Origin: an uncultured Verrucomicrobiae bacterium
GTDB taxonomy: Bacteria > Verrucomicrobiota > Verrucomicrobiia > Chthoniobacterales > JAFAMB01
Direction of reading: 5' to 3'
DNA length: 64,000 bases
Assembly (NCBI GenBank): GCA_963813025.1
Contig: CAWEXO010000014.1
Location: forward strand, 224,001 to 288,000
The translations under genes and the position numbers were made by a program. Of this stretch, positions 1 through 64,000 are shown one piece after another. How positions within the stretch are numbered: position 1 is the stretch's first letter; every line of letters begins with the position of its first letter. The notes under the pieces are model-generated. The model ran no database searches and was not told the DNA's origin. It was given only the letters and a program-made list of their open reading frames with translations.

Positions 1-191
1 GCGATCAGCCAGGCGATCACTGGACCCTTGTCGAGATAACAAATATCGAGTCGGCGGGACCATAACCAGTAGTATGCTTCGTCTCCGACCAATTCGAGGC
101 GGGTGCTGTACCACAGCTGGCAGAGGGTGAATCCTGAGATAGCGACGATTACCCAGAACAGATGAGAGCGAAGCAAGCCGGTTATTTTCAT
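1..191 (-). CDS. Glycosyltransferase family 39 / ArnT-PMT_2-like membrane protein, 5' part (runs off window)
   Basis: Manual translation from ATG at 191: MKITGLLRSHLFWVIVAISGFTLCQLWYSTRLELVGDEAYYWLWSRRLDICYLDKGPVIAWLI, carrying the DEAYYW...Y.DK/HPP-type GT-C motif. Confidence 0.8.
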   Translation of the reverse strand, partial: MKITGLLRSHLFWVIVAISGFTLCQLWYSTRLELVGDEAYYWLWSRRLDICYLDKGPVIAWLI

Positions 192-207
192 TCAACGATC
201 AGATGAC

Positions 208-1416
208 TCACGGCACACGTGGCGCGCCTTTCCCTCGCGCGACCCAAGCAAAGACAAAGATTGTTAGCGACAACGCGGCAATTGGCTGAAGTGCATGCAG
301 CTCGAGATCGCGTCGAATGGCTGGAACCCAGGCATTGAGCGCTTCCGATCCGACAAAGAGAAGGTAGGTCGCCAGAAACCAAATGCCGAAAACCATCGAT
401 CCGCGTTCCGACCGCTGAATCGCTTCCCAAGTCGCCGCACCGGCAAAGGCAAGGACTGGAGCGAGGAAAACGTAAGTAGCCAACTCCGTCGATGGGCCAA
501 ACAGAATGATCCAAAGACAACCCAGAGCAAAAGCAGTCCACACTAATTTTCGGGTCTCCCAGCGAGCTACTTGACGCGCCCACCAACAGAAAGCGGCAAG
601 ACCGACGCCGGCCATAACCTGCAACCCGGCGTAAACCGGTGTCGTGATCGGCAACCGCACAATCCGCAGTAATAACCAAAAATCCCGCCATGTGCCGAGA
701 TCACCGAAAACCCGGCGCTGATCTGCGCGCAGGCAGTGCACCCAGGCATGATACTGTTGCAGGACATACGCCGGTTGCTGCAGGACCAGCGACAGCAGCC
801 ATAGGCCAAGAAGCGCGAGCAATAATCTCGGACCGAATTGCCAGGGGTAGATCACCACCAGCAACAACCCGATCGCTAGCGGATAAATTTTAAAGAAAGC
901 GGCCAAGGCCATAAGCAGCGCACCAAGGGTCCACCTACGGTTTTCGACCGCGAGACAGGTGCCGAGAAGGAGTCCGATCACCAGTAAACTGGCCTGCCCA
1001 TTATTGAGGTTGCCGAGCGACATAGGCAGGAGCAAAAGCATCGCAACCGGAAATCCTGAGGTCAGGTCTCTGCCAAAGTGCCGGAACCAAAGGACAAAGG
1101 TGCAAAGGTACACGCCAAGCGTAATAAGCCGCCACAGGGCTCCCCCGATGGATTCCGGCAGAATCGCGAAGGGCGCGAAGATTGCGGCAGCCAGCGGGCT
1201 GTAAAGATATTTCCCAACGTGTGCATAAAGATCAGTGCGAGCGAGCCAGGACGTCCCCGCGTCCCGGAAGACGCTGAAAACGCTATTTCGCTGAGGGGCG
1301 GCCATCGCTCGTCCGAGCACGGCGACAACCGCGACGATCCAAAGCGCCCAGACGATTGTCCCCCGGCGGTCCGCTGTCCAGCGGGGCTTGGGAGAAGCAT
1401 AGGCAATGGTGTGCAT
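208..1416 (-). CDS. Glycosyltransferase family 87 (DUF2029) membrane protein
   Basis: Multi-TM ORF with YLYSP, NNGQ and KIYP motifs; start placed at MHTIAY. Confidence 0.8.
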   Translation of the reverse strand: MHTIAYASPKPRWTADRRGTIVWALWIVAVVAVLGRAMAAPQRNSVFSVFRDAGTSWLARTDLYAHVGKYLYSPLAAAIFAPFAILPESIGGALWRLITLGVYLCTFVLWFRHFGRDLTSGFPVAMLLLLPMSLGNLNNGQASLLVIGLLLGTCLAVENRRWTLGALLMALAAFFKIYPLAIGLLLVVIYPWQFGPRLLLALLGLWLLSLVLQQPAYVLQQYHAWVHCLRADQRRVFGDLGTWRDFWLLLRIVRLPITTPVYAGLQVMAGVGLAAFCWWARQVARWETRKLVWTAFALGCLWIILFGPSTELATYVFLAPVLAFAGAATWEAIQRSERGSMVFGIWFLATYLLFVGSEALNAWVPAIRRDLELHALQPIAALSLTIFVFAWVARGKGAPRVP

Positions 1417-1522
1417 GAAATCTGACCGGCAACCGGAAAAGGAAGCCGGGTAAGAGCCGTAAGAGTTGGACCATAGATGACTCGCGCCTGAAAACAACTT
1501 TTTCCCGGCGGCGGTCCGGGAA

Positions 1523-1550
1523 AGCAGGAGCTAGATTTCTAGCTCCTGCT
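1523..1550. promoter_or_regulatory. Perfect 12-bp inverted repeat between divergent genes (possible operator or hairpin)
   Basis: AGCAGGAGCTAG-ATTT-CTAGCTCCTGCT. Confidence 0.45.
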
Positions 1551-1585
1551 GCTTGCGAGGCGCGGGCAGGCTGCGAGACTTTCCG

Positions 1586-3058
1586 ATGCTGATGTCGCGG
1601 CCCTCCATCATCTCCGAAGATGACAAGCGAAAAATCATTATCGGTGTTCTCATCGCGATGTTCCTGGCCGCTTTGGATCAGACAATCGTTGCTCCCGCGT
1701 TGCCAACCATCGGGGCGAGCCTCGGCAATCTCGAATACCTGCCGTGGATTATTACTGCGTACCTGCTTACCGCGACCGCGGTGACGCCGCTCTACGGTAA
1801 ACTCGCCGATGTTCGCGGGCGCCAAGCTATTCTTTTTAGTGCTATCGGGCTCTTCATGGCCGGATCTCTGGTTTGCGCGATCTCGCCGAGTCTGCTGGTC
1901 CTGATCGGGGGGAGGGTTCTCCAAGGATTAGGCGGGGGCGGCCTGATGGCGCTGGCGCAAATCGTTATCGGCGACCTTGTGCCGCCTCGAGAACGCGGCC
2001 GTTACCAGGGCTATATCGCGACGGTCTGGGTTGCGGCGAGCATTGCGGGACCCGTATTTGGCGGCTTCTTTGCAGAGCATCTGCACTGGTCAGTGATCTT
2101 CTGGATTAATCTTCCGCTCGGTGGCTTTGCCATCGGGATGACGAGTAAGCCCTTGCGGCGATTGCCGCTCGAGATTCGTTCTCACCAGTTCGATTTACTC
2201 GGCTCCGGCCTTATCATACTGGCCACGACTGCACTGATGCTGAGTCTGACCTGGGGTGGCGCGCGGTTTGCCTGGAATTCGGCGGTGATCTTCGGGCTGC
2301 TGACCTTGGCCCTGGCGACTGGGCTGGTCTTCGTTCTGCATCTGACGCGCGTCGCTGAGCCGCTTCTGCCCTTGGCAGTCCTGCAAAATTCCGTCGTGGC
2401 GGCCGCCACGCTGTCGGTGTTCTTTGCCATGGCGGCGTACATCGGGGTCTCGGCTTACCTGCCTGCTTTCTTTCAGAGCGCACTTGGCCGTGAGCCGGCG
2501 GAAGCGGGGTTCTGGTTAGTTCCGATGATGATTGGTACGGTCACTGGAGCAACCCTGACCGGAAGGCTGATGGTGAGGCTCGACCGATACAAATTCATGG
2601 GTTTGATCGGGCTAAGTATCAGTGGCGTTGCATTTTTCGTGCTCTCGTTTTTCGCCGCGAAGCCAAGTTTATTACTGATCGAACCGCTGCTGACGCTGGC
2701 TGGTCTGGGACTCGGTTCTCTTTTTCCGATCGCCACTACCTGTGTGCAGAATGCGGTGGACCTGGAGCATCTCGGCGTGGCCACTGGTGCGCTGAACTTC
2801 CTGAGGCAGCTCGGGAGTGCAATCGGGGTGTCGGTCTTAGGCGCGGTTTGCTTGCACGGCGCCGCACCCGTCGCTGGCACAGCGGCCCCGGGAAGCATCG
2901 AATCGTTGGCCCATCTGAAGCACTCCTTCGGCTGGGTGTTCCTGGCATGTGCACTTTTGATCGGTGTTGCGCTTGCCAGCTTCAGTCTGATGAAGGAATT
3001 GCCCTTGCAAACAACCCGTCAGCGCAGCCAGTCGCGCGCTCGAGTTATCGCCGAGTGA
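1586..3058 (+). CDS. MFS drug:H+ antiporter (DHA2, EmrB/QacA-like, 14 TMS)
   Basis: LAALDQTIV, GKLADVRGR, GRVLQGLGGGG and WSVIFWINLPLG motifs. Confidence 0.92.
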   Translation: MLMSRPSIISEDDKRKIIIGVLIAMFLAALDQTIVAPALPTIGASLGNLEYLPWIITAYLLTATAVTPLYGKLADVRGRQAILFSAIGLFMAGSLVCAISPSLLVLIGGRVLQGLGGGGLMALAQIVIGDLVPPRERGRYQGYIATVWVAASIAGPVFGGFFAEHLHWSVIFWINLPLGGFAIGMTSKPLRRLPLEIRSHQFDLLGSGLIILATTALMLSLTWGGARFAWNSAVIFGLLTLALATGLVFVLHLTRVAEPLLPLAVLQNSVVAAATLSVFFAMAAYIGVSAYLPAFFQSALGREPAEAGFWLVPMMIGTVTGATLTGRLMVRLDRYKFMGLIGLSISGVAFFVLSFFAAKPSLLLIEPLLTLAGLGLGSLFPIATTCVQNAVDLEHLGVATGALNFLRQLGSAIGVSVLGAVCLHGAAPVAGTAAPGSIESLAHLKHSFGWVFLACALLIGVALASFSLMKELPLQTTRQRSQSRARVIAE

Positions 3059-3136
3059 CGGGAAAATGGCAAAATTGCGGTTTATTCCACGGGTGGAGAT
3101 GATAGTATTTGCGTCTCGGGGAGGAGAACTGCAACC

Positions 3137-3661
3137 ATGGAGTATTCCGGTTTTATCCAGAGCATTTTAGGCGAAGCGAAGCTACCGCGATTCACTCCAA
3201 CAGATCCGCCTCCGCGACCAGAATTAATAAGGCAGATTGAAGCTGCTTCGGACACACAGTTTGGGCCAGTCAGCGCTACGTCCGCGGCGTGCCTGCGCAG
3301 TCTTTTGTTTGTGGCGGCCGGCGATCTCGATCGCGCGCACGTTCTCGTACAAGAGCTGACTTCGAGCAATGCATCGTACATCCATGGGATGATCCATCGG
3401 ATCGAGGGAGATTTCGGAAACGCCCGCTACTGGTTTCATCAGGCGCGAATCCATCCAACCGCTCCGGAGATGTATCGGCGAGCTTCGGCGAATAGTTTGA
3501 CGATCGCGAGTCATCCAGTCTGGGATCCCGATCGAGTGACCGACTTGGCGGAACGCGCGCGCCAGACCCGGCCGAGTGAGGAGCTGCGAGTGATCCTGAC
3601 CGTCGAGTTCGAAGTCCTGGTTGAGCATCTGTCCGATCCCCTGAACAACGAAGTACAATGA
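3137..3661 (+). CDS. Conserved hypothetical protein
   Basis: 174 aa ORF with RBS GAGGAG; HGMIHRIEGDFGNARYWF segment looks like a conserved family. Confidence 0.75.
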   Translation: MEYSGFIQSILGEAKLPRFTPTDPPPRPELIRQIEAASDTQFGPVSATSAACLRSLLFVAAGDLDRAHVLVQELTSSNASYIHGMIHRIEGDFGNARYWFHQARIHPTAPEMYRRASANSLTIASHPVWDPDRVTDLAERARQTRPSEELRVILTVEFEVLVEHLSDPLNNEVQ

Positions 3662-3878
3662 GCGGCGGGAGCGGGCAGAAAGCGGAGGGGAGCGGAGGGA
3701 GCGGCTTCAGCGGATGGAGTTAACGCGAGAGCGGTTGGAGACATGAACGGGGATACCCGCGGCCAGCCCTGATATCTTTTTTGCGATTGACTACTACCTC
3801 CCTCCGCTGAAGCCGCTCCCTCCGCTCCCCCCCGCTTTCTGCCCGCTCCCTCCGCTTTCTGCCCGCTCCCCCCGCTCA
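3659..3878. repeat. REPIN/MITE-like element with long imperfect inverted arms made of GGAGCGG units (family A)
   Basis: Left arm tgagcggcgggagcgggcagaaagcggaggggagcggagggagcggcttcagcgga is mirrored at about 3800-3878. Confidence 0.8.
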
Positions 3879-3944
3879 CTTAATCTTTCTTGCCATCGTT
3901 CCGGACCTCGTCAGAATGCCCGTGGCAGCTTCCTCACTCTCAGC

Positions 3945-4616
3945 ATGGAGCCGTCTGTTTTTCAGATCGATGCGCACCGGCGGTTTTTTGTCGCGTTGCT
4001 CGTCGCCGGAATCGTGTTTATTGGCTTACAGAGCCGCGTCCGGCTTTCCTTTCAGGCGGTGCTTTCCTGGAACGGGTTTGCATTGACCAGCATCGTTTTG
4101 GCGTGGCTGCGAATAGTATTCTCCGATGCTCGAACGGCCGTGCGCACCGCAAAACTCCAGGATACCGGAAGAACGATCCTTTTTTTGATCGTAATCGTCG
4201 GAGCGGTGGCCAGCCTGGTGGCCGTCATCATGTTGCTGAGTACCGCCAAAGGACTCAATCGGCGGGCGCTCTCCGGACACGTCGTTATCGCGTGTCTCAC
4301 CGTGCTTTTGTCATGGGTGTTCATACATACGATCTTTGCGCTGCACTACGCTCACGCTTACTACCGCGAGTGCGACGACGACCCCGACAGTGGCAACGGC
4401 ACGGGACTCGATTTCCCGGAGGAGGATTATCCTGATTATCTCGACTTCGCCTATTTCTCTTTTGTTATCGGGATGACATTCCAGGTATCGGACGTCGAGA
4501 TCACTTCCAGCCGTCTTCGCCGCATGGCGCTGATCCATGGTTTGCTATCCTTCGGATTCAATACCGTGATCCTCGCCTTAGCGATCAATATTGCCTCTGG
4601 TCTTTTCGGATCCTGA
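3945..4616 (+). CDS. DUF1345 membrane protein
   Basis: HTIFALHYAHAYY and PDYLDFAYFSFVIGMTFQVSDV motifs. Confidence 0.9.
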   Translation: MEPSVFQIDAHRRFFVALLVAGIVFIGLQSRVRLSFQAVLSWNGFALTSIVLAWLRIVFSDARTAVRTAKLQDTGRTILFLIVIVGAVASLVAVIMLLSTAKGLNRRALSGHVVIACLTVLLSWVFIHTIFALHYAHAYYRECDDDPDSGNGTGLDFPEEDYPDYLDFAYFSFVIGMTFQVSDVEITSSRLRRMALIHGLLSFGFNTVILALAINIASGLFGS

Positions 4617-4729
4617 GAGTGCCTGTGGCGGTTTTGCCGCTCAACTTCGTGTGGCAGCATCTGGGGCACCGAAGCGAACAGGTCCAACAGTAAACTTGAC
4701 GACGGTGCGGCTCCAGACTACGCGGTTGT

Positions 4730-5533
4730 ATGAAAGCTGCGCTCACCAGCCTTGCCATTTGTTGCTCTTTCGCCTCCGTTTATGGAGAGATCGTGACCAA
4801 GACGGTGGATTATCAACAGGGAGATACTCGGTTGCAGGGGTTTTTGGCCTATGATGACGCCAAGACCGCTGAGCACAAGTTGCCTGGGGTTGTGCTAATG
4901 CACGAGTGGTGGGGCCTGAATGACTTCATGCGCGGAAAGGCGATCGCGTTGGCCAAGCTCGGGTATGTCGCGTTTGCCGCTGATCTTTACGGAGGCGGTC
5001 AATCCACGACCGACCCCCAGAAAGCCAAAGAATTGTCCAGCCAGCTCTATGGCAAAGAGCTTTTGGCAGAGAGAGCTCGTGCCGGGTTGGATCAGCTGAT
5101 CAAGACGGGCTTGGCCGACGATTCAAAACTGGCCGCGATCGGCTTCTGCTTTGGTGGAGCAGCCACCCAGGTATTGGCCTACTCCGGCGCGCCCTTACGA
5201 GGAATTGTCAGTTTCCACGGCGCACTGGTTCCAGCGCCGGAAGGCGTGGATGGGCGGAGCAAACCGAAGTTTCTCATCATGGAAGGAGCGCTTGATCCCA
5301 ATCTGAAAAAGGAGACGGTTGACGCGTTTCTAAAATCGTTGAACGACGACAAATTCGACTACCAATACCTGAGCTACTCCGGGGCGGTTCATGCCTTCAT
5401 GAACCCGGACGCCGACAAAGCGGCGGCCGCCGGTCTCAAGGGCGTCGGCTACAATCCGAAAGTTGCGGAACGCGCCTGGAACCAGATGCAGCTCTTCTTC
5501 AAGGAGATCTTCGGCTCGACCCCGAGCGCCTGA
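4730..5533 (+). CDS. Dienelactone hydrolase family protein, exported
   Basis: Signal peptide; HEWWG, GFCFGG and HAF motifs. Confidence 0.92.
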   Translation: MKAALTSLAICCSFASVYGEIVTKTVDYQQGDTRLQGFLAYDDAKTAEHKLPGVVLMHEWWGLNDFMRGKAIALAKLGYVAFAADLYGGGQSTTDPQKAKELSSQLYGKELLAERARAGLDQLIKTGLADDSKLAAIGFCFGGAATQVLAYSGAPLRGIVSFHGALVPAPEGVDGRSKPKFLIMEGALDPNLKKETVDAFLKSLNDDKFDYQYLSYSGAVHAFMNPDADKAAAAGLKGVGYNPKVAERAWNQMQLFFKEIFGSTPSA

Positions 5534-5534
5534 G

Positions 5535-6095
5535 GTGCGGACCAAGGAGAAAGCCCCGCTGCAGAGGCAGAGAGTTCGGCGCGGAAGAGTCAGTGCGGTG
5601 GGCTGCATTTCACTCTGGCTGTTGGCAGCAGCACTGCTGGTCAGCTGCGGCGGAGGCGGGCACCGTCAAGCCAATGGCGGAGCGGCTGGGGTGGGTGCGC
5701 CCATAAGCGAGGACGCTCGTTTCGCGCTGTCCAAGGCAGATCTGCGCGCCGTAATCGACCAGGGTATCACCTATTTGCAGTGGCAGTTCGGTTTCAAGAC
5801 AAAACAACCGGTTCAATTGGAAAGCGTGCGCGTGGATGACGTTACTGGACCGGCTCCGGTCCTGCTGGTCAACGATCAAGCTCCGCAATTGAACGGGGGA
5901 GTGTGGTCAGCGACCAGCGGGGAGATTGATCCACGATCCGGCGCAAACTCGTGGTTATATGATTCGGCGGAGAGCGTGCGAACTTTTCGCTTTACGATCA
6001 CCAATTTGAATGGGCAGACCGATGTACTGGAACAAGTGAGCAGATTTTCGCCAGGTGCTAAAAGCGCTCTCCGTCAGCAATACCACATTAAGTAG
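5535..6095 (+). CDS. Hypothetical lipoprotein (start uncertain)
   Basis: Hydrophobic stretch followed by lipobox LLVS-C. Confidence 0.6.
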   Translation: MRTKEKAPLQRQRVRRGRVSAVGCISLWLLAAALLVSCGGGGHRQANGGAAGVGAPISEDARFALSKADLRAVIDQGITYLQWQFGFKTKQPVQLESVRVDDVTGPAPVLLVNDQAPQLNGGVWSATSGEIDPRSGANSWLYDSAESVRTFRFTITNLNGQTDVLEQVSRFSPGAKSALRQQYHIK

Positions 6096-6277
6096 TCCTT
6101 GAACGGCGAAGATTTATGGGGATGAATCAAGTTTTGTCAGACGCTCGCCTTTTCAAAATATCGCATTCTTCGCTTTTCAAGGACTCCCTACAGCGAGGCC
6201 GCTGGACCAGCGAGCGCCAGCGCCGAGCTTTATGCGCACCAGCCAATCTCCTCGCTTCTGAGGCGCGGCCTCACTAA

Positions 6278-6775
6278 ATGATGGCCAGCACCGAGCGAGG
6301 CGGGGATACGGTCGGGATTGTTCCTCGGGAGATGATGCTGCGGTATTCCGGGATGGAGCTGCTCAGTAAATTTATGCGCGGCGAGTTGCCGGGGCCGGCG
6401 ATGAGCGAGGTAATCCCGTTCCGTCTGGTCGAACTCGAGCAGGGGCAAGCGGTCCTTACCAGTGAGCCGAGCCAGCGATTCTATAACACCATGGGAATTT
6501 GTCACGGTGGTTATGCAATGACGCTGCTGGACACCTGTATGGGAGTGTCGATTTACAGCAGACTCGGTCCGGGCATCGGATACACTACCATCGAAACCAA
6601 AGTTAATTTTGTTCGGCCACTCACTCAGGCGACCGGGCTGATTCGAGCGATCGGAACGGCGATTCATGTCGGCCACCGGACCGGGACCGCGGATGGGCGA
6701 TTGTTAGACGCTTCGGGCAAGGTATATGCCCATGGAACAACAACCTGTTTTTTGTTTCCGTTGGAAGAGAGGTGA
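6278..6775 (+). CDS. PaaI-family hotdog thioesterase
   Basis: N..G.CHGG...LLD..MG and T.E.KVNFVRP motifs. Confidence 0.9.
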   Translation: MMASTERGGDTVGIVPREMMLRYSGMELLSKFMRGELPGPAMSEVIPFRLVELEQGQAVLTSEPSQRFYNTMGICHGGYAMTLLDTCMGVSIYSRLGPGIGYTTIETKVNFVRPLTQATGLIRAIGTAIHVGHRTGTADGRLLDASGKVYAHGTTTCFLFPLEER

Positions 6776-6779
6776 AGAA

Positions 6780-6964
6780 AGCGGTGGGAGCGGGCTCAGC
6801 GGAGGGAAGTAGCGATAGAGCGGCGGAAGATGGCAGTTCTTCTCACTTATGCACCAATCAGTTGATTGTCGTTTGTGCGCCAGAAACCCTTGGGTGACAG
6901 TTTCAAATTCTGAGCTGACAAGCTACTTCCCTCCGCTGAGCCCGCTCCCGCTGCTCCCACCGCT
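6780..6964. repeat. Second family-A inverted-repeat element between convergent genes
   Basis: gcggtgggagcgggctcagcggagggaagtagc (6781-6813) inverted against gctacttccctccgctgagcccgctccc (from 6922). Confidence 0.75.
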
Positions 6965-9610
6965 CGGATCACCTCCAGCCGCTTGGATCGCTCCCACCGC
7001 TGCAACGGCCCGCTGATCGATCCAGGCATCAATCGCCGGCAGTTGCTGCGCTCGGACCTGGCTTTTCGCCCGAATCAGATTTACGCAATCTTCCGCCGTT
7101 GCCATCGCATCCGCGCCACCGCTTTTGCTGACCAGATCAAGGAGTTCACCAGCATGTTCTTCGTCGGAAAAATTCCCGGCGATCGCAGACAGAAAATCGT
7201 TTCTTTCGGGAATGGATCGTGTTGCCAGAAGTTTTGATAAATGCGTTTTTACATAGGTCCAAACCAAATCGGCGTGCTCACCATTGGTAGCCACGTTCTT
7301 GAAAGCATCCCTGGCCACGGAAGCAGGCATTTCTCCGGTCTGAGCAATGGCGAGAGTGCGTTCCGCCAACCGAGGATCCAGCGCCACTTCAAGTGCTTCA
7401 TAGTACATCTTTTTCTGGGCCAGACTTTCTGCCTCTCGGGCCTTCTGGCGGAGTTGCTCGTAAATTGACTCCGAACTGTAGCGCCCAACGATCTGCAAAA
7501 CGGCTGGGTGCAAGTCAGGGGAAATCGGGTCTTTTTGGAAATCCTGGAAACGCCGGAAAGCCTCATCAATGACAGCTCGACTGCCAAAAAAACCCAGGCT
7601 CTTGATCAGCAGAGGACGAAGTTGCCGATCGTCGTCCGGTTCTCCACTCTTTTCAATCCAGGTGAGACGTTGCAGCGAGGGTTCGAGCAGATGCGAAACG
7701 TAGCTCTGAAAAGCTTCACGTTCAGGCTGGCCTTGCTCGAGCCGGTCCAGCCGGTCCAGCGATCTCAGGATTTCCTGCCAGACGGGGAAGCTGGTGACAT
7801 CGCGCAATTTATCAATTAGCTCGAAATAGGAACTGGGCGGACTGCGCAGGGAGAACAGCATGGCCGCTGAGTCGCCGACCAGGTTTAGTCGATCGGCTTC
7901 CGACAGTTGATCTACGTGTTTCAGAAGTTCAGCATAGAGTGCGGGCTCGTACCAGACCCGGAAGAAACCCACTCCACCAGCATTTCCTTTAATCGCACCT
8001 TCGTCATTGGTGAGTTCGAAGTTTGCCGAGATCTTTTCCAGCACCGCGTATTTCGCATTTCCGCCAGCCGTTGTCACAATACCGATCGGCAATGGCCAGA
8101 CAGCAGCCGTCGAATCTTCACGGTCGAGGGTAAACAGACCTTGCTCCAAACTGACAATCCGTTTGTCGCCGACCGGCTGCGCGGTCATTTTGACAAGCGG
8201 GAAACCGGGCTGCTGAACGTACCGAGAAGCCATTTCCTTAATCGATCGTCCGCTTGTTCTGTCCAGAGAATCCCATAGATCCGCCGATGTAGCGCTCGAA
8301 AATTTTCGGCTCTGTAGAAAGACGCGAACTCCGTCTCGAAAAGGGCCTTCCCCGAGGTATTTTTCGAGCATACGAAGGACTTGCCGGCCTTTGTCACGAG
8401 TCAGCTGATTGCTGGCGTCAGCTACATTTGCCGGGTTGACGGCATTGATCGGTTTCTCAATCGGTTGTGTGGTCTTGCGGGCGTCCGCGTCCATCGCCTC
8501 TTGTTTCTTTACCTCCGCCGTTAACCAGGGTTTCCACTCCGGATGAAATTTTTCGGCTGCCTTGGCCGCCATAAAGGAGGCAAAACTGTCATCCAACCAG
8601 AGATCGTTCCACGAGCCGATAGTTACCAGATCCTCAAGCCATTGTTGCACTACGCCTTTAGCGGTGGTGTCAAAGATCTCGCGGCGAGCCGGCGATGGGT
8701 CCTGCCCGGGATCGAAGAGCACCCGATTTTGGCTTTCAGCGATCGCACCCCAGCCGCTGGCGCCCGGCATACCGTCCGGCAAGGCAATCTCGTCCAGCTT
8801 TGACAAGGGATAAGCGACGCCGAAGTATTCGTTGTAGAACGGCAAGAGCTGTTGCAAAACATCGCTGGCGTAATGCGCGAAGTGCTTTTTTCCCTCGATC
8901 GTGAAAAGCCGCACCTGGACTCCGGCAGCGCTTTCCTCCAAACAGTCGAATCGACCGCAGAAGAATGTGACCAGGTAGCTGGCCATGGCAGGCGTTGGTT
9001 GAAAGCTTACAATCTTTTTCTGTCCGATGCGCTGCTCTACTTTGATCGGCATGTTCGAGATCGCCTGATTATCATAATCGGTCAGCACGCTGAGCTGGTA
9101 GGTTGCTCGGAAACCGGGCTCGTCCCAGCAGGGAAAAACCCGACGGGCGTCGGTTCCTTTCAGATGCGTCGCCAGCAGCGTTCGGTCGACTTGTCCGGCG
9201 CGATACTTCCAGAGAAACAATCCTCTGGCTTGTTGCTGGATCTGGCTCTTAAAAGTTAGCGACAATCGGTAAATACCGGGCTGAAGCGGTGTGCCGGTCT
9301 CAAAGATTACCTTCTCGTCCCGGGGCTGAAAAGCAGGTGACAACGTCTGCCGTAAGACGTTGTTCTCCAGCGTCACGTTCGCTATTTCGGTTTGCACCGC
9401 GTTCAAAACGATCTGGCTAACCGGTTGAAGCACCTCGATCTCGATCTGCTCTGTTCCCGCGATTGACAGATCAGCCGGATTCGGTTCCAGGAAAATCTGG
9501 TACGCGTGCGGTACGACTGATTTCGGAAGGGATGTGTTTCCCGCTTCCTGTTCCGACCAGGCCGGCTGCACGAAAGCCAGGAACGAGAGAAAAAACCAGA
9601 GTCGTAGCAT
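6923..9610 (-). CDS. M1-family aminopeptidase homologue (PepN/ERAP1-C architecture), exported, catalytic motifs degenerate
   Basis: DARRVFPCWDEP, TPAMASYLV, QPGFP and G.FRV.Y segments; signal peptide MLRLWFFLSFLAFVQPAWS. Confidence 0.85.
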   Translation of the reverse strand: MLRLWFFLSFLAFVQPAWSEQEAGNTSLPKSVVPHAYQIFLEPNPADLSIAGTEQIEIEVLQPVSQIVLNAVQTEIANVTLENNVLRQTLSPAFQPRDEKVIFETGTPLQPGIYRLSLTFKSQIQQQARGLFLWKYRAGQVDRTLLATHLKGTDARRVFPCWDEPGFRATYQLSVLTDYDNQAISNMPIKVEQRIGQKKIVSFQPTPAMASYLVTFFCGRFDCLEESAAGVQVRLFTIEGKKHFAHYASDVLQQLLPFYNEYFGVAYPLSKLDEIALPDGMPGASGWGAIAESQNRVLFDPGQDPSPARREIFDTTAKGVVQQWLEDLVTIGSWNDLWLDDSFASFMAAKAAEKFHPEWKPWLTAEVKKQEAMDADARKTTQPIEKPINAVNPANVADASNQLTRDKGRQVLRMLEKYLGEGPFRDGVRVFLQSRKFSSATSADLWDSLDRTSGRSIKEMASRYVQQPGFPLVKMTAQPVGDKRIVSLEQGLFTLDREDSTAAVWPLPIGIVTTAGGNAKYAVLEKISANFELTNDEGAIKGNAGGVGFFRVWYEPALYAELLKHVDQLSEADRLNLVGDSAAMLFSLRSPPSSYFELIDKLRDVTSFPVWQEILRSLDRLDRLEQGQPEREAFQSYVSHLLEPSLQRLTWIEKSGEPDDDRQLRPLLIKSLGFFGSRAVIDEAFRRFQDFQKDPISPDLHPAVLQIVGRYSSESIYEQLRQKAREAESLAQKKMYYEALEVALDPRLAERTLAIAQTGEMPASVARDAFKNVATNGEHADLVWTYVKTHLSKLLATRSIPERNDFLSAIAGNFSDEEHAGELLDLVSKSGGADAMATAEDCVNLIRAKSQVRAQQLPAIDAWIDQRAVAAVGAIQAAGGDPSGGSSGSGLSGGK

Positions 9611-9724
9611 GAGCGAAAGGCAGAATAGTGGCCATTTTCGCCGGCGGCCAACGGAAAACCATGTTGGCCTTGGCGGCATTTTCCTTGCGCAGTGCTTCGC
9701 GGTAGTCAATTCGTATGTCTCCCG

Positions 9725-10834
9725 ATGTCCGCTACGAGTGAGTACACCGAAAGCTTGAATCAAAAGATTCTGGCGGTTTCCGAAGATACTATCCAGGGCT
9801 TCAGCACGGAACCATTTCTGGAAATTGCGCGAGCGGCGGGCCTCGAGGAGGACCTGGTGCTGGAACGAATCCGGCTTATGCTCAGGGCCGGCACGATCCG
9901 CCGCGTTCGGCAAACCTTGCTGTCCACTAACCTGGCCCAGGGTGCGTTGGTCGCCTGGCAAGTTCCGCAAAGCCGTTTGGATTCGGCGTTCGATTTCATG
10001 TTTAAAGAGGACCCGTTTTCAGGTCATGTCGTGACCCGATCGACCGATTTCCGCAGTCGCGGGAGTGAGTTCAAACTCTGGACAACGGTAAAAGTTCCGC
10101 AAGGATATAGTCTGGACGGGCATATTGCTCTCCTGGCCGGTCGTGTTGGGGCTTTGGCCGTGCGCACCATGCCGGCCAAGGGAATTTTTACCCTCGGGGT
10201 GGGTCACGTTCGGCGACAGACCATCTCCCCGGGCGCCAGAGCAACGGAACCGGCGCGCATGCTGCCAACCAGGATTGTTCAGTTGAGCCCGCTCGAGTGG
10301 AGGGTTTTAACGGCGCTGAAACGTGAGTTCACCGAGGACGAGATCACGTCGCATCCTTGGCTGAGACGCGCCCGTGAGATTGATTTGCCGGCCGAAACTT
10401 TCCTTGAAATCGCCGAATCGCTGAGCCAACGAAAAATCCTGGGACGCTTTTCGACTTTTCTTGAGCATGTTAAAGCGTCGCCGACCGGCGTCCGGGTCAC
10501 CCGATTCAATGCGTTGTTTCACTGGGCGGTGCCTGTCGGTATGGAAGGGAAAGCGGGCGCCGAAATCGGCCGGCACGAGATTCTGACCCATTGCTATTGG
10601 CGGGAGGCCGGCCCGGAGTTCGGCAATGTCAATATCATGGCGGTGGCTCACGGGACCGAAAAACAACGGTTGCTCGATCACAAGGCGGCGATGGATGGAC
10701 ACCTGGCTGCTTGCGGAATTCCCGTTTCCTACACCAACGTTTTCTGGGGCGGTCGCTCTGAGATCAAGCCTTCCGAGATCTCACCCATCATTTATGAACG
10801 TTGGTTGAAGTCGATGGAAACCGAAAAGGTCTAA
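9725..10834 (+). CDS. Fused Lrp/AsnC-like protein resembling siroheme decarboxylase AhbA-AhbB / NirDL
   Basis: Two wHTH+RAM repeats; G.IRR, AL.AW.VP, SGHVVTR and THCYWR motifs. Confidence 0.65.
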   Translation: MSATSEYTESLNQKILAVSEDTIQGFSTEPFLEIARAAGLEEDLVLERIRLMLRAGTIRRVRQTLLSTNLAQGALVAWQVPQSRLDSAFDFMFKEDPFSGHVVTRSTDFRSRGSEFKLWTTVKVPQGYSLDGHIALLAGRVGALAVRTMPAKGIFTLGVGHVRRQTISPGARATEPARMLPTRIVQLSPLEWRVLTALKREFTEDEITSHPWLRRAREIDLPAETFLEIAESLSQRKILGRFSTFLEHVKASPTGVRVTRFNALFHWAVPVGMEGKAGAEIGRHEILTHCYWREAGPEFGNVNIMAVAHGTEKQRLLDHKAAMDGHLAACGIPVSYTNVFWGGRSEIKPSEISPIIYERWLKSMETEKV

Positions 10835-10882
10835 ATGGTCGCGAGTCTCAAGACTCGGACCATTTAGACCTTTTCGGTTTCC
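10816..10882. terminator. Very long near-perfect hairpin between convergent genes (bidirectional terminator candidate)
   Basis: 25-bp perfect arms ggaaaccgaaaaggtctaaatggtc / gaccatttagaccttttcggtttcc plus a 7-bp inner stem. Confidence 0.7.
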
Positions 10883-11245
<363 letters not shown>

Positions 11246-11303
11246 TTACATGGCGTGTTCATTGGCAATATTTCACTTAGGTTCACAGTTCCGGTGAGAA
11301 GCA

Positions 11304-12774
11304 TCAGCTGATGTAGGCTTCTTCGCCGTGTTCGGAAAGGTCCAGGCCGGTGGTTTCGACTTCCGCGCTTGCACGCAAGCCCATGGTGAGTTTGAGCACC
11401 ATGGCGATGGCCGCACTCGCGACGACCGCCAAAATCAGGGTAACAACTACCGCGGCGCACTGCGACAAAAACAATGAGCGGAGCAGGTCGTCTTTGAGAT
11501 TGGGGTTTGACTTCCTTGGTCGCCAGCAGGCCGGTCAGCAGAGCCCCGGTCGTGCCGCCGACCGCGTGAACGCCGAAAGTATCAAGCGCGTCATCGTAGC
11601 CCAGAGCCGGCTTCAGTACGGAAATCGCAAAATAGGGCAAGACGGCGGCCGCAACTCCGATAAAGACCGCCCCGCTCGGGCTGACAAAACCGCACGCCGG
11701 AGTGATCACGACGAGTCCGGCCACCGCGCCAGTACAGAAACCGAGCACACTGGCGTTCCCGCGGAGGATTTTTTCCAGCAGACCCCAGGTAAACGCGGCT
11801 ACCGCCGTGGCCAGCGTGGTCGCTGGTGAAGGCGCTCGCCGCAATCACGTCTGCTCCCACTGCGCTGCCGGCATTAAATCCGTACCAGCCAACCCACAGC
11901 ATCCCCGTGCCGATCATGCACAGAACCAGGCTGTGCGGAGGCATGGGCTCTCTTTTGAAGCCGATGCGCGGACCGAGAATCAGACAGAGCACGAGCGCGC
12001 TCCAGCCCGAGGTCATGTGAACCACGGTGCCTCCCGCGAAGTCGATCGCCTTGATCGTCGAGTTGGAGTTCCAGATTCCGTTCATGAAACCGGTGATCCC
12101 CCAGACCATGTGCGCCATCGGGAAAGTAAACGAGAAACATCCAGCAGGTGATGAAGCAGATCACGGCCGTGAATTTCATGCGCTCAGCGATCGCGCCCAC
12201 GATCAGCGCCGGCGTGATGATCGCGAACATAAGCTGGAACATCGCGTAAACATTTTGCGATACCCAGAAAGCATAATCGGTATTGGGAGCGGAGGTGACT
12301 CCGTGGAAAAAGAAAAACTCCGAGCCGCCAAAAAAAGGGTTATTGAAGTCCTTTGCCGAAGACCAGGCTGTACCGAAGGCCCACCAGAGAATCGAAACCA
12401 AGCCGGCGATGCCCAGGCACTGGGCGAGTACTGAAAGCACGTTCTTCCGCCGGACAAGTCCGCCATAGAACAAAGCGCGAGACCAGGCAGCGTCATGAAG
12501 AGGACCAGTGCCGAGGAGGTCATCATCCAGGCGTTGTGACCTGGTCCAGGCGACTCCAGGCAATGTCTTGGTGCCGTCGGTGTTATTGATATAAGCTTCC
12601 AGGCTCGCAACACGATCTTCCAACGAAGCCGCGGGTTGATTAGGTTTCTCGACTGACGGCCGGCGGTGAGGCGGTTGCCGATTGCGCCAGCGCGAAGCAG
12701 GGCATGGCGATAGAAAAAATCGCCGTGAGACCAGTGAAGACGATTGTCCGGATTGAGGTGGGCTTCAGGAACAT
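11304..12774 (-). pseudogene. amtB: Ammonium transporter broken by about 8 frameshifts (possibly sequencing artefact)
   Basis: Consecutive frames give NAWMMTSSALVLFM, FYGGLVRRKN, DFAGGTVVH, GWYGFNAGS, DDALDTFGVH and GLDLSEHGEEAY. Confidence 0.9.
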
Positions 12775-12877
12775 GGGAGAGGAGGGTGAATGTTTTCTGA
12801 ATCAGGCGTCAAGCTAATGGTTACCGCGTTTGCTTGCCGTTGGGCGAGCCCGGGTCGCAGTCAGACAGCGCCGGTGC

Positions 12878-12893
12878 AGCACCTTGCATACCA
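12878..12893 (-). promoter_or_regulatory. Sigma54 (-24/-12) promoter candidate for amtB-glnK
   Basis: TGGTATGCAAGGTGCT has GG-N10-GC spacing, about 100 bp upstream of the amtB ATG. Confidence 0.6.
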
Positions 12894-13118
12894 TTCCCAC
12901 CGTGTTCCTGGGAAGGGCACGGGGCAAAACCACTGCCCTGTTATTTTCCCACTTCGCCTCCGGCCACACCCCGATTGAATCGCGGTCGAGACTGCCAAGC
13001 AAGTTTCTTGTGGAATCCGGGTCACGGCGTGACTCGCAGGTACAAAAAACGACACTGTGATCAGAAGTAGCCAATCTCGAGGGTGGGAGGATCGGCGTCC
13101 CTGCCTTTTTCCAGGGTG

Positions 13119-13192
13119 GAGTGGCACTGCCAGTGGCACTGTCGGTTGCCAGTGCCAGTCGCAGTGGCAGTGGCAGTGTCAGTGTCAGTGCG
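13119..13192. repeat. Degenerate hexamer tandem/inverted repeat (CAGTGN)n
   Basis: gtggcactgccagtggcactg...cagtgccagtcgcagtggcagtggcagtgtcagtgtcagtg; a shorter similar tract lies at about 26860-26882. Confidence 0.65.
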
Positions 13193-13333
13193 ACCCAGTT
13201 GGAGGAGACGCGACAAGCGGGAAAGCTTGTGCTACGGCTCGGGTCCGCCGTCCTGGGGTTGACGCTCGGAGCGATTCACATTACAGGAATGGGCCAATCG
13301 CGCGGCCACGGAAATCTTGTTTCCGGCCGATCT

Positions 13334-13405
13334 GCACGGTTAGCTTAGCGGTAGAGCGACTGGTTTACACCCAGTAGGTCGGGGGTTCGATTCCCTCACC
13401 GTGCA
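13334..13405 (+). tRNA. tRNA-Val(TAC), CCA not encoded
   Basis: Cloverleaf: acceptor GCACGGT/ACCGTGC, anticodon arm ACTGG-TTTACAC-CCAGT, T-loop TTCGATT. Confidence 0.96.
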
Positions 13406-13526
13406 CCCTTGTTGTCGCTGGGGATATCAGGATCTAAGTCGCTGATTATCAAATGGATAACGTGCGATTGCCTGCCGCCCGACGTACCAAAAGATCACGG
13501 TTTTATGCGTTCTTTGGTTGTCGAAA

Positions 13527-13950
13527 TTAGGGCTTATAGGTGTCCTTATCGTTAGTGATGACCTGGAAGAGCAGCTCTGCACCTCGCGTATCCAGGGGTA
13601 AATATCCAAGCTCATCAATGAGCAAAATTCGTGGGCTCAGGTAACGCTTGATCTCCCTGGCGAGTTGACGATTGGATTCGGCGGCGCTGAGACGGTTGAC
13701 CACGTCGATAGCGGCAGCAAAGAGCACACTGTGACCGCGCAGACAGGCGGCATGGCCCAGGGCGGTGGCCAAGTGGCTTTTACCGATACCAGTGGGGCCT
13801 ATAAAAATGAGGTTAGAGTGAGTGGCGAGGAAGTCGAGTTCGAGAAGATGTTCGACCTGCATGCGGTTGATCTTGGCTGGCCAGTTCCAGTCCCACCCGG
13901 CCATAGTTTTGATGACAGGGAAGCGAGCGTCACGGATCCGACGTTTCGAG
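13527..13950 (-). pseudogene. istB: IS21-family helper ATPase fragment
   Basis: GPTGIGKSHLA Walker A and LLIDELGYLP; truncated at both ends; no istA. Confidence 0.88.
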
Positions 13951-14283
13951 CATCTCCGGAGACAAGTGTGTTCGCTGCTACCCTCACCACTGAAGCGTAA
14001 AAACTCAAAAATTCACATTTGTGCAGCTTTCCTGTCATTCGTGTCCTAAATCTGCACCGGCGTTTCCTACGGCTTCCAGGGACACTTACGTAAAAAGTCG
14101 TTTTGGTACAGCTGTTATACTTTCCCAACACATTACGAAATGACAAATCGTGGAAAATTACAAAGCGTTTCGGAAGCTGCTCGATAAGCGGTGAAATCGA
14201 AACGGCTCGTGAATTCGTCCGCGTTCTGGAAAAGTGCTTTATGATTCGTCCGCTGGAGAGGTCGCTAAACAAGGAGAAAGAAT

Positions 14284-15255
14284 ATGTCAAGTGTTACTGG
14301 AACGAATGGCGCAGGAAGCGGATTGCCTGCGCCTCAGGGGTTTGGTGTCTTTGGGAATTCTGACATAGGCCCGGGTGTGGTTGGATTTTCGAATAAAGGA
14401 ACTGCGCTTGTAGCCAGATCGCTGAATGGGACTGCAGGTGAGTTCACGTCGAACGGGGCGGAGGTGGGGCAGGCGGTTTATGCAAGATGCGATTTAGGTA
14501 CTGCTGCTGTTCTGGGTGAAACGCTCGGGGCGTTCGCAGGCGTTTATGGGGAACACTACCGCAAAGGAATAGGCGTTTATGGGCGCTCCTACGACGGATA
14601 CGGTGTTCTTGGCATAGTGCAAGGACCCGGGACTGCGATTGCTGGAAGCGTGCTACCTGCCAGCACAGACACACCGAAGGGTTGGGCAGGTCGTTTCGAA
14701 GGCGATGTGCTGATGATCGGCAAAGTGATCGTCTATGGTTCGCTTACTAAACCAGGAGGCTCCTTTCGAATTGATCATCCGCTAGATCCCGGCAACAAAT
14801 ATTTGTCGCACTCCTTCGTCGAATCGCCGGACATGCTGAATATCTACAACGGTCTGATACAGCTTGATGAGCACGGTGCTGCAATAGTCGAGCTGCCGGA
14901 GTGGTTCGATGCGCTAAACCACGAGTTTCGCTACCAGCTGACCGCGATCGGCTCACCTGCACCTAACCTGCATATAGCAAGTGAAATAGAAAGACGCTCA
15001 TTCCGTATTGCCGGTGGGACTCCGAAAGCCAAAGTGAGCTGGCAGGTGACAGGGATTCGTCAAGACAAGTGGGCCAATGCTAATCGCATACAGGTGGAGG
15101 AAGAGAAATCCCGTGAGGATCGCGGCCGTTACCTCCACCCTGAGCTCTTTGGTGAACCCGAGGACAAGAAAGTGATGCCGGTTCCGAGACCGAGCATGCC
15201 ACACCGGCCTGAAGAACGACCGGCGCACCGGCCTCCGCGCCCAGACCTAAGCTGA
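14284..15255 (+). CDS. Hypothetical protein with Gly-rich GVxG repeats and a conserved C-terminal FRIDHPLDP...HSFVESP domain
   Basis: RBS AAGGAG; intact 323 aa ORF. Confidence 0.8.
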   Translation: MSSVTGTNGAGSGLPAPQGFGVFGNSDIGPGVVGFSNKGTALVARSLNGTAGEFTSNGAEVGQAVYARCDLGTAAVLGETLGAFAGVYGEHYRKGIGVYGRSYDGYGVLGIVQGPGTAIAGSVLPASTDTPKGWAGRFEGDVLMIGKVIVYGSLTKPGGSFRIDHPLDPGNKYLSHSFVESPDMLNIYNGLIQLDEHGAAIVELPEWFDALNHEFRYQLTAIGSPAPNLHIASEIERRSFRIAGGTPKAKVSWQVTGIRQDKWANANRIQVEEEKSREDRGRYLHPELFGEPEDKKVMPVPRPSMPHRPEERPAHRPPRPDLS

Positions 15256-15648
15256 GCACTTGATCTGCTAAAGTTCATTTTGATTGTTTGCATACACGAT
15301 CACTCTGGCGATGCACAGATCCGTGCTTCGCGATCGAGCAGCTATATTGACTATTAGGTGTTTTGTTAATCGGTCAGCTTTCCCGACCAAATGCTCGGAG
15401 CTTAGGGATCGTGCCAGCAAGTACTCTTTGACTCATGCTACCTCTGGCGCCACCAAGCATCCCGAAAATTCTGGAAAGAATTTCAACATGGGATACCAAA
15501 CGCGGTAATAATAATCAGGCGCGAGACCGTTAAAGGCCTGAAAATTCAGAACGCTAATTTACCGCTCCACAAATCGAGCATCGGCCTGTTTTATCGATGA
15601 GTGAAGCTTCGATTGAAGAACTGCAGGAGCTCGCATCTCTGGTCCGAA

Positions 15649-16005
15649 ATGGCCGCGGTTGCCCTTGCCGCGCTCTTCGGCGAGGATGCGGTTTTCGTAA
15701 CGCAGGAGGGACCGGTCACCGGTCGGCAAGCCATTGAGAAATGGTATGCTGACCACTTGCAGAAAGTGCATTTCAGCAACAACCTCGTCACGGTCGATGA
15801 GGATTCCCCCCACATTATAGGTGCGGCTGGCAATGAAATATGGGCAACCGGAGGATGGAGTGCGACAATTAAGGGCGAAAACTTCGGTCCTACACAAATC
15901 AAGGATACTGGTCAGTGATTCGTGAGGGCGATGATTGGAAGATCCGGATGCTGACCACGAATCTAACTCCGGCACCGTCTCCAACGGCCAGCCCGAGCAA
16001 CCAAT
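15649..16005 (+). pseudogene. NTF2/SnoaL-like (DUF4440-type) protein remnant
   Basis: AALFGEDAVFVT..GRQAIEKWY, frameshift near 15903, then VIREGDDWKIRML; N-terminus missing. Confidence 0.7.
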
Positions 16006-16181
16006 TGTATCCTGATCCGCGCGGTGGCAGATTAGAAGCCTATCTAACAGAATCGGGAGGGAACAATGAAGACGCGCTTACTACTTGTCCTTGTATCGGC
16101 CGCCTTAAATTCATCCTATCAACCCTGATTATCCCTGATTACCAACTCGAAATAGCGAATTGGCCGAAATGATGCTCTGAG

Positions 16182-16979
16182 TCACTTCCTAGGCTTCATC
16201 AGTTGCTCATAGACCATTTCGAACGCTTCGGGGCCGACACTGATCTCTCCCCGGAATGGGTGGTCCATGGCGGCCAACAGGAAAATCAGCAGACCCAGGA
16301 GGCCAGAGAGCATTACCGTCATCCAGAAGTGCATGCTCTGGCTCCTCATGTGGAAGAACCAGGTCACAGCAATATTGAAGAAAGCTCCGACCAACAGGAC
16401 AAGCCATAGGGCCGCCGGTAGACCCGCGGACACGCTCTTCAATCGCGTTCGCCGCAATTCCACCATCTGGGTGAACGCCCGGTAGGCTTCCGCATGCAGT
16501 GTTTTCTGGCCCTCGGTCGCCGGTTCAAAACTGCCTAGGTGGGTCTGAAGGGCATTCACCGCGTCGGCGGTGTTCCGCGGGACGATGCCTCGCCGCTGTT
16601 GGGGCCACCCGACGTCGATCAATTGGCGCGTGTATTCGCGCAGATCTGCCTGAAGTTCGGCGCGCTTCGGGTCAGGAAAGCTGCTCGCAGCTCTGTACAG
16701 CGCCGCTATCGCCGAAGCTTCCTGGTCGACTTTAGTGTCCACGTCCGTGTAGGTTTGCCATGTCCCGATCGCGACCAATCCCAGCGTGATCCCGTACAGC
16801 AGACAAATCGCGCCCAGGTAAAAGCCAACAATATCGTTATGCGAATGCTCGTCGCCATGAACCCGCCGCACCCATTTTCGTGTCCCGTAAAAGCCACCTA
16901 AACCGATCGCGACTGCAACCGCCATGGTCAGGGCGGCAAAGAGCCAGTTCGGCAGGTCGTATACCCAGTACAGGTTCAT
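16182..16979 (-). CDS. DUF4239 (bestrophin-like) membrane protein
   Basis: HND.VG, LYGITLGL, EASA and MDHPFRGEISVGPEAF motifs. Confidence 0.8.
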   Translation of the reverse strand: MNLYWVYDLPNWLFAALTMAVAVAIGLGGFYGTRKWVRRVHGDEHSHNDIVGFYLGAICLLYGITLGLVAIGTWQTYTDVDTKVDQEASAIAALYRAASSFPDPKRAELQADLREYTRQLIDVGWPQQRRGIVPRNTADAVNALQTHLGSFEPATEGQKTLHAEAYRAFTQMVELRRTRLKSVSAGLPAALWLVLLVGAFFNIAVTWFFHMRSQSMHFWMTVMLSGLLGLLIFLLAAMDHPFRGEISVGPEAFEMVYEQLMKPRK

Positions 16980-17316
16980 GGTTGCCAGCAAAGAGTTCTC
17001 AACCGTATCTATTCAGCAGGATTTATTCGCAGATGCAGAGGAAAGTGCGTCGGTATTCTCCGAATCACCATCTGGCGAACATCGTCGGTAACGGCGTTGG
17101 GGGAAAAGCAAAACGGATGATTAGCGTGCGTACGAAATAAAGAGGGATACCGGAGATACAGTCTCATGACAAGACGAATCGCCGCGTGACGCTGGCGGAG
17201 TGTCCACGGGTAAGTGATGGTTGGTGACAGGCGTGGAATTCGCTCCCAATGCCTCAGCTTGTACAAGGGTGCCCCCCGGTGAATCTGGATTCGATGCTCC
17301 CATAGTGGACGGCAGC

Positions 17317-17440
17317 GGGGTGGGACTAGTGGGGGTAGTTCCCACTTCTATCCAAAGAAATAGCGCCGGGCTCCCGCGACCTTCTATATACATACATTTC
17401 TATTGTTGAAATAGAAAACAACCCCCACTAGTCCCACCCC
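17317..17440. repeat. Perfect 20-bp inverted repeat around a partly AT-rich spacer
   Basis: ggggtgggactagtgggggt (17317-17336) and acccccactagtcccacccc (17421-17440). Confidence 0.8.
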
Positions 17441-17583
17441 CCCGGGTACCTTTCCGAGAGGCGATAGGCCCCGGGGCAATCCCGAGTCGGGGTTTGTCGA
17501 TCGACGTATTTAATGACCGTTAGCGCGACGGCAACAGGTTGGGGCAACGCCACAACCTTCGGCAATGTCACAAAATAATTGCT

Positions 17584-17883
17584 TCAGTAGTTTTTTTGCT
17601 CGATTAGGATTCGAGCGCCTGTCGGACAAACAGGACCTAGAAAAAGCCGACCAAGCAACTCCACAAAAGCGCATGCCACCAGATGACGTGGAAATAACCA
17701 ATCCAGACGACTATTTGAACTAGCCAGTTCAACGCGACCAAAAACGGCACGATATAAAGGGCGGTAAAGGCCCGCCGCCCAAAGAGCGCTTTGACCTAAC
17801 TCTAGGCCAAAGGCGAATTTATGCAGCGCCGCAAAGATGGCGAAGTTCCAAAAGATCAAGGGCCAAAAATACCTTAGATTCAT
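17584..17883 (-). CDS. Small hypothetical membrane protein (possibly frameshifted remnant)
   Basis: Hydrophobic 99 aa ORF starting with ATG. Confidence 0.35.
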   Translation of the reverse strand: MNLRYFWPLIFWNFAIFAALHKFAFGLELGQSALWAAGLYRPLYRAVFGRVELASSNSRLDWLFPRHLVACAFVELLGRLFLGPVCPTGARILIEQKNY

Positions 17884-18295
17884 TTTGCGTTAGTCCCCTG
17901 ATACAGTGTTCCATTAAAGAGTTTCTCGCGGGCGTGCCGCATGTGGTCGGACGTTCCGCCCCAATTGGAGAAACTGTGAGGCAAGCGCGATGAGCAAAGC
18001 TCTAGTGCTGGTGGTGCGGGTGTCACTTTCGTAGCAACTTGCAAAAGGCTAATCACCTTGATAAGTACGGTCGCTTTGCTTGCTTCCGCTACGATCTCTT
18101 AACGCGTTAATTTCTCGGTCCACGACGAGAGCGAAAAATAAGGGATGAAATCCGCAAATACTTGGCTACGACAAATCGCTTGGTTAATTCGCTCTGGCAT
18201 TTGGCCGGTCTGATTGAGGACATAGGGAGCATTTATTCTGCTTCTCACAACACCGACAACCTCGCCGCGATCGTTAAGAACCGGTCCCGCCGCCC

Positions 18296-19261
18296 GCGGG
18301 CGATGACGTCGCGTTGGATCTTGGAAAACCAGATCTCGACTGGGTTAAGCCAGGAAGAATAGGTCGGCGTAAAATGGAGCCGCACGTTGCGATGACGATC
18401 GACTAAACTGCCAGACCCTGAAGGTGCGATGGGCCGAGAGATTATCTGCGATAATGTGGATCTGCTGGCCCTCGGGAAGGCTGGCCACGATCTGGTCGAG
18501 AAAAGCCACAAACTCCGCACTGGTGTGACGAGGCGCAGTTTGGCCCAGCACCTGGCCGGTTTTGGTGTTAAGCGCGGCGTAGAGCGAAAGTGTGCCGTGA
18601 TGGTAGTACTCAGAACCGTGTCGCTCGGCTCTTCCGGGCGAGAGCGGCAACACTGGATCGAGCCGGTCTAGCGCCTGGACGGCGCTCTTTCATCGACGCA
18701 AAAAGACTGCAGCATTGACTGGAGGCTTCAGATACAAGCCAATGATGTCAGCAGCCTTGGTTTCAAAATCTGGGTCGTCGCTGGCCATGTAGCGGCGAAG
18801 GCGATGAGGCTGGAGTCCGGCTTTGCCACAACGCGGGCGACTCGAGTATGGTTGGTGCCAAGTTCGGCCGCCAACTTCCGAGTACTCCAGTGCGTCAAGC
18901 CATCCTTGGGCTTCTGTCGGGCCGCGGCCGAAATCTGAGCTTCGAGCTTGGCAGTCTGTTGGCTGGTAATCTTGCCACGATGACGACTGAAAAAGCCTGC
19001 CAAACGCTCCTCCCTAAAGCGTTTCAGCCAAAGCCGCACGGTGTTGATGCTGCATCCCAGTTGCCGACTTACCGCCCATTGCGACCGACCGCCAGCAATC
19101 AAGAGGATAATCTTGGCTCGCTGCACCTCCTCTGCTAGCGCGCTACGGGATCGGACCCGCTCCCTAAGTTGCCGACGTTCTGGCGGAGAAAGAACCAACC
19201 GTTTTAAAACTCTTTTTTGCTACCAGATTTCAATATCAGAAGTCAAAGCTACAGCGCACTG
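18296..19261 (-). mobile_element. IS630-family remnant (frameshifted, 3' truncated)
   Basis: HTH part with THWSTRKLA, then HGTLSLYAAL, DNLSAH and HFTPTYSSWLNPVEIWF in separate frames. Confidence 0.9.
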
Positions 19262-19367
19262 GTCTTGGAAAAAAGCTTCGGCCGCCTCTGGTATTCTTGA
19301 TTTCCATGAGTGCCTTTTGCCGAGAGAATCTTCAATAATTCGCGCCAAACCTTTGAGGAGAACTCTC

Positions 19368-19929
19368 ATGAAAACGACGGACCGTTTGTTCAGCGGGGCT
19401 ATGCTGCTAGCCGGGCTGTATCTCTGTACGCATACCGTTCATGCCCAGAACGCGACGTGGGAGCCCAGTCCACTTATTGGAGCCAGCCTCAATGACCCCG
19501 CCAACTGGGTGCCGACGGTGGTACCCACCGGCATTGCGACTTTCGATGTGACGAGCCAGATCGGGCAAACCCCGGCGACAACAGCTTCAATAACTTTCGG
19601 TGAAATTCTGTTCACCTCGACGGCGTCGCACTACAATTTCGCTATCGTTGGTGGAAATACTCTAACAATCAATGGTGCCGGCATTGTCAACGACTCTCCC
19701 ATTAGTCAGAATTTTGTCGTCGTGTCAGCTCCGTCAATGCTGTTATTCGAAAACAACAGCACTGCCGGCAACAATACGACCTTCGGCAATAGGGGCGGGG
19801 CGATACTCTTCAGTGATCACAGCACCGCCGGCAGTGGAAAACTTTGAAAATCAAAGCTCGGGTACCATCACTTTCCAGGGCACAAGCACTGCTGGTAGTG
19901 CTGTTATCAGCGCTATAGCTCGTCGATGA
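19368..19929 (+). pseudogene. N-terminal fragment of an autotransporter/beta-helix passenger protein
   Basis: Signal peptide ending AQ, NWVP, and F..NSTAG repeats; frameshift near 19840 then truncated. Confidence 0.7.
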
Positions 19930-20059
19930 ATCCGAGGGGCTCGGCGTAGCCTCCGATCGTATTTGTACAAGCGGGCAGCCATTGTATCTGTTTCAACCCA
20001 GCGGCAGTTCTTCATCGCGGCCGCGAGCGCCGAATTCGAGCGGCTCGATGGGCTTTAGA

Positions 20060-20250
20060 AAAGCCTCGTCGTCGTTTTCGGGACTATTCACCTGCGAACG
20101 GATTGGCCACATCTTCATGCGCTCTGCCGGAAAGGCTTCAGCAGTTCTTTGAGGTCGCCGTCCTCCACTTCACCCAACCATTTCGCGTGGTGTTCTTCAG
20201 GCAGAATAACTGGCATGCGGGGTGCACGTGAGCAATGAGCTCATTCGGCT
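20060..20250 (-). pseudogene. SOS response-associated peptidase (SRAP/YedK) C-terminal fragment
   Basis: Manual translation across frameshifts: PNELIAHVH..RMPVILPEEHHAKWLG..LKELLKPF..MKMWP...VNSPENDD. Confidence 0.75.
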
Positions 20251-20374
20251 AACGGACGCATCATCGTACAGCTGCGAAGCCATCCTGCTGCCTGGAGCGG
20301 GGAACTCCGGCACGGCGAAGTGCGGTCACTAAGCCTAAGCCGCCAGGCATCTGTTAGTTGCCAGGAGAATCGCC

Positions 20375-20725
20375 TTAAGCTGGCTTCGCGTAATTCGCCA
20401 TCCCCGAGATATCGATTTCCACGACCGGTTCGCCGCCCACGACCCATGCGTCGTGTCCCGGAGGTAGTAGCGACACTTCACCGGGACCAAACTCATCCTC
20501 ACTTCCATCATCCATACGCACCCTGAGACGTCCAGAGACATGGTATTGCAGGTGAGGAGCCTGGCAGCTTTCAGTATTTACGATTGGTTTTACGGAAGTC
20601 GACCATTTCCATCCAGGTTGCAGTGTGGCGCGGCCGAACGTAACTCCGCCTAATGTTACAAGTTCCAATTGGCCCTTGTCGAACGAACGCTGCTCGTCTG
20701 GGGTTGACAAAGTCTTCTTTTCCTC
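20375..20725 (-). CDS. Cupin-domain protein (native start apparently lost)
   Basis: LQPGWKWS..VKP, CQAPH and PPGHDAWVVG motifs. Confidence 0.75.
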   Translation of the reverse strand, partial: EEKKTLSTPDEQRSFDKGQLELVTLGGVTFGRATLQPGWKWSTSVKPIVNTESCQAPHLQYHVSGRLRVRMDDGSEDEFGPGEVSLLPPGHDAWVVGGEPVVEIDISGMANYAKPA

Positions 20726-21086
20726 CGGTTGTGGAACCGAGCGGTCCGGGGCGCAAGGGACAAAAAGGCCAAAAGTAGGAGGTGGGCTTTGGCACCCATG
20801 GTCCAGAGAACAGTTATTCAACTGGGCGTCGGCCTACATTCACGCCCAAAGCTCTCTGGGAGTTTCGGCCTTCGTGCTGCACCCTTTAGAGTCGGGCTTA
20901 TAGGTTCCAAAGAACTCCCGGTTACGGGATACTTACCGTGATCGTTCGCAAATACGGGTGTTCAGCGCGCGCACGGGGCGAATAACGACGTTCTGACCTT
21001 TGATGGAACGATCGTGCTCATGGTTGGCCGGTGAGACGGAACTCAAGGAAGAGGCGCGTCGAGAATATCGAATCAGGCAAGAAAGC

Positions 21087-22214
21087 TAGTGCCTAATTGC
21101 GTAAGTTAGTTATATGTATGGCGACTTTCCCCTGATGTACCTGGGATTTGGTCCATTCGAAGGGAGCCGCATTGTTATTGTAGTTCTTGATGAAGGTGTC
21201 GATGGCGTTGCGCAGCTCTGCCACGCTGGTGAAGTTTGCCCCCTGGAGGGCTTGGCGGCTCAAGATACTAAACCAGATCTCAATCTGGTTGAGCCAAGAA
21301 GCGTGGGTTGGAGTGAAATGAAAATGCACATTGGGGTGAGCCTTCAACCAGCGATCTTGCTTTGGCTTATGGGTCGCAAGGTTGTCTAAGACCACATGAA
21401 TTTCTTTGTCGAGATTTCCGGCAACTACCTGGTTCATAAACTCCAGGAATTCCCGTCGGCGCTGGCGCCGGTAATGACCAGCCTGCACTTGGCCGCTGGC
21501 AATGTTGAGGGCGGCAAAGAGAGTGGAGGTGCCATGGCGCTTGTACTCGTGGCTAAAACCCGTCAGCGCCCTGCCATTGGGCAAGCGAATCCAACCTTGG
21601 GCTCTTTCCAGGGCTTGAATGGCTGGTTTTTCATCAATGGCCAAGATGAGCGCATTCTGGGGCGGATTGAGATAAAGACCGACAATGTCAGCGGCCTTGC
21701 GCACAAACTCCGGATCGGTGGAAATGCACCAGCTGCGGCGCCGTTCCAATTCAATGCCTTGTTGGCGCAAAATGCGCCAGACTTGATCGGAGGAAACATC
21801 GGCCAGACTCTGCGCCAGCAGTCGCCCATTCCAGCGCCCGTAGCCCGCCGGTGGATCTTCATCCAGCAGCGCCAAGACCCGCTTGACCGTCATTTGATCA
21901 TACTTGGCCGGCTTTCCACTGCGTGGCGCGTCTTCCAAGCCAGCCAGGCCTTGGCGCACAAAGCGCCGCCGCCATTTACTCACCGTCACCTCGGGAATGC
22001 GCAGGCTCTTGGCAATCGCACGTCCACTCAAGCCCGCTGCCGCCTTCAAGATAATCTGACTCCTGACCTTGAGCCGGTGTTCGACCCGTTGCGCTCGACT
22101 CCAACCCTCCAAGAGCTTGCGGTTTTCCACAGAAAGTTTGATGCAACCCATTGCCATCCATCCAACAAATCATAATTTTTCATAAATATAAAGAACTAAA
22201 GCAACTAAGTACTA
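21087..22214 (-). mobile_element. Complete IS630-family element with TA target duplication
   Basis: Ends ctagtgcctaattgcgtaagttagttatatgtatg and (reverse complement) ctagtacttagttgctttagttctttatatttatg; cTAg at both ends. Confidence 0.92.
21093..22157 (-). CDS. IS630-family transposase, intact
   Basis: HTH; DEK, DNLATHK and HFTPTHASWLNQIEIWF DDE motifs. Confidence 0.95.
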   Translation of the reverse strand: MAMGCIKLSVENRKLLEGWSRAQRVEHRLKVRSQIILKAAAGLSGRAIAKSLRIPEVTVSKWRRRFVRQGLAGLEDAPRSGKPAKYDQMTVKRVLALLDEDPPAGYGRWNGRLLAQSLADVSSDQVWRILRQQGIELERRRSWCISTDPEFVRKAADIVGLYLNPPQNALILAIDEKPAIQALERAQGWIRLPNGRALTGFSHEYKRHGTSTLFAALNIASGQVQAGHYRRQRRREFLEFMNQVVAGNLDKEIHVVLDNLATHKPKQDRWLKAHPNVHFHFTPTHASWLNQIEIWFSILSRQALQGANFTSVAELRNAIDTFIKNYNNNAAPFEWTKSQVHQGKVAIHITNLRN

Positions 22215-22515
22215 GTGGGGGAGCATTCGTTCCTTACGCGATTTATGATTATCTAGCCGGTGCTTACGATTTGGAGGTCACTGTGCAAGCGATTCGCCAA
22301 ATTCGGCCCCAGAAAAGGTCGATCGTGCATACTTCTGCCGGTTATTAAGGGAACGATTTGACCGACTGATCGCAGCTCTTAACGCGCCTGAAGCCGAATA
22401 AGGGCGAGATTCCGGCGCCGGAAGGTTGATCAGCGCCTCTGCTATTGCGTTCGAAACATCCTCAGCATTGATCGGGCGCGATGTTTTGGCCAGGATAAGC
22501 AGGATGAAAACAACA

Positions 22516-22716
22516 ATGACTGACTTACCTGAGCTGGATCTGTCGGACGTAGGGTTGATCGAACTCATCTCTCTTGATGAAGCTCAACATCCTCATTCGG
22601 GCTTCCAGGCGTGCACTCTCTGCTCATGCAGTAAATTTAATCCGACAAACGAGTATCCGCCCTATGGAAAATGCAAAACAGACGGTTGCGGGCACGAATA
22701 TAATGATCATAGCTGA
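22516..22716 (+). CDS. Small Cys/His-rich protein (alternative start 22504)
   Basis: MTDLPELDLSDVGLIELISLDEAQHPHSGFQACTLCSCSKFNPTNEYPPYGKCKTDGCGHEYNDHS; AGGA upstream. Confidence 0.6.
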   Translation: MTDLPELDLSDVGLIELISLDEAQHPHSGFQACTLCSCSKFNPTNEYPPYGKCKTDGCGHEYNDHS

Positions 22717-23122
22717 TCTTCTTTAGGCCTTGCATGCAGACGCCCTGATTTACGGTCGAGTTACAGAAAGGACGACCCTCTTGCGCGCTGAAGAATTTGT
22801 ACGCTAGGGGATTTGGACCCCCGACCCGCCAGGACGAGCCAGGGGCTGTTGTTCAACCGGAGTTGTGGAGAGAAGCCATCGACCTCCCTCCAAACGCTGG
22901 GGACGTACGGTCCAAAAGAGCCTTACAAGAAGAGCCCTGACTCGCCCTCGACTTTCGAGTCAGAGCCTGTCCCAACCATATGAAGGGAGATGCGTTTTCC
23001 CTTCGCAAGCTGAAGACGCGTTGTCACATACCAGCGTTACAGCGAATCCGACTCTAATCGAATCCGTCTAGCCAACTACACGATTGACAGAGTTGCAGAA
23101 GTTCGCTGAAAAAGGGAATCCC

Positions 23123-23560
23123 ATGGCAGCAACGGAGAACAAAGCAGTGATCACCAGTTTTGTTGAGGAAGTCATCAATCAAGGTCAGCTTGAGCGGGCG
23201 GACGATCTCGTGGCCGCTGATTTCGTGGAACTCGACCCTCTTCCTGGCCAGCAGCAGGGGCGCGCAGGTCTTAAACAGGTGATTGGTGCGTTTCGCACCG
23301 CCTTTCCCGACATCCATTGGGTGATCGAGGAGATGGTAGCAGAAGGGGAAAAGGTATTTAGCCGCTTTACCTGGCATGGCACTCATCGCGGCGAATTCTT
23401 CGGCGTTCCTGCCACAGGCAAGCAGATAACCGTGAAAGGTATGGTTGTCGATCGGCTGGTGGCCGGCAAGATGGCGGAGAGTCGAATCCTAATGGATGGC
23501 CTGAGCATGATGACGCAGCTTGGTGCCATTCCCGTGGGGAAGCCGCCGGAAGAGAGGTAG
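23123..23560 (+). CDS. SnoaL-like ester cyclase
   Basis: AFPD, AEGEKV and GTHRGEFFGVPATGK motifs. Confidence 0.9.
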   Translation: MAATENKAVITSFVEEVINQGQLERADDLVAADFVELDPLPGQQQGRAGLKQVIGAFRTAFPDIHWVIEEMVAEGEKVFSRFTWHGTHRGEFFGVPATGKQITVKGMVVDRLVAGKMAESRILMDGLSMMTQLGAIPVGKPPEER

Positions 23561-23585
23561 AGCGATGGTGCGGAACAACGTAAGT

Positions 23586-23906
23586 CTATGGGCTCTGGCT
23601 TTCCGCGGTGAGCTTCCTTATTGCTGCACCTTGGTCCGACTGGCCTAACGCGATAAACCTGACCTGCGAACCGTCCCATTCAACGCCCGTCCAAGTACCG
23701 TCTGGGGCTAAATACATGATCCGATAACCCGCGATCGATCCTTAGTGCCAATTCTCAATTTTTCGCAAGACCGCTTCCAGGTCGTCGGCCACCGACTTCG
23801 TGCCTTTTCCGGTGTCTGTGATTTTGACGACGTTCAAGTTCATCGTGTAGGTGAAATCGACCTGGCACTCTGAGCGGTTGAGCTGATGGGCGGGATCAAG
23901 TGGCAT
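23586..23906 (-). pseudogene. Hypothetical gene with one in-frame TAA (23742-23744)
   Basis: MPLDPAHQLNRSECQVDFTYTMNLNVVKITDTGKGTKSVADDLEAVLRKIENWH*GSIAGYRIMYLAPDGTWTGVEWDG... reads on in the same frame. Confidence 0.6.
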
Positions 23907-24037
23907 AAGGCCAGCTTACGCGCTTTGCGTTGAAATTCTAACCTCCGTCTAAAAGCAATAAAGAAATCCCATCAGTTGGCGAAACTCATGCGCGTTATCG
24001 TCCCCGGCCGTTTACTACTGGTTCAGAGGCTTTCTCT

Positions 24038-24244
24038 TCATGGGAAGAAGAACGCTCGCTCCTGGCGCTGTTTGAGCGCCTCAAAAAGCCGGACGCGCTT
24101 CGTTATTCCCGGCATGGGATCATCAATCCCGATCTGTGACAGGAGTTTCCCGATTTCGCTCCCGGTGAGGCCTGTGGAAGTATCCGCTAGAACTTCACAG
24201 ATTCTTTCCAACACACTTAAGTCGAATGCAGCAAGCGCCGCCAT
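24038..24244 (-). pseudogene. N-terminal fragment of a TIGR02391-like (Abi-associated) protein
   Basis: LERICEVLADTSTGLTGSEIGKLL...D.MPGITKRVRL. Confidence 0.6.
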
Positions 24245-24451
24245 TTATCGAAGCTAAACTTGGCTAGGCTAATCTAATTCTCCGCGTGTCGCCAGCGTGC
24301 GTGCTGGCGCAGTCATCTCGTTCGGCTGGAGCGGCAGGGGCGAACGCCGCCCCCAGAGCAAAGCGGTAGCCTTGGGTGTTGGGGTAGAGTCTAGTTGGTA
24401 GAGACTTGTGTAAGTCCAACGATCCATGGACCTTATGTGGATAGCATCACC

Positions 24452-24495
24452 GGTTTACACCCAGTAGGTCGGGGGTTCGATTCCCTCACCGTGCA
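24452..24495 (+). repeat. attR-like exact copy of the tRNA-Val 3' 44 bp
   Basis: ggtttacacccagtaggtcgggggttcgattccctcaccgtgca. Confidence 0.93.
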
Positions 24496-24587
24496 TGTTG
24501 TTCATTATAAAGGACTTATCGAGAGCACACCAAAACAGAAGGAAGCGAGAGGGAATAGATTATTTGTCCTTTAGTCACGCTGCACCC

Positions 24588-24893
24588 ACCGAATATCTTA
24601 GCCATCAACGCATCGCTTATCAGGTTTTTGCCGAAGGAGAGGCGGGGCTGTCAGCAGTGCAGAAGGGTCGGATCGATGCCTTGGTGTATGACCGGCCGCT
24701 GCTTTTGTGGCTCGTCAACGAGCACTTCTCCGGCTCGCTGAGGGTGCTGGACGCGACCTTTGATCCGCAGCTCTATGCGATCGCGCTGCCGCAGGGCAGC
24801 GAGCTACGGATCCCAATCGACCTTGCCCTGCTCGACGCAATTCGGAGTGATTGGTGGCGGGAGACGCTGCTTGCGTATCCTGGGCCTGGCTGA
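24588..24893 (+). pseudogene. C-terminal fragment of an amino-acid-binding (SBP_bac_3) domain protein
   Basis: GRIDALVYDRPLL, YAIALPQGSELR and W...L.Y motifs. Confidence 0.7.
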
Positions 24894-24974
24894 GGTCAGT
24901 ATCGAGATTTGCCTGTTCCCTGGGGAACGGCTTAACATAGACATCTCCGGATAATCCAGGAAGTATTTACGCAA

Positions 24975-25005
24975 GTCGGGGGTTCGATTCCCTCATCGTG
25001 CACCA
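24975..25005 (+). repeat. Second, degenerate tRNA-Val 3'-end copy ending in CCA
   Basis: gtcgggggttcgattccctcatcgtgcacca (1 mismatch in the acceptor strand). Confidence 0.85.
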
Positions 25006-25033
25006 TTCCGGATTTGTTTAAACGATATCGATA

Positions 25034-25201
25034 ATGGCTCTTCATTCAGCAAAGGCTGTTTTGGTACTGGCGGGCGCATTGCTTCTGGGTGCGTGTGCCG
25101 CTACGGATACTGGGAAACAGGATGATCCGGTCGTTTTTGGAACCGCTAGCGGAGCGAACGGCGGCGCGGGTGTGACCAGCGGAATGAGCTTACACTGGTA
25201 A
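25034..25201 (+). CDS. Small lipoprotein (55 aa, absent from ORF track)
   Basis: MALHSAKAVLVLAGALLLGA-CAATDTGKQDDPVVFGTASGANGGAGVTSGMSLHW. Confidence 0.7.
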   Translation: MALHSAKAVLVLAGALLLGACAATDTGKQDDPVVFGTASGANGGAGVTSGMSLHW

Positions 25202-25281
25202 CAACTCGATCATGACAAATTGCCCGCAGATGGAATTTTAGGGCTCGCGTGCGGCCATGGCCAATTTTAAGATCGGCTTGG

Positions 25282-25527
25282 ATGAGCGATCTGACCTCCG
25301 AGGAGGAAAAGCAGCTTGATACGGCAATTCAGAATTCCGCAGACGCCCGGAAAGAGTACGTCAGGGCTTTAAGGACCCGCAACCCCGATTTGGAGTATTT
25401 TATGGGTGAAGTCGAGAAGACTTCTGAGACTGAGCAGTCATTAATTGTCGAGCTAGCTGAAAAGCACGGAATTGAGCCCGAATCGCTTAGACCTTTGTGG
25501 CCGGGATGGCATTATTCTGGTGACTGA
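25282..25527 (+). CDS. Hypothetical helical protein
   Basis: 81 aa ORF with protein-like charged composition. Confidence 0.6.
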   Translation: MSDLTSEEEKQLDTAIQNSADARKEYVRALRTRNPDLEYFMGEVEKTSETEQSLIVELAEKHGIEPESLRPLWPGWHYSGD

Positions 25528-25601
25528 ATGCGGCCGCGAACACTCGCGGTGTCCGAAAGTCTCGAGTTGATCACGCGGTGCCGGCATCGAACGCCGGTCG
25601 C

Positions 25602-26294
25602 TCACTTCGCACTCGTGCGGCGAGCGCGGGGATACCAGCGGGAGAGCAAACTCGGCGAAACTCCGCACCAGTACAGCAGTTGCAACAGCGTCCAACGCAG
25701 CCACACGAGCGCGAAGTTGCGTTGCTCAAATCGGCGCGAGGAGGTTACAATCCGGCAGTTCAGATGGACGAAACGGCCGACTCGACGCAAACGCCGGAGC
25801 AAGTCCAAATCTTCGAAAAGCGGGAAGGAACGGAAGCCTCCAATCTGGCGATAGACGTCTCGCCTGACAAAGATTCCTGAATCACCGTAGCACAGACCAA
25901 AGATGCGCAAGAGCGGGTAGATGGCAGTAAGTTGCCTGGCAGCACGCGACGGGCCATCGAACAACAGGCCGAAATTGCCGCCGACGGTAGATTTCGCTTC
26001 AAGACTCTTACCGATGTGCTCCAAGGCATGTGGTGGAGGAATGGTATCAGCATGAAGAAACCAGAGGACATCTCCCGTTGCTTCAAGGGCTCCGATGTGC
26101 ATTTGTAAGCCTCGTCCCATCGGAGCCTCGCATACGAGAACGTTTTGCGCACAAGCGAGCGGAACGGTTCGATCTGTACTGCCGCCATCGACCACGATGA
26201 TCTCCTTTTCACCCGGGAGTCGCTGGAGACTGCGAATAGTCTCTACGATATCAGCTTCTTCATTGACCGTGGGAACGATGATGCTGACGCTCAT
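25602..26294 (-). CDS. GT2 glycosyltransferase, TIGR04283-like
   Basis: SIIVP..NE, VDGGSTD, FLHAD, YGD.G.F, FED and TSSRR motifs. Confidence 0.9.
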   Translation of the reverse strand: MSVSIIVPTVNEEADIVETIRSLQRLPGEKEIIVVDGGSTDRTVPLACAQNVLVCEAPMGRGLQMHIGALEATGDVLWFLHADTIPPPHALEHIGKSLEAKSTVGGNFGLLFDGPSRAARQLTAIYPLLRIFGLCYGDSGIFVRRDVYRQIGGFRSFPLFEDLDLLRRLRRVGRFVHLNCRIVTSSRRFEQRNFALVWLRWTLLQLLYWCGVSPSLLSRWYPRARRTSAK

Positions 26295-26310
26295 ATCAAG
26301 GCAAACAAGC

Positions 26311-26665
26311 TACTTATTCCGGAGCACCACGCCAGATCGCCGGACCGAGTGCTGTAATTGCCGACCGGCTTACTCCACGAGCAAAGCGAGTACTACAAGC
26401 ACCATTCCGGCGAGAATTAAGAGAGCCAGAGAATGCCATAATCCCGCGACCAGAGAACCAGCGGCAGCGCCCAACGCGTAGCAGATCCCAGATCGTGATC
26501 GGAAGACTGATTGTCCCCCGATCTTTTGGCCGATGGCCTCGGTTCGCGAACCGGAGCATCACATTCTCGGCCAATCTTTCTAAATCGCCGGTAATAAACG
26601 CAGTGTTCAGGGACACAGAGCCGAATTTAGTGAAAGCTGCGTTCTGTACGCCGAGAATCAGTAAT
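26311..26665 (-). pseudogene. YoaK/DUF1275 membrane protein fragment
   Basis: LGVQNAAFTKFGSVSLNTAFITGDL; frameshifted, 5' part missing. Confidence 0.6.
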
Positions 26666-26968
26666 CATCTTGACGCGCCTTCGTGCTGGTTTGGTCATGG
26701 TAGAGCGCAGTCGGTCGTTCCGGGTTCGACCGCTCACCCGCCCCGTTCGCGAGAGACAATTGACCGGGCTCACCACGATTTTTTAATCCTGGGCTTCTGA
26801 TCTTTCTTTTAGCGGGAGCAAGTGCCACAGCGATACGGCGTTCCGAGTGCCGATAAGCTAGTGCGAGTGCCAGTGCCAGTGAGTTGGCATAGCTCAACTC
26901 CCCTACTGACCTGTTCCGGTACGGCGAGAATTTAGAGACTGTCTCCGCAACATGGCCTTGGCCCTGCT

Positions 26969-27057
26969 CTGGTAGGACGAAAATTTATCCGAGCCTTAGC
27001 GAGTACTCGTTTGAGCCGGACACTGGAGCTGCCACACCGAAGACGCCTCAAACAAGT
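26969..27057. repeat. Degenerate, truncated copy of the GTAG-type REPIN at 62392-62514
   Basis: ctggtaggacgaaaatttatccgagccttagcgagtactcgtttgagccgg aligns with the reverse complement of that element. Confidence 0.75.
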
Positions 27058-27124
27058 GTTAAGTGTGGATGATGATAACGCACTGCAAAGAGATCGAGCG
27101 GAAAAAAATGCTTGCCATGGTGAT

Positions 27125-27161
27125 AAGATCGATCTAAAGAAAAGGATTTAGATCGATCTAG
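27125..27161. promoter_or_regulatory. Two LacI-type operator palindromes
   Basis: aAGATCGATCTa (27125-27136) and TAGATCGATCTA (27149-27160), central CG, upstream of the lacI-family gene; TTGCCA at 27112. Confidence 0.75.
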
Positions 27162-27237
27162 ATCTTCCCGTTTCCCTCCTATGTGCAGATCCAAATGCTG
27201 AATTTTGCCGCGCCGAACGATCGCCGCTGTCCTACTG

Positions 27238-28299
27238 ATGAAGAAAATTCGCCCCTCCCGCGTCACCCTGCTCGACATCGCTGCCGATGCCGATGTCTCG
27301 CGTGCAACTGTTTCGCTGGTGATTCGCAATGTGTCCACGGTCGCTGAAAGTACGCGAAATCGCGTTTTAACCTCCATTAAACAGTTGGGCTATGTCTATC
27401 ATCGCGGGGCCGCTAACCTGCGGAGGCAGCAATCGCACGCGGTCGGCCTGATTGTCTCGGATATTACCAATCCATTCTTTGCCCAAGTCACTCTGGCGAT
27501 TGAAGAAAAGTTGGCCGCAGACGGCTTCGTCGCCCTGCTGGGAAACACTGCGGAAGATCTCGCCAAAGAGGAGCGCCTGCTCAAAACCATGCGCGAGTTT
27601 CCGGCTGACGGAATTCTGATCTGCCCGGCGCTTACCGAGCAGCCGACGACTCCTTTCCGGGGAAACGGAGGACTGTGTCCTACTGTTGCTTTTGCCCGGC
27701 GAACTCCGGGTCTCGATTACGCCGGAATCAATAACTGCCTCGGCGCAGAACTGGCGATCGAACACCTCTACAAAGTTGGGCATCGTCGGATCGCGTTCCT
27801 GGGAGGTAACCCAACGATCTCGACGGGCGCCGAGCGCTTGAAGGGTTATCAAAAGACGTTTCTGCGGCGGAAGCTGAAGTTCGATCCACGCTTCGTGGTC
27901 CCCTCTATTCCCAACCGCCGTGGTGGTTACGAAGGCGTCCGCCAACTGTTGCAATTGAGCAAGCCCCCGACTGCAGCACTCTGTTTCAACGATGTGGTCG
28001 CGCTCGGCGCTCTGGAAGCCATCCAGCATCTTGGACTGAAACCGGGCGTCGATTTTGGGATCGTCGGATTCAACAATATCTCCGATGCCGCGCAGAGTGT
28101 ACCCGGGTTGACCACCGTTGATACGTTTCCGCGGCGACTAGGCGAGTTGGCCGCTGAGCTACTATTGAGGCGCATTCATGAGCCTTTGCTTCCTCGCCAG
28201 GAACTGATTCTGGAACCGCGATTAGTTGTTCGGGATTCGTGCGGAGCAAGTAATCCGAGCGGAAAGAAGCCTCCATCACAGGCGAAATCAGTATCGTGA
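27238..28299 (+). CDS. LacI-family transcriptional regulator
   Basis: TLLDIAADADVSRATVS HTH, NPFF and GLTTV motifs. Confidence 0.95.
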   Translation: MKKIRPSRVTLLDIAADADVSRATVSLVIRNVSTVAESTRNRVLTSIKQLGYVYHRGAANLRRQQSHAVGLIVSDITNPFFAQVTLAIEEKLAADGFVALLGNTAEDLAKEERLLKTMREFPADGILICPALTEQPTTPFRGNGGLCPTVAFARRTPGLDYAGINNCLGAELAIEHLYKVGHRRIAFLGGNPTISTGAERLKGYQKTFLRRKLKFDPRFVVPSIPNRRGGYEGVRQLLQLSKPPTAALCFNDVVALGALEAIQHLGLKPGVDFGIVGFNNISDAAQSVPGLTTVDTFPRRLGELAAELLLRRIHEPLLPRQELILEPRLVVRDSCGASNPSGKKPPSQAKSVS

Positions 28300-28315
28300 A
28301 CACTGAGACTCTCAG

Positions 28316-29335
28316 ATGAAAAATGGTAACAAGCTCGGATGGGCGTTGATCGGCGCGAGTGACATCGCAAGAACACGGATGATCAATGCGATCAACAGCC
28401 AACCGAACAGCCGGGTTGAGGCGGTTTTCAGCAGCGATCCCGTGCGCGCCGAGACCTATGCCCGAGAGAATAACGTCCCAAAGGTATGTCCCAATCTCCC
28501 GGAAGCCCTGCACGATCCGGACATCGATGTCGTATACATCAGCACAACCAATGAACTTCACCGCTATCAGGCCGTTGCCGCAGCTCGCAGTGGAAAACAT
28601 ATCCTCTGCGAGAAACCTCTGGCGCTCTCCATGGCCGACGCGCAGCAGATGATTCGGGCGGCCCAGGAAGCGGGCGTGGTTTTTGGGACAAATCATCATC
28701 TACGGTGCTCGGTCACGCACCGAACCCTGCGAACAATGGTCAAGGGAGGTGCGATTGGCCGGCCACTAGCCGCCCGCGTGTTTCATGCAGTCTATCTTCC
28801 ACCGCGTTTGCAAGGCTGGCGAGTAAGGCGGCCAGAAGCCGGCGCAGGAGTGGTCCTCGATATAACGGTGCATGATGCGGACACGTTGCATTTTATCCTG
28901 GACTCGGACGTAGAAGACGTCAGCGCGCGTTCTGCTCATCAAGGGATGGCTCAAGGCGGGATCGAAGATGCGGTCATGGGTGTCATGCATTTGCGCGGCG
29001 GAATATTGGCGCAGTTCCACGACGCCTTTACCATTCAGCATGCTCCGACTGGTCTGCAGATTCACGGGACTGAAGGATCGCTGTTGGCAACAGATGTCAT
29101 GACCCAAGAGCCGATTGGTCGCATCATTCTGCGGAAAGGCGATCGCGAAATGGAGGTAACCCTCGACCCGCCCGAGGATTTATATGTTTTTGCGGTACGC
29201 CATTTTAACGAAGCGGTTCTGACCGGCGGAGAACCCTTCGCGACCGGTGATGATGGACTGCGTTCGCTTGCGGTGGGTCTTGCCGTGCAGGAGTCAGCTC
29301 AAACCGGTCGTCGAACCGCCGTTCACTACGCCTGA
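28316..29335 (+). CDS. afr: Gfo/Idh/MocA oxidoreductase, 1,5-anhydro-D-fructose reductase-like
   Basis: IGAS, STTNELH, CEKP, GTNHHLR, ARVFHAVYLPP.LQGWR and DITVHDAD match the Sinorhizobium Afr sequence as recalled. Confidence 0.8.
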   Translation: MKNGNKLGWALIGASDIARTRMINAINSQPNSRVEAVFSSDPVRAETYARENNVPKVCPNLPEALHDPDIDVVYISTTNELHRYQAVAAARSGKHILCEKPLALSMADAQQMIRAAQEAGVVFGTNHHLRCSVTHRTLRTMVKGGAIGRPLAARVFHAVYLPPRLQGWRVRRPEAGAGVVLDITVHDADTLHFILDSDVEDVSARSAHQGMAQGGIEDAVMGVMHLRGGILAQFHDAFTIQHAPTGLQIHGTEGSLLATDVMTQEPIGRIILRKGDREMEVTLDPPEDLYVFAVRHFNEAVLTGGEPFATGDDGLRSLAVGLAVQESAQTGRRTAVHYA

Positions 29336-29351
29336 TCAACCTCTTTTCTCA

Positions 29352-30944
29352 GTGACAAAATCCAAGATTATACCTTTGGCAAAGGTCGGTGAATTGATTC
29401 CCGATCACGCCACCCTCACGATTAGTTCGTCCAGTGGTTTAGGCTGCCCGGATGCCGCTCTGAAATCGATCGGCGATTATTTTGTGAAGGAAGGTCGGCC
29501 ACGCAGCATCACTTCGATTCACCCGATTGCGGCTGGCGACATGTATGGCATCGCCGGAATCGATCACTTGGCCCAGGCCGGTCTTTTGAAACGCGTCATC
29601 GCGGGTTCGTTTCCGAGCGGCCCTTCCTCAATGCCAAGCCCGAAGATCTGGCAAATGATTATCGGCGATCAGGTCGAGGCTTACAACGTGCCCAGCGGCA
29701 TCCTTTTCCATCTGCACCGCGAATCGGCCGCGGGTCGCCCCGGCATCCTGACAAAGGTGGGGATGGATACGTTCGTCGATCCCCGGCGGCAGGGCGCACG
29801 GATGAACGACTGTAGCACCGAAGACATCGTCCGGATCGTGAACTTCGAAGGCGACGAATGGTTATTTTTTCCCGCCATTCCCCCGAATGTCGCGATTATT
29901 CGGGCAACGACTGCCGACGAGCACGGCAACCTTACCATGGAGCACGAAGGCGCTTACCTGGGAGCGTTCGATCAGGCGCTGGCAGCACGCAACAATGGGG
30001 GTGTTGTCATTGCCCAGGTAAAAAGGTTAACGGCTTTCGGCACTTTGCGGCCTCAACAGGTTCGCGTACCGGGCGTGCTGGTGGATTACGTCGTCGTCGA
30101 TCCGGACCAGCAGCAAACGACGCAGACCGCTTACAACCCCGCAATTAGCGGTGAGATCTTCCGGCCGCTGTGGGATTTCCAACCCATTGAGTGGGGCATC
30201 GATAAAATTATTGCGAGACGGGCTGCCCTGGAGCTGAACGAGGAAGACGTCGTAAACCTCGGTTTCGGCATCTGCGCCCTGGTTCCCCGAATCCTTCTGG
30301 AAGAAGGCCTCCACGGCGAGGTTACCTGGGTGATCGAACAGGGTGCGGTTGGCGGCATGCCGCTGTTAGGTTTTGCTTTCGGTTGCGCCTCGAATGCGGA
30401 TGCAATTGTGCCCTCGACGGATCAGTTCACCTTCTTTCAAGGAGCGGGTTTTGACTCCAGTTGTCTCTCCTTCCTGCAAGTCGATCAGGAAGGCAATGTC
30501 AACGTCTCACGCCTGTCCTCACGCCCGCACGTGACGGCCGGGTGCGGCGGCTTCATCGATATCACGTCGACCGCTCGCGCAATCCTCTTCTGCGGGTATT
30601 TCACCGCGGGCGGTCTGGAACTGCGGGTGGAGGATAGCCGGCTGCGGATCATCAAGGACGGCAAAAACCGGAAATTTGTTTCGGCGGTTGAGCATGTGAC
30701 TTTCAGTGGCCGCCGAGCGCGACAACTCAACCAAAAGGTGTTATATATTACCGAACGCTGCGTCCTTCGTCTCGAGCCGGAAGGTTTGACGATCATTGAA
30801 ATCGCCCCCGGCATCGATTTAAAACGTGACGTCCTCAATCAGGCGGAAATTCCGCTTCGGGTGAGCGACACGCTCAGAACAATGGATCAGCGGATCTTTC
30901 AACCAGAGCCGTTTGGCCTGAAGCTCAACCCTAAGTTCGGCTAG
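29352..30944 (+). CDS. Family I CoA-transferase, fused alpha/beta (YdiF/Pct-like)
   Basis: VGMDTFVDPR, RATTADEHGN, NLGFG, catalytic IEQG, GNVNVS and YITERC motifs. Confidence 0.9.
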   Translation: MTKSKIIPLAKVGELIPDHATLTISSSSGLGCPDAALKSIGDYFVKEGRPRSITSIHPIAAGDMYGIAGIDHLAQAGLLKRVIAGSFPSGPSSMPSPKIWQMIIGDQVEAYNVPSGILFHLHRESAAGRPGILTKVGMDTFVDPRRQGARMNDCSTEDIVRIVNFEGDEWLFFPAIPPNVAIIRATTADEHGNLTMEHEGAYLGAFDQALAARNNGGVVIAQVKRLTAFGTLRPQQVRVPGVLVDYVVVDPDQQQTTQTAYNPAISGEIFRPLWDFQPIEWGIDKIIARRAALELNEEDVVNLGFGICALVPRILLEEGLHGEVTWVIEQGAVGGMPLLGFAFGCASNADAIVPSTDQFTFFQGAGFDSSCLSFLQVDQEGNVNVSRLSSRPHVTAGCGGFIDITSTARAILFCGYFTAGGLELRVEDSRLRIIKDGKNRKFVSAVEHVTFSGRRARQLNQKVLYITERCVLRLEPEGLTIIEIAPGIDLKRDVLNQAEIPLRVSDTLRTMDQRIFQPEPFGLKLNPKFG

Positions 30945-30947
30945 TCC

Positions 30948-33215
30948 ATGCATACGCAACCCATCGTTCAAAACGAGGTTTTTACCGTGCTTGGTCCGGC
31001 GGAAGCGGCCACGCTCGACGCCTTTTTTGAACAACTGTTTCCAGCCGATGAGAGCGGGCCTGGCGCTTCGTCCATTGGCGTCATCCATTATCTCGACCGG
31101 GCGCTGAGCGGTCCCTATTCCCACCATTTGGAAATCTATCGGCTTGCTGTCTATGCCTTGGACGCAGAATCAGAAGGCCGGTTCAGCAAGCCCTTCGTCG
31201 ATACCGATCCGAAGCAGCAGCAGGAGCTGATTACGGCTTTGGCGCAAGGCTCACTTGCGAACTTCCGAGCGGTGGATGCAAAATCCTTTTTCGAACTGGC
31301 GCGTACCCATCTTCAGGAAGGGCTTTTTTCCGATCCCGTCTATGGCGGGAATCGCCGCAAGGCAGGTTGGCGACTTTTAGGCCACCCTGGCGTCTGGCTG
31401 GAGAACAGCGCTGAGGAGAACCTCTCCGAAAAAGCGGCTGATAAAAACGGGGAGATCCAATCCCTCGCCGACCTCGATCTACCGGGTCGCAAACGAAAAT
31501 GCGTTTCCGGATATGACCCGCACCGAGGGGCGGTCGACCCGGCTCCTGAAGCCGACATCCTGCTTGTGGGAGCGGGGTCGCTGGGCTCCCTCGCCGCGTC
31601 GGTGTTTGCCAAGGCCGGTCTCAAGGTAATTGCTCTTGAGCCCGGTCCGTTTCGGACCCAAGCGGATTACGTTCCGGACGAACTGGGTTCGGCTTACTAT
31701 TGCCGCGCAAGCATGGGCCCTAAATTCTTGAATGAAGTACCCCGTTGGCGGCGTAACGAGGGCGAATCGACACAGGAGGCGACGTTCTCTCTGGGCCGGA
31801 TGATGAACAGCGTCGGAGGCTCGGTGATCCACTACGGCGCTTGGTTGCGGAGGTTTCATCCCCACCACTTCAAAATGTTGAGCCATTTTAACGAAAGGTG
31901 GGGTCTATCGCTCCTGCCGGATGGATCCACGCTCGCCGATTGGCCGATTACTTACGAGGAACTCGAGCCCTACTACACTCGTCTTGAACACGAGATTGGA
32001 ATAGCGGGTGACGAGTCCAACCCCTTTATACGGCGGAGCAAACCATTACCGATGCCGCCGATGCGCCGCTTCCGGCTCGGGGAGTTTTTTAAAGATGCGA
32101 CCAAGCGGATGGGTTTGCACGCTCACCCGGTGCCGGTGGGAGTCAACACAATTCCATACCGCGGTCGCCCAGCGACCACTTACAGCGCTTGGAGCAACGG
32201 ATTCGGTTCTCTGACCGGCGATAAATGGGACCCCTCTCTCACTTGTATCCCGGAAGCGCTCGCCACGGGCAATCTCGATCTGCGCACGCATTGCCGGGTC
32301 ATCAGCATTCATACGGATGAAACTGGGCGCGTCGACGGGGCCGAATACATCGATCCTTTGGGTCGGCGTCGCTTTCAAGGCGCGCGCATTGTGGTTTTGA
32401 GCGCGTACACGTTTGAAAACGTTCGTCTGCTTTTTCTTTCGGGCGATGCGAAACACCCCAATGGCTTGGGCAACAACCGCGGCCAGCTCGGCAAGCATTT
32501 CATGACCAAAATGTTTGCGCACGTCGATGGCTACTTTCCCGGGGTGATCTTCAACCGCCATACCGGTCCCGCCGCACAGGGCCTGGTGCTGGACGACTTT
32601 TTCGCACCCGATTTTGACTCGCTCCGACACGGTTTCATCGGTGGCGCCACGCTGGGCGCTGAACAGCAATTTTTGCCGATCCAGATCAGTCGCGAGGCAC
32701 TGCCGGCCGACGTGCCGCGCTGGGGCAAGCCCTACAAAAACCATCTGCGCCAGTGGCAACATTTCGGCGTGGTCCGCATCCAGCCGGACACATTGTCCTA
32801 CGTTAACAACTACCTTGAACTTGACCCGTCCCGCCGGGACCGCAGTGGCCTCGGTCTCCCCGTGCTTCGCATCACCTATGACCTGCGGGAAAATGAACAC
32901 CGCCTGGCGGATTGGATGGAGGCGAAGTCCGAGGAAATCCTGCGGGAGATGGGCGCGACGAAGACGTGGCGAGGCGACCGATTCACGGGAGTGGGAAGCA
33001 GCCACGATTTCGGCGGGGCGCGCATGGGCGCGGATCCCGCAAAGAGCGTCGTCGATCCGGAACTTCGGGTGCATGACACTCCGGGGCTGTATATCTATAG
33101 CGGCGCTGCTTTTCCTTCTTGTCCAGGAATCAATCCCACCCTCAGCTTGCTCGCACTTATCTACCGCGCCGCGGAAAGGCTTGTCCAACGAATCGCCAAC
33201 GGAGAAGAGCGATGA
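30948..33215 (+). CDS. Fusion of gluconate-2-dehydrogenase subunit-3-like domain and GMC flavoprotein
   Basis: N-terminal GPGA and EGLFSDPVYGGN; then VGAGSLG, VGGSVIHY, WPITYEELEPYY, H.FGGARMG and NPTL. Confidence 0.88.
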   Translation: MHTQPIVQNEVFTVLGPAEAATLDAFFEQLFPADESGPGASSIGVIHYLDRALSGPYSHHLEIYRLAVYALDAESEGRFSKPFVDTDPKQQQELITALAQGSLANFRAVDAKSFFELARTHLQEGLFSDPVYGGNRRKAGWRLLGHPGVWLENSAEENLSEKAADKNGEIQSLADLDLPGRKRKCVSGYDPHRGAVDPAPEADILLVGAGSLGSLAASVFAKAGLKVIALEPGPFRTQADYVPDELGSAYYCRASMGPKFLNEVPRWRRNEGESTQEATFSLGRMMNSVGGSVIHYGAWLRRFHPHHFKMLSHFNERWGLSLLPDGSTLADWPITYEELEPYYTRLEHEIGIAGDESNPFIRRSKPLPMPPMRRFRLGEFFKDATKRMGLHAHPVPVGVNTIPYRGRPATTYSAWSNGFGSLTGDKWDPSLTCIPEALATGNLDLRTHCRVISIHTDETGRVDGAEYIDPLGRRRFQGARIVVLSAYTFENVRLLFLSGDAKHPNGLGNNRGQLGKHFMTKMFAHVDGYFPGVIFNRHTGPAAQGLVLDDFFAPDFDSLRHGFIGGATLGAEQQFLPIQISREALPADVPRWGKPYKNHLRQWQHFGVVRIQPDTLSYVNNYLELDPSRRDRSGLGLPVLRITYDLRENEHRLADWMEAKSEEILREMGATKTWRGDRFTGVGSSHDFGGARMGADPAKSVVDPELRVHDTPGLYIYSGAAFPSCPGINPTLSLLALIYRAAERLVQRIANGEER

Positions 33216-33982
33216 ATCAGTCGACCAAGGTTGAGTTTGAAATTCAGGGGTCGATCGCGCGCATCGTGTTAAATCGGCCTGAGAAACTCAATGCGCTGGA
33301 TCCGGAGATGCTGTCCGCTTTAGAGGCGGCCGTCGATCAGGCCGAGCAATCGCGCGAAGTTCGAGCCATCATCCTGGCTGCCGCCGGAGAAAAGTCGTTC
33401 TGTGTCGGGGCCGATATTCTTGCCTGGACGTCGCTTTCGCCGCTCGCCATGTGGTCGGAGTGGGTGCGTCGGGGCCATCGGATTTTCGATCGGCTGGAGC
33501 ATGCGCGTCAGCCGGTCATCTGCGCGATCCAAGGTTACGCTTTGGGCGGGGGCCTGGAAATAGCCCTCGCTTGTGACGTGAGAATCGCGGTCGATGCAGC
33601 TCGATTCGCGATGCCCGAAGTCAAGCTTGGCACGATTCCAGGTTGGGGTGGCACGAACCGTTTGCCAAAATTGATCGGCAGCAGTCGAGCGAAACAGATG
33701 ATCTTCACCGGTGAGCAAATTCCCGCCGATGTCGCCGAACGGTGGGGCTTGGTAAACGAGGTAGTGCCGGCGGGCTCGCTGAGCGATCGAGTCAATGAAC
33801 TTGCCCGAAAAATCGCCGGTAACGCCCCGGTTGCAGTCCAGACAGCCAAACAGCTGATCGCGACTCCTTCCGCAGCGACGCTCGAATCTCTGGCCTCCGC
33901 AGTGAACGCTTTCAGCAATGACGCTAAAGAAGGGCTGGCCGCCTTCCGCGAGAAACGGCTTCCCAAATTTGAAGGGCACTGA
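33212..33982 (+). CDS. Enoyl-CoA hydratase/isomerase (crotonase)
   Basis: LNRPEKLNAL, GGGLE and PEVKLG motifs; ATGA overlap with the upstream gene. Confidence 0.92.
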   Translation: MNQSTKVEFEIQGSIARIVLNRPEKLNALDPEMLSALEAAVDQAEQSREVRAIILAAAGEKSFCVGADILAWTSLSPLAMWSEWVRRGHRIFDRLEHARQPVICAIQGYALGGGLEIALACDVRIAVDAARFAMPEVKLGTIPGWGGTNRLPKLIGSSRAKQMIFTGEQIPADVAERWGLVNEVVPAGSLSDRVNELARKIAGNAPVAVQTAKQLIATPSAATLESLASAVNAFSNDAKEGLAAFREKRLPKFEGH

Positions 33983-33985
33983 ACT

Positions 33986-35485
33986 ATGCTCCCCAGAACA
34001 CCATTTCAGTATGAGTTGTGGATCGGCGGAAAGGAAATTCCGTCCCAATCCGGAAAGAGATTTGACCGGCAGAGTCCGGCACACGGCACAGTCGTGGGAG
34101 AGTATGCCCGAGCCGACGGTAGAGACGTTGACCTGGCGGTTCAAACTGCGCGAGAAGCTTTCGATCAAGGTTCCTGGCCAAAGGCTTCGGGGACAGAGCG
34201 TGCGAAATGCTTGCTGAAAGCGGGTGAGTTAATCCGCCGGCAAAAGGAAGAGCTAGCCCTGGTAGAAACTCTGGAAAGCGGCAAACCAATCGCCCAGGCC
34301 CGGGACGAAGTGGATTGGTCGGCCGGCCTTTGGGACTATGCCGCCACCCTGTGCCGGCACATTTACGGGGATACTTACAATGCGCTTGGACCGGCGATGC
34401 TCGGTTTGGTGATCCGCGAACCCATCGGGGTGGTCGGGATGATTACGCCTTGGAACTTTCCGCTTTTGATTATCAGTCAAAAACTGCCGTTCGCGCTCGC
34501 AGCTGGATGCACTTGCGTCGTAAAACCGAGCGAGCTTACGCCGGGCACTACTCTTCGATTGGGAAGAATCCTGGCCGAGGCGGGCGTGCCCGACGGGGTC
34601 GTAAATATCGTGAGCGGTTTCGGCGATCCGGCCGGAATTCATCTCAGCGCTCACCATCAGGTGGACATGATGTCTTTCACCGGATCCACCAGCATAGGAA
34701 AAGCGGTGATCGATGCTTCGCGCGGGAATTTAAAGAAAGTTGAACTCGAACTCGGCGGCAAAAATCCCCAGATCATCTTCGCCGACGCCGACCTGGATGC
34801 TGCCCTGGATGCGGCCGTGTTCGGAATCTGCTTCAACATGGGGGAGTGCTGCAACAGCGGAAGCCGCCTGCTGGTCCAACGGCCGATCGCAGACGAGTTC
34901 GTGCGAAGAGTCGTAGAACTGGCGCGTGAAGTGCCTGTCGGCGACCCGTTGGATGAAAAGACCAAGGTCGGCGCTATTGTTAGCGAGCCACAGTTTGCCA
35001 AAATCATGGGTTACATTGACCAGGGCCGGCATGCGGGAGCCACCCTTCAGCTTGGTGGTCAGGCACTTCAAATCCTGAATGGCCGGTTTGTTGAACCGAC
35101 CGTCTTTGACCGGGTTGCGCCTGACATGGCGATTGCTCGGGAGGAAATCTTTGGTCCGGTTCTTTCCGTCCTCACCTTCGATACGGCCGAGCAAGCTATC
35201 GATATCGCTAACGGTACAATGTACGGCTTGTCCGCCGGAGTCTGGACGCGAGATCTCGACACAGCCTTGTCGGTCAGCCGCCGTATCCGGGCCGGCACGG
35301 TTTGGGTGAACACATTCATGGATGGTTACCCTGAACTCCCATTCGGCGGGTACAAAGAAAGCGGACAAGGTCGCGAACTTGGCCGGTTCGCGATCGACCA
35401 GTTCACTGAACTCAAAACGATTCAGCTCCACGTCGGGCCAAGGTCGTCCTGGTGGACCAAAGCAAAGGTCGGCTATGAGAAATAG
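33986..35485 (+). CDS. NAD(P)-dependent aldehyde dehydrogenase
   Basis: PWNFP, FTGST, ELGGKNP, GECC and EEIFGP motifs. Confidence 0.95.
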   Translation: MLPRTPFQYELWIGGKEIPSQSGKRFDRQSPAHGTVVGEYARADGRDVDLAVQTAREAFDQGSWPKASGTERAKCLLKAGELIRRQKEELALVETLESGKPIAQARDEVDWSAGLWDYAATLCRHIYGDTYNALGPAMLGLVIREPIGVVGMITPWNFPLLIISQKLPFALAAGCTCVVKPSELTPGTTLRLGRILAEAGVPDGVVNIVSGFGDPAGIHLSAHHQVDMMSFTGSTSIGKAVIDASRGNLKKVELELGGKNPQIIFADADLDAALDAAVFGICFNMGECCNSGSRLLVQRPIADEFVRRVVELAREVPVGDPLDEKTKVGAIVSEPQFAKIMGYIDQGRHAGATLQLGGQALQILNGRFVEPTVFDRVAPDMAIAREEIFGPVLSVLTFDTAEQAIDIANGTMYGLSAGVWTRDLDTALSVSRRIRAGTVWVNTFMDGYPELPFGGYKESGQGRELGRFAIDQFTELKTIQLHVGPRSSWWTKAKVGYEK

Positions 35486-35599
35486 CGTGGAGGAGCCTCA
35501 ACCGAATCAGTTCTTGGTCTCCGGAGGCGTTAACGAAAACAGGCCGGCATCGGCCCCTCCCGGGATCCTCGAGAAAAGAGCCCAAACATTGTAGCACCA

Positions 35600-36757
35600 A
35601 TGACCCAATCATTTTCCGAACGGGCTCAATCAGCGACCGCGTTTGCCGGGAAACAACTGAGCCGTTTGATCACTGAGCATCCGGATTACTTTCCGCTATA
35701 CACCCAGCACGGAAAATGGAAACACGAATCAGAAGCCTGGACCAATTGGTGCGAAGGGTTTCTGGGCGGAATGTTGTGGATCCTCTTTCGGCACACGGCA
35801 AACCCTTCGTGGCGGGAACGAGCCGAGCATTATTCGCAACTGATCGAATCCCGAAAAAACGATCGAAACGTACATGATCTGGGGTTCCTTTTTCTGCCCA
35901 CCTGGAAGGTCTGGTATGAGTTGACGGGTGATCCAGCCAAGAACCAGGTTGTCATCGACGCCGGCAGAACTTTGGCCCTCCGCTTCCAGCCTAACGGCCG
36001 TTATCTGCGATCCTTTGTGGCCCCGGAAAGTCTGTTCATCGACATTATGATGAATGTGGGGATAATTTTCTACGCCGCCCAACAGACCAACGATTCGAAA
36101 TTGCAGCGAATCGCCCTCGATCATTGCCTGACGACTCGCCGTTTTCTCGTCCGGGGGGACGGCAGCACGGCTCACGAAGGCCTGTTTGATCCCAAGACCG
36201 GCGAGTTCATCAGACAAAAAACTCACCAAGGATGGCGGAATGACTCGAGTTGGGCGCGCGGTCAGGCTTGGGCTTTATCCGGTTTCACGAGGGCCTATCA
36301 GTTCACTCAAGATGAGCGTTTCCTCCGGACTGCAGAGCACTGTGCAGAATTCTATCTTGAGCGTACGCGACCGCAGGGGGTGCCACCGAACGACTGGGAA
36401 GAGCCTCAACCGCGGCAACCCTACGAAAGCTCGGCCGCGGCTATCGCCGCCGCGGGACTGCTCGACCTGGCGGAAGCCGTTAGCGAATCCTCAAAAGCTG
36501 ATCATTATCGAGAGCACGCTTTCGTGATCCTCGACACGCTGCTCAGCCCGGAGTTCCTGGCCAATGAAACACCCGGTTGGGAAGGCATCCTCAAACATGG
36601 AATTTATCATCAAGGCAATGGTCTCGGCGTCGATGAAAGTGTTATGTGGGGCGAGTATTTCTTTCTCGCCGCACTGGATAAGGCGCTTGCCACTGTTGAA
36701 TTGCGCGCGTCTTCTACCTCAAAACGGTTCCCCAATCCAACCCCAAAACAAAAATGA
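35600..36757 (+). CDS. GH88 unsaturated glucuronyl hydrolase-like protein
   Basis: W.EGF.GG, HDLGF, IDIMMN, THQG, WARGQAW and WGEYF motifs. Confidence 0.88.
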   Translation: MTQSFSERAQSATAFAGKQLSRLITEHPDYFPLYTQHGKWKHESEAWTNWCEGFLGGMLWILFRHTANPSWRERAEHYSQLIESRKNDRNVHDLGFLFLPTWKVWYELTGDPAKNQVVIDAGRTLALRFQPNGRYLRSFVAPESLFIDIMMNVGIIFYAAQQTNDSKLQRIALDHCLTTRRFLVRGDGSTAHEGLFDPKTGEFIRQKTHQGWRNDSSWARGQAWALSGFTRAYQFTQDERFLRTAEHCAEFYLERTRPQGVPPNDWEEPQPRQPYESSAAAIAAAGLLDLAEAVSESSKADHYREHAFVILDTLLSPEFLANETPGWEGILKHGIYHQGNGLGVDESVMWGEYFFLAALDKALATVELRASSTSKRFPNPTPKQK

Positions 36758-38034
36758 AAAACAAAATAAGAAAACGCATCTGTTTCCCCTTCGTTGGGCT
36801 CGCGCTCTTGCTCGCAGCCCAGATTCCGACCGCTTTGTTTGCGGCGGACAAAAAATTGGAAGTCTTCTCCTGGTGGACGTCAGGCGGCGAAGCAGCCGCA
36901 CTCGACAGTTTGTTTCAGGCTGTAAAAAAGGCGGACCCCGGAATTCAGATTATCAATGCGACCGTCGCGGGCGGCGGGGGGTCGGCCGCGCGACCTGTCC
37001 TCCAGGCGCGCTTAGCCGGCGGTAATCCTCCCGATAGCTGGCAAACGCATCCAGGTTGGGAGCTGCTTGGCCAATATGTCGCGGCTAACTACTGCGAGCC
37101 TATCACCGACCTCTATAAGAGCGAAGGTTGGGACAAGGTCGTTCCAAAAGGTCTGATTGATATGCTGAGCAAGGATGGCGAGACCTATGCAGTTCTAGTC
37201 GGCGTCCACCGCGGCAACGTTCTCTGGTACAACAAGAAAGTGCTCGAGAAGAATGGAATCAAGGTCGGCGACAAGATGACATTCGACGAATTCTTTGCTG
37301 CTGCCGAAAAATTGAAAGCGGCCGGAGTGACGCCGTTGGCGGTGGGCGATTCCGGAATCTGGGCCACTGCTCAACTCTTTGAAAACACCTTGTTGGGCAC
37401 CGTGGGACCGCAAGGCTGGACTGACCTTTTCAGCGGGAAGATGGCTTGGGACGACCCAAAGGTTAAGCAGGCGGCCGAGAAGTACGGGAAAATGCTCGCC
37501 TACCAAAATTCAGATCACTCGGCCCTGACGTGGGACCAGGCGGTGAAAGCGGTAATGGAAGGTAGGTGCGCGTTTACGTCAATGGGCGACTGGACCTATG
37601 GCGAGTTTGCCAAAGCTAAAATGAAGGACAAGGAGGACTTCGGGTGGGTCAGTCATCCCGGTACAGACGGTGCGTTTATTATCGTTGCCGACGGCTTTCC
37701 ATTGGCCAAAGGCGCGCCTCACAGAGAAGCGGCGACTACTTGGCTGAAAGTCTGTGGCAGCAAGGATGCGCAGGAGGCGTTTAATCCGTTAAAAGGCTCG
37801 ATTCCTCCGCGGACCGACGTGGACAAGAGCAAGTTTGGTCCTTATCACAACTGGTCAATGGAGTCCTTTGCAAAGGATGCGTTGGTGCCCAGTTGCGTGC
37901 ACGGCGAGGCTGCTCCGGCTGCATTCCAGCAGGCCCTTAACGATGCGATCACGACGTTTGTCGTGGATAAGAATGCCGACCGACTCACGCAGGCCTTGGC
38001 GCAGGCCGCTAAGGAGTCTGAGATGAGCAAATGA
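36754..38034 (+). CDS. Carbohydrate ABC transporter substrate-binding protein (CUT1, glucose-binding-like)
   Basis: Signal peptide; SWWTSGGEAAAL, HRGN, MGDW and KGSIP motifs. Confidence 0.92.
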   Translation: MKNKIRKRICFPFVGLALLLAAQIPTALFAADKKLEVFSWWTSGGEAAALDSLFQAVKKADPGIQIINATVAGGGGSAARPVLQARLAGGNPPDSWQTHPGWELLGQYVAANYCEPITDLYKSEGWDKVVPKGLIDMLSKDGETYAVLVGVHRGNVLWYNKKVLEKNGIKVGDKMTFDEFFAAAEKLKAAGVTPLAVGDSGIWATAQLFENTLLGTVGPQGWTDLFSGKMAWDDPKVKQAAEKYGKMLAYQNSDHSALTWDQAVKAVMEGRCAFTSMGDWTYGEFAKAKMKDKEDFGWVSHPGTDGAFIIVADGFPLAKGAPHREAATTWLKVCGSKDAQEAFNPLKGSIPPRTDVDKSKFGPYHNWSMESFAKDALVPSCVHGEAAPAAFQQALNDAITTFVVDKNADRLTQALAQAAKESEMSK

Positions 38035-38264
38035 AAAAGGAGTAAGTACCGGATTCTCCAAAAAACAGGATTGGAACATGCCCTGAATCGCCGAAGAAGG
38101 TCTTTTTAGAGGATCTTCTCAGCCTCTCGAATGGGCAGCAGAACTCAGCGCGTGGTTCAACCCCGGGAAAGCTTATCGGAGCTTGTCCCTGTCGAACTCT
38201 GATCGCTTATCGACAGGGACCGGCTCCTGCCGGTCCGCCCGTTTTCAAAGAAAAGCTGGACGCC

Positions 38265-39344
38265 ATGAATGTAAAAATCCCTGCTGGGATCTCAGCCGGT
38301 GGGCCCGCAACGCAAGCCGACCCGATTGGCCAGGCACTGGCGCCGAAGACCGCAACTCGCCGGCGCCGGGTGCGACTGGATGATCTGCTTCCTCCCTTGA
38401 TCCTCACCCCGGCGATGATCGCGAGCATCGTCTTTGTCTATGTATTCATTGCGATCACCATCTGGGTCTCATTATCAAAATGGGGCACTTTGCGGATGGA
38501 CCTTAATTTGCGCGAACCATTCGGGTTCACTTACCAGCAGATGTTTTCGATGCCTCGCTGGCACGCCAACCTTCGCAACGTTTTCGTTTTTACGATTCTT
38601 TTTCTGACGAGCTCGATCAGTTTTGGGTTGCTTTTGGCGATGCTCCTGGACCGCAAGCTGCTGGGGCACACCATCCTGCGAAACGTTTTTTTATTTCCTT
38701 ACGCGCTGTCCTTCATTGTTACCGGCATCGTTTGGCGATGGATCTTCAACCCGGAAACAGGGATCAACCTGTTGTTTGATGGCTTGGGCATCAATCATCT
38801 GATCACATCGATGGGCGGCCCTCCTCTCAGGCCCGGCTGGACGACCGATCCTTCGGTCCTCTTTTCGCTCAATGACTGGCTCGGGCACATTTTCCCGGCT
38901 GTGAAAGGTATGTCGATCCAGTTAGGAATCCCGGTTGCCTTAATTCCTGTAGTGATCGCCGCGGCCTGGCAGTTAACCGGTTTTTCTATGGCGATGTACA
39001 TCGCCGGTATGGCGACGATATCCCACGAGTTGCGCGAAGCCGCTCGGATCGACGGAGCGAGCGAATTCCAAGTTTATACCAACGTAATCCTACCCTTGCT
39101 CTGGCCGGTTACCGTCAGCACCGCGATTATCCTGGGACATGTGTCCCTGAAAATCTTCGATCTGATCTTCGCGATGACCGGTGTCGGACCGGGGTTTGCC
39201 ACGGATGTCCCCGGCATCTTCGTTTTTGATCAGACCTTTAAAGCGACGAGATATAATCTCGGGGCGGCGGCATCGGTTGTGATGCTTGTTCTGGTCTGCC
39301 TGATCATCGTGCCCTATCTCTGGGCTAATTTCCGCAAGAGGTAA
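38265..39344 (+). CDS. Carbohydrate ABC permease
   Basis: EAARIDGA motif; multi-TM. Confidence 0.93.
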   Translation: MNVKIPAGISAGGPATQADPIGQALAPKTATRRRRVRLDDLLPPLILTPAMIASIVFVYVFIAITIWVSLSKWGTLRMDLNLREPFGFTYQQMFSMPRWHANLRNVFVFTILFLTSSISFGLLLAMLLDRKLLGHTILRNVFLFPYALSFIVTGIVWRWIFNPETGINLLFDGLGINHLITSMGGPPLRPGWTTDPSVLFSLNDWLGHIFPAVKGMSIQLGIPVALIPVVIAAAWQLTGFSMAMYIAGMATISHELREAARIDGASEFQVYTNVILPLLWPVTVSTAIILGHVSLKIFDLIFAMTGVGPGFATDVPGIFVFDQTFKATRYNLGAAASVVMLVLVCLIIVPYLWANFRKR

Positions 39345-39346
39345 AT

Positions 39347-40210
39347 ATGACAAAGACACCCTCAATTTTTTACCCCTTTCGGCAGGCCCTGCCGCGGAAC
39401 CTCTGGGATTACCTTATTCTCGCAGTGTTATTGGGATGCATGTTGTTCTTCTTGATGCCGGTTTATGTGATGGTCGTAACCGGGCTGAAAGAGGCGCGCA
39501 ATGTCAGCCTCTCGACGATGTGGAATTTACCGCGCCAGTTCACTGGCGGCGGATTTGTCGAGGCCTGGCATCGTTTGGAGCCGAACCTTGGTAATAGTCT
39601 TATGCTGACTATTCCAGCCACCGTTATCTCGGCGATCTGGGGATCCATTAATGGTTATGTCTTTTCCAAATGGAAGTTCCGCGGTTCAAACCTTCTTTTC
39701 GCAATGTTGGTCTTTGGCATGTTTATTCCCTATCAGAGTATCCTGATTCCACTGATTCAGTTTCTCCAGCATATCAAACTCTACGGGACGATTTGGGGCT
39801 TGGTGACCGTTCACGTCCTCTACGGACTCCCAATTACCAGTCTGATTTTTCGAAATTATTTTGCTAGCATTCCGGATGAATTGATGGACGCGTCGCGTAT
39901 CGACGGTGCGGGCATTGTGCGAACTTTTATCCACGTCCTGCTTCCTCTTTCGATGCCTGCTTTTGTGGTGGTCGCGATTTTCCAGTTCACCAATATTTGG
40001 AACGATTTTTTGTTTGGCGTGACGATTCTGCCAAATCCCAGTGCTCAACCCGTGACTGTGGCCTTGAATAATCTGTCAGGCTCATTTTCGGTCGATTGGA
40101 ATGTGGTGATGGCGGGAGCAGTCATCGCCGCACTGCCGACTGCGCTGGTTTACATCTTCCTAGGCCGATTTTTTATCAAAGGACTCTTGGCCGGTTCGGT
40201 AAAAGGTTAG
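39347..40210 (+). CDS. Carbohydrate ABC permease
   Basis: DASRIDGA and WNDFL motifs. Confidence 0.93.
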   Translation: MTKTPSIFYPFRQALPRNLWDYLILAVLLGCMLFFLMPVYVMVVTGLKEARNVSLSTMWNLPRQFTGGGFVEAWHRLEPNLGNSLMLTIPATVISAIWGSINGYVFSKWKFRGSNLLFAMLVFGMFIPYQSILIPLIQFLQHIKLYGTIWGLVTVHVLYGLPITSLIFRNYFASIPDELMDASRIDGAGIVRTFIHVLLPLSMPAFVVVAIFQFTNIWNDFLFGVTILPNPSAQPVTVALNNLSGSFSVDWNVVMAGAVIAALPTALVYIFLGRFFIKGLLAGSVKG

Positions 40211-40223
40211 TGAACGTGTTGTC

Positions 40224-41762
40224 ATGGAGGCCTATGATTTGGTAATTATCGGCACCGGCATGGGCGGCGGGACGTTGGCCTACGCCCTCCGCGATTCGGG
40301 TAGGAAAATCTTGCTGCTGGAGCGAGGCGATTATCTTCCTTCCGAATCAGAGAACTGGAGTCCGGAGGCGGTTTTCGATCGGAAAAGGTACAAACCCAAA
40401 GAGCAATGGTTCGACCATACTGGGCATCCTTTTTCTCCGGGGGTTCATTACTTCGTCGGTGGCAACACGAAGGTTTACGGGGCGGCTCTGCCGCGGTTTC
40501 GCCAAGAGGATTTCTCAAGCCTGGAACATGAAGAAGGTGTGTCGCCTGGTTGGCCAGTAACCTACGAAGATTTTGAGCCTTACTATTGCCGTGCTGAAAA
40601 GATGCTCTTTGTTCATGGTGAAACCGGTTCCGACCCGACAGACCCACCGCGCTCAGCGTCGTTCCCGTTTCCTGCAGTTCCGGACGAACCTTATATCAAG
40701 GATTTGCGAACGCGGTTAGAAGGGCAGGGGCTGCACCCGTTTTCCTTGCCGCTTGGGATCGATCTGCGATCGGGCGGAACGTGCATTCGCTGCAAGACAT
40801 GTGACGGTTTTCCCTGTAAAGTGTTCGCCAAAGCAGATGCCGACATCTGCTGCGTCCGACCGGCCGTTGCCTCGGAGAAGATCGAACTGCTTACGCGAGC
40901 TTTTGCTCGCCGCCTCATCACTGACGCTTCCGGCGAAAAAGTGACCGAAGTCGAGATCGAGCGCGATGGAGAAGTCCGACGGATCGGCGCCGATACTTTT
41001 GTTGTCTCGTGCGGCGCGGTGAACTCTGTCGCACTCCTGTTGCGTTCGGCATCTGCTCACCATCCAAATGGACTAGCAAATTCGTCTGGATTGGTGGGTC
41101 GAAACTACATGGTTCATAACAACACCGCCCTGATGGCAATCCATCCCTTTCGGATAAATCGTACGACGTTTCAAAAGACGATGGCAGTCAATGATTTCTA
41201 TTTTCGGGGTGAAACGGGTTACCGATATCCTTTAGGTAATCTGCAGCTTCTTGGAAAGCTGCAAGCAGGGATGCTGACAGCCGACCAAAGATGGGTGCCA
41301 AAGCCGATCCTCCGTGCCTTGGCCAATCGTAGCGTGGACTGGTGGGTCATGTCCGAAGACCTGCCTGACCCGGAAAACCGAGTGACTCTGGGACAGGGCG
41401 GCCGGATCGAAGTTCATTTCCGTCCCCATAATCTGGGGGCCCACACCCGGTTAATTAAAGCCGCTACGCGAATGTTAAAAAAGGCAGGCTATCCGATCGT
41501 GTGGATTCAGCGCATGGGCATTGAGACCAATTCCCATCAGTGCGGTACGATGAGGTTCGGGACTGATCCGAAAAGCTCTGTGCTTAATCTTTTCTGTCGG
41601 AGCCACGATGTTACCAACCTGTTTGTGGTTGATAGTTCGTTTTTTCCCTCCTCAGCCGCGGTTAACCCGGCCCTTACCATTGCCGCCCAGGCGCTGCGCG
41701 TTGCTGACCACATAGAAGGTTCTCTGGCAACAAATCCAGCGATTGAAAGCAGTGGAACGTGA
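40224..41762 (+). CDS. GMC-family oxidoreductase
   Basis: IGTGMGG, VGGNTKVYG, C..C..CDGFPC, HQCGT and NPALT motifs. Confidence 0.92.
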   Translation: MEAYDLVIIGTGMGGGTLAYALRDSGRKILLLERGDYLPSESENWSPEAVFDRKRYKPKEQWFDHTGHPFSPGVHYFVGGNTKVYGAALPRFRQEDFSSLEHEEGVSPGWPVTYEDFEPYYCRAEKMLFVHGETGSDPTDPPRSASFPFPAVPDEPYIKDLRTRLEGQGLHPFSLPLGIDLRSGGTCIRCKTCDGFPCKVFAKADADICCVRPAVASEKIELLTRAFARRLITDASGEKVTEVEIERDGEVRRIGADTFVVSCGAVNSVALLLRSASAHHPNGLANSSGLVGRNYMVHNNTALMAIHPFRINRTTFQKTMAVNDFYFRGETGYRYPLGNLQLLGKLQAGMLTADQRWVPKPILRALANRSVDWWVMSEDLPDPENRVTLGQGGRIEVHFRPHNLGAHTRLIKAATRMLKKAGYPIVWIQRMGIETNSHQCGTMRFGTDPKSSVLNLFCRSHDVTNLFVVDSSFFPSSAAVNPALTIAAQALRVADHIEGSLATNPAIESSGT

Positions 41763-41766
41763 GAGG

Positions 41767-43242
<1,476 letters not shown>

Positions 43243-43325
43243 TCAGGACAATAGAGTACGAAACTGAGCGCAGCATGTTGCCGGAGCGCAACCCGGCATT
43301 CACCGGACATTGATAACGATCGAGT

Positions 43326-43393
43326 CGCGCACAGAGGTCACGGAGTACACAGCGCGGCGTAGCCGCTACGCCGCGCTAGGACCTCCGTGCGAG
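43326..43393. repeat. REP-like nested hairpin between genes
   Basis: agcgcggcgtagc-c-gctacgccgcgct (43351-43377) inside cgcacagaggtc/gacctccgtgcg arms. Confidence 0.6.
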
Positions 43394-43470
43394 GCTCTCT
43401 CTGCTCCGTTGCCGATTTTCGCCAAGACATCGGAAGCCGGGCGAGTCGGAGCAGGAGACTTTCGATCCCG

Positions 43471-44526
43471 TTATTCGCTCTGGGGAACCGCAGAGAATGC
43501 TCCCGGCACACCTTGGGCCGTCCTGCCGAGTTTCGTGCGGCGCTTCGCGGCTGTCACGGCGAGTCCGACCGCGAGGATGAGCATGGCTCCGTCAAAAATT
43601 GGTTCGACGAAGAACGGGGCTCCCATTTGGTTGAGGCCGGCAACTGTCACTGCAAGAACTGCGACGGCCAGAATCGTGCCCCAGACGTTGACGCGACCTG
43701 GTCGGATCGATGTTGCTCCCAGAAGTGCGGCAGTAAAGGATGGAAGCAGATATTCCTGTCCCACCGAACTCTGCCCGACCTGAAGCTGCGACTGGAGTAC
43801 GATTCCTGCGAAAGCGGAGATGATCCCCGTTACCAGAAAGGCACCGGTAACGTAACGCCTGGCTGAGATGCCGTTCAGCTCGGCGGCTCGGGGACTAGCG
43901 CCGAGGACGTACAGGTACCGGCCGACGGGCAGGTACTCGAACACAACCCAAAGCGATACGCTCAGCACCAACACATAGATCGCCGGCAACGGGATCCCAA
44001 ACACTGCTCCGGAGATGTTGATGAAACTCTCGGGAAGAGCGGCGACTACCTGCTGCCCGCCGGTGTACCACTCGTTAAAGCCATAGAGCAGCGTCCCGGT
44101 CCCGAGCGTGGCAATGAAGCTGTCAATGCCGACGATCGTGACCAGGATCCCATTGGCCAGGCCGACTGCGGCTCCGAGCAGCAAAACCACGCCCGACGCC
44201 TCCGGCCATGTCAATCCCTGGCCCTGCAGCCCGATTACCAGGACCTGGGAGATGCCAAGAAGAAAACCTACCGAAAGATCGAAGTGATTGGCGGTCATCG
44301 GCAAGAAAACGGCAAGCGCAAGCAATGCCTGAACCGACTTGTTGTTCACGATCGAGCGAAAATTGAAATACGTCGGAAACGTATCCGGCTTAATGATTGA
44401 AAATGCGATAACAAGCGCGACCAGAAGTATCAATAAGCTCCACACCGAAATGAGATGTGCGAGTGCGTAGAGCCGAAATTCGTCTGCCTGGGTTCCGGAC
44501 GCTTCACGTCGTTGTCTCCGGTTCAT
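43471..44526 (-). CDS. Monosaccharide ABC permease (RbsC-like)
   Basis: FDLSVG, SFIATLG, GRYLYVLG...AAELNGI and AALLGATS motifs. Confidence 0.9.
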   Translation of the reverse strand: MNRRQRREASGTQADEFRLYALAHLISVWSLLILLVALVIAFSIIKPDTFPTYFNFRSIVNNKSVQALLALAVFLPMTANHFDLSVGFLLGISQVLVIGLQGQGLTWPEASGVVLLLGAAVGLANGILVTIVGIDSFIATLGTGTLLYGFNEWYTGGQQVVAALPESFINISGAVFGIPLPAIYVLVLSVSLWVVFEYLPVGRYLYVLGASPRAAELNGISARRYVTGAFLVTGIISAFAGIVLQSQLQVGQSSVGQEYLLPSFTAALLGATSIRPGRVNVWGTILAVAVLAVTVAGLNQMGAPFFVEPIFDGAMLILAVGLAVTAAKRRTKLGRTAQGVPGAFSAVPQSE

Positions 44527-46022
44527 GACTCACGCCTGCAGCGAGTGCGGTCAAATTGGTGACATTGATATTTTTGCGATCGATCTCGGCCGTCAACTTG
44601 CCGCGGCCGAAGACCAGCGCGCGATGGCACACCTTCTCCACCTCGTCGAAGTCGGAGGAAATCAGAAGCACAGCACGGCCTCGTTCATCGGCGATCCGCA
44701 GATCGCGGTAAATTTCCGCTTTTGACCCGATATCCACCCCGATTGTCGGCTCCTCGAGAATGAGCAGCCGAACATTGGCTTCCATCCACCGCGCCACAAC
44801 TACCTTTTGCTGATTCCCGCCACTAAGGGTGGCAATCGGCCGTGTGGGGTCCGGGGGCCGCACGGAGAACCTCGCCAGCGCTTCTCTGCACATGCGGAGT
44901 TCCGTGCCATGCCCGACTGGGTGGAACGGCGCGATACCCCTGGCTTGCGAGTTTATATACAGATTCTCGAGTACGGTGAGGTTGTGAGCGAGGCTCTCTT
45001 CGGCTCTGCGGCTGGAGACGAAGCCGATGCCTTTCCGTATGGCATCGGCGGGATCGGTAATTTTGGCTTCGCGGCCCTGGAAGATGATTTTTCCGGAATT
45101 CACTGGCAATGCTCCAAAGATCGCGCGACCCACAGCGTGGTGCCCCGCGCCGCGCAGACCTACGAGTGCCAGCGTCTCGCCCGGATAGATCTCGAACGAT
45201 ACGGGACCGACTAGCCCTGTCCCGCTTTCCTGCGGTACGACCAACTGCTCCACGGAGAGCAACGGGACTGGTGGAACCTGGCCGGGCTAGCGATGGCCGT
45301 TTCGGCAAGTGCGCCGCCGACAATCCACGACACGAGATTGCCCGGCGAGGTCTCGCTGACTGCGCGGGTTGCTACCTGCCGGCCGTCCCGGAGCACCGTC
45401 ACGCGGTCCGCGATGCGGAAGACTTCATCCAGCCTGTGTGTGACATAAAGAAGCCCGATACCACTGGCCCTGAGCCGCTTCAGCTTGTCGAGCAACAGAT
45501 CGACATCGCCGGCCGGCAGCGCGGCAGTCGGCTCGTCGAGGACGAGAAGATCACTGCGAAAGGCAAGCGCTCGAGCGATCGCTACGATCGATTTTTCCGC
45601 CGCCGACAGTGTGCCGACTTGCGCATTCGGCGTTGATCGAGCTCTCCATGGTCCTTAGGGCCGCAACGGCGGCTGCTGTTGCGCCCCGCCAGTCGATAAT
45701 GCCTCTCTTACGAGGATATCCGGTTAAAAGGGCAATGTTCTCGGCCACCGTCATGCTGTCGACCAATCCAAGGTCCTGGTGGATAAAAGCGATAGGGAGA
45801 TGCCCCGTAGTCGGATCTACGGCCTCTCCCCGCCAACGGATGACTGCCGGCCGTTGGTGCATAGATGCCCGCCAGTATCTTGATTAGGGTGGACTTCCCG
45901 GCGCCGTTCTGGCCAAGGAGCGCATGGATCTCGCCACTTCTGACGTCAAGATCAACTCGATCAAGTGCCAGCGTACCGGTAAACTGTTTGACGATACCGC
46001 TCAGCTCGAGGACGGGGTTCAT
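44504..46022 (-). pseudogene. Monosaccharide ABC ATPase (RbsA-like), frameshifted
   Basis: [20 protein letters not shown] and LSGGNQQK split over at least 4 frames. Confidence 0.85.
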
Positions 46023-46041
46023 CGCACCCCGCACGTCGCTA

Positions 46042-47167
46042 TCAAGATCCGACCCCCCAGATTTGGAGATAGTGTTTCTTATAGTCGTTGTCCGGGACGA
46101 AGATGTTCTTCGTGCCGCCCGCCTCGTTCACGTTTTTCGGAGTGACCAGGTAGGGCGGTTGAACAAATCCGCTCGGCGGGGCCTTGTTGAACGCACGATT
46201 GAATTCGTCGATGGCCTGGTAAGCCTGCAACTCGATCGGCTCGGAAACTGTGACCGTCTGGTACTGGTTACCTTTCCGAATCCGTTCGTAGGCGGAGCGA
46301 TTCCCATCGGCACCGATGAGTTTGACTTGATCGGGCGTTGACGCCCGCGGCACGCAATGCCGGAACCGCGAAATCAAGATCGTTGTCGCCGACAGAAGTG
46401 ACATAGAGCGGTAAGCCAAAGCGTTGGACCCAACTGGTGGTGAGTTGTGGCATTCTTTGCGCAGCTTCCGACGCCGGGAAATTGACATAGTCGAGAACCT
46501 TGCAGCCCGGACAAGCCTGGATTTCGTCACGGGTTGCGCCCGACTTCGTTGCCGCAATCTGATACTCGTTGTGGGTCACGACAACGACATGCGCCTTGCC
46601 GTCGCTGTCGGCAATCGCCCAGTCGGCTTCCGCCTTTCCGATCTCTCTTGGATCCTCCTGGATGTTAACGAACAGATGGAGATCCGGAGCCGGTCCCGGC
46701 AAAGACGCAGCGTGGAGGCCGATGACCGTGATGCCTTGGTCGATTGCTGTGCGAATCGGATCTTGAAGGCTTTTCGCGTCCGCAAATATTGCTATTCCGT
46801 CAGGCTTAAGGGCGATCGCCTGATTGAAGCCCGCTACCCAGCTCGCCGGACTACCTTTGCCGTCAATGACCGTGAGTTTCCAGCCCAGTTTGGCTGCGGC
46901 TTCCTTCATATAAAGCCCGTACTCGCGCGAAATATCGTTCTGCTCGTCTCCGGACAGGTAGACGATGAACTTGCCCTTGGCCGGAGTGGGTGCTGAGGTC
47001 GGTCCCTGCCAAGCCGTCTGCGGCCCGGAATAGCGCACAACCGCCGCCTTCGCAGCCGATACCGCATCCTCCGCTGCGCCCACGAGTTCGCCTGAAAAAA
47101 GGAAACCAGAAAAGCCGAGAGCGGAGCAAGCGAGCACCCTTAGCGCCCGGGATCGCACATACTGCAT
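46042..47167 (-). pseudogene. Monosaccharide ABC binding protein, frameshift near 46335
   Basis: Signal peptide, Peripla_BP-like; C-terminus continues in ORF 46042-46557. Confidence 0.82.
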
Positions 47168-47862
47168 GGGTCGTCTCCTAGTTGCGGCGCCTTCGTCGGC
47201 ACCATTCCAATATTATTGGCCCATCAATCTGGGCTGAGCTCGCGGAGGCAGTCAATCAAAATCCTGGACGCAGCTCATCTTGATTGCATGTAGCAGGACC
47301 CGCAAAGCGATTGCCTCTTGAAAACGAACATTGAATCTGGGGAACGCAATCTCGGTCGACGAGCTTGGAGGTGATCCGTCCTCTGAGCCGAGAGAGGAAG
47401 AAGGTGTTAGCAAAATCGATCGCGGGGGGTCTCCGACAAAGACGAATTCGGGGCGGTCCACCTGGTATTTTCCCGAGAGAGAGCCGTCACGCCGGTGTTG
47501 ATGACTTTTGAAATAGAATTTGACAAGTGCACCTCGAACTGCATGTGCCTGTTGCGCACTCTTCCGATTTCATTATGGCGAGGTAATCGCCGGTGGCTGA
47601 TACACAGCTGGCATTCCCGGTGGCAGAACCAAGGGTTAGAGTCGGATTGATGTTCGACTGTTTTGGTTTTATGATGCGAGATCACCCACATTCGGGATTT
47701 TCACCAAGGCTTGTCAGTCCTCTGTAACCAACGATAATACTGAGACAGACCTCGCGTCGCATGGACGAAGAACACCTTCGTGGAAGCGGGTGACCACAGA
47801 CGAGTGAAAATCGCTTTCGCTAGCGGTTGCCTCTCGGTCGTTTTCAGGAGAAAGACTGGAGC

Positions 47863-48082
47863 TTTAGTTATTGGCATCATGGCAGCCAACCTCCGAGATC
47901 TAAGTTGAGTACAGTTACTTTCTTCATATTTTGCTAATTGTGACTTTGTTGTTCGGTTTACTGTTTGTTCGCGCGGCGAGCGCCGTACAAGCATGTGTGT
48001 TGTTGTTGTCAGTCTATTCACGAGTAGACGGCGCTGCCATTAGCCTAACGAGCATTTCTTACTTACCCTAAGGGGTAATGAA
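47863..48082 (-). repeat. Copy 1 of an inverted ~220 bp promoter/leader duplication
   Basis: Reverse complement aligns with 52536-52757 (e.g. ttcattacccc..gggtaagtaagaaatgctcgtt..gctaat...gtgaatagactga). Confidence 0.88.
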
Positions 48083-48133
48083 CGAGTCACGTCTCGGCGG
48101 CTCGCAGCGGAGTTCGAAACCACGAGGTGTGGT

Positions 48134-49168
48134 CTAAGTCAGGGAAACGACGATCTTCCCGACTTGAGCGCCCGTTTCGATGTATTGGTGCGCCGGCACA
48201 TATCCCTCCAAGCCATAAAAGACGCGGTCGATTTTCGCGGTAAACGACCTTGAGGCAAGTCCTCTCCTGATAAACCTCTTTGCCCTTGCTGTTGCCTGCA
48301 AGTTGGCGGACAGACCCAATCTTGAATTTCCGGTGAAATCGAAGACCCTGAATCCGGCATGGAGTTTAATCCCGCGCAAGAAGCAAGCGCCGAAAGGTAA
48401 CGATGTTGCGCCAGCTTTTCCGCCAAGCGCACCGTAGACAATCACCTGACCAAGCCGCTTGGTCGCCCAAACCAATTCCTCGAGACCAGGGCCGGCAACG
48501 GCATCGTAAATTACGTCTGCTCCGAGGCCGTCGGTGATATCGACGATCGTTTCCCGTACGTCTGCATCGCCTACTACGACTACACGCTCGGCTCCGGCCG
48601 CAATCAGCTCGGGAGTTTTTTTTGCGGATCTCGTTAATGCAATGCCCTTCGCACCGATCGCCCTGATCAGTTGGAGGGCGGCAATTCCGGTGGAAGAACT
48701 GGCCGCGGTGACAACCACGTATTGGCCCCTTTGAAGCTCCGCCATTTCCACCAAGGCAAAGTAGGCGGTAAAGAGGCCCGTGTTAACTGCTGCCGCCTCG
48801 ATCGGACTGAGGTTCTTGGGATAGAGTAATAGAGCGTGGTCAGGATAGAGGATCGCTTCGCCGTGCGCTCCATAGTCAAGCAACGAGACTGCCGGAAGGG
48901 TGGATACCTCGTCGCCGACCTTCAAACCAACAGCCTTCCCAACGGCCACGATAGTGCCCGCTGCATCATATCCAATTTGAGCAGGGAACACCGGATCTTC
49001 GATATAGCGGCCTTCTCGCCAGAGGACATCAGTCCGGCTCAGGCCCATGGCCGTTACCTTGATCAGGACCTCGTTTTCTCTCGGTTCGGGTAGCGGGACT
49101 TTGTCGGTCCTCAATACGTCCGGGCCCCCGGTTTGATTGAAGCGGATCAGTTTTCTTGCCGCACACAT
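48134..49168 (-). CDS. MDR-family NADPH:quinone oxidoreductase-like protein
   Basis: GGPDVL, TAYFAL, TAASSSTG and GKIVV motifs; no Zn ligands. Confidence 0.88.
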   Translation of the reverse strand: MCAARKLIRFNQTGGPDVLRTDKVPLPEPRENEVLIKVTAMGLSRTDVLWREGRYIEDPVFPAQIGYDAAGTIVAVGKAVGLKVGDEVSTLPAVSLLDYGAHGEAILYPDHALLLYPKNLSPIEAAAVNTGLFTAYFALVEMAELQRGQYVVVTAASSSTGIAALQLIRAIGAKGIALTRSAKKTPELIAAGAERVVVVGDADVRETIVDITDGLGADVIYDAVAGPGLEELVWATKRLGQVIVYGALGGKAGATSLPFGACFLRGIKLHAGFRVFDFTGNSRLGLSANLQATARAKRFIRRGLASRSFTAKIDRVFYGLEGYVPAHQYIETGAQVGKIVVSLT

Positions 49169-49345
49169 CGCAGATTGTTCATCTTCCACGCAAGTTTCCG
49201 AGTAGAAGCCAAGCAGAGCCCGTCCGACCGCTGCACAGAATTTACGAATCCAAACTGAGTGAGAAAAACTCTGTCCCGGAAATAGCACGCACCCGCTCTA
49301 TCAGGTTTCTCTACGAGACTAATCACGTATGCGTCTTGCCTCTAT

Positions 49346-49383
49346 TCTCCAGAAGGGTAGTTCTGTGTTACCCGAAAGGGTGA
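49346..49383. promoter_or_regulatory. Tandem TACCC-N4-GGGTA-like boxes in the divergent qor/kinase promoter
   Basis: TCTCC-AGAA-GGGTA and TTACCC-GAAA-GGGTGA; the same motif occurs at 48063-48078 and 52540-52555. Confidence 0.6.
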
Positions 49384-49447
49384 TCATATCTTGCTTTTGC
49401 AAGGAAGCAATCTGTGCGAGACTGGCCAGTTTACTGCCAGAGCAAGC

Positions 49448-51847
49448 GTGAAGAATCGCCGGGCAGAATTTTCCAGAACAGACGATGCGTCGTTGCGTGA
49501 GGACAGCAGGCGCAAGGCCGGCGAGGTTCTAAAACGAAGCCTGAAGGCGCTAGCTGGCGATCAGCAACTGGGCGCCTTTCTTGATCAAGTCCTGGCGGTC
49601 CTCACGGAACAGCTCGGCGGACTCGCCTCGACCCTTTGGCTCCTGGACAACGATAAACGCCACCTCTGTTTGCATTCGATCTGCGAGGATGGGCGGGTGG
49701 TGGCGGCTAGGGAATCCAGGCATCCGTTTGCCCAGAAGCCGTATCGAATAGCAACGGCCGACCCAACCTGGATCGCGATAGAAGCGAAGCGTCCCTTTGT
49801 TCAGTACGACCCGGCTAGCAACGTCGGCTATTTTCCGTCGGTCCAGCGAGCGCTCTTTTCCAAGCTGGGCGTCCGGGCTTTGGTTTGGTTGCCATTGGTT
49901 TTCGGCGACGATCTTATTGGGGTACTCGCGGTTCGGATGTCGAAAGAGTGCGCAGTCGATGACGAGGAACTCGAGCTTGCTCATGCCTTGGCGCAACAGG
50001 TCACCGTGGCCCTTGAGCTGACCAAGCGGGCCGAACAAGGAAAGCAGGCGGCCATCGCAGTTGAACGGGAGAAGCTGGCCAACGAACAAGCTTCTAAGCT
50101 TTCGAAGACAAACGCGGCGCTGAAGCAAAGCCTCCAGGCATTGGCGCAAGATCCGGATCTGAACAGTTTTCTTGGTCATTTACTCGTCGAAATGGCTCAC
50201 CAATTTGAGACGAATACGTCAGCGGTCTTTATCATACAGCGCCCAAACCGGAGATTGTTTCCGCACCTTATCTACGAGAATGGGCACCTGATTCGGGGAG
50301 AAGATTCTGACCACCCGATTGTGAAGAATCCTCGCGTGTTTGCGGACGATGATCCGGTCTGGCTCACCTTTTGCCGCAATCAACCAGTCATCAGGCGCAA
50401 TCCTCAGTCGGATACCAGCCTCGGCTGGACGCAGGCTCACCGAGCCTACTACACCAGGAAAGGGATTACTGGAATTCTCAACGTGCCGCTCATTTTCGGT
50501 GGCGAGGTCGTTGGGACCCTTGCGCTACAGTTCAGTGATCAGCGGAACATTGATCAAGCGGCAGTCGAGCTCGCGCAGACCTTTGGCCTGCAAGCCACCT
50601 TGGCGCTTCAGCTCACCAAGATGGCCGAGCAGTCAAAGCAGATCGCGATTGCCAAGGAACAGGCACAGTTCACCCTCCAGAGAGCGGCAGAGTTGGGAAA
50701 GGCGAATGAGGCGTTACGTGCATGTCTGGATGCGCTCGCCTCTGTGCCGGAACTGGATGAGTTCCTCGGGCAAGTGATGGGCGCAATGACGCGACAACTG
50801 GGTGCGGCGTCTTCCGTTTTGCGATTGCGCAACTTCGAACAGAACGTTTTGACCTTAGAGCTTGTTTTTCAAGACGGCCGCGTGATGACTCCTGCGGAAG
50901 CAAATTATCCGGCGGAGTTGCAAACGTATCCGCTCGATGAGCGACAACACAGGATGTTAAAACCACCGGCGGTCGTTTTACATCATCTGGACGCGACTAC
51001 GTCGGTCCCCGATATATTTGTCCCTGATGCATTCCGGGCTTACTTCCTTGGGCTGGGCGTAAAGACATCGCTGATCATTCCGTTGAACTTGGCCGGCCAG
51101 TTGCTCGGCATTCTATCGTTTCGGTTCACCGAGGACCGGGAATTTCTCCCGGAAGAGCTCGAAATCGCTCGAGCCCTGGCCAGTCAGGCCAGCCTCGCGA
51201 TTCGTCTCACCCGACTGGCGAAGGAAGCGAGACAATCTGCCGTTCTGGGAGAGCGGAATCGAATGGCAGGCGAGATTCATGATTCTCTAGCGCAAAGTTT
51301 TGTTGGAATTGCCATGCAACTGGACGCCGCGGAGGCCGCTCCTTCCAAGGCGAAGAGCCTGACCCATATCCGAAGGGCAAACGAACTCGCGCAATTTGGT
51401 CTCGCTGAAGCACGGCGCTCGGTGCTCAGCTTGCGAGCCGGAGTACAAACGGGAGGACTGGTTAAAGCCATTCAACAACTCGTTGAACGTTCGAACGTGC
51501 CCGGTATTTTGCGTTGCGAGCTGCAATCGGAGGAAATCCCCGATGAGAGTATACCTTCTCAGGTCAGGCATGAGCTTGTTAGAATCTGTCAGGAAGCGAT
51601 GAGCAACGCTGTTCGCCATGCCAGACCCACTGTCATTACCACCACCCTGCGTTGGGACATACCGAAGCTCACCCTTCAGGTCAAAGACAATGGATCGGGG
51701 ATGAGCGAGCATTGTCTCGAACAAAACGCTGGCTTTGGAATCGCCAATATGCGTGCACGGGTCGAGAAGCTCGGAGGGAAGTTGCAAATCGAGGCCGGCG
51801 TAGGCCGCGGAACGAGCATCATTGTCACCTTGCAACTCGGGCCATAA
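49448..51847 (+). CDS. Soluble sensor histidine kinase, 3 GAF domains + HisKA_3 + HATPase (start uncertain)
   Basis: Three L..FLG.....L...PL..G...G.L repeats; ERNRMAGEIHDSLAQ, EAMSNAVRHA and DNGSG motifs. Confidence 0.92.
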   Translation: MKNRRAEFSRTDDASLREDSRRKAGEVLKRSLKALAGDQQLGAFLDQVLAVLTEQLGGLASTLWLLDNDKRHLCLHSICEDGRVVAARESRHPFAQKPYRIATADPTWIAIEAKRPFVQYDPASNVGYFPSVQRALFSKLGVRALVWLPLVFGDDLIGVLAVRMSKECAVDDEELELAHALAQQVTVALELTKRAEQGKQAAIAVEREKLANEQASKLSKTNAALKQSLQALAQDPDLNSFLGHLLVEMAHQFETNTSAVFIIQRPNRRLFPHLIYENGHLIRGEDSDHPIVKNPRVFADDDPVWLTFCRNQPVIRRNPQSDTSLGWTQAHRAYYTRKGITGILNVPLIFGGEVVGTLALQFSDQRNIDQAAVELAQTFGLQATLALQLTKMAEQSKQIAIAKEQAQFTLQRAAELGKANEALRACLDALASVPELDEFLGQVMGAMTRQLGAASSVLRLRNFEQNVLTLELVFQDGRVMTPAEANYPAELQTYPLDERQHRMLKPPAVVLHHLDATTSVPDIFVPDAFRAYFLGLGVKTSLIIPLNLAGQLLGILSFRFTEDREFLPEELEIARALASQASLAIRLTRLAKEARQSAVLGERNRMAGEIHDSLAQSFVGIAMQLDAAEAAPSKAKSLTHIRRANELAQFGLAEARRSVLSLRAGVQTGGLVKAIQQLVERSNVPGILRCELQSEEIPDESIPSQVRHELVRICQEAMSNAVRHARPTVITTTLRWDIPKLTLQVKDNGSGMSEHCLEQNAGFGIANMRARVEKLGGKLQIEAGVGRGTSIIVTLQLGP

Positions 51848-51849
51848 AG

Positions 51850-52494
51850 ATGAAGTCATCCTCGAAAGCGGCTGGAAAAGTCATCCGGATTCTCCTCGCT
51901 GACGATCACCCGGTAGTCCGAGAAGGTATGGTGAGTATTTTGAAAGCCAAGGATATCAAAGTGATCGGCGAAGCAAGCGACGGAGAGGAAGCATGTAGGC
52001 TCTACGATGAACTCTCCCCGGATATTCTCATCCTTGACCTGCGAATGCCTAAGAAAAACGGATTGCAGGTGGTAACTGAACTCATGTCGCGGGCACCGAA
52101 GCCGCGCATCATTGTCATGACGACCTACGAGGGTGAGGAAGACGTGCGTCGCGCCCTGAGTGCAGGAGCCAAGGGATATGTGCTCAAGGGAACGAAACGA
52201 GATCAGATCCTGGAAACGGTGCGGAAAGTATATGAAGGACAACCATCGTTGTCGCCGGAAGTCGCCGCCAAGCTGGCGGATTCGCTGACGCGTTCCCAGC
52301 TATCCGAACGTGAACTCCAGGTTCTGAAGCACATGGCTGCGGGTAAGAGCAACAAAGAGATTGCCCAGGTTATTTACGTGAGCGAAAACACTGTGAAGGC
52401 TCACGTGAAATCGATCCTCGCGAAGATGGACGCGATGGGAAGGACCGACGCCATCGCGATCGCGATCAAACGAGGCATGATCGAGATTACTTAA
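51850..52494 (+). CDS. NarL/LuxR-family response regulator
   Basis: ADDHPVVREG, DLRMP and LSERE..GKSNKEIA..TVK.H motifs. Confidence 0.95.
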   Translation: MKSSSKAAGKVIRILLADDHPVVREGMVSILKAKDIKVIGEASDGEEACRLYDELSPDILILDLRMPKKNGLQVVTELMSRAPKPRIIVMTTYEGEEDVRRALSAGAKGYVLKGTKRDQILETVRKVYEGQPSLSPEVAAKLADSLTRSQLSERELQVLKHMAAGKSNKEIAQVIYVSENTVKAHVKSILAKMDAMGRTDAIAIAIKRGMIEIT

Positions 52495-52535
52495 GCCCAG
52501 GAAGCGGTTCGGGATTTGCGGCCGGTGTGGCCGCC

Positions 52536-52757
52536 TTCATTACCCCTTGGGGTAAGTAAGAAATGCTCGTTTGGCTAATAGCAGGCGGCGTCTAGTTGTG
52601 AATAGACTGATAACCGACAAAGAAACCTGCTTTGTACGGTCCAGCGCCGGCGAAGTAATAACAGTAAACGGAAGAACAAGGTCACAGTCAGCGAAATATG
52701 AAAACGGTATCTGAACTTACGTGTCAGAGTATGGTTGCCATGCTACCAAGGACTAAA
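52536..52757 (+). repeat. Copy 2 of the inverted promoter/leader duplication
   Basis: Aligns with the reverse complement of 47863-48082. Confidence 0.88.
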
Positions 52758-53063
52758 CCGCCTTTCACCCGTGAGAGTGCCTTGGCCAAGATTGAGGCTG
52801 AGGAGGATGGTTGGAACAGTAGGGATCTAGACTATCGCGTGAAAAAGAGCCTCTGGTGCTACACCGAGAACCAGATTGGCGTTTCCTTCGAGTATCAATG
52901 GGATGATGAATCGGGACAGCGGTACAGATCTTCCGGAAACGAATTTTGGGAGTTTGACGCTGACGGACGGAGGCGGCAGCGAATCGTCAGGATTTATGAC
53001 GTTCCAATCAAAGAAGCCCACTGGAAGCGAAGCGGCGAAAGCTTTCCGCTGAAAAATCCGTAG
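52698..53063 (+). CDS. DUF1348 (NTF2-like) protein with an apparent in-frame internal deletion
   Basis: PPFTRESA..K...EDGWNSRD is joined directly to LDYR.KK.LW; RS.GNE.WEFD motif present. Confidence 0.75.
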   Translation: MKTVSELTCQSMVAMLPRTKPPFTRESALAKIEAEEDGWNSRDLDYRVKKSLWCYTENQIGVSFEYQWDDESGQRYRSSGNEFWEFDADGRRRQRIVRIYDVPIKEAHWKRSGESFPLKNP

Positions 53064-53070
53064 AACTGTC

Positions 53071-54648
53071 ATGATCCAAAGGCGGCCGTTCTCACCCAAC
53101 CGCTTGACGGTTTCCCTTTGCGCTCTGGCGTTCGTGAATCTTGCTTGGTTTACCGGTGTCGTCGCCGCAGTCCCAGTGTTGTCTTCGGCCCATCTAGGTG
53201 AGCGCACCGCGGTGCCCGAGAGAAAGCTCCTGCAAGGTGGCTGGCATCCGTGGGATCCGTACCAGTACAGCGAGTCCCGGCGTGGCGTTCAGATTCTGAC
53301 CGGCTTCGATGTGGAGATCGAACGCGCTGTTGCGCGGGCTATGGGCGCTGACCTGATCCTCAGCGACATACCCTGGGACCAGCATCTGGCTGCGCTCGAG
53401 GCTGGAACCGTCGACATTGCGGCGGGTGCTACCTACAGTCCCCGACGCGATCGCTATGCGTACTTCTCCGTACCCTATCGACACGAGACCGATGTGCTAA
53501 TCCTGCGGAAGGGCGCCAGCTCTCGATATTCATTTCAAACGATCGAGCAAATGCTCGGCCTATTCGCTCAGCAGCGCTTTCGGCTCGGTGTGCTCGCCGG
53601 GTACGTCTACGCCGACGAGCGGGTCAACGAGTTTGTTGCCGATCTGACGAATCGCGACCTGGTCGTCAAGGTCGCCGACGACCATCAAAATCTGCAAAAT
53701 CTTCTCGATGGGAAGATTGATGGCTTCATCGCTGATCGTATCGTCGCCGCCACTACAGCTTGGCGTCACCAAAAGAGCGGTTTGATAGAAGAACATCCAT
53801 TTCGCTTCTCTACCGATATCCACTTCATGCTCAGCCGTGCATCCCAGAACACGGCCACGCTGGCCCGTCTTAACTCCGCCATCGATCAAATAAAACGGAA
53901 CGGCGAATTCCAGCGCATTGCTGATGCCTATGCCTTACCGATCCTGATCCACCAGACCTTGGACAGTGGTTGGTTTCAGATCCTCGAAATCCTCGGCACG
54001 ATTTCCTTCGCCCTCTCTGGCGTGGTGCTCGCCTATGCCGGACGTTGTACGCTGTTTGGGGCGGTGGTCCTCGCCAGTCTTCCTGCAGTCGGCGGTGGCG
54101 TGGTTCGCGATCTCCTGCTGAACCGCGATCCGCTGGGAATTGTTCGCGATCCGCTGATCCTGCTGGCGATATTCGGCACGGTCATAGCAGGGATGCTGGT
54201 CATCAAGATCATGTCTCTGGCTGGCACGAAGCGCTTCGCCCAATCTTTGGAGTCGCGCGGGCATCTGGGAACGCACCTCATCAAAGTGTTCGACGCCTTG
54301 GGTCTTGCCGCCTTTCTTGTCGTCGGAGTGGTCGTGGTCTTCGACACATCTGCGCAGCCGCTCTGGTTGTGGGGGGCTATTTCCGCCGGGATAACCACCT
54401 CGTTCGGCGGCCTGATGCGCGACTTGTTTCGACACGACCATCTGATTCCGAGTCTCCAGGGGGAACTCTACCCGGAGATAGCGGTCATCTGGGGTCTCGC
54501 CCTGTCGCTGTTTTTACAGTGGGAATCCGAGCGCCTGCAGCCGGAAGAGATTTTGTTCGGCGTCGCCATCACCATCCTCGGAGCATTCTCTACCCGTATG
54601 CTGGCGATCATTTATCACCTGAAGGGGTGGTCCTACGTGCCTAGATGA
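53071..54648 (+). CDS. Fusion of amino-acid-binding domain (SBP_bac_3) and TRIC/UPF0126 membrane domain
   Basis: W.PY, GFDVEI, G.VDI and FS.PY, then GTISFALSG, AVGGGVVRDLL, DALGLAAF, FGGLMRD and GELY. Confidence 0.85.
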   Translation: MIQRRPFSPNRLTVSLCALAFVNLAWFTGVVAAVPVLSSAHLGERTAVPERKLLQGGWHPWDPYQYSESRRGVQILTGFDVEIERAVARAMGADLILSDIPWDQHLAALEAGTVDIAAGATYSPRRDRYAYFSVPYRHETDVLILRKGASSRYSFQTIEQMLGLFAQQRFRLGVLAGYVYADERVNEFVADLTNRDLVVKVADDHQNLQNLLDGKIDGFIADRIVAATTAWRHQKSGLIEEHPFRFSTDIHFMLSRASQNTATLARLNSAIDQIKRNGEFQRIADAYALPILIHQTLDSGWFQILEILGTISFALSGVVLAYAGRCTLFGAVVLASLPAVGGGVVRDLLLNRDPLGIVRDPLILLAIFGTVIAGMLVIKIMSLAGTKRFAQSLESRGHLGTHLIKVFDALGLAAFLVVGVVVVFDTSAQPLWLWGAISAGITTSFGGLMRDLFRHDHLIPSLQGELYPEIAVIWGLALSLFLQWESERLQPEEILFGVAITILGAFSTRMLAIIYHLKGWSYVPR

Positions 54649-54789
54649 GGAACTAGTCAGGTTAGCTGGTGCCGCCATCGGGCACGAAGGCGGACAGGCT
54701 TGGGTTTGTTGGACTATAGCTAGACGTGCAAAGATCCGGGAGAACTGCGCGAAGCGCAGCCAAGCAAAAGCGAGTCCGGTCGGCAGCCC

Positions 54790-55710
54790 TCATCGACGAG
54801 ATCGGGCGACAGTCACCGCGAGAATTATAATAACTCCACGGGCGATCAGCTGCTGGCTGAACTCCAGACCCATCAGAATGAGACCATTGTTAATCAATCC
54901 GATCATGAGCGCGCCGACGATAGACCCGATAACCGACCTGAAGCCGCCGAACAAACTTGTGCCTCCGAGGACGGCCGCAGCAATGACTGACAGCTCGTCA
55001 CCTTCCCCCAGCTGGAAACGTCCCGATCGAAGACGGCCGGCATAAAGCATCCCGGCAATCGCTGCCGCGACGCTGGAGAGAATCAGCGCCTGCATTTTTA
55101 TCACGTGTTTTGATGCCGGTAAATCTGGCTGCAGTTTCACTGCCACCAGTCGCCAGTACCTTCCGCCCGAAGGTAGTTTTGCGAAGCACGATGTGGCCAA
55201 TAATAGCGATAACCAACGCCCACACCAACAAAACGGGCACCGGCCCGAGATTGCCGGATCCGAAGCTGAAATAGTAGGTTCGGTCCAGAATCGGAATAGC
55301 AGCGGTGGTGCTGATCCACATGGCTGTTCCACGGGCGATGCCCATCATCGCGAGGGTCACCAAAAACGACGGGATACCAACCCTCGTGGTCAAAAGTCCA
55401 TTAATTGAACCGACAACCAAGCCCGTCAGAAGCCCGCCAACAATTCCACCGATGAGACCGAACCTTGCCAGCGACATCGCGGTGGTGACCGAGACCAAGC
55501 CGGCCACTGCGCCAATAGCCAAATCGATCTCACCGGCAGACAAGACAAACGTCATCGCCACGGCCATGATTGCGATCATGGCCGTCTGGCGGACGATGTT
55601 CAGCAAGTTAGTCGGATCAAGAAATCCTTTGTCGGACAGGGTTACGGCAAAAAAGATAAAAATTATGATGAACCCCGCATAGATGACGTATTGACGCCAG
55701 TCATCCAGCG
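54790..55710 (-). pseudogene. Monosaccharide ABC permease, frameshifted, 5' end missing
   Basis: GEIDLAIG, PSFLVTL and ELSVIAAAVLGGTSL; frameshift near 55100. Confidence 0.82.
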
Positions 55711-56150
55711 CACCGATGGTCGGGCGGGGAACACAGCGAGGCTGTTCTCAGAATACGGTGTTCCGTTGGTGCTCATCGATCGTATGGTTCCCGGTCTGCC
55801 TGCACCCACTGTTGCCGCCGACAACGTCGCTGGAGCGTTCGAGGCCACGAAATACCTGCTTTATCTGGGGCATACCCGTATTGGATAATCGTGGGTCGCA
55901 AAGCGTTAGGCTCGATGACCGCGCGGGTGGAAGGATATCGCCGCGCCCTGTCGGCGGGCGGCGCGCTTCTCGACGAAGCCCTCATTGTTGATGCTATTGA
56001 TGTGGGAGTCCAGGGCGGTGCGTATGGAACCGAACAGCTCCTAAACCTGGCCAACCCGCCCACAGCCATCATTGCAATGAACAATCTCCTGGTGCTCGGC
56101 GCACTGAACGCGATCCGAGAAAAAGGACTGCAAATCCCATCCGATATTTC
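55711..56150 (+). pseudogene. LacI-family regulator internal fragment
   Basis: PLVLIDR, DNVAGA..AT.YL..LGHTRIG, R..GY and PTAII..N, with no HTH and a truncated C-terminus. Confidence 0.8.
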
Positions 56151-56290
56151 GAGCAAAGGCCTTTGGCGGCGGCGTCCGGGGCGACACTCCTACTCGCCGT
56201 AGGGAACCCAGACGTTTTTGATTTGGGTGGCGTGTCGGAGATATGCTTTCCATCCTGCCGGTTCTTCGGTGTGCTTATGGTGCCGATTCT

Positions 56291-56506
56291 TTAACTATGC
56301 CACCAATGCGCCAACAATTGGTAAACGATGATCGAAACGACCGTTATTATCAAAAGTAGTTTGAACGTGGACTTCCGGCGAGGCAAAGGCTTTACTGCTG
56401 CTTGCTGTTGTGGCAATGGCGGCGGTTGCGGCGACGTTGGCTGAAGGTCTTCCGGCGTCAGGGTCAATTCCTTGGGTGCTTCTAAATCTTCCCGCTTCAA
56501 CTCCAA
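56291..56506 (-). CDS. Small hypothetical protein with a C-terminal TM helix
   Basis: Pro-rich linker followed by LLLIITVVSIIVYQLL. Confidence 0.5.
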   Translation of the reverse strand: MELKREDLEAPKELTLTPEDLQPTSPQPPPLPQQQAAVKPLPRRKSTFKLLLIITVVSIIVYQLLAHWWHS

Positions 56507-56586
56507 TGCCGGCTGGTCCTGGTCGATTGTTTCAGGTGTCCATCCCGAGTCTACCAGGTGCTTTGCCAGCTTTATCCACTTACAAA

Positions 56587-57024
56587 TTACGTTCGCCTCC
56601 GCTTTGGAGTAATAGCTCGGTCAGTAATTCCCGCCTCTGTTCGGGCACTCAATTTACGCCAAATTCGCGTTTCATAGGGCGTCAACAGGGAAACTGCTTT
56701 CTGCCCAATTTCGTCGGTAATCTTACTCTGATAGTATCGCTGCTCTTTGTCGTTCCGGAACACCGGCTCCCGTAGATGCTGCAGCCGGCCACTGGGCCGA
56801 TCACTATTGGTTTCCCGGGTTCGGCCGGACCTTTTGCTCCAGGGATGGTGTTCGGAAAAGCTTATTCCTGTCCCGGGCAAACCGACCGTTTGTTTGACTC
56901 CGCGCTTGCCGATGTTCACCGAGTTCCCCCGGCCGCCGACCGAGAAACTAACGCCACTTTTGCTGAAGTTCAGAGCGAGTCCGGGAACGAGCTTGACTCT
57001 CCTTCGGAATCGTAAATTGAACAT
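56587..57024 (-). CDS. DUF4236 domain protein
   Basis: LRFRRRVKLVPGL.LNFSKSGVS.SVG..G......G...TVGLPGTGIS. Confidence 0.85.
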   Translation of the reverse strand: MFNLRFRRRVKLVPGLALNFSKSGVSFSVGGRGNSVNIGKRGVKQTVGLPGTGISFSEHHPWSKRSGRTRETNSDRPSGRLQHLREPVFRNDKEQRYYQSKITDEIGQKAVSLLTPYETRIWRKLSARTEAGITDRAITPKRRRT

Positions 57025-57140
57025 GTTTCGCTCCGTACCTTTTCACCAGTGCATTTCCGCCGTTTCGAGATTCCTCGTTAGTCATTTACAACAGATCAGG
57101 AGATAATTCGAACGTGTAATTCGGCATACGGCCCATGGCC

Positions 57141-57220
57141 GGATGACCAATGACCGATGAATGATGACCGATGACCGCTGTTCAAATCCTCGGACTCCTG
57201 AACTCCTGCAACTCCTGGCC
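57141..57220 (-). repeat. Composite short-unit repeat (CAGGAGTT-like + GTCATCG-like), family C copy 1
   Basis: Reverse complement ccaggagttgcaggagttcaggagtccgaggatttgaacagcggtcatcggtcatc matches about 59370-59440. Confidence 0.75.
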
Positions 57221-57311
57221 CCTTGCCGTCCCGACAAGCTAGGAAGCTCCCCAGTTCCAGGCAGCCATTTCCAATTTATTCTTGACGGTAAGGGCAAAGT
57301 AATTAGAGCTT

Positions 57312-57325
57312 CGTGAACGTTCACG
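57312..57325. promoter_or_regulatory. LacI-type operator upstream of the sugar ABC operon
   Basis: Perfect palindrome CGTGAACGTTCACG downstream of TTGACG (57282). Confidence 0.7.
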
Positions 57326-57452
57326 TTTCTCGGCCCCGATTACCCCCTACTGCGTCTTGCGAAATGAAAAGAATGGCCCACGTGTTTGCCGCAGGCATGC
57401 TCATGCTCGGCGGTCTTGAAAGAGAGTTCGCCGCCATGTTGAGAGGCACTCG

Positions 57453-58253
57453 GTGGTGAAAAATCCGGTGCCAGGGCCGGGCGCGCAGCACGCGCTGCGG
57501 ATGGTCAACATCGAAAAGTATTTTGGCCCGGTGCGGGCGCTCAGCAACATCAACTTGGAGGTTGGTCGCAATGAGATCGTCGGGTTGATCGGTGACAACG
57601 GAGCCGGGAAGTCGACGATCGTGAAAATCCTCACGGGCGTGTTTCCCCCGACCAGCGGCGAATTATACGTGGCGGGCCGCAAAATCGACTTCCGCCGCTA
57701 TAACGTCCAAAGTGCCCACGCTCACGGCATCGAAACCGTGTACCAGGATAAGTCGCTTGGCGAAAAGCAGGTCCTTTGGCGGAACTTCTTTATCGGACGG
57801 CAGATTGTGAACCGCTTTGGCTTCATCGACGTGAAAAAGGAAAAAGCCATCGCCAGGGAAATCATGGTCAACACCATTGGATTCCGCAGCAAGGGCATCA
57901 CGGTTGATTCCAACGTGAGCGATCTCTCCGGTGGTGAGCGTCAGGGGATCGCCATCGGACGAGCCATGCATTTCGAGGCCGACCTCATCATTCTTGATGA
58001 GCCAACCGTTGCTTTGTCTCTCAAAGAAGTGGCAAAGGTAATTAACTTTGTCCACAGGATTAAGGAAGGCGGCAAGGCGAGCATTTATATTTCCCACAGC
58101 ATTCCGGACGTGTACGAGGTCTGCGACCGCTTCATCGTCCTGGATCGCGGTGAGATCGGCGCAAGCATTCCAAAGAAGGATATTAGTTTGAAAGGTTTGG
58201 ACGCGTTTCTGCTCGAGTACGCGCACGGCCGGAAAGACAAGGCACAAGCATGA
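57453..58253 (+). CDS. Sugar ABC ATPase (single domain)
   Basis: [16 protein letters not shown] and LDEPT motifs. Confidence 0.93.
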   Translation: MVKNPVPGPGAQHALRMVNIEKYFGPVRALSNINLEVGRNEIVGLIGDNGAGKSTIVKILTGVFPPTSGELYVAGRKIDFRRYNVQSAHAHGIETVYQDKSLGEKQVLWRNFFIGRQIVNRFGFIDVKKEKAIAREIMVNTIGFRSKGITVDSNVSDLSGGERQGIAIGRAMHFEADLIILDEPTVALSLKEVAKVINFVHRIKEGGKASIYISHSIPDVYEVCDRFIVLDRGEIGASIPKKDISLKGLDAFLLEYAHGRKDKAQA

Positions 58254-59320
58254 ATTTCCTTCGGTCACTCTTTCGGTTTCTGCGCCGGTTGGAAGGTTTC
58301 CCGATCGCGATGGTGCTGTTGGTCCTCTACATCGCGTTGATCATCGCCGCTCCCAGCGTTTTCACCCACCCGCTGATCTATCTGTCTTTTCTGGAAACAG
58401 TTCCACCGACGCTCATTGCGGCGTTGGGTCTTACCCTGGTTATCACCGCCGGCGAGATCGACTTGAGTTTTCCCGCCGTTGTTTCGCTATCTGGCTTTGC
58501 CCTTTCCTGGGGCTGGAAAACCTTTGACCCGGCTTACGGCGCCTGGATTGGCGTCGGGCTGGCCCTGGCGGCCGGCGCTCTGGTTGGCTACATCAATGGC
58601 GTGATGGTCGCACGAATCGGCGTTCCATCGATTATGGCAACCCTTGCCACAAATTTTTTCTGGTACGGCATCTCGATTCTGCTAGCGGGCGGACTGCAGG
58701 TGGCCCTCAAAGGAAGCCAGGAGAATTTCGTTCACCAGCTTTTTGTCGGACGGCTGTTTGGCAACGTGCCTGCTCAGGCATTCTGGGGGTTGGGGTTGGC
58801 TGTGCTGCTATGGTTCATCTTGAACCGGCATAAGTTCGGCGAGGGTATCATGTTTATCGGCGACAATGCCAACGTCGCGCGGGTGATGGGGGTCAACGTC
58901 GAAGCGACCCGCATCAGGCTGTTCGCTTTGCACGGCATGATCGCGGCTTTTTCCGGAATCATCGTCACCCTGGATATTGGCGTGTTCTACCCGGATCAAG
59001 GCAACTTTCTCCTGGCCGCCATGGCGTCAGTGTTTGTTGGCGGCACCTCAATTGCCGGGGGCGCAGGTTCCATCTTCGGGACCTTTTTCGGAGCTTATAT
59101 CATTGGTTCGCTGGCCGCCGGCGTGGTGGCGACAACGATCAGCGGCTATTGGGTCCAAGTGGTGGAAGGCCTTGTCATGGCTGCGGTCATCGTGCTCAAC
59201 GCGGCAACGGGCAAAGGCAAACTCTCTGCGCTTTCGAATCGTTTCCGTCATTGGCGAGGGCCAATTGCCTCGGACCGCGCTCAGGAACTTTTGCCGAAGA
59301 ACGACCCGACGCCGAACTGA
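58250..59320 (+). CDS. Monosaccharide ABC permease
   Basis: GEIDLS, PSIMATL and SVFVGGTS motifs. Confidence 0.92.
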   Translation: MNFLRSLFRFLRRLEGFPIAMVLLVLYIALIIAAPSVFTHPLIYLSFLETVPPTLIAALGLTLVITAGEIDLSFPAVVSLSGFALSWGWKTFDPAYGAWIGVGLALAAGALVGYINGVMVARIGVPSIMATLATNFFWYGISILLAGGLQVALKGSQENFVHQLFVGRLFGNVPAQAFWGLGLAVLLWFILNRHKFGEGIMFIGDNANVARVMGVNVEATRIRLFALHGMIAAFSGIIVTLDIGVFYPDQGNFLLAAMASVFVGGTSIAGGAGSIFGTFFGAYIIGSLAAGVVATTISGYWVQVVEGLVMAAVIVLNAATGKGKLSALSNRFRHWRGPIASDRAQELLPKNDPTPN

Positions 59321-59325
59321 TGAAA

Positions 59326-59440
59326 GGGAGTCGCAGGAGTTCACGAGTCCAGGAGTCGCCGGAGTTCAGGAGTCCAGGAGTTGCAGGAGTCCGGGGATTT
59401 CGACAGCGCCCATCAGCATCAGTCGTCGGTCATCGGTCAA
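59326..59440 (+). repeat. Family C composite repeat copy 2 (intra-operon)
   Basis: About 7 aggagt(t/c) units followed by catcagcatcagtcgtcggtcatcggtca. Confidence 0.75.
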
Positions 59441-59504
59441 AAGAGAGGTTTTACTCTGAGTCAGTTCTCCCATCAGCAACATCACTAAAGAAAGAAAACA
59501 GAAA

Positions 59505-60503
59505 ATGAAATGTAGCTCTACCGTTACGGCGCTCGCAGGAGCAGCCGCTTTCGTCCTGGCCCTGGCCCCGGCGAAATCCGCCGACGCCCAAGGCAAGCCG
59601 ATTGTCGTCTATATGCAAATGGGCGGCGACAAGGGTATGGCCTCGGTATTGGCCCGCACCACTGGTGCAGAAGCCGCCGCCAAGGCCCTTGGCGTTGAAC
59701 TCCATGAGCAGTACGCAAGCTGGGACACCAAGAAGATGATCGACCAGTTCAAAGAAGCGATTGCCGCCAAGCCTGACGGCATCGCCATTATGGGCCACCC
59801 CGGTGAGGACGCCATGGCGCCGCTGGTTGATCAAGCAATCGCGGCCGGCACCATCATCACCAGCGGCAACAACCCTCTGCCCAACCTCGAAGCCAAGTAC
59901 AAGGAGAAGGGTTTTGGCTATGCCGGTGCTGACCTGTATAAGGGTGGTTACCTGACTGGACAGGCGATGGTCGCGAGTGGGAAGCTCAAGGCCGGTGACA
60001 AGGCCCTTGTGTGGGACATCTGGCATCAGGAAGGCCGCAGCAAGAGTCCTCAAGGAATGTTTGATGCCCTGGAGAAGACTCTCGGGAAGGGCAATGTTGA
60101 CAAGCTCGATGTAACTCAGGATGTCGACTCTGATCCGACCAAGGGTATCCCGATCATGACGGCCTATCTGGCGGCCCATCCTGATCTCAAGGCCATCGGA
60201 ACGCAACACGGTCAGATCACGGCCATCTTGCCCAAGATCCTCAAGGACGCTGGCAAGAAACCCGGTGACGTCGTGGTCGGAGGTATTGACCTCGGCCCGG
60301 ACGTCATCGCCGGAATTCGGGCTGGCTACGTCGTGGCAAGCTTTGACCAGCTTTTGTACCTTCAGGGCTGGTACCCAGTACAACAAATCTGGTTGACCAA
60401 GAATTACCTCGTCCCCGGTTTGCACAACGACACGGGTGTCGGCGAAGTCACGCCGGCTAACGTCGATGTCATTGCCCCCCTGATCGAAAAAGGCTTCCGT
60501 TAA
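59505..60503 (+). CDS. Monosaccharide ABC substrate-binding protein
   Basis: Signal peptide; AIAAKPDGI and DQ..YLQG motifs. Confidence 0.9.
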   Translation: MKCSSTVTALAGAAAFVLALAPAKSADAQGKPIVVYMQMGGDKGMASVLARTTGAEAAAKALGVELHEQYASWDTKKMIDQFKEAIAAKPDGIAIMGHPGEDAMAPLVDQAIAAGTIITSGNNPLPNLEAKYKEKGFGYAGADLYKGGYLTGQAMVASGKLKAGDKALVWDIWHQEGRSKSPQGMFDALEKTLGKGNVDKLDVTQDVDSDPTKGIPIMTAYLAAHPDLKAIGTQHGQITAILPKILKDAGKKPGDVVVGGIDLGPDVIAGIRAGYVVASFDQLLYLQGWYPVQQIWLTKNYLVPGLHNDTGVGEVTPANVDVIAPLIEKGFR

Positions 60504-60626
60504 TCAACGGATTCATTTTCGCCGGTAAAGATCGATCCGAGATAGGAAGGAGAAGGCAGATACGGGAATGGTCTTCGGACGGCGCTGCAAATCTCGAGCT
60601 TTGAGAAATGTAATTTGATTTCGCCC

Positions 60627-60797
60627 TCACGCCTCGTGTTTGCCGCCTTCGTCCCGGCGTCGATGGAACGCCGGAGGGTCGCTCGCCGGAAACGTTTCCT
60701 CGAGCGCTTCATCTATTTGATCGTTATCCGGTTCCTCGTTATCCGAGTCTGGTATTGGCTCGCTCTTCCCTTTCTTATCTTCCTCTGGGTAGGGCAT
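60627..60797 (-). CDS. Small acidic protein with a DEALEETFPASDPP motif (56 aa, absent from ORF track)
   Basis: MPYPEEDKKGKSEPIPDSDNEEPDNDQIDEALEETFPASDPPAFHRRRDEGGKHEA. Confidence 0.8.
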   Translation of the reverse strand: MPYPEEDKKGKSEPIPDSDNEEPDNDQIDEALEETFPASDPPAFHRRRDEGGKHEA

Positions 60798-61085
60798 GAT
60801 GTTTCCTTGTTTTTATTCTGACAATCGATCAAAACGCCTGGAGCGGACGGGCCCGCCGTCTGGAAATAAATCACGGTTTTCACCCTTTTCATCGATTAGT
60901 TGGAGGGGGTTCCGAAGGAGGGAAAACCCGCGACTAAAGACTACGTTGGCAACAACCATCGCCTCCACTCCATTGTACAGAGGCACCTGACAGAACGGTA
61001 AACGACGCGACCAACCGTCGATATCCGGTATCGGATATCGCGTTGGATGTTGAAGATTCGCTTTGGTGAGTCGAATATCCGTTCG

Positions 61086-62012
61086 ATGGCGGCCAAATCG
61101 AAAGTCATAGTCGAGGTGGGAGGCCGCACCCTGGAGCTTTCCAACCTTGATAAGGTTCTTTATCCGCAGACAGGGTTTACCAAAGGCCAGGTTATCGAAT
61201 ACTATACGCGGATCGCGCCGGTACTTTTACCGCACCTGTCCCGACGTCCGATTAGTTTGAAGCGGTACCCGGAGGGAGTGGACGAATTTTTCTTCTATGA
61301 AAAACAGTGTCCATCGCATCGCCCGGGGTGGCTGCAGACAGCGACGGTGACCAGTCAAAGACGAGAAGGCAAAATCGATTACTGCGTTCTGGACGATCTG
61401 CCGTCCCTGGTCTGGGCGGCGAACCTGGCCGACCTTGAGCTTCACACTTTTCTGCATCGTGCTCCGGCGGTCGAGAAACCGACCATGCTTGCATTCGACC
61501 TGGATCCGGGGCCGCCGGCTAACCTCATTAATTGTTGCCGAGTCGGGCTCTGGGTAAGAGATATGCTGAAAGAGGTTGGACTCGAGTCTTTTGCCAAGAC
61601 ATCCGGCTCGAAAGGGCTCCAGGTCTACGTTCCGTTGAACACCGCGACGACTTATGATCGAACGAAGGAGTTTGCCCACGAACTCGCATTGCGCCTGGAA
61701 CGGGAACATCCTGATCAAGTTGTCTCGAAAATGGCCAAGAATTTGCGTCGCGGAAAGGTCTTCGTGGATTGGAGCCAGAACGATGACCACAAAACGACTA
61801 TTTGTGTCTATTCTCTGAGGGCGAAGACCGTTCCGTCTGTATCGACTCCGCTGAGGTGGGCCGAGGTGGAATCGGGTAGTTCGGCGCGGGGTAAACGCGT
61901 CCTGCAATTTGGGCCGGACGAAGCGCTTCGACGCGTGGAAAAATACGGAGATCTTTTCGCGCCAGTGTTGAAACTAAAACAAAAACTACCAGGAGCGGCG
62001 ATCAAAGTTTAA
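61086..62012 (+). CDS. Stand-alone LigD-type primase-polymerase (Pol) domain
   Basis: SNLDKVLYP, RYPEG, FDLDPG, KTSGSKGLQV and DWSQN motifs. Confidence 0.92.
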   Translation: MAAKSKVIVEVGGRTLELSNLDKVLYPQTGFTKGQVIEYYTRIAPVLLPHLSRRPISLKRYPEGVDEFFFYEKQCPSHRPGWLQTATVTSQRREGKIDYCVLDDLPSLVWAANLADLELHTFLHRAPAVEKPTMLAFDLDPGPPANLINCCRVGLWVRDMLKEVGLESFAKTSGSKGLQVYVPLNTATTYDRTKEFAHELALRLEREHPDQVVSKMAKNLRRGKVFVDWSQNDDHKTTICVYSLRAKTVPSVSTPLRWAEVESGSSARGKRVLQFGPDEALRRVEKYGDLFAPVLKLKQKLPGAAIKV

Positions 62013-62025
62013 TGAGAATACTTCT

Positions 62026-62265
62026 ATGGACTCAGCAGAAGAACCGGTGCAGGAGCCGAGAGAATTTCTGGAAGAGGAAGTCGAGTCGGGAGTAAGTGAA
62101 TCGACGACTGATCCGTTGGCAGAACCCCCTGCTTCGCGGGGTTTTGAGGTACCGCGGATCACTCCTGACCTTGATGAAGAAGATGCGCGGACGGAACCGC
62201 CCGAGGAGGCGGAGGGGTATGGGACGGCTAACGACGAATCTCTCGAGGAAGGAACGGAGTTGTAG
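62026..62265 (+). CDS. Small acidic hypothetical protein
   Basis: 79 aa Glu-rich ORF directly after the LigD Pol gene. Confidence 0.5.
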   Translation: MDSAEEPVQEPREFLEEEVESGVSESTTDPLAEPPASRGFEVPRITPDLDEEDARTEPPEEAEGYGTANDESLEEGTEL

Positions 62266-62391
62266 GCGGAGTTATCACTGGCCAAAGACGGCGCCTCCGT
62301 CGATAAAGCTATGGCGGACACGGTCAAACAAGTTCTCGCCCGAGGCTCGGAGAAAGAAGCTGTCTCGCGACGCAATCTATGGCCTTGTATC

Positions 62392-62514
62392 GGTAGGGCG
62401 AAAATTCATTCGAGCGTCAGCGAGAACTTGTTTGAGCCGTCTGGACGTGTGCCACCTCCAACGCCCGGCTCAAACGAGTTCTCGCTTGGCGCTCGAATGA
62501 ATTTTCGCCCTACC
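62392..62514. repeat. GTAG-type REP doublet (REPIN), family B
   Basis: ggtagggcgaaaattcattcgagcg...cgctcgaatgaattttcgccctacc, arms about 48 bp. Confidence 0.85.
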
Positions 62515-62646
62515 AGCGCAGAGCCCAAGAATGTTCCGAGACGCTCTCTAAATTCTCGCCGTACCAGCACACAGCAAAGCCACATCGCTTCCGCAGCTGG
62601 GAATATTTCGGTCGGTGGCGCCCTCAACTGATCACTGTATATTGAG

Positions 62647-63186
62647 ATGATCAGGCAATTACTTGGGCTCCTGCTGGCTGGCACCGTTGCCTTGGCCGGC
62701 ACAGCCTGGGGTCAAACGAGCGCAAATCTAATAAAGGATATGTCAAAACTTCCGCAGGATGAGCTAAAGCAAAAGCTGACGCCGGAACAATATTATGTCA
62801 CTTGCCAGGACGGGACTGAACCACCTTTTCGCAATGCCTACTGGAATAATCATGCGGAAGGCCTCTATGTCGACGTCATTTCCGGAGAACCGCTGTTCAG
62901 CTCCAATGATAAATTCGATTCGGGGACAGGATGGCCGAGTTTTAGCAAACCGATTATCCAAGCAGCCTTGAAAGAAAAAACCGACTCCAGCCTCGGAATG
63001 GATCGCACCGAGGTTCGCGGCGCGAAAAGTGACGCACACCTGGGACATGTCTTTGAGGATGGCCCGAAGCCAACCGGCCTGCGTTTCTGCATGAACTCAG
63101 CAGCGCTGCGTTTTATTCCGGTTGATCGCTTAGAAGCGGAAGGCTATGGCGAATACCTCAAGCTTTTCAAAAAAGGGGACAAGTGA
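62647..63186 (+). CDS. msrB: Peptide-methionine (R)-S-oxide reductase with signal peptide
   Basis: [27 protein letters not shown] and RFCMNS motifs. Confidence 0.95.
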
Positions 63187-63195
63187 GGTTTTACC

Positions 63196-63822
63196 GTGAT
63201 CAGAACGATAACTTTCTTGGCTGCTTGCGTGTTGGGACTCTCTAACTTTTCTTTTGGACAAATGACGGAAAGCAAAAACGCGGGAACCACGGAGACAGCG
63301 GTGTTTGGTGGCGGTTGTTTCTGGTGTTTGGATGCCCAATTTAAGTTGTTGGATGGAGTAAAAAAAGTGACTTCGGGTTACGCCGGGGGCACCACGAAGA
63401 ACCCGACTTACGAGCAGGTGTGTAGCGATGAAACTGGGCATGCGGAGGTGATCAAGGTCGAGTTTGACCCGGCGAAAATCACTTATGCAGATCTGCTCCG
63501 GAAGTTTTTTCTGGCTCATGATCCAACCACCTTGAACCGGCAAGGCCCCGATACCGGCACACAATACCGCTCAATTATTCTTTACGAAGATGACAAACAG
63601 AAAGCGGTTGCTGAACAAGTGAAAGCAGAAGCGCGAAAGAGTTGGCCGGACCCGATCGTAACGCAGATTGTCCCGCTCAAGGAATTCTACGCGGCTGAAG
63701 ATTATCACCAGGATTATTTTGCCAAGAATCCCCAGGCCGGCTATTGCCGCCTGGTCGTGGCGCCCAAAGTCCAGAAATTTGAGGAAGAGCTGGAGAAGGA
63801 AAAAGTACAGGCGCAGCGATGA
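63196..63822 (+). CDS. msrA: Peptide-methionine (S)-S-oxide reductase with signal peptide
   Basis: GGCFWC, GHAE, HDPT, QYRS and AEDYHQDY motifs. Confidence 0.95.
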   Translation: MIRTITFLAACVLGLSNFSFGQMTESKNAGTTETAVFGGGCFWCLDAQFKLLDGVKKVTSGYAGGTTKNPTYEQVCSDETGHAEVIKVEFDPAKITYADLLRKFFLAHDPTTLNRQGPDTGTQYRSIILYEDDKQKAVAEQVKAEARKSWPDPIVTQIVPLKEFYAAEDYHQDYFAKNPQAGYCRLVVAPKVQKFEEELEKEKVQAQR

Positions 63823-64000
63823 AGGCCCTGGAGCTCTTACGTCCCGCGGCCAATTCCGGCCGAGAGCGTCGTGGAGTGCGCGCGACTTGTCGCCGCTCTG
63901 AGATCGGGCGGAGCGCGACTGCCAAGGATGCGGGTCTTCTCGACAGGGACTCCGCATTTTATTGGTTCGACTCGCGGCAGGGGCCGCGCGCCGCGCGGAT

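Follow-up and report, generated by a model that had tools for sequence, protein, structure and literature searches.

As summarized in excerpts of a 2025 review (PMC12441222), the one aerobic route published so far (Kuhn, Yu and Giffhorn 2006, as cited there) converts 1,5-anhydromannitol to mannose by hydroxylation at C-1. The first enzyme of this S. morelense pathway is 1,5-anhydro-D-fructose reductase (AFR), and the subsequent hydroxylation is ascribed in the same excerpts to a still unidentified, P450-like enzyme. The excerpts also cover an anaerobic glycyl-radical route (YbiW/PflD) for 1,5-anhydroglucitol-6-phosphate, in which the C1-O5 ether problem is met by oxygen-sensitive radical chemistry on PTS-phosphorylated substrates. 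The locus described here shares a full-length AFR orthologue with the S. morelense pathway, and the annotated AFR gene of S. meliloti heads the same kind of operon; with the radical route it would share substrates and the ether problem. In contrast to both, the conserved neighbors of AFR are a CoA-transferase, a crotonase, an aldehyde dehydrogenase (ALDH) and flavoenzymes, and neither an oxygenase nor glycyl-radical genes are present in the operon. A shuttle of CoA-transferase and hydratase is established for the conversion of acrylate to 3-hydroxypropionate by AcuN and AcuK (excerpts of PMC3338564 and PMC13104084). The Halomonas AcuN-AcuK/DddA-DddC system, which continues to malonate semialdehyde, groups the same four classes of enzyme in a single transcription unit and recycles CoA during hydration/dehydration, a likeness that holds at the level of enzyme class (PMC3338564, PMC13104084). 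The module described here, however, is part of a LacI-controlled sugar regulon that also includes AFR, a glucose-type ABC importer and GH88, and its ALDH is of the sugar-aldehyde and not of the CoA-acylating type.

Three further systems resemble parts of the locus. In Bacillus sp. GL1, a polysaccharide lyase and an unsaturated glucuronyl hydrolase (UGL; PDB 1vd5) work through a 4,5-unsaturated enol-ether carboxylate, the kind of intermediate also proposed here. The GH88 protein of the locus is homologous over its full length and keeps the catalytic Asp pair and the -1 subsite; however, the window contains no lyase, and the double bond would be introduced by an intracellular crotonase acting on a CoA thioester. 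Because the proposed substrate is a 1-deoxy monosaccharide, hydration would open the ring instead of releasing an aglycone as in UGL. CaiB and CaiD, a CoA-transferase and a crotonase, convert carnitine to crotonobetaine via CoA esters. There, too, a beta-hydroxy acid is dehydrated as its CoA ester and the CoA is handed on, but CaiB is a class III transferase, the enzyme of the locus belongs to family I, and the substrate class differs. The Gluconobacter L-sorbose and L-sorbosone dehydrogenases oxidize an alcohol group of a sugar to the aldehyde and then to the acid; among characterized enzymes the ALDH of the locus is nearest to this type (PDB 7w5l) and likewise has FAD dehydrogenases of the acetic-acid-bacteria type as partners. 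Unlike the Gluconobacter enzymes, those of the locus lack a signal peptide and a cytochrome subunit, have a fused small subunit and are presumably cytoplasmic; their product would go into CoA chemistry instead of being excreted.

The window, the whole stretch of 64,000 nucleotides analyzed here, belongs to a Chthoniobacterales-like verrucomicrobium, a soil bacterium. According to the ORF list and Pfam domains, positions 27238 to 41762 hold 11 genes, all on the plus strand and mostly tightly coupled, with intergenic spacing of -4 to 16 bases except for gaps of 114 bases upstream of the GH88 gene and 230 bases upstream of the first permease gene. The first gene encodes a LacI-family repressor (27238..28299; Pfam LacI and Peripla_BP_3), for which no NCBIfam equivalog was found at or above cutoff; its ORF opens at TTG 27205, and the ATG at 27238 is the likely start. 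A sequence search located twin LacI-type operators (27126..27160) about 80 bases upstream of lacI, consisting of two 100% identical, palindromic copies of AGATCGATCTA at 27126-27136 and 27150-27160, 24 bases apart from start to start. In the 64-kb window, the operator 10-mer has 2 exact copies, both at this site, and 7 matches with at most one mismatch versus 2.5 expected; a count of 7 was reached in 0 of 100 shuffles. Scans for sigma-70 promoters and terminators performed no better than on shuffled sequence. The original prediction of 11 co-oriented genes behind twin LacI operators was confirmed by the ORFs, domains and operator search, and the domains it had listed for all operon genes matched the Pfam and NCBIfam calls. 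Its statement that kinase, aldolase, IlvD/enolase-type dehydratase and ABC ATPase genes are missing also agreed with Pfam for positions 27125 to 41762. A GH1 beta-glucosidase gene (Pfam) is convergent to the operon; among nine relatives, no GH1 gene adjoining the cluster was found.

The second gene (28316..29335) encodes a Gfo/Idh/MocA protein aligned over its full length (residues 9 to 334) with AFR structures (PDB 2glx, E = 1.7e-113; 4koa, E = 8.9e-112). The segments LCEKPLA and DITVHDAD are kept in 56 to 58 of 58 orthologues. By sequence, the reductase is a true AFR orthologue, so that its earlier description as Afr-like was an understatement. AFR was not found with the window's query in one relative (G004, 95% complete) that has the cluster, which counts against the anhydro-sugar explanation proposed below.

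The AFR gene is followed by that of a fused family I CoA-transferase (29349..30944; Pfam CoA_trans, YdiF/FadX-like), which starts with GTG just past the preceding stop codon and matches PDB 2ahu (YdiF) with E = 3.5e-113. The crotonase gene (33212..33982; Pfam ECH_1, E = 8e-60) overlaps the preceding stop codon (ATGA); the best solved relative of its product is a 3-hydroxypropionyl-CoA dehydratase (PDB 5zai, E = 4e-65), and its PDB matches also include carnitinyl-CoA dehydratases. The residues that we take to be catalytic, noted as intact in the original prediction, proved to be invariant: the Glu of the CoA-transferase EQG motif is kept in 90/90 aligned sequences and both crotonase Glu residues in 80/80. 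In E. coli B2-type strains, a CoA-transferase with 62% identity and a crotonase are accompanied by genes for an MFS transporter and an FAD oxidoreductase, without sugar genes, indicating that the pair is not tied to anhydro sugars.

Three genes encode putative oxidizing enzymes. The NAD(P) ALDH (33986..35485) matches PDB 3u4j (E = 3.3e-169) and 7w5l (E = 5.2e-160), the latter an L-sorbosone dehydrogenase, a sugar-aldehyde enzyme and the nearest characterized relative. The presumably catalytic Glu of ELGGKN and Cys of GECC are kept in 52/52 sequences. With 287 bits for TIGR01722 and 480 bits for the best NCBIfam model, the ALDH is not of the CoA-acylating methylmalonate-semialdehyde type. A fusion of a Gluconate_2-dh3 small subunit with a GMC flavoprotein (30948..33215; Pfam) matches the large subunits of fructose dehydrogenase and FAD-glucose dehydrogenase in the PDB (E = 5.5e-37 and 1.6e-34); no twin-arginine signal is visible at its N terminus, so the enzyme is presumably cytoplasmic. 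Loci without this fusion have a GMC protein of the choline-dehydrogenase/alcohol-oxidase type instead, a type that oxidizes primary alcohols. The last gene of the operon (40224..41762) encodes a second GMC-type FAD dehydrogenase (GMC2) of the FAD-glucose dehydrogenase/fructose dehydrogenase large-subunit type (PDB 6a2u, E = 2e-40; 7w2j, E = 6.4e-38). Of 49 orthologues, only 16 share its C-x2-C-x2-C-x4-C motif.

The GH88 protein (35600..36757) aligns with Bacillus UGL (PDB 1vd5, E = 1.7e-53) over residues 22 to 360. Equivalents of UGL D149, H193, Q211, W219, R221, W225, Y338 and H339 are kept in 28/28 GH88 sequences and that of D88 in 27/28, with one alignment gap, which indicates an intact UGL-type active site including both catalytic and -1 subsite residues. 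The position of UGL W134 differs, being Phe in 28/28. The importer genes encode a CUT1 solute-binding protein (SBP; 36754..38034) with a signal-peptide-like N terminus and two ABC permeases (38265..39344 and 39347..40210; Pfam BPD_transp_1). Among the SBP matches, glucose-binding proteins rank first (PDB 2b3b, E = 2.4e-96), and the best NCBIfam matches, all below cutoff, are GlcS for the SBP, GlcT for permease 1 and GlcU for permease 2. The SBP is thus of the glucose-binding, monosaccharide type, which makes an anhydro monosaccharide a likelier substrate than a glycoside; of the two imports originally predicted, glycoside or anhydrosugar, the second is favored.

The cluster recurs in nine relatives at 55 to 85% identity, and its core (LacI, AFR-type reductase, CoA-transferase, crotonase, ALDH, sugar ABC importer and GMC) extends to Chloroflexota, Rhodothermales, Burkholderiales and many Rhizobiales. 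Among 89 CoA-transferase loci, comprising the nine relatives and the best 80 of 587 confirmed relatives, the partners were crotonase in 80, AFR-type reductase in 57, ALDH in 51, GMC2 in 48, a GH88-like gene in 27 and the Gdh3::GMC fusion in 22. Chance does not account for the grouping of these genes. The neighborhood search bore out their expected joint conservation, both inside the family and between phyla. The rhizobial grouping named in the original prediction was found as well: the S. meliloti cluster runs LacI, 1,5-anhydro-D-fructose reductase, CoA-transferase, enoyl-CoA hydratase, ALDH, ABC importer and GMC, with a glycerate kinase nearby. In the relatives, the operator 10-mer lies directly upstream of the operon. 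Genus g4 has the operon in two parts, LacI-CoA-transferase-GMC2-Gdh3::GMC-crotonase-ALDH-GH88 and AFR-SBP-permease-permease, with AGATCGATCT upstream of each; the two halves are therefore probably coregulated, which counts for the anhydro-sugar explanation.

GH88 lies outside the conserved core. GH88-like genes occur beside the CoA-transferase and crotonase in Verrucomicrobiota, Chloroflexota, Spirochaetes and Devosia, and minimal loci of GH88, CoA-transferase, crotonase and transporter, without AFR, ALDH or GMC, were found in Chloroflexota (L030, L096) and Spirochaetes (L042). None of the seven Burkholderiales loci has GH88, and it is also missing from 34 of the 36 loci of Alphaproteobacteria; the remaining two, from Devosia, have a GH88-like gene at 26 to 28% identity. 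In the loci that lack it, DUF993 and SDR genes often take its place. Ring opening in most proteobacterial loci is thus not explained by a GH88 step. In a reverse test, 9 of 301 Chloroflexota genomes had a GH88 homologue (E <= 1e-40). A CoA-transferase or crotonase was nearby in only three of the nine loci fetched; the other six had no such neighbor, two of them being cut by contig ends, and one genome has its CoA-transferase gene at a distance of 1.4 Mb from GH88. Seen from this side, the coupling of GH88 with the CoA enzymes is weak, which counts against the anhydro-sugar explanation.

The operon probably serves an anhydro sugar degraded via the CoA ester of a sugar acid. That it is LacI repressed and imports and degrades a glucose-sized 1,5-anhydro sugar, namely 1,5-anhydro-D-fructose, 1,5-anhydroglucitol and/or 1,5-anhydromannitol, seems possible, short of probable; we infer this substrate and each chemical step from gene content, conservation, the shared operator, AFR orthology, the UGL-type site and the SBP type. 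The sugar would enter through the glucose-type SBP and two permeases, with a shared ATPase encoded elsewhere. GMC2 and AFR would interconvert the C2 forms from 1,5-anhydroglucitol via 1,5-anhydrofructose to 1,5-anhydromannitol, the last reduction being the known reaction of AFR. The Gdh3::GMC fusion may oxidize the C6 alcohol to the aldehyde (the assignment of the two GMC proteins is not readable from sequence) and the sorbosone-dehydrogenase-like ALDH the aldehyde to a 1,5-anhydro-uronic acid. The CoA-transferase would convert this acid to its CoA thioester, thereby acidifying H-5, and the crotonase would remove the C4 hydroxyl by beta-hydroxyacyl-CoA dehydration across C4-C5, giving a 4,5-unsaturated enol ether. 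As happens in the shuttles of AcuN/AcuK and CaiB/CaiD, the CoA would then be transferred to a further molecule of the acid. Vinyl-ether hydration is the normal chemistry of GH88, and here it would yield a hemiketal that opens and breaks the ether ring. Ring opening by GH88 is more likely than by the crotonase, which would carry out only the dehydration. From 1,5-anhydro-D-mannitol the product would be 2-keto-3-deoxy-D-gluconate (KDG) for a kdgK-eda route; only the manno isomer, the AFR product, should yield the D-erythro compound KDG. In the host genome (80% complete), a gene for a PfkB kinase and one for a KDPG aldolase form an overlapping pair, which counts for this downstream route. UGL-type enzymes bind a free carboxylate and a glycoside, which counts against a 1-deoxy (anhydro) enol ether as substrate. 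The specific sequence of C6 acid, 4,5-elimination and GH88 ring opening is put forward only tentatively. If true, ring-locked anhydro sugars would be degraded by an undescribed route of oxidation to the acid, CoA activation, water loss and ring opening. The literature search found no paper describing an anhydro-sugar CoA pathway, consistent with the expectation that no homologous cluster had been characterized. The original interpretation is thus supported in part: conservation, the rhizobial grouping and the lack of a prior description hold, and the sequence from sugar to acid, CoA ester and dehydration still has the standing of a proposal.

Other explanations were weighed against this one. 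The CoA-transferase, crotonase, flavoenzyme and ALDH might form an AcuN/AcuK/DddA/DddC-like module for a small C3-C4 acid (acrylate, 3-hydroxypropionate or glycerate-like) released from the sugar, which itself would never be CoA activated. The co-transcribed Halomonas genes dddC-dddA-acuN-acuK (ALDH, alcohol dehydrogenase, CoA-transferase and hydratase; excerpts of PMC13104084 and PMC3338564), the best solved crotonase relative, the S. meliloti glycerate kinase and the E. coli variant all fit such a module. It is nevertheless unlikely, as the ALDH scores are not those of the CoA-acylating type and its nearest characterized relative is L-sorbosone dehydrogenase, GH88 would be left without a role although it is a recurrent neighbor of the CoA-transferase and crotonase pair, and by Pfam no operon enzyme would split a hexose skeleton into C3 units. 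Alternatively, a glucoside or mannoside might be oxidized to a glucuronide intracellularly and undergo elimination as the CoA ester, with GH88 freeing the aglycone, a lyase-free cleavage of a resistant glycosidic bond; or the CoA enzymes might act on an acid aglycone. The chemistry would be as in the anhydro-sugar explanation with GH88 in its native glycoside-cleaving role, and the minimal loci and the convergent GH1 gene point the same way. The monosaccharide-type SBP, the absence of the GH1 gene beside the cluster in the nine relatives, and AFR, whose known substrate is no glycoside and which stays with the transporter when the operon splits, make this quite unlikely.

Very unlikely is the use of unsaturated uronides, in which oligosaccharides cut by lyases outside the cell would be imported, GH88 would free the unsaturated uronate, and ALDH, GMC, CoA-transferase and crotonase would form a new 4-deoxy-5-keto-uronate route replacing KduI/KduD. 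The intact full-length UGL homologue favors it, KduI was not found in the 80% complete host genome, and the ALDH could oxidize the C1 aldehyde of the freed keto-uronate. Yet the SBP is nearest to glucose-binding proteins and not to oligosaccharide binders, no polysaccharide lyase or sulfatase was found by Pfam among the window's ORFs, AFR belongs to the same regulon, the proteobacterial core cluster largely lacks GH88 (Devosia excepted), and an alpha-keto acid would be a poor substrate for the CoA-transferase and crotonase. Finally, only AFR and the transporter might serve anhydro sugars, by the published route, with the other genes an unrelated catabolic module sharing the operon. The S. morelense pathway, in which AFR is followed by C-1 hydroxylation to mannose, needs no CoA enzyme, as far as the excerpts of PMC12441222 go, which also counts against the anhydro-sugar CoA explanation, and genus g4 has AFR and the transporter as a separate unit. 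Such a division is highly improbable: no P450 or other oxygenase was found in the operon by Pfam, the hydroxylase is still unidentified in those excerpts, the operator is common to both g4 units, and AFR and CoA-transferase are adjacent in 57 of the 89 loci, across several phyla.

The operon spans positions 27238 to 41762 and comprises 11 genes on the + strand, as defined from ORFs and from Pfam and NCBIfam matches. These encode a LacI regulator, a Gfo/Idh/MocA oxidoreductase, a fused family I CoA-transferase, a Gluconate_2-dh3::GMC fusion (Gdh3::GMC), a crotonase, an aldehyde dehydrogenase (ALDH), a GH88 protein, a CUT1 solute-binding protein (SBP), two permeases, and a second GMC-type flavoprotein (GMC2). 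The intergenic gaps are mostly 16 bases or shorter, or are replaced by 4-base overlaps (ATGA at 33212 and 36754). The palindromic word AGATCGATCTA occurs twice 5' of lacI, at 27126 and 27150, and the only exact copies of the operator 10-mer AGATCGATCT in the 64-kb window are the two 5' of this gene. A convergent GH1 gene (Pfam) lies 5 bases past the end of the operon. No kinase, aldolase, IlvD/enolase-type dehydratase or ABC ATPase was detected within the operon by Pfam, and promoter and terminator scans of the operon performed no better than shuffles. Every item that the original prediction had listed for the operon was borne out by the ORFs, the Pfam and NCBIfam matches, and the operator word. 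The source genome (4.4 Mb, 16 contigs, 80% complete) has MAGs labelled Verrucomicrobiae or Chthoniobacterales as its nearest named relatives.

Several genes in the upstream surroundings lie on the - strand. A DDE_3 transposase gene (21093 to 22157) is located 5 kb upstream of the operon, and a glycosyltransferase gene (25602 to 26294), which lies some 800 bases before the operators, matches TIGR04283 (arsenosugar biosynthesis glycosyltransferase) with 222 bits against a cut-off of 182. An ammonium transporter gene (PF00909) beside a P-II gene (10883 to 11221) is split into two ORFs (11218 to 11844 and 11874 to 12623). The split could be due to a frameshift, to disruption of the gene or to misassembly.

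A match to the CoA-transferase was present in 23 of the 41 related genomes and in 18 of the 24 of the same family. Twelve CoA-transferase places were fetched, and nine of them carried the cluster at 55 to 85% protein identity. The gene order of the window was kept in six of these nine relatives; the other three had no reductase, and GMC2 was relocated beside the CoA-transferase. At the remaining three places, the CoA-transferase stood alone at 38 to 42% identity, with none of the operon's other genes. A profile of the nine CoA-transferase orthologues was run against species-representative genomes and yielded 587 confirmed relatives. The best 80 of the 587, which were taken, belonged to Chthoniobacterales, Chloroflexota, Rhodothermales, a Bacteroidetes MAG, Spirochaetes, Burkholderiales and many Rhizobiales (Sinorhizobium, Rhizobium, Mesorhizobium, Aminobacter, Phyllobacterium, Devosia, Shinella and former Ochrobactrum species).

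Together with the nine relatives, these gave 89 CoA-transferase loci, among which one contig is counted twice and another probably likewise (contig number, length and matches agree). With tblastn (E <= 1e-15, coverage of at least 50%), the crotonase was detected at 80 of the 89 loci, LacI at 58, the reductase of the 1,5-anhydro-D-fructose reductase (AFR) type at 57 (at least 45% identity), ALDH at 51 (at least 50% identity), GMC2 at 48, the SBP at 40, a GH88-like protein at 27, and the Gdh3::GMC fusion at 22. Four of the nine loci without a crotonase match stop less than 1.5 kb past the CoA-transferase; the other five, all Chloroflexota, have sequence there and no match. These counts indicate that the CoA-transferase and crotonase are the invariant pair. 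The usual core consists of this pair with LacI, AFR, ALDH, a sugar ABC importer and GMC2, and GH88 and the Gdh3::GMC fusion characterise the verrucomicrobial and some chloroflexal versions. The genes are therefore conserved together, as predicted: the cluster is present in nine relatives, and the core also in loci of Chloroflexota, Rhodothermales, Burkholderiales and Rhizobiales. The cluster is common in bacteria that live in soil or in association with plants, among them Rhizobiales, Burkholderiales, Chloroflexota and Verrucomicrobiota.

In a PDB search, the reductase matched both solved AFRs from end to end of their chains (2glx, E 1.7e-113, query residues 9 to 334 against chain residues 3 to 326; 4koa, E 8.9e-112), and the third-best solved relative was far weaker (E 2.5e-34), indicating that it is, as judged by its sequence, a full-length AFR orthologue. 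The Lys/Asp/His segment, which we take to be catalytic, and the GAS-x-IA dinucleotide motif are present, and the EKP and DITVHDAD segments align with 2glx without a difference. The EKP Lys is conserved in 57 of the 58 AFR orthologues, and none of the 58 lacks the Asp and His of DITVHDAD. The predicted reaction is the NADPH-dependent conversion of 1,5-anhydrofructose to 1,5-anhydromannitol. A second AFR-like gene lies outside the window, at 9906 to 10897 of contig CAWEXO010000014.1; it is read as two pieces, with identities of 58% and 44%, has an internal TGA and is probably a pseudogene.

The best match of the SBP was the Thermus 'glucose-binding protein' (2b3b, E 2.4e-96), followed by other sugar-binding components; entry 5dvf is presumably a Pseudomonas glucose binder. 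The best NCBIfam matches of the SBP and permeases were GlcS/T/U of a glucose system, all under cut-off. Since the SBP is nearest to glucose-binding proteins in both comparisons, its ligand should be about hexose-sized. The nearest characterised solved relative of the ALDH is L-sorbosone dehydrogenase (7w5l, E 5.2e-160), and the same holds for the ALDH of the Sinorhizobium meliloti operon. The solved S. meliloti ALDH 3u4j was ruled out as the ALDH of the S. meliloti operon, the two being clearly non-identical residue by residue.

Both flavoproteins resemble the large subunits of FAD glucose dehydrogenase and fructose dehydrogenase. These two enzymes and gluconate 2-dehydrogenase are membrane-bound complexes in which the small subunit is a protein of its own, exported by the Tat system, and which include a cytochrome c subunit. 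In the operon, by contrast, the Gdh3 small subunit forms the N-terminal part of the flavoprotein, the first 40 residues of the fusion contain no twin-arginine motif, and no cytochrome gene was found by Pfam. Because both flavoproteins are without a signal peptide and the one small subunit is fused, both should be cytoplasmic. In clusters without the fusion (Rhodothermales and Proteobacteria), its place is taken by a GMC of the choline-dehydrogenase/alcohol-oxidase type, which oxidises primary alcohols; this GMC is present in 29 loci. GMC2 contains a C-x2-C-x2-C-x4-C motif (residues 187 to 198; window 40782 to 40817) that is kept in 16 of 49 orthologues and elsewhere replaced by L/A/W/N, mostly in Proteobacteria. 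The motif could represent a metal-binding or Fe-S site restricted to certain lineages.

The CoA-transferase is YdiF-like (2ahu, E 3.5e-113, residues 14 to 524 aligned), with fused alpha and beta halves, and its EQG catalytic Glu (E330) is kept in all 90 aligned sequences. Its best NCBIfam match, FadX, reached 373 bits, under the cut-off of 750. The crotonase (Pfam ECH_1, E 8e-60) is an ordinary two-Glu hydratase/dehydratase whose best solved relative is a 3-hydroxypropionyl-CoA dehydratase. E116 and E136, kept in 80 of 80 sequences, are presumably the two catalytic Glu of the GGG-x-E and P-E motifs.

The GH88 protein aligned with the unsaturated glucuronyl hydrolase (UGL) of Bacillus (1vd5, E 1.7e-53) over residues 22 to 360 of 385; the Pfam GH88 model covers only residues 42 to 235 (E 2e-13). 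An alignment was made of 28 sequences, comprising the window's GH88 and 27 GH88-like proteins adjoining a CoA-transferase, some of which (Spirochaetes and Devosia) are merely 26 to 29% identical to it. The equivalent of UGL D88 (D93), a position fixed by the D88N entry 2ahf among the structure matches, is kept in 27 of the 28, with one alignment gap, and that of D149 (D148) in all 28. H192, Q210, W218, R220, W224, Y336 and H337, corresponding to UGL H193, Q211, W219, R221, W225, Y338 and H339, are also kept in every sequence, and the UGL W134 position is Phe throughout. From the UGL literature, we take D88 and D149 to be the catalytic Asp pair and the other kept residues to form the -1 subsite.

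The sole reaction of GH88 enzymes is hydration of the vinyl ether at C4=C5 of 4,5-unsaturated uronates. If a crotonase acted on a uronyl-CoA, with the thioester at C6, a hydrogen at C5 and a hydroxyl at C4, it would give exactly this C4=C5 bond, which ties GH88 to the CoA pair. We propose that the substrate of the window's GH88 is a non-glycoside enol ether, instead of 4,5-unsaturated glucuronyl glycosides. Minimal loci contain little else: in one Chloroflexota locus, with a second one similar, GH88 and LacI are divergent from CoA-transferase, crotonase, SBP and two permease genes, and in a Spirochaetes locus the genes for CoA-transferase, crotonase and two MFS proteins come directly after a GH88-like gene. 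The reverse test, which set out from GH88 genes of Chloroflexota, was weaker and bore out the association only in part. A GH88 homologue (E <= 1e-40) was present in 9 genomes of an even sample of 301. Nine further GH88 loci were fetched, of which three had a CoA-transferase and/or crotonase nearby and six did not; two of the six are cut by a contig end, and in one of the six a 60% identical CoA-transferase lies 1.4 Mb away.

1,5-Anhydroglucitol and 1,5-anhydrofructose are widespread derivatives of glucose and starch. A 1,5-anhydro sugar is unable to open its ring because it has no anomeric hydroxyl. In the proposed pathway, 1,5-anhydrofructose, 1,5-anhydroglucitol or 1,5-anhydromannitol would be imported and the pool converted by GMC2 and AFR to 1,5-anhydro-D-mannitol, the known AFR product. 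The second flavoenzyme and ALDH would oxidise C6 to the acid, in parallel to the route from sorbose via sorbosone to 2-ketogulonate. The CoA-transferase would then make the thioester of the anhydro-uronic acid, the crotonase would eliminate the 4-OH, and the CoA would be passed to the next acid molecule. Finally, GH88 would add water at C5, and the resulting hemiketal would open. According to Fischer projections, the manno isomer would yield 3-deoxy-D-erythro-hex-2-ulosonate (2-keto-3-deoxygluconate, KDG) and the gluco isomer the L-threo isomer. That only the manno isomer gives KDG would explain why the pathway starts with a manno-forming enzyme. A PfkB-kinase/KDPG-aldolase pair is encoded by overlapping genes 70 kb upstream in the genome. 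The complete scheme, in which a CoA thioester replaces the polysaccharide lyase, the crotonase carries out the C4-C5 beta-elimination on anhydro-uronyl-CoA, and GH88 serves as a ring-opening hydratase that gives KDG directly, is put forward tentatively, and we hold it to be somewhat more doubtful than probable.

The distribution of the operator bears on the role of AFR. AGATCGATCT was matched in 20 of 131 examined loci, several of the 20 being places fetched twice. It lies directly 5' of the cluster in most verrucomicrobial relatives, and also 5' of the reductase in two Rhodothermales loci and of the CoA-transferase in one Burkholderiaceae locus. In two genomes of a related genus, the operon is divided between two separate places, a catabolic half (LacI, CoA-transferase, GMC2, Gdh3::GMC, crotonase, ALDH and GH88) and another half with AFR, SBP and two permeases. 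Both halves have the operator word in front, indicating that AFR is in one regulon with the CoA enzymes and moves with the importer. This fits an AFR acting on the imported sugar. In one compared genome (95% complete), no AFR was found with the window's AFR as query.

Part of the evidence counts against the anhydro-sugar proposal. Adjacent CoA-transferase and hydratase genes are common to the operon (crotonase in 80/89 loci) and the AcuN/AcuK acrylate module. The dddC-dddA-acuN-acuK unit, which according to the accessible parts of two papers acts on acrylate and 3-hydroxypropionate (PMC3338564, PMC13104084), has the same four enzyme classes as the operon. Evidence against the proposal also comes from Escherichia coli, in which 827 of 5426 complete genomes (e.g., ATCC 25922 and ABU 83972) have a CoA-transferase/crotonase locus between dnaB and qorA. 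The locus comprises genes for a CoA-transferase (62% identical), crotonase, MFS transporter and 682-amino-acid FAD oxidoreductase, with LacI divergent from them, and the pair has no sugar genes around it. The proposed CoA mechanism in particular is also opposed by the published aerobic route from 1,5-anhydromannitol to mannose (Kuhn et al. 2006, as summarised in the accessible part of PMC12441222).

Other routes agree less well with the gene content. The features of a lyase-dependent uronide locus, namely a polysaccharide lyase, KduI/KduD-type genes and an oligosaccharide binder, were not recovered: Pfam detected no polysaccharide lyase among the window's ORFs, KduI was not found in the 80% complete genome, and the SBP is of the glucose-binding type, in contrast to the oligosaccharide binder of such loci. 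A route by glycoside 3-dehydrogenase and beta-eliminase was ruled out, as Pfam detected no xylose-isomerase-like lyase in the operon. A hydroxycinnamate-type CoA route (ligase, hydratase-lyase and vanillin dehydrogenase) was rejected on two grounds: the crotonase matches short-chain hydratases of the ordinary kind, and the ALDH belongs to the sugar-aldehyde type.

The enzyme families are all known; their combination is not. A literature search, with subscription journals largely outside its coverage, found no paper linking the operon's enzymes to anhydro sugars or GH88, none on glucuronyl-CoA (including spelling variants), and, among the papers listed, none on UGL together with a CoA-transferase and enoyl-CoA hydratase, none combining anhydroglucitol or anhydrofructose with a CoA-transferase or enoyl-CoA hydratase, and none relevant to anhydrofructose and afr in S. 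meliloti. No paper describing the pathway in a homologous cluster was found, so the prediction stands in this respect as well. In its accessible part, a 2025 review calls the enzyme following AFR 'still unidentified' and states that an oxidative 1,5-anhydroglucitol pathway has not been described (PMC12441222). The new elements are the GH88-bearing variant, the proposal of 4,5-elimination and ring opening with its KDG stereochemistry, the glucose-type SBP, and the split regulon with a shared operator. Genes for aerobic anhydro-sugar breakdown past AFR have been lacking since the route was described in 2006, and the operon is a complete candidate gene set for it. The chemical idea, that a cyclic ether is broken by CoA-activated elimination and subsequent hydration of the vinyl ether, is new for sugars. 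If true, it would provide the missing aerobic pathway for 1,5-anhydrofructose, 1,5-anhydromannitol and 1,5-anhydroglucitol, the first sugar-ring acyl-CoA intermediate of carbohydrate catabolism, a non-glycosidase role for GH88, and broader roles for family I CoA-transferase/crotonase pairs. The subject bears on neutropenia in GSD Ib and G6PC3 deficiency.

The afr/CoA-transferase/crotonase/ALDH grouping that the original prediction named for rhizobia is present in S. meliloti, where the annotated order is a divergent DUF993 gene, LacI, AFR, CoA-transferase, enoyl-CoA hydratase, ALDH, SBP, two permeases, ATPase, GMC, SDR, classical GMC and glycerate kinase. The divergent gene is annotated as dihydrodipicolinate synthase family and was identified as DUF993. 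GH88 is missing from 34 of 36 alphaproteobacterial loci, the exceptions being two Devosia loci with a GH88-like gene at 26 to 28% identity, and from all 7 Burkholderiales loci. This absence counts against the proposed scheme: ring opening in these bacteria must therefore differ or be spontaneous. The core in Alphaproteobacteria and Burkholderiales is joined by DUF993 (27 loci), SDR (26 loci) and at times glycerate kinase, with DUF993 (PF06187) divergent from LacI. GH88 and DUF993 are mutually exclusive, with zero co-occurrence among the 89 loci, and may be alternative solutions to a single step. No paper on DUF993 or PF06187 was found in the literature search.

A paralogous cluster on S. meliloti pSymA contains a CoA-transferase, crotonase and glycerate kinase and, farther along, an acyl-CoA dehydrogenase, SDR, dihydrodipicolinate synthase family protein, sugar-phosphate isomerase-like TIM barrel and ETF. 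The dihydrodipicolinate synthase family label is an annotation, borne also by the DUF993 gene of the S. meliloti operon. This cluster suggests a broader set of sugar-acid CoA pathways in rhizobia.
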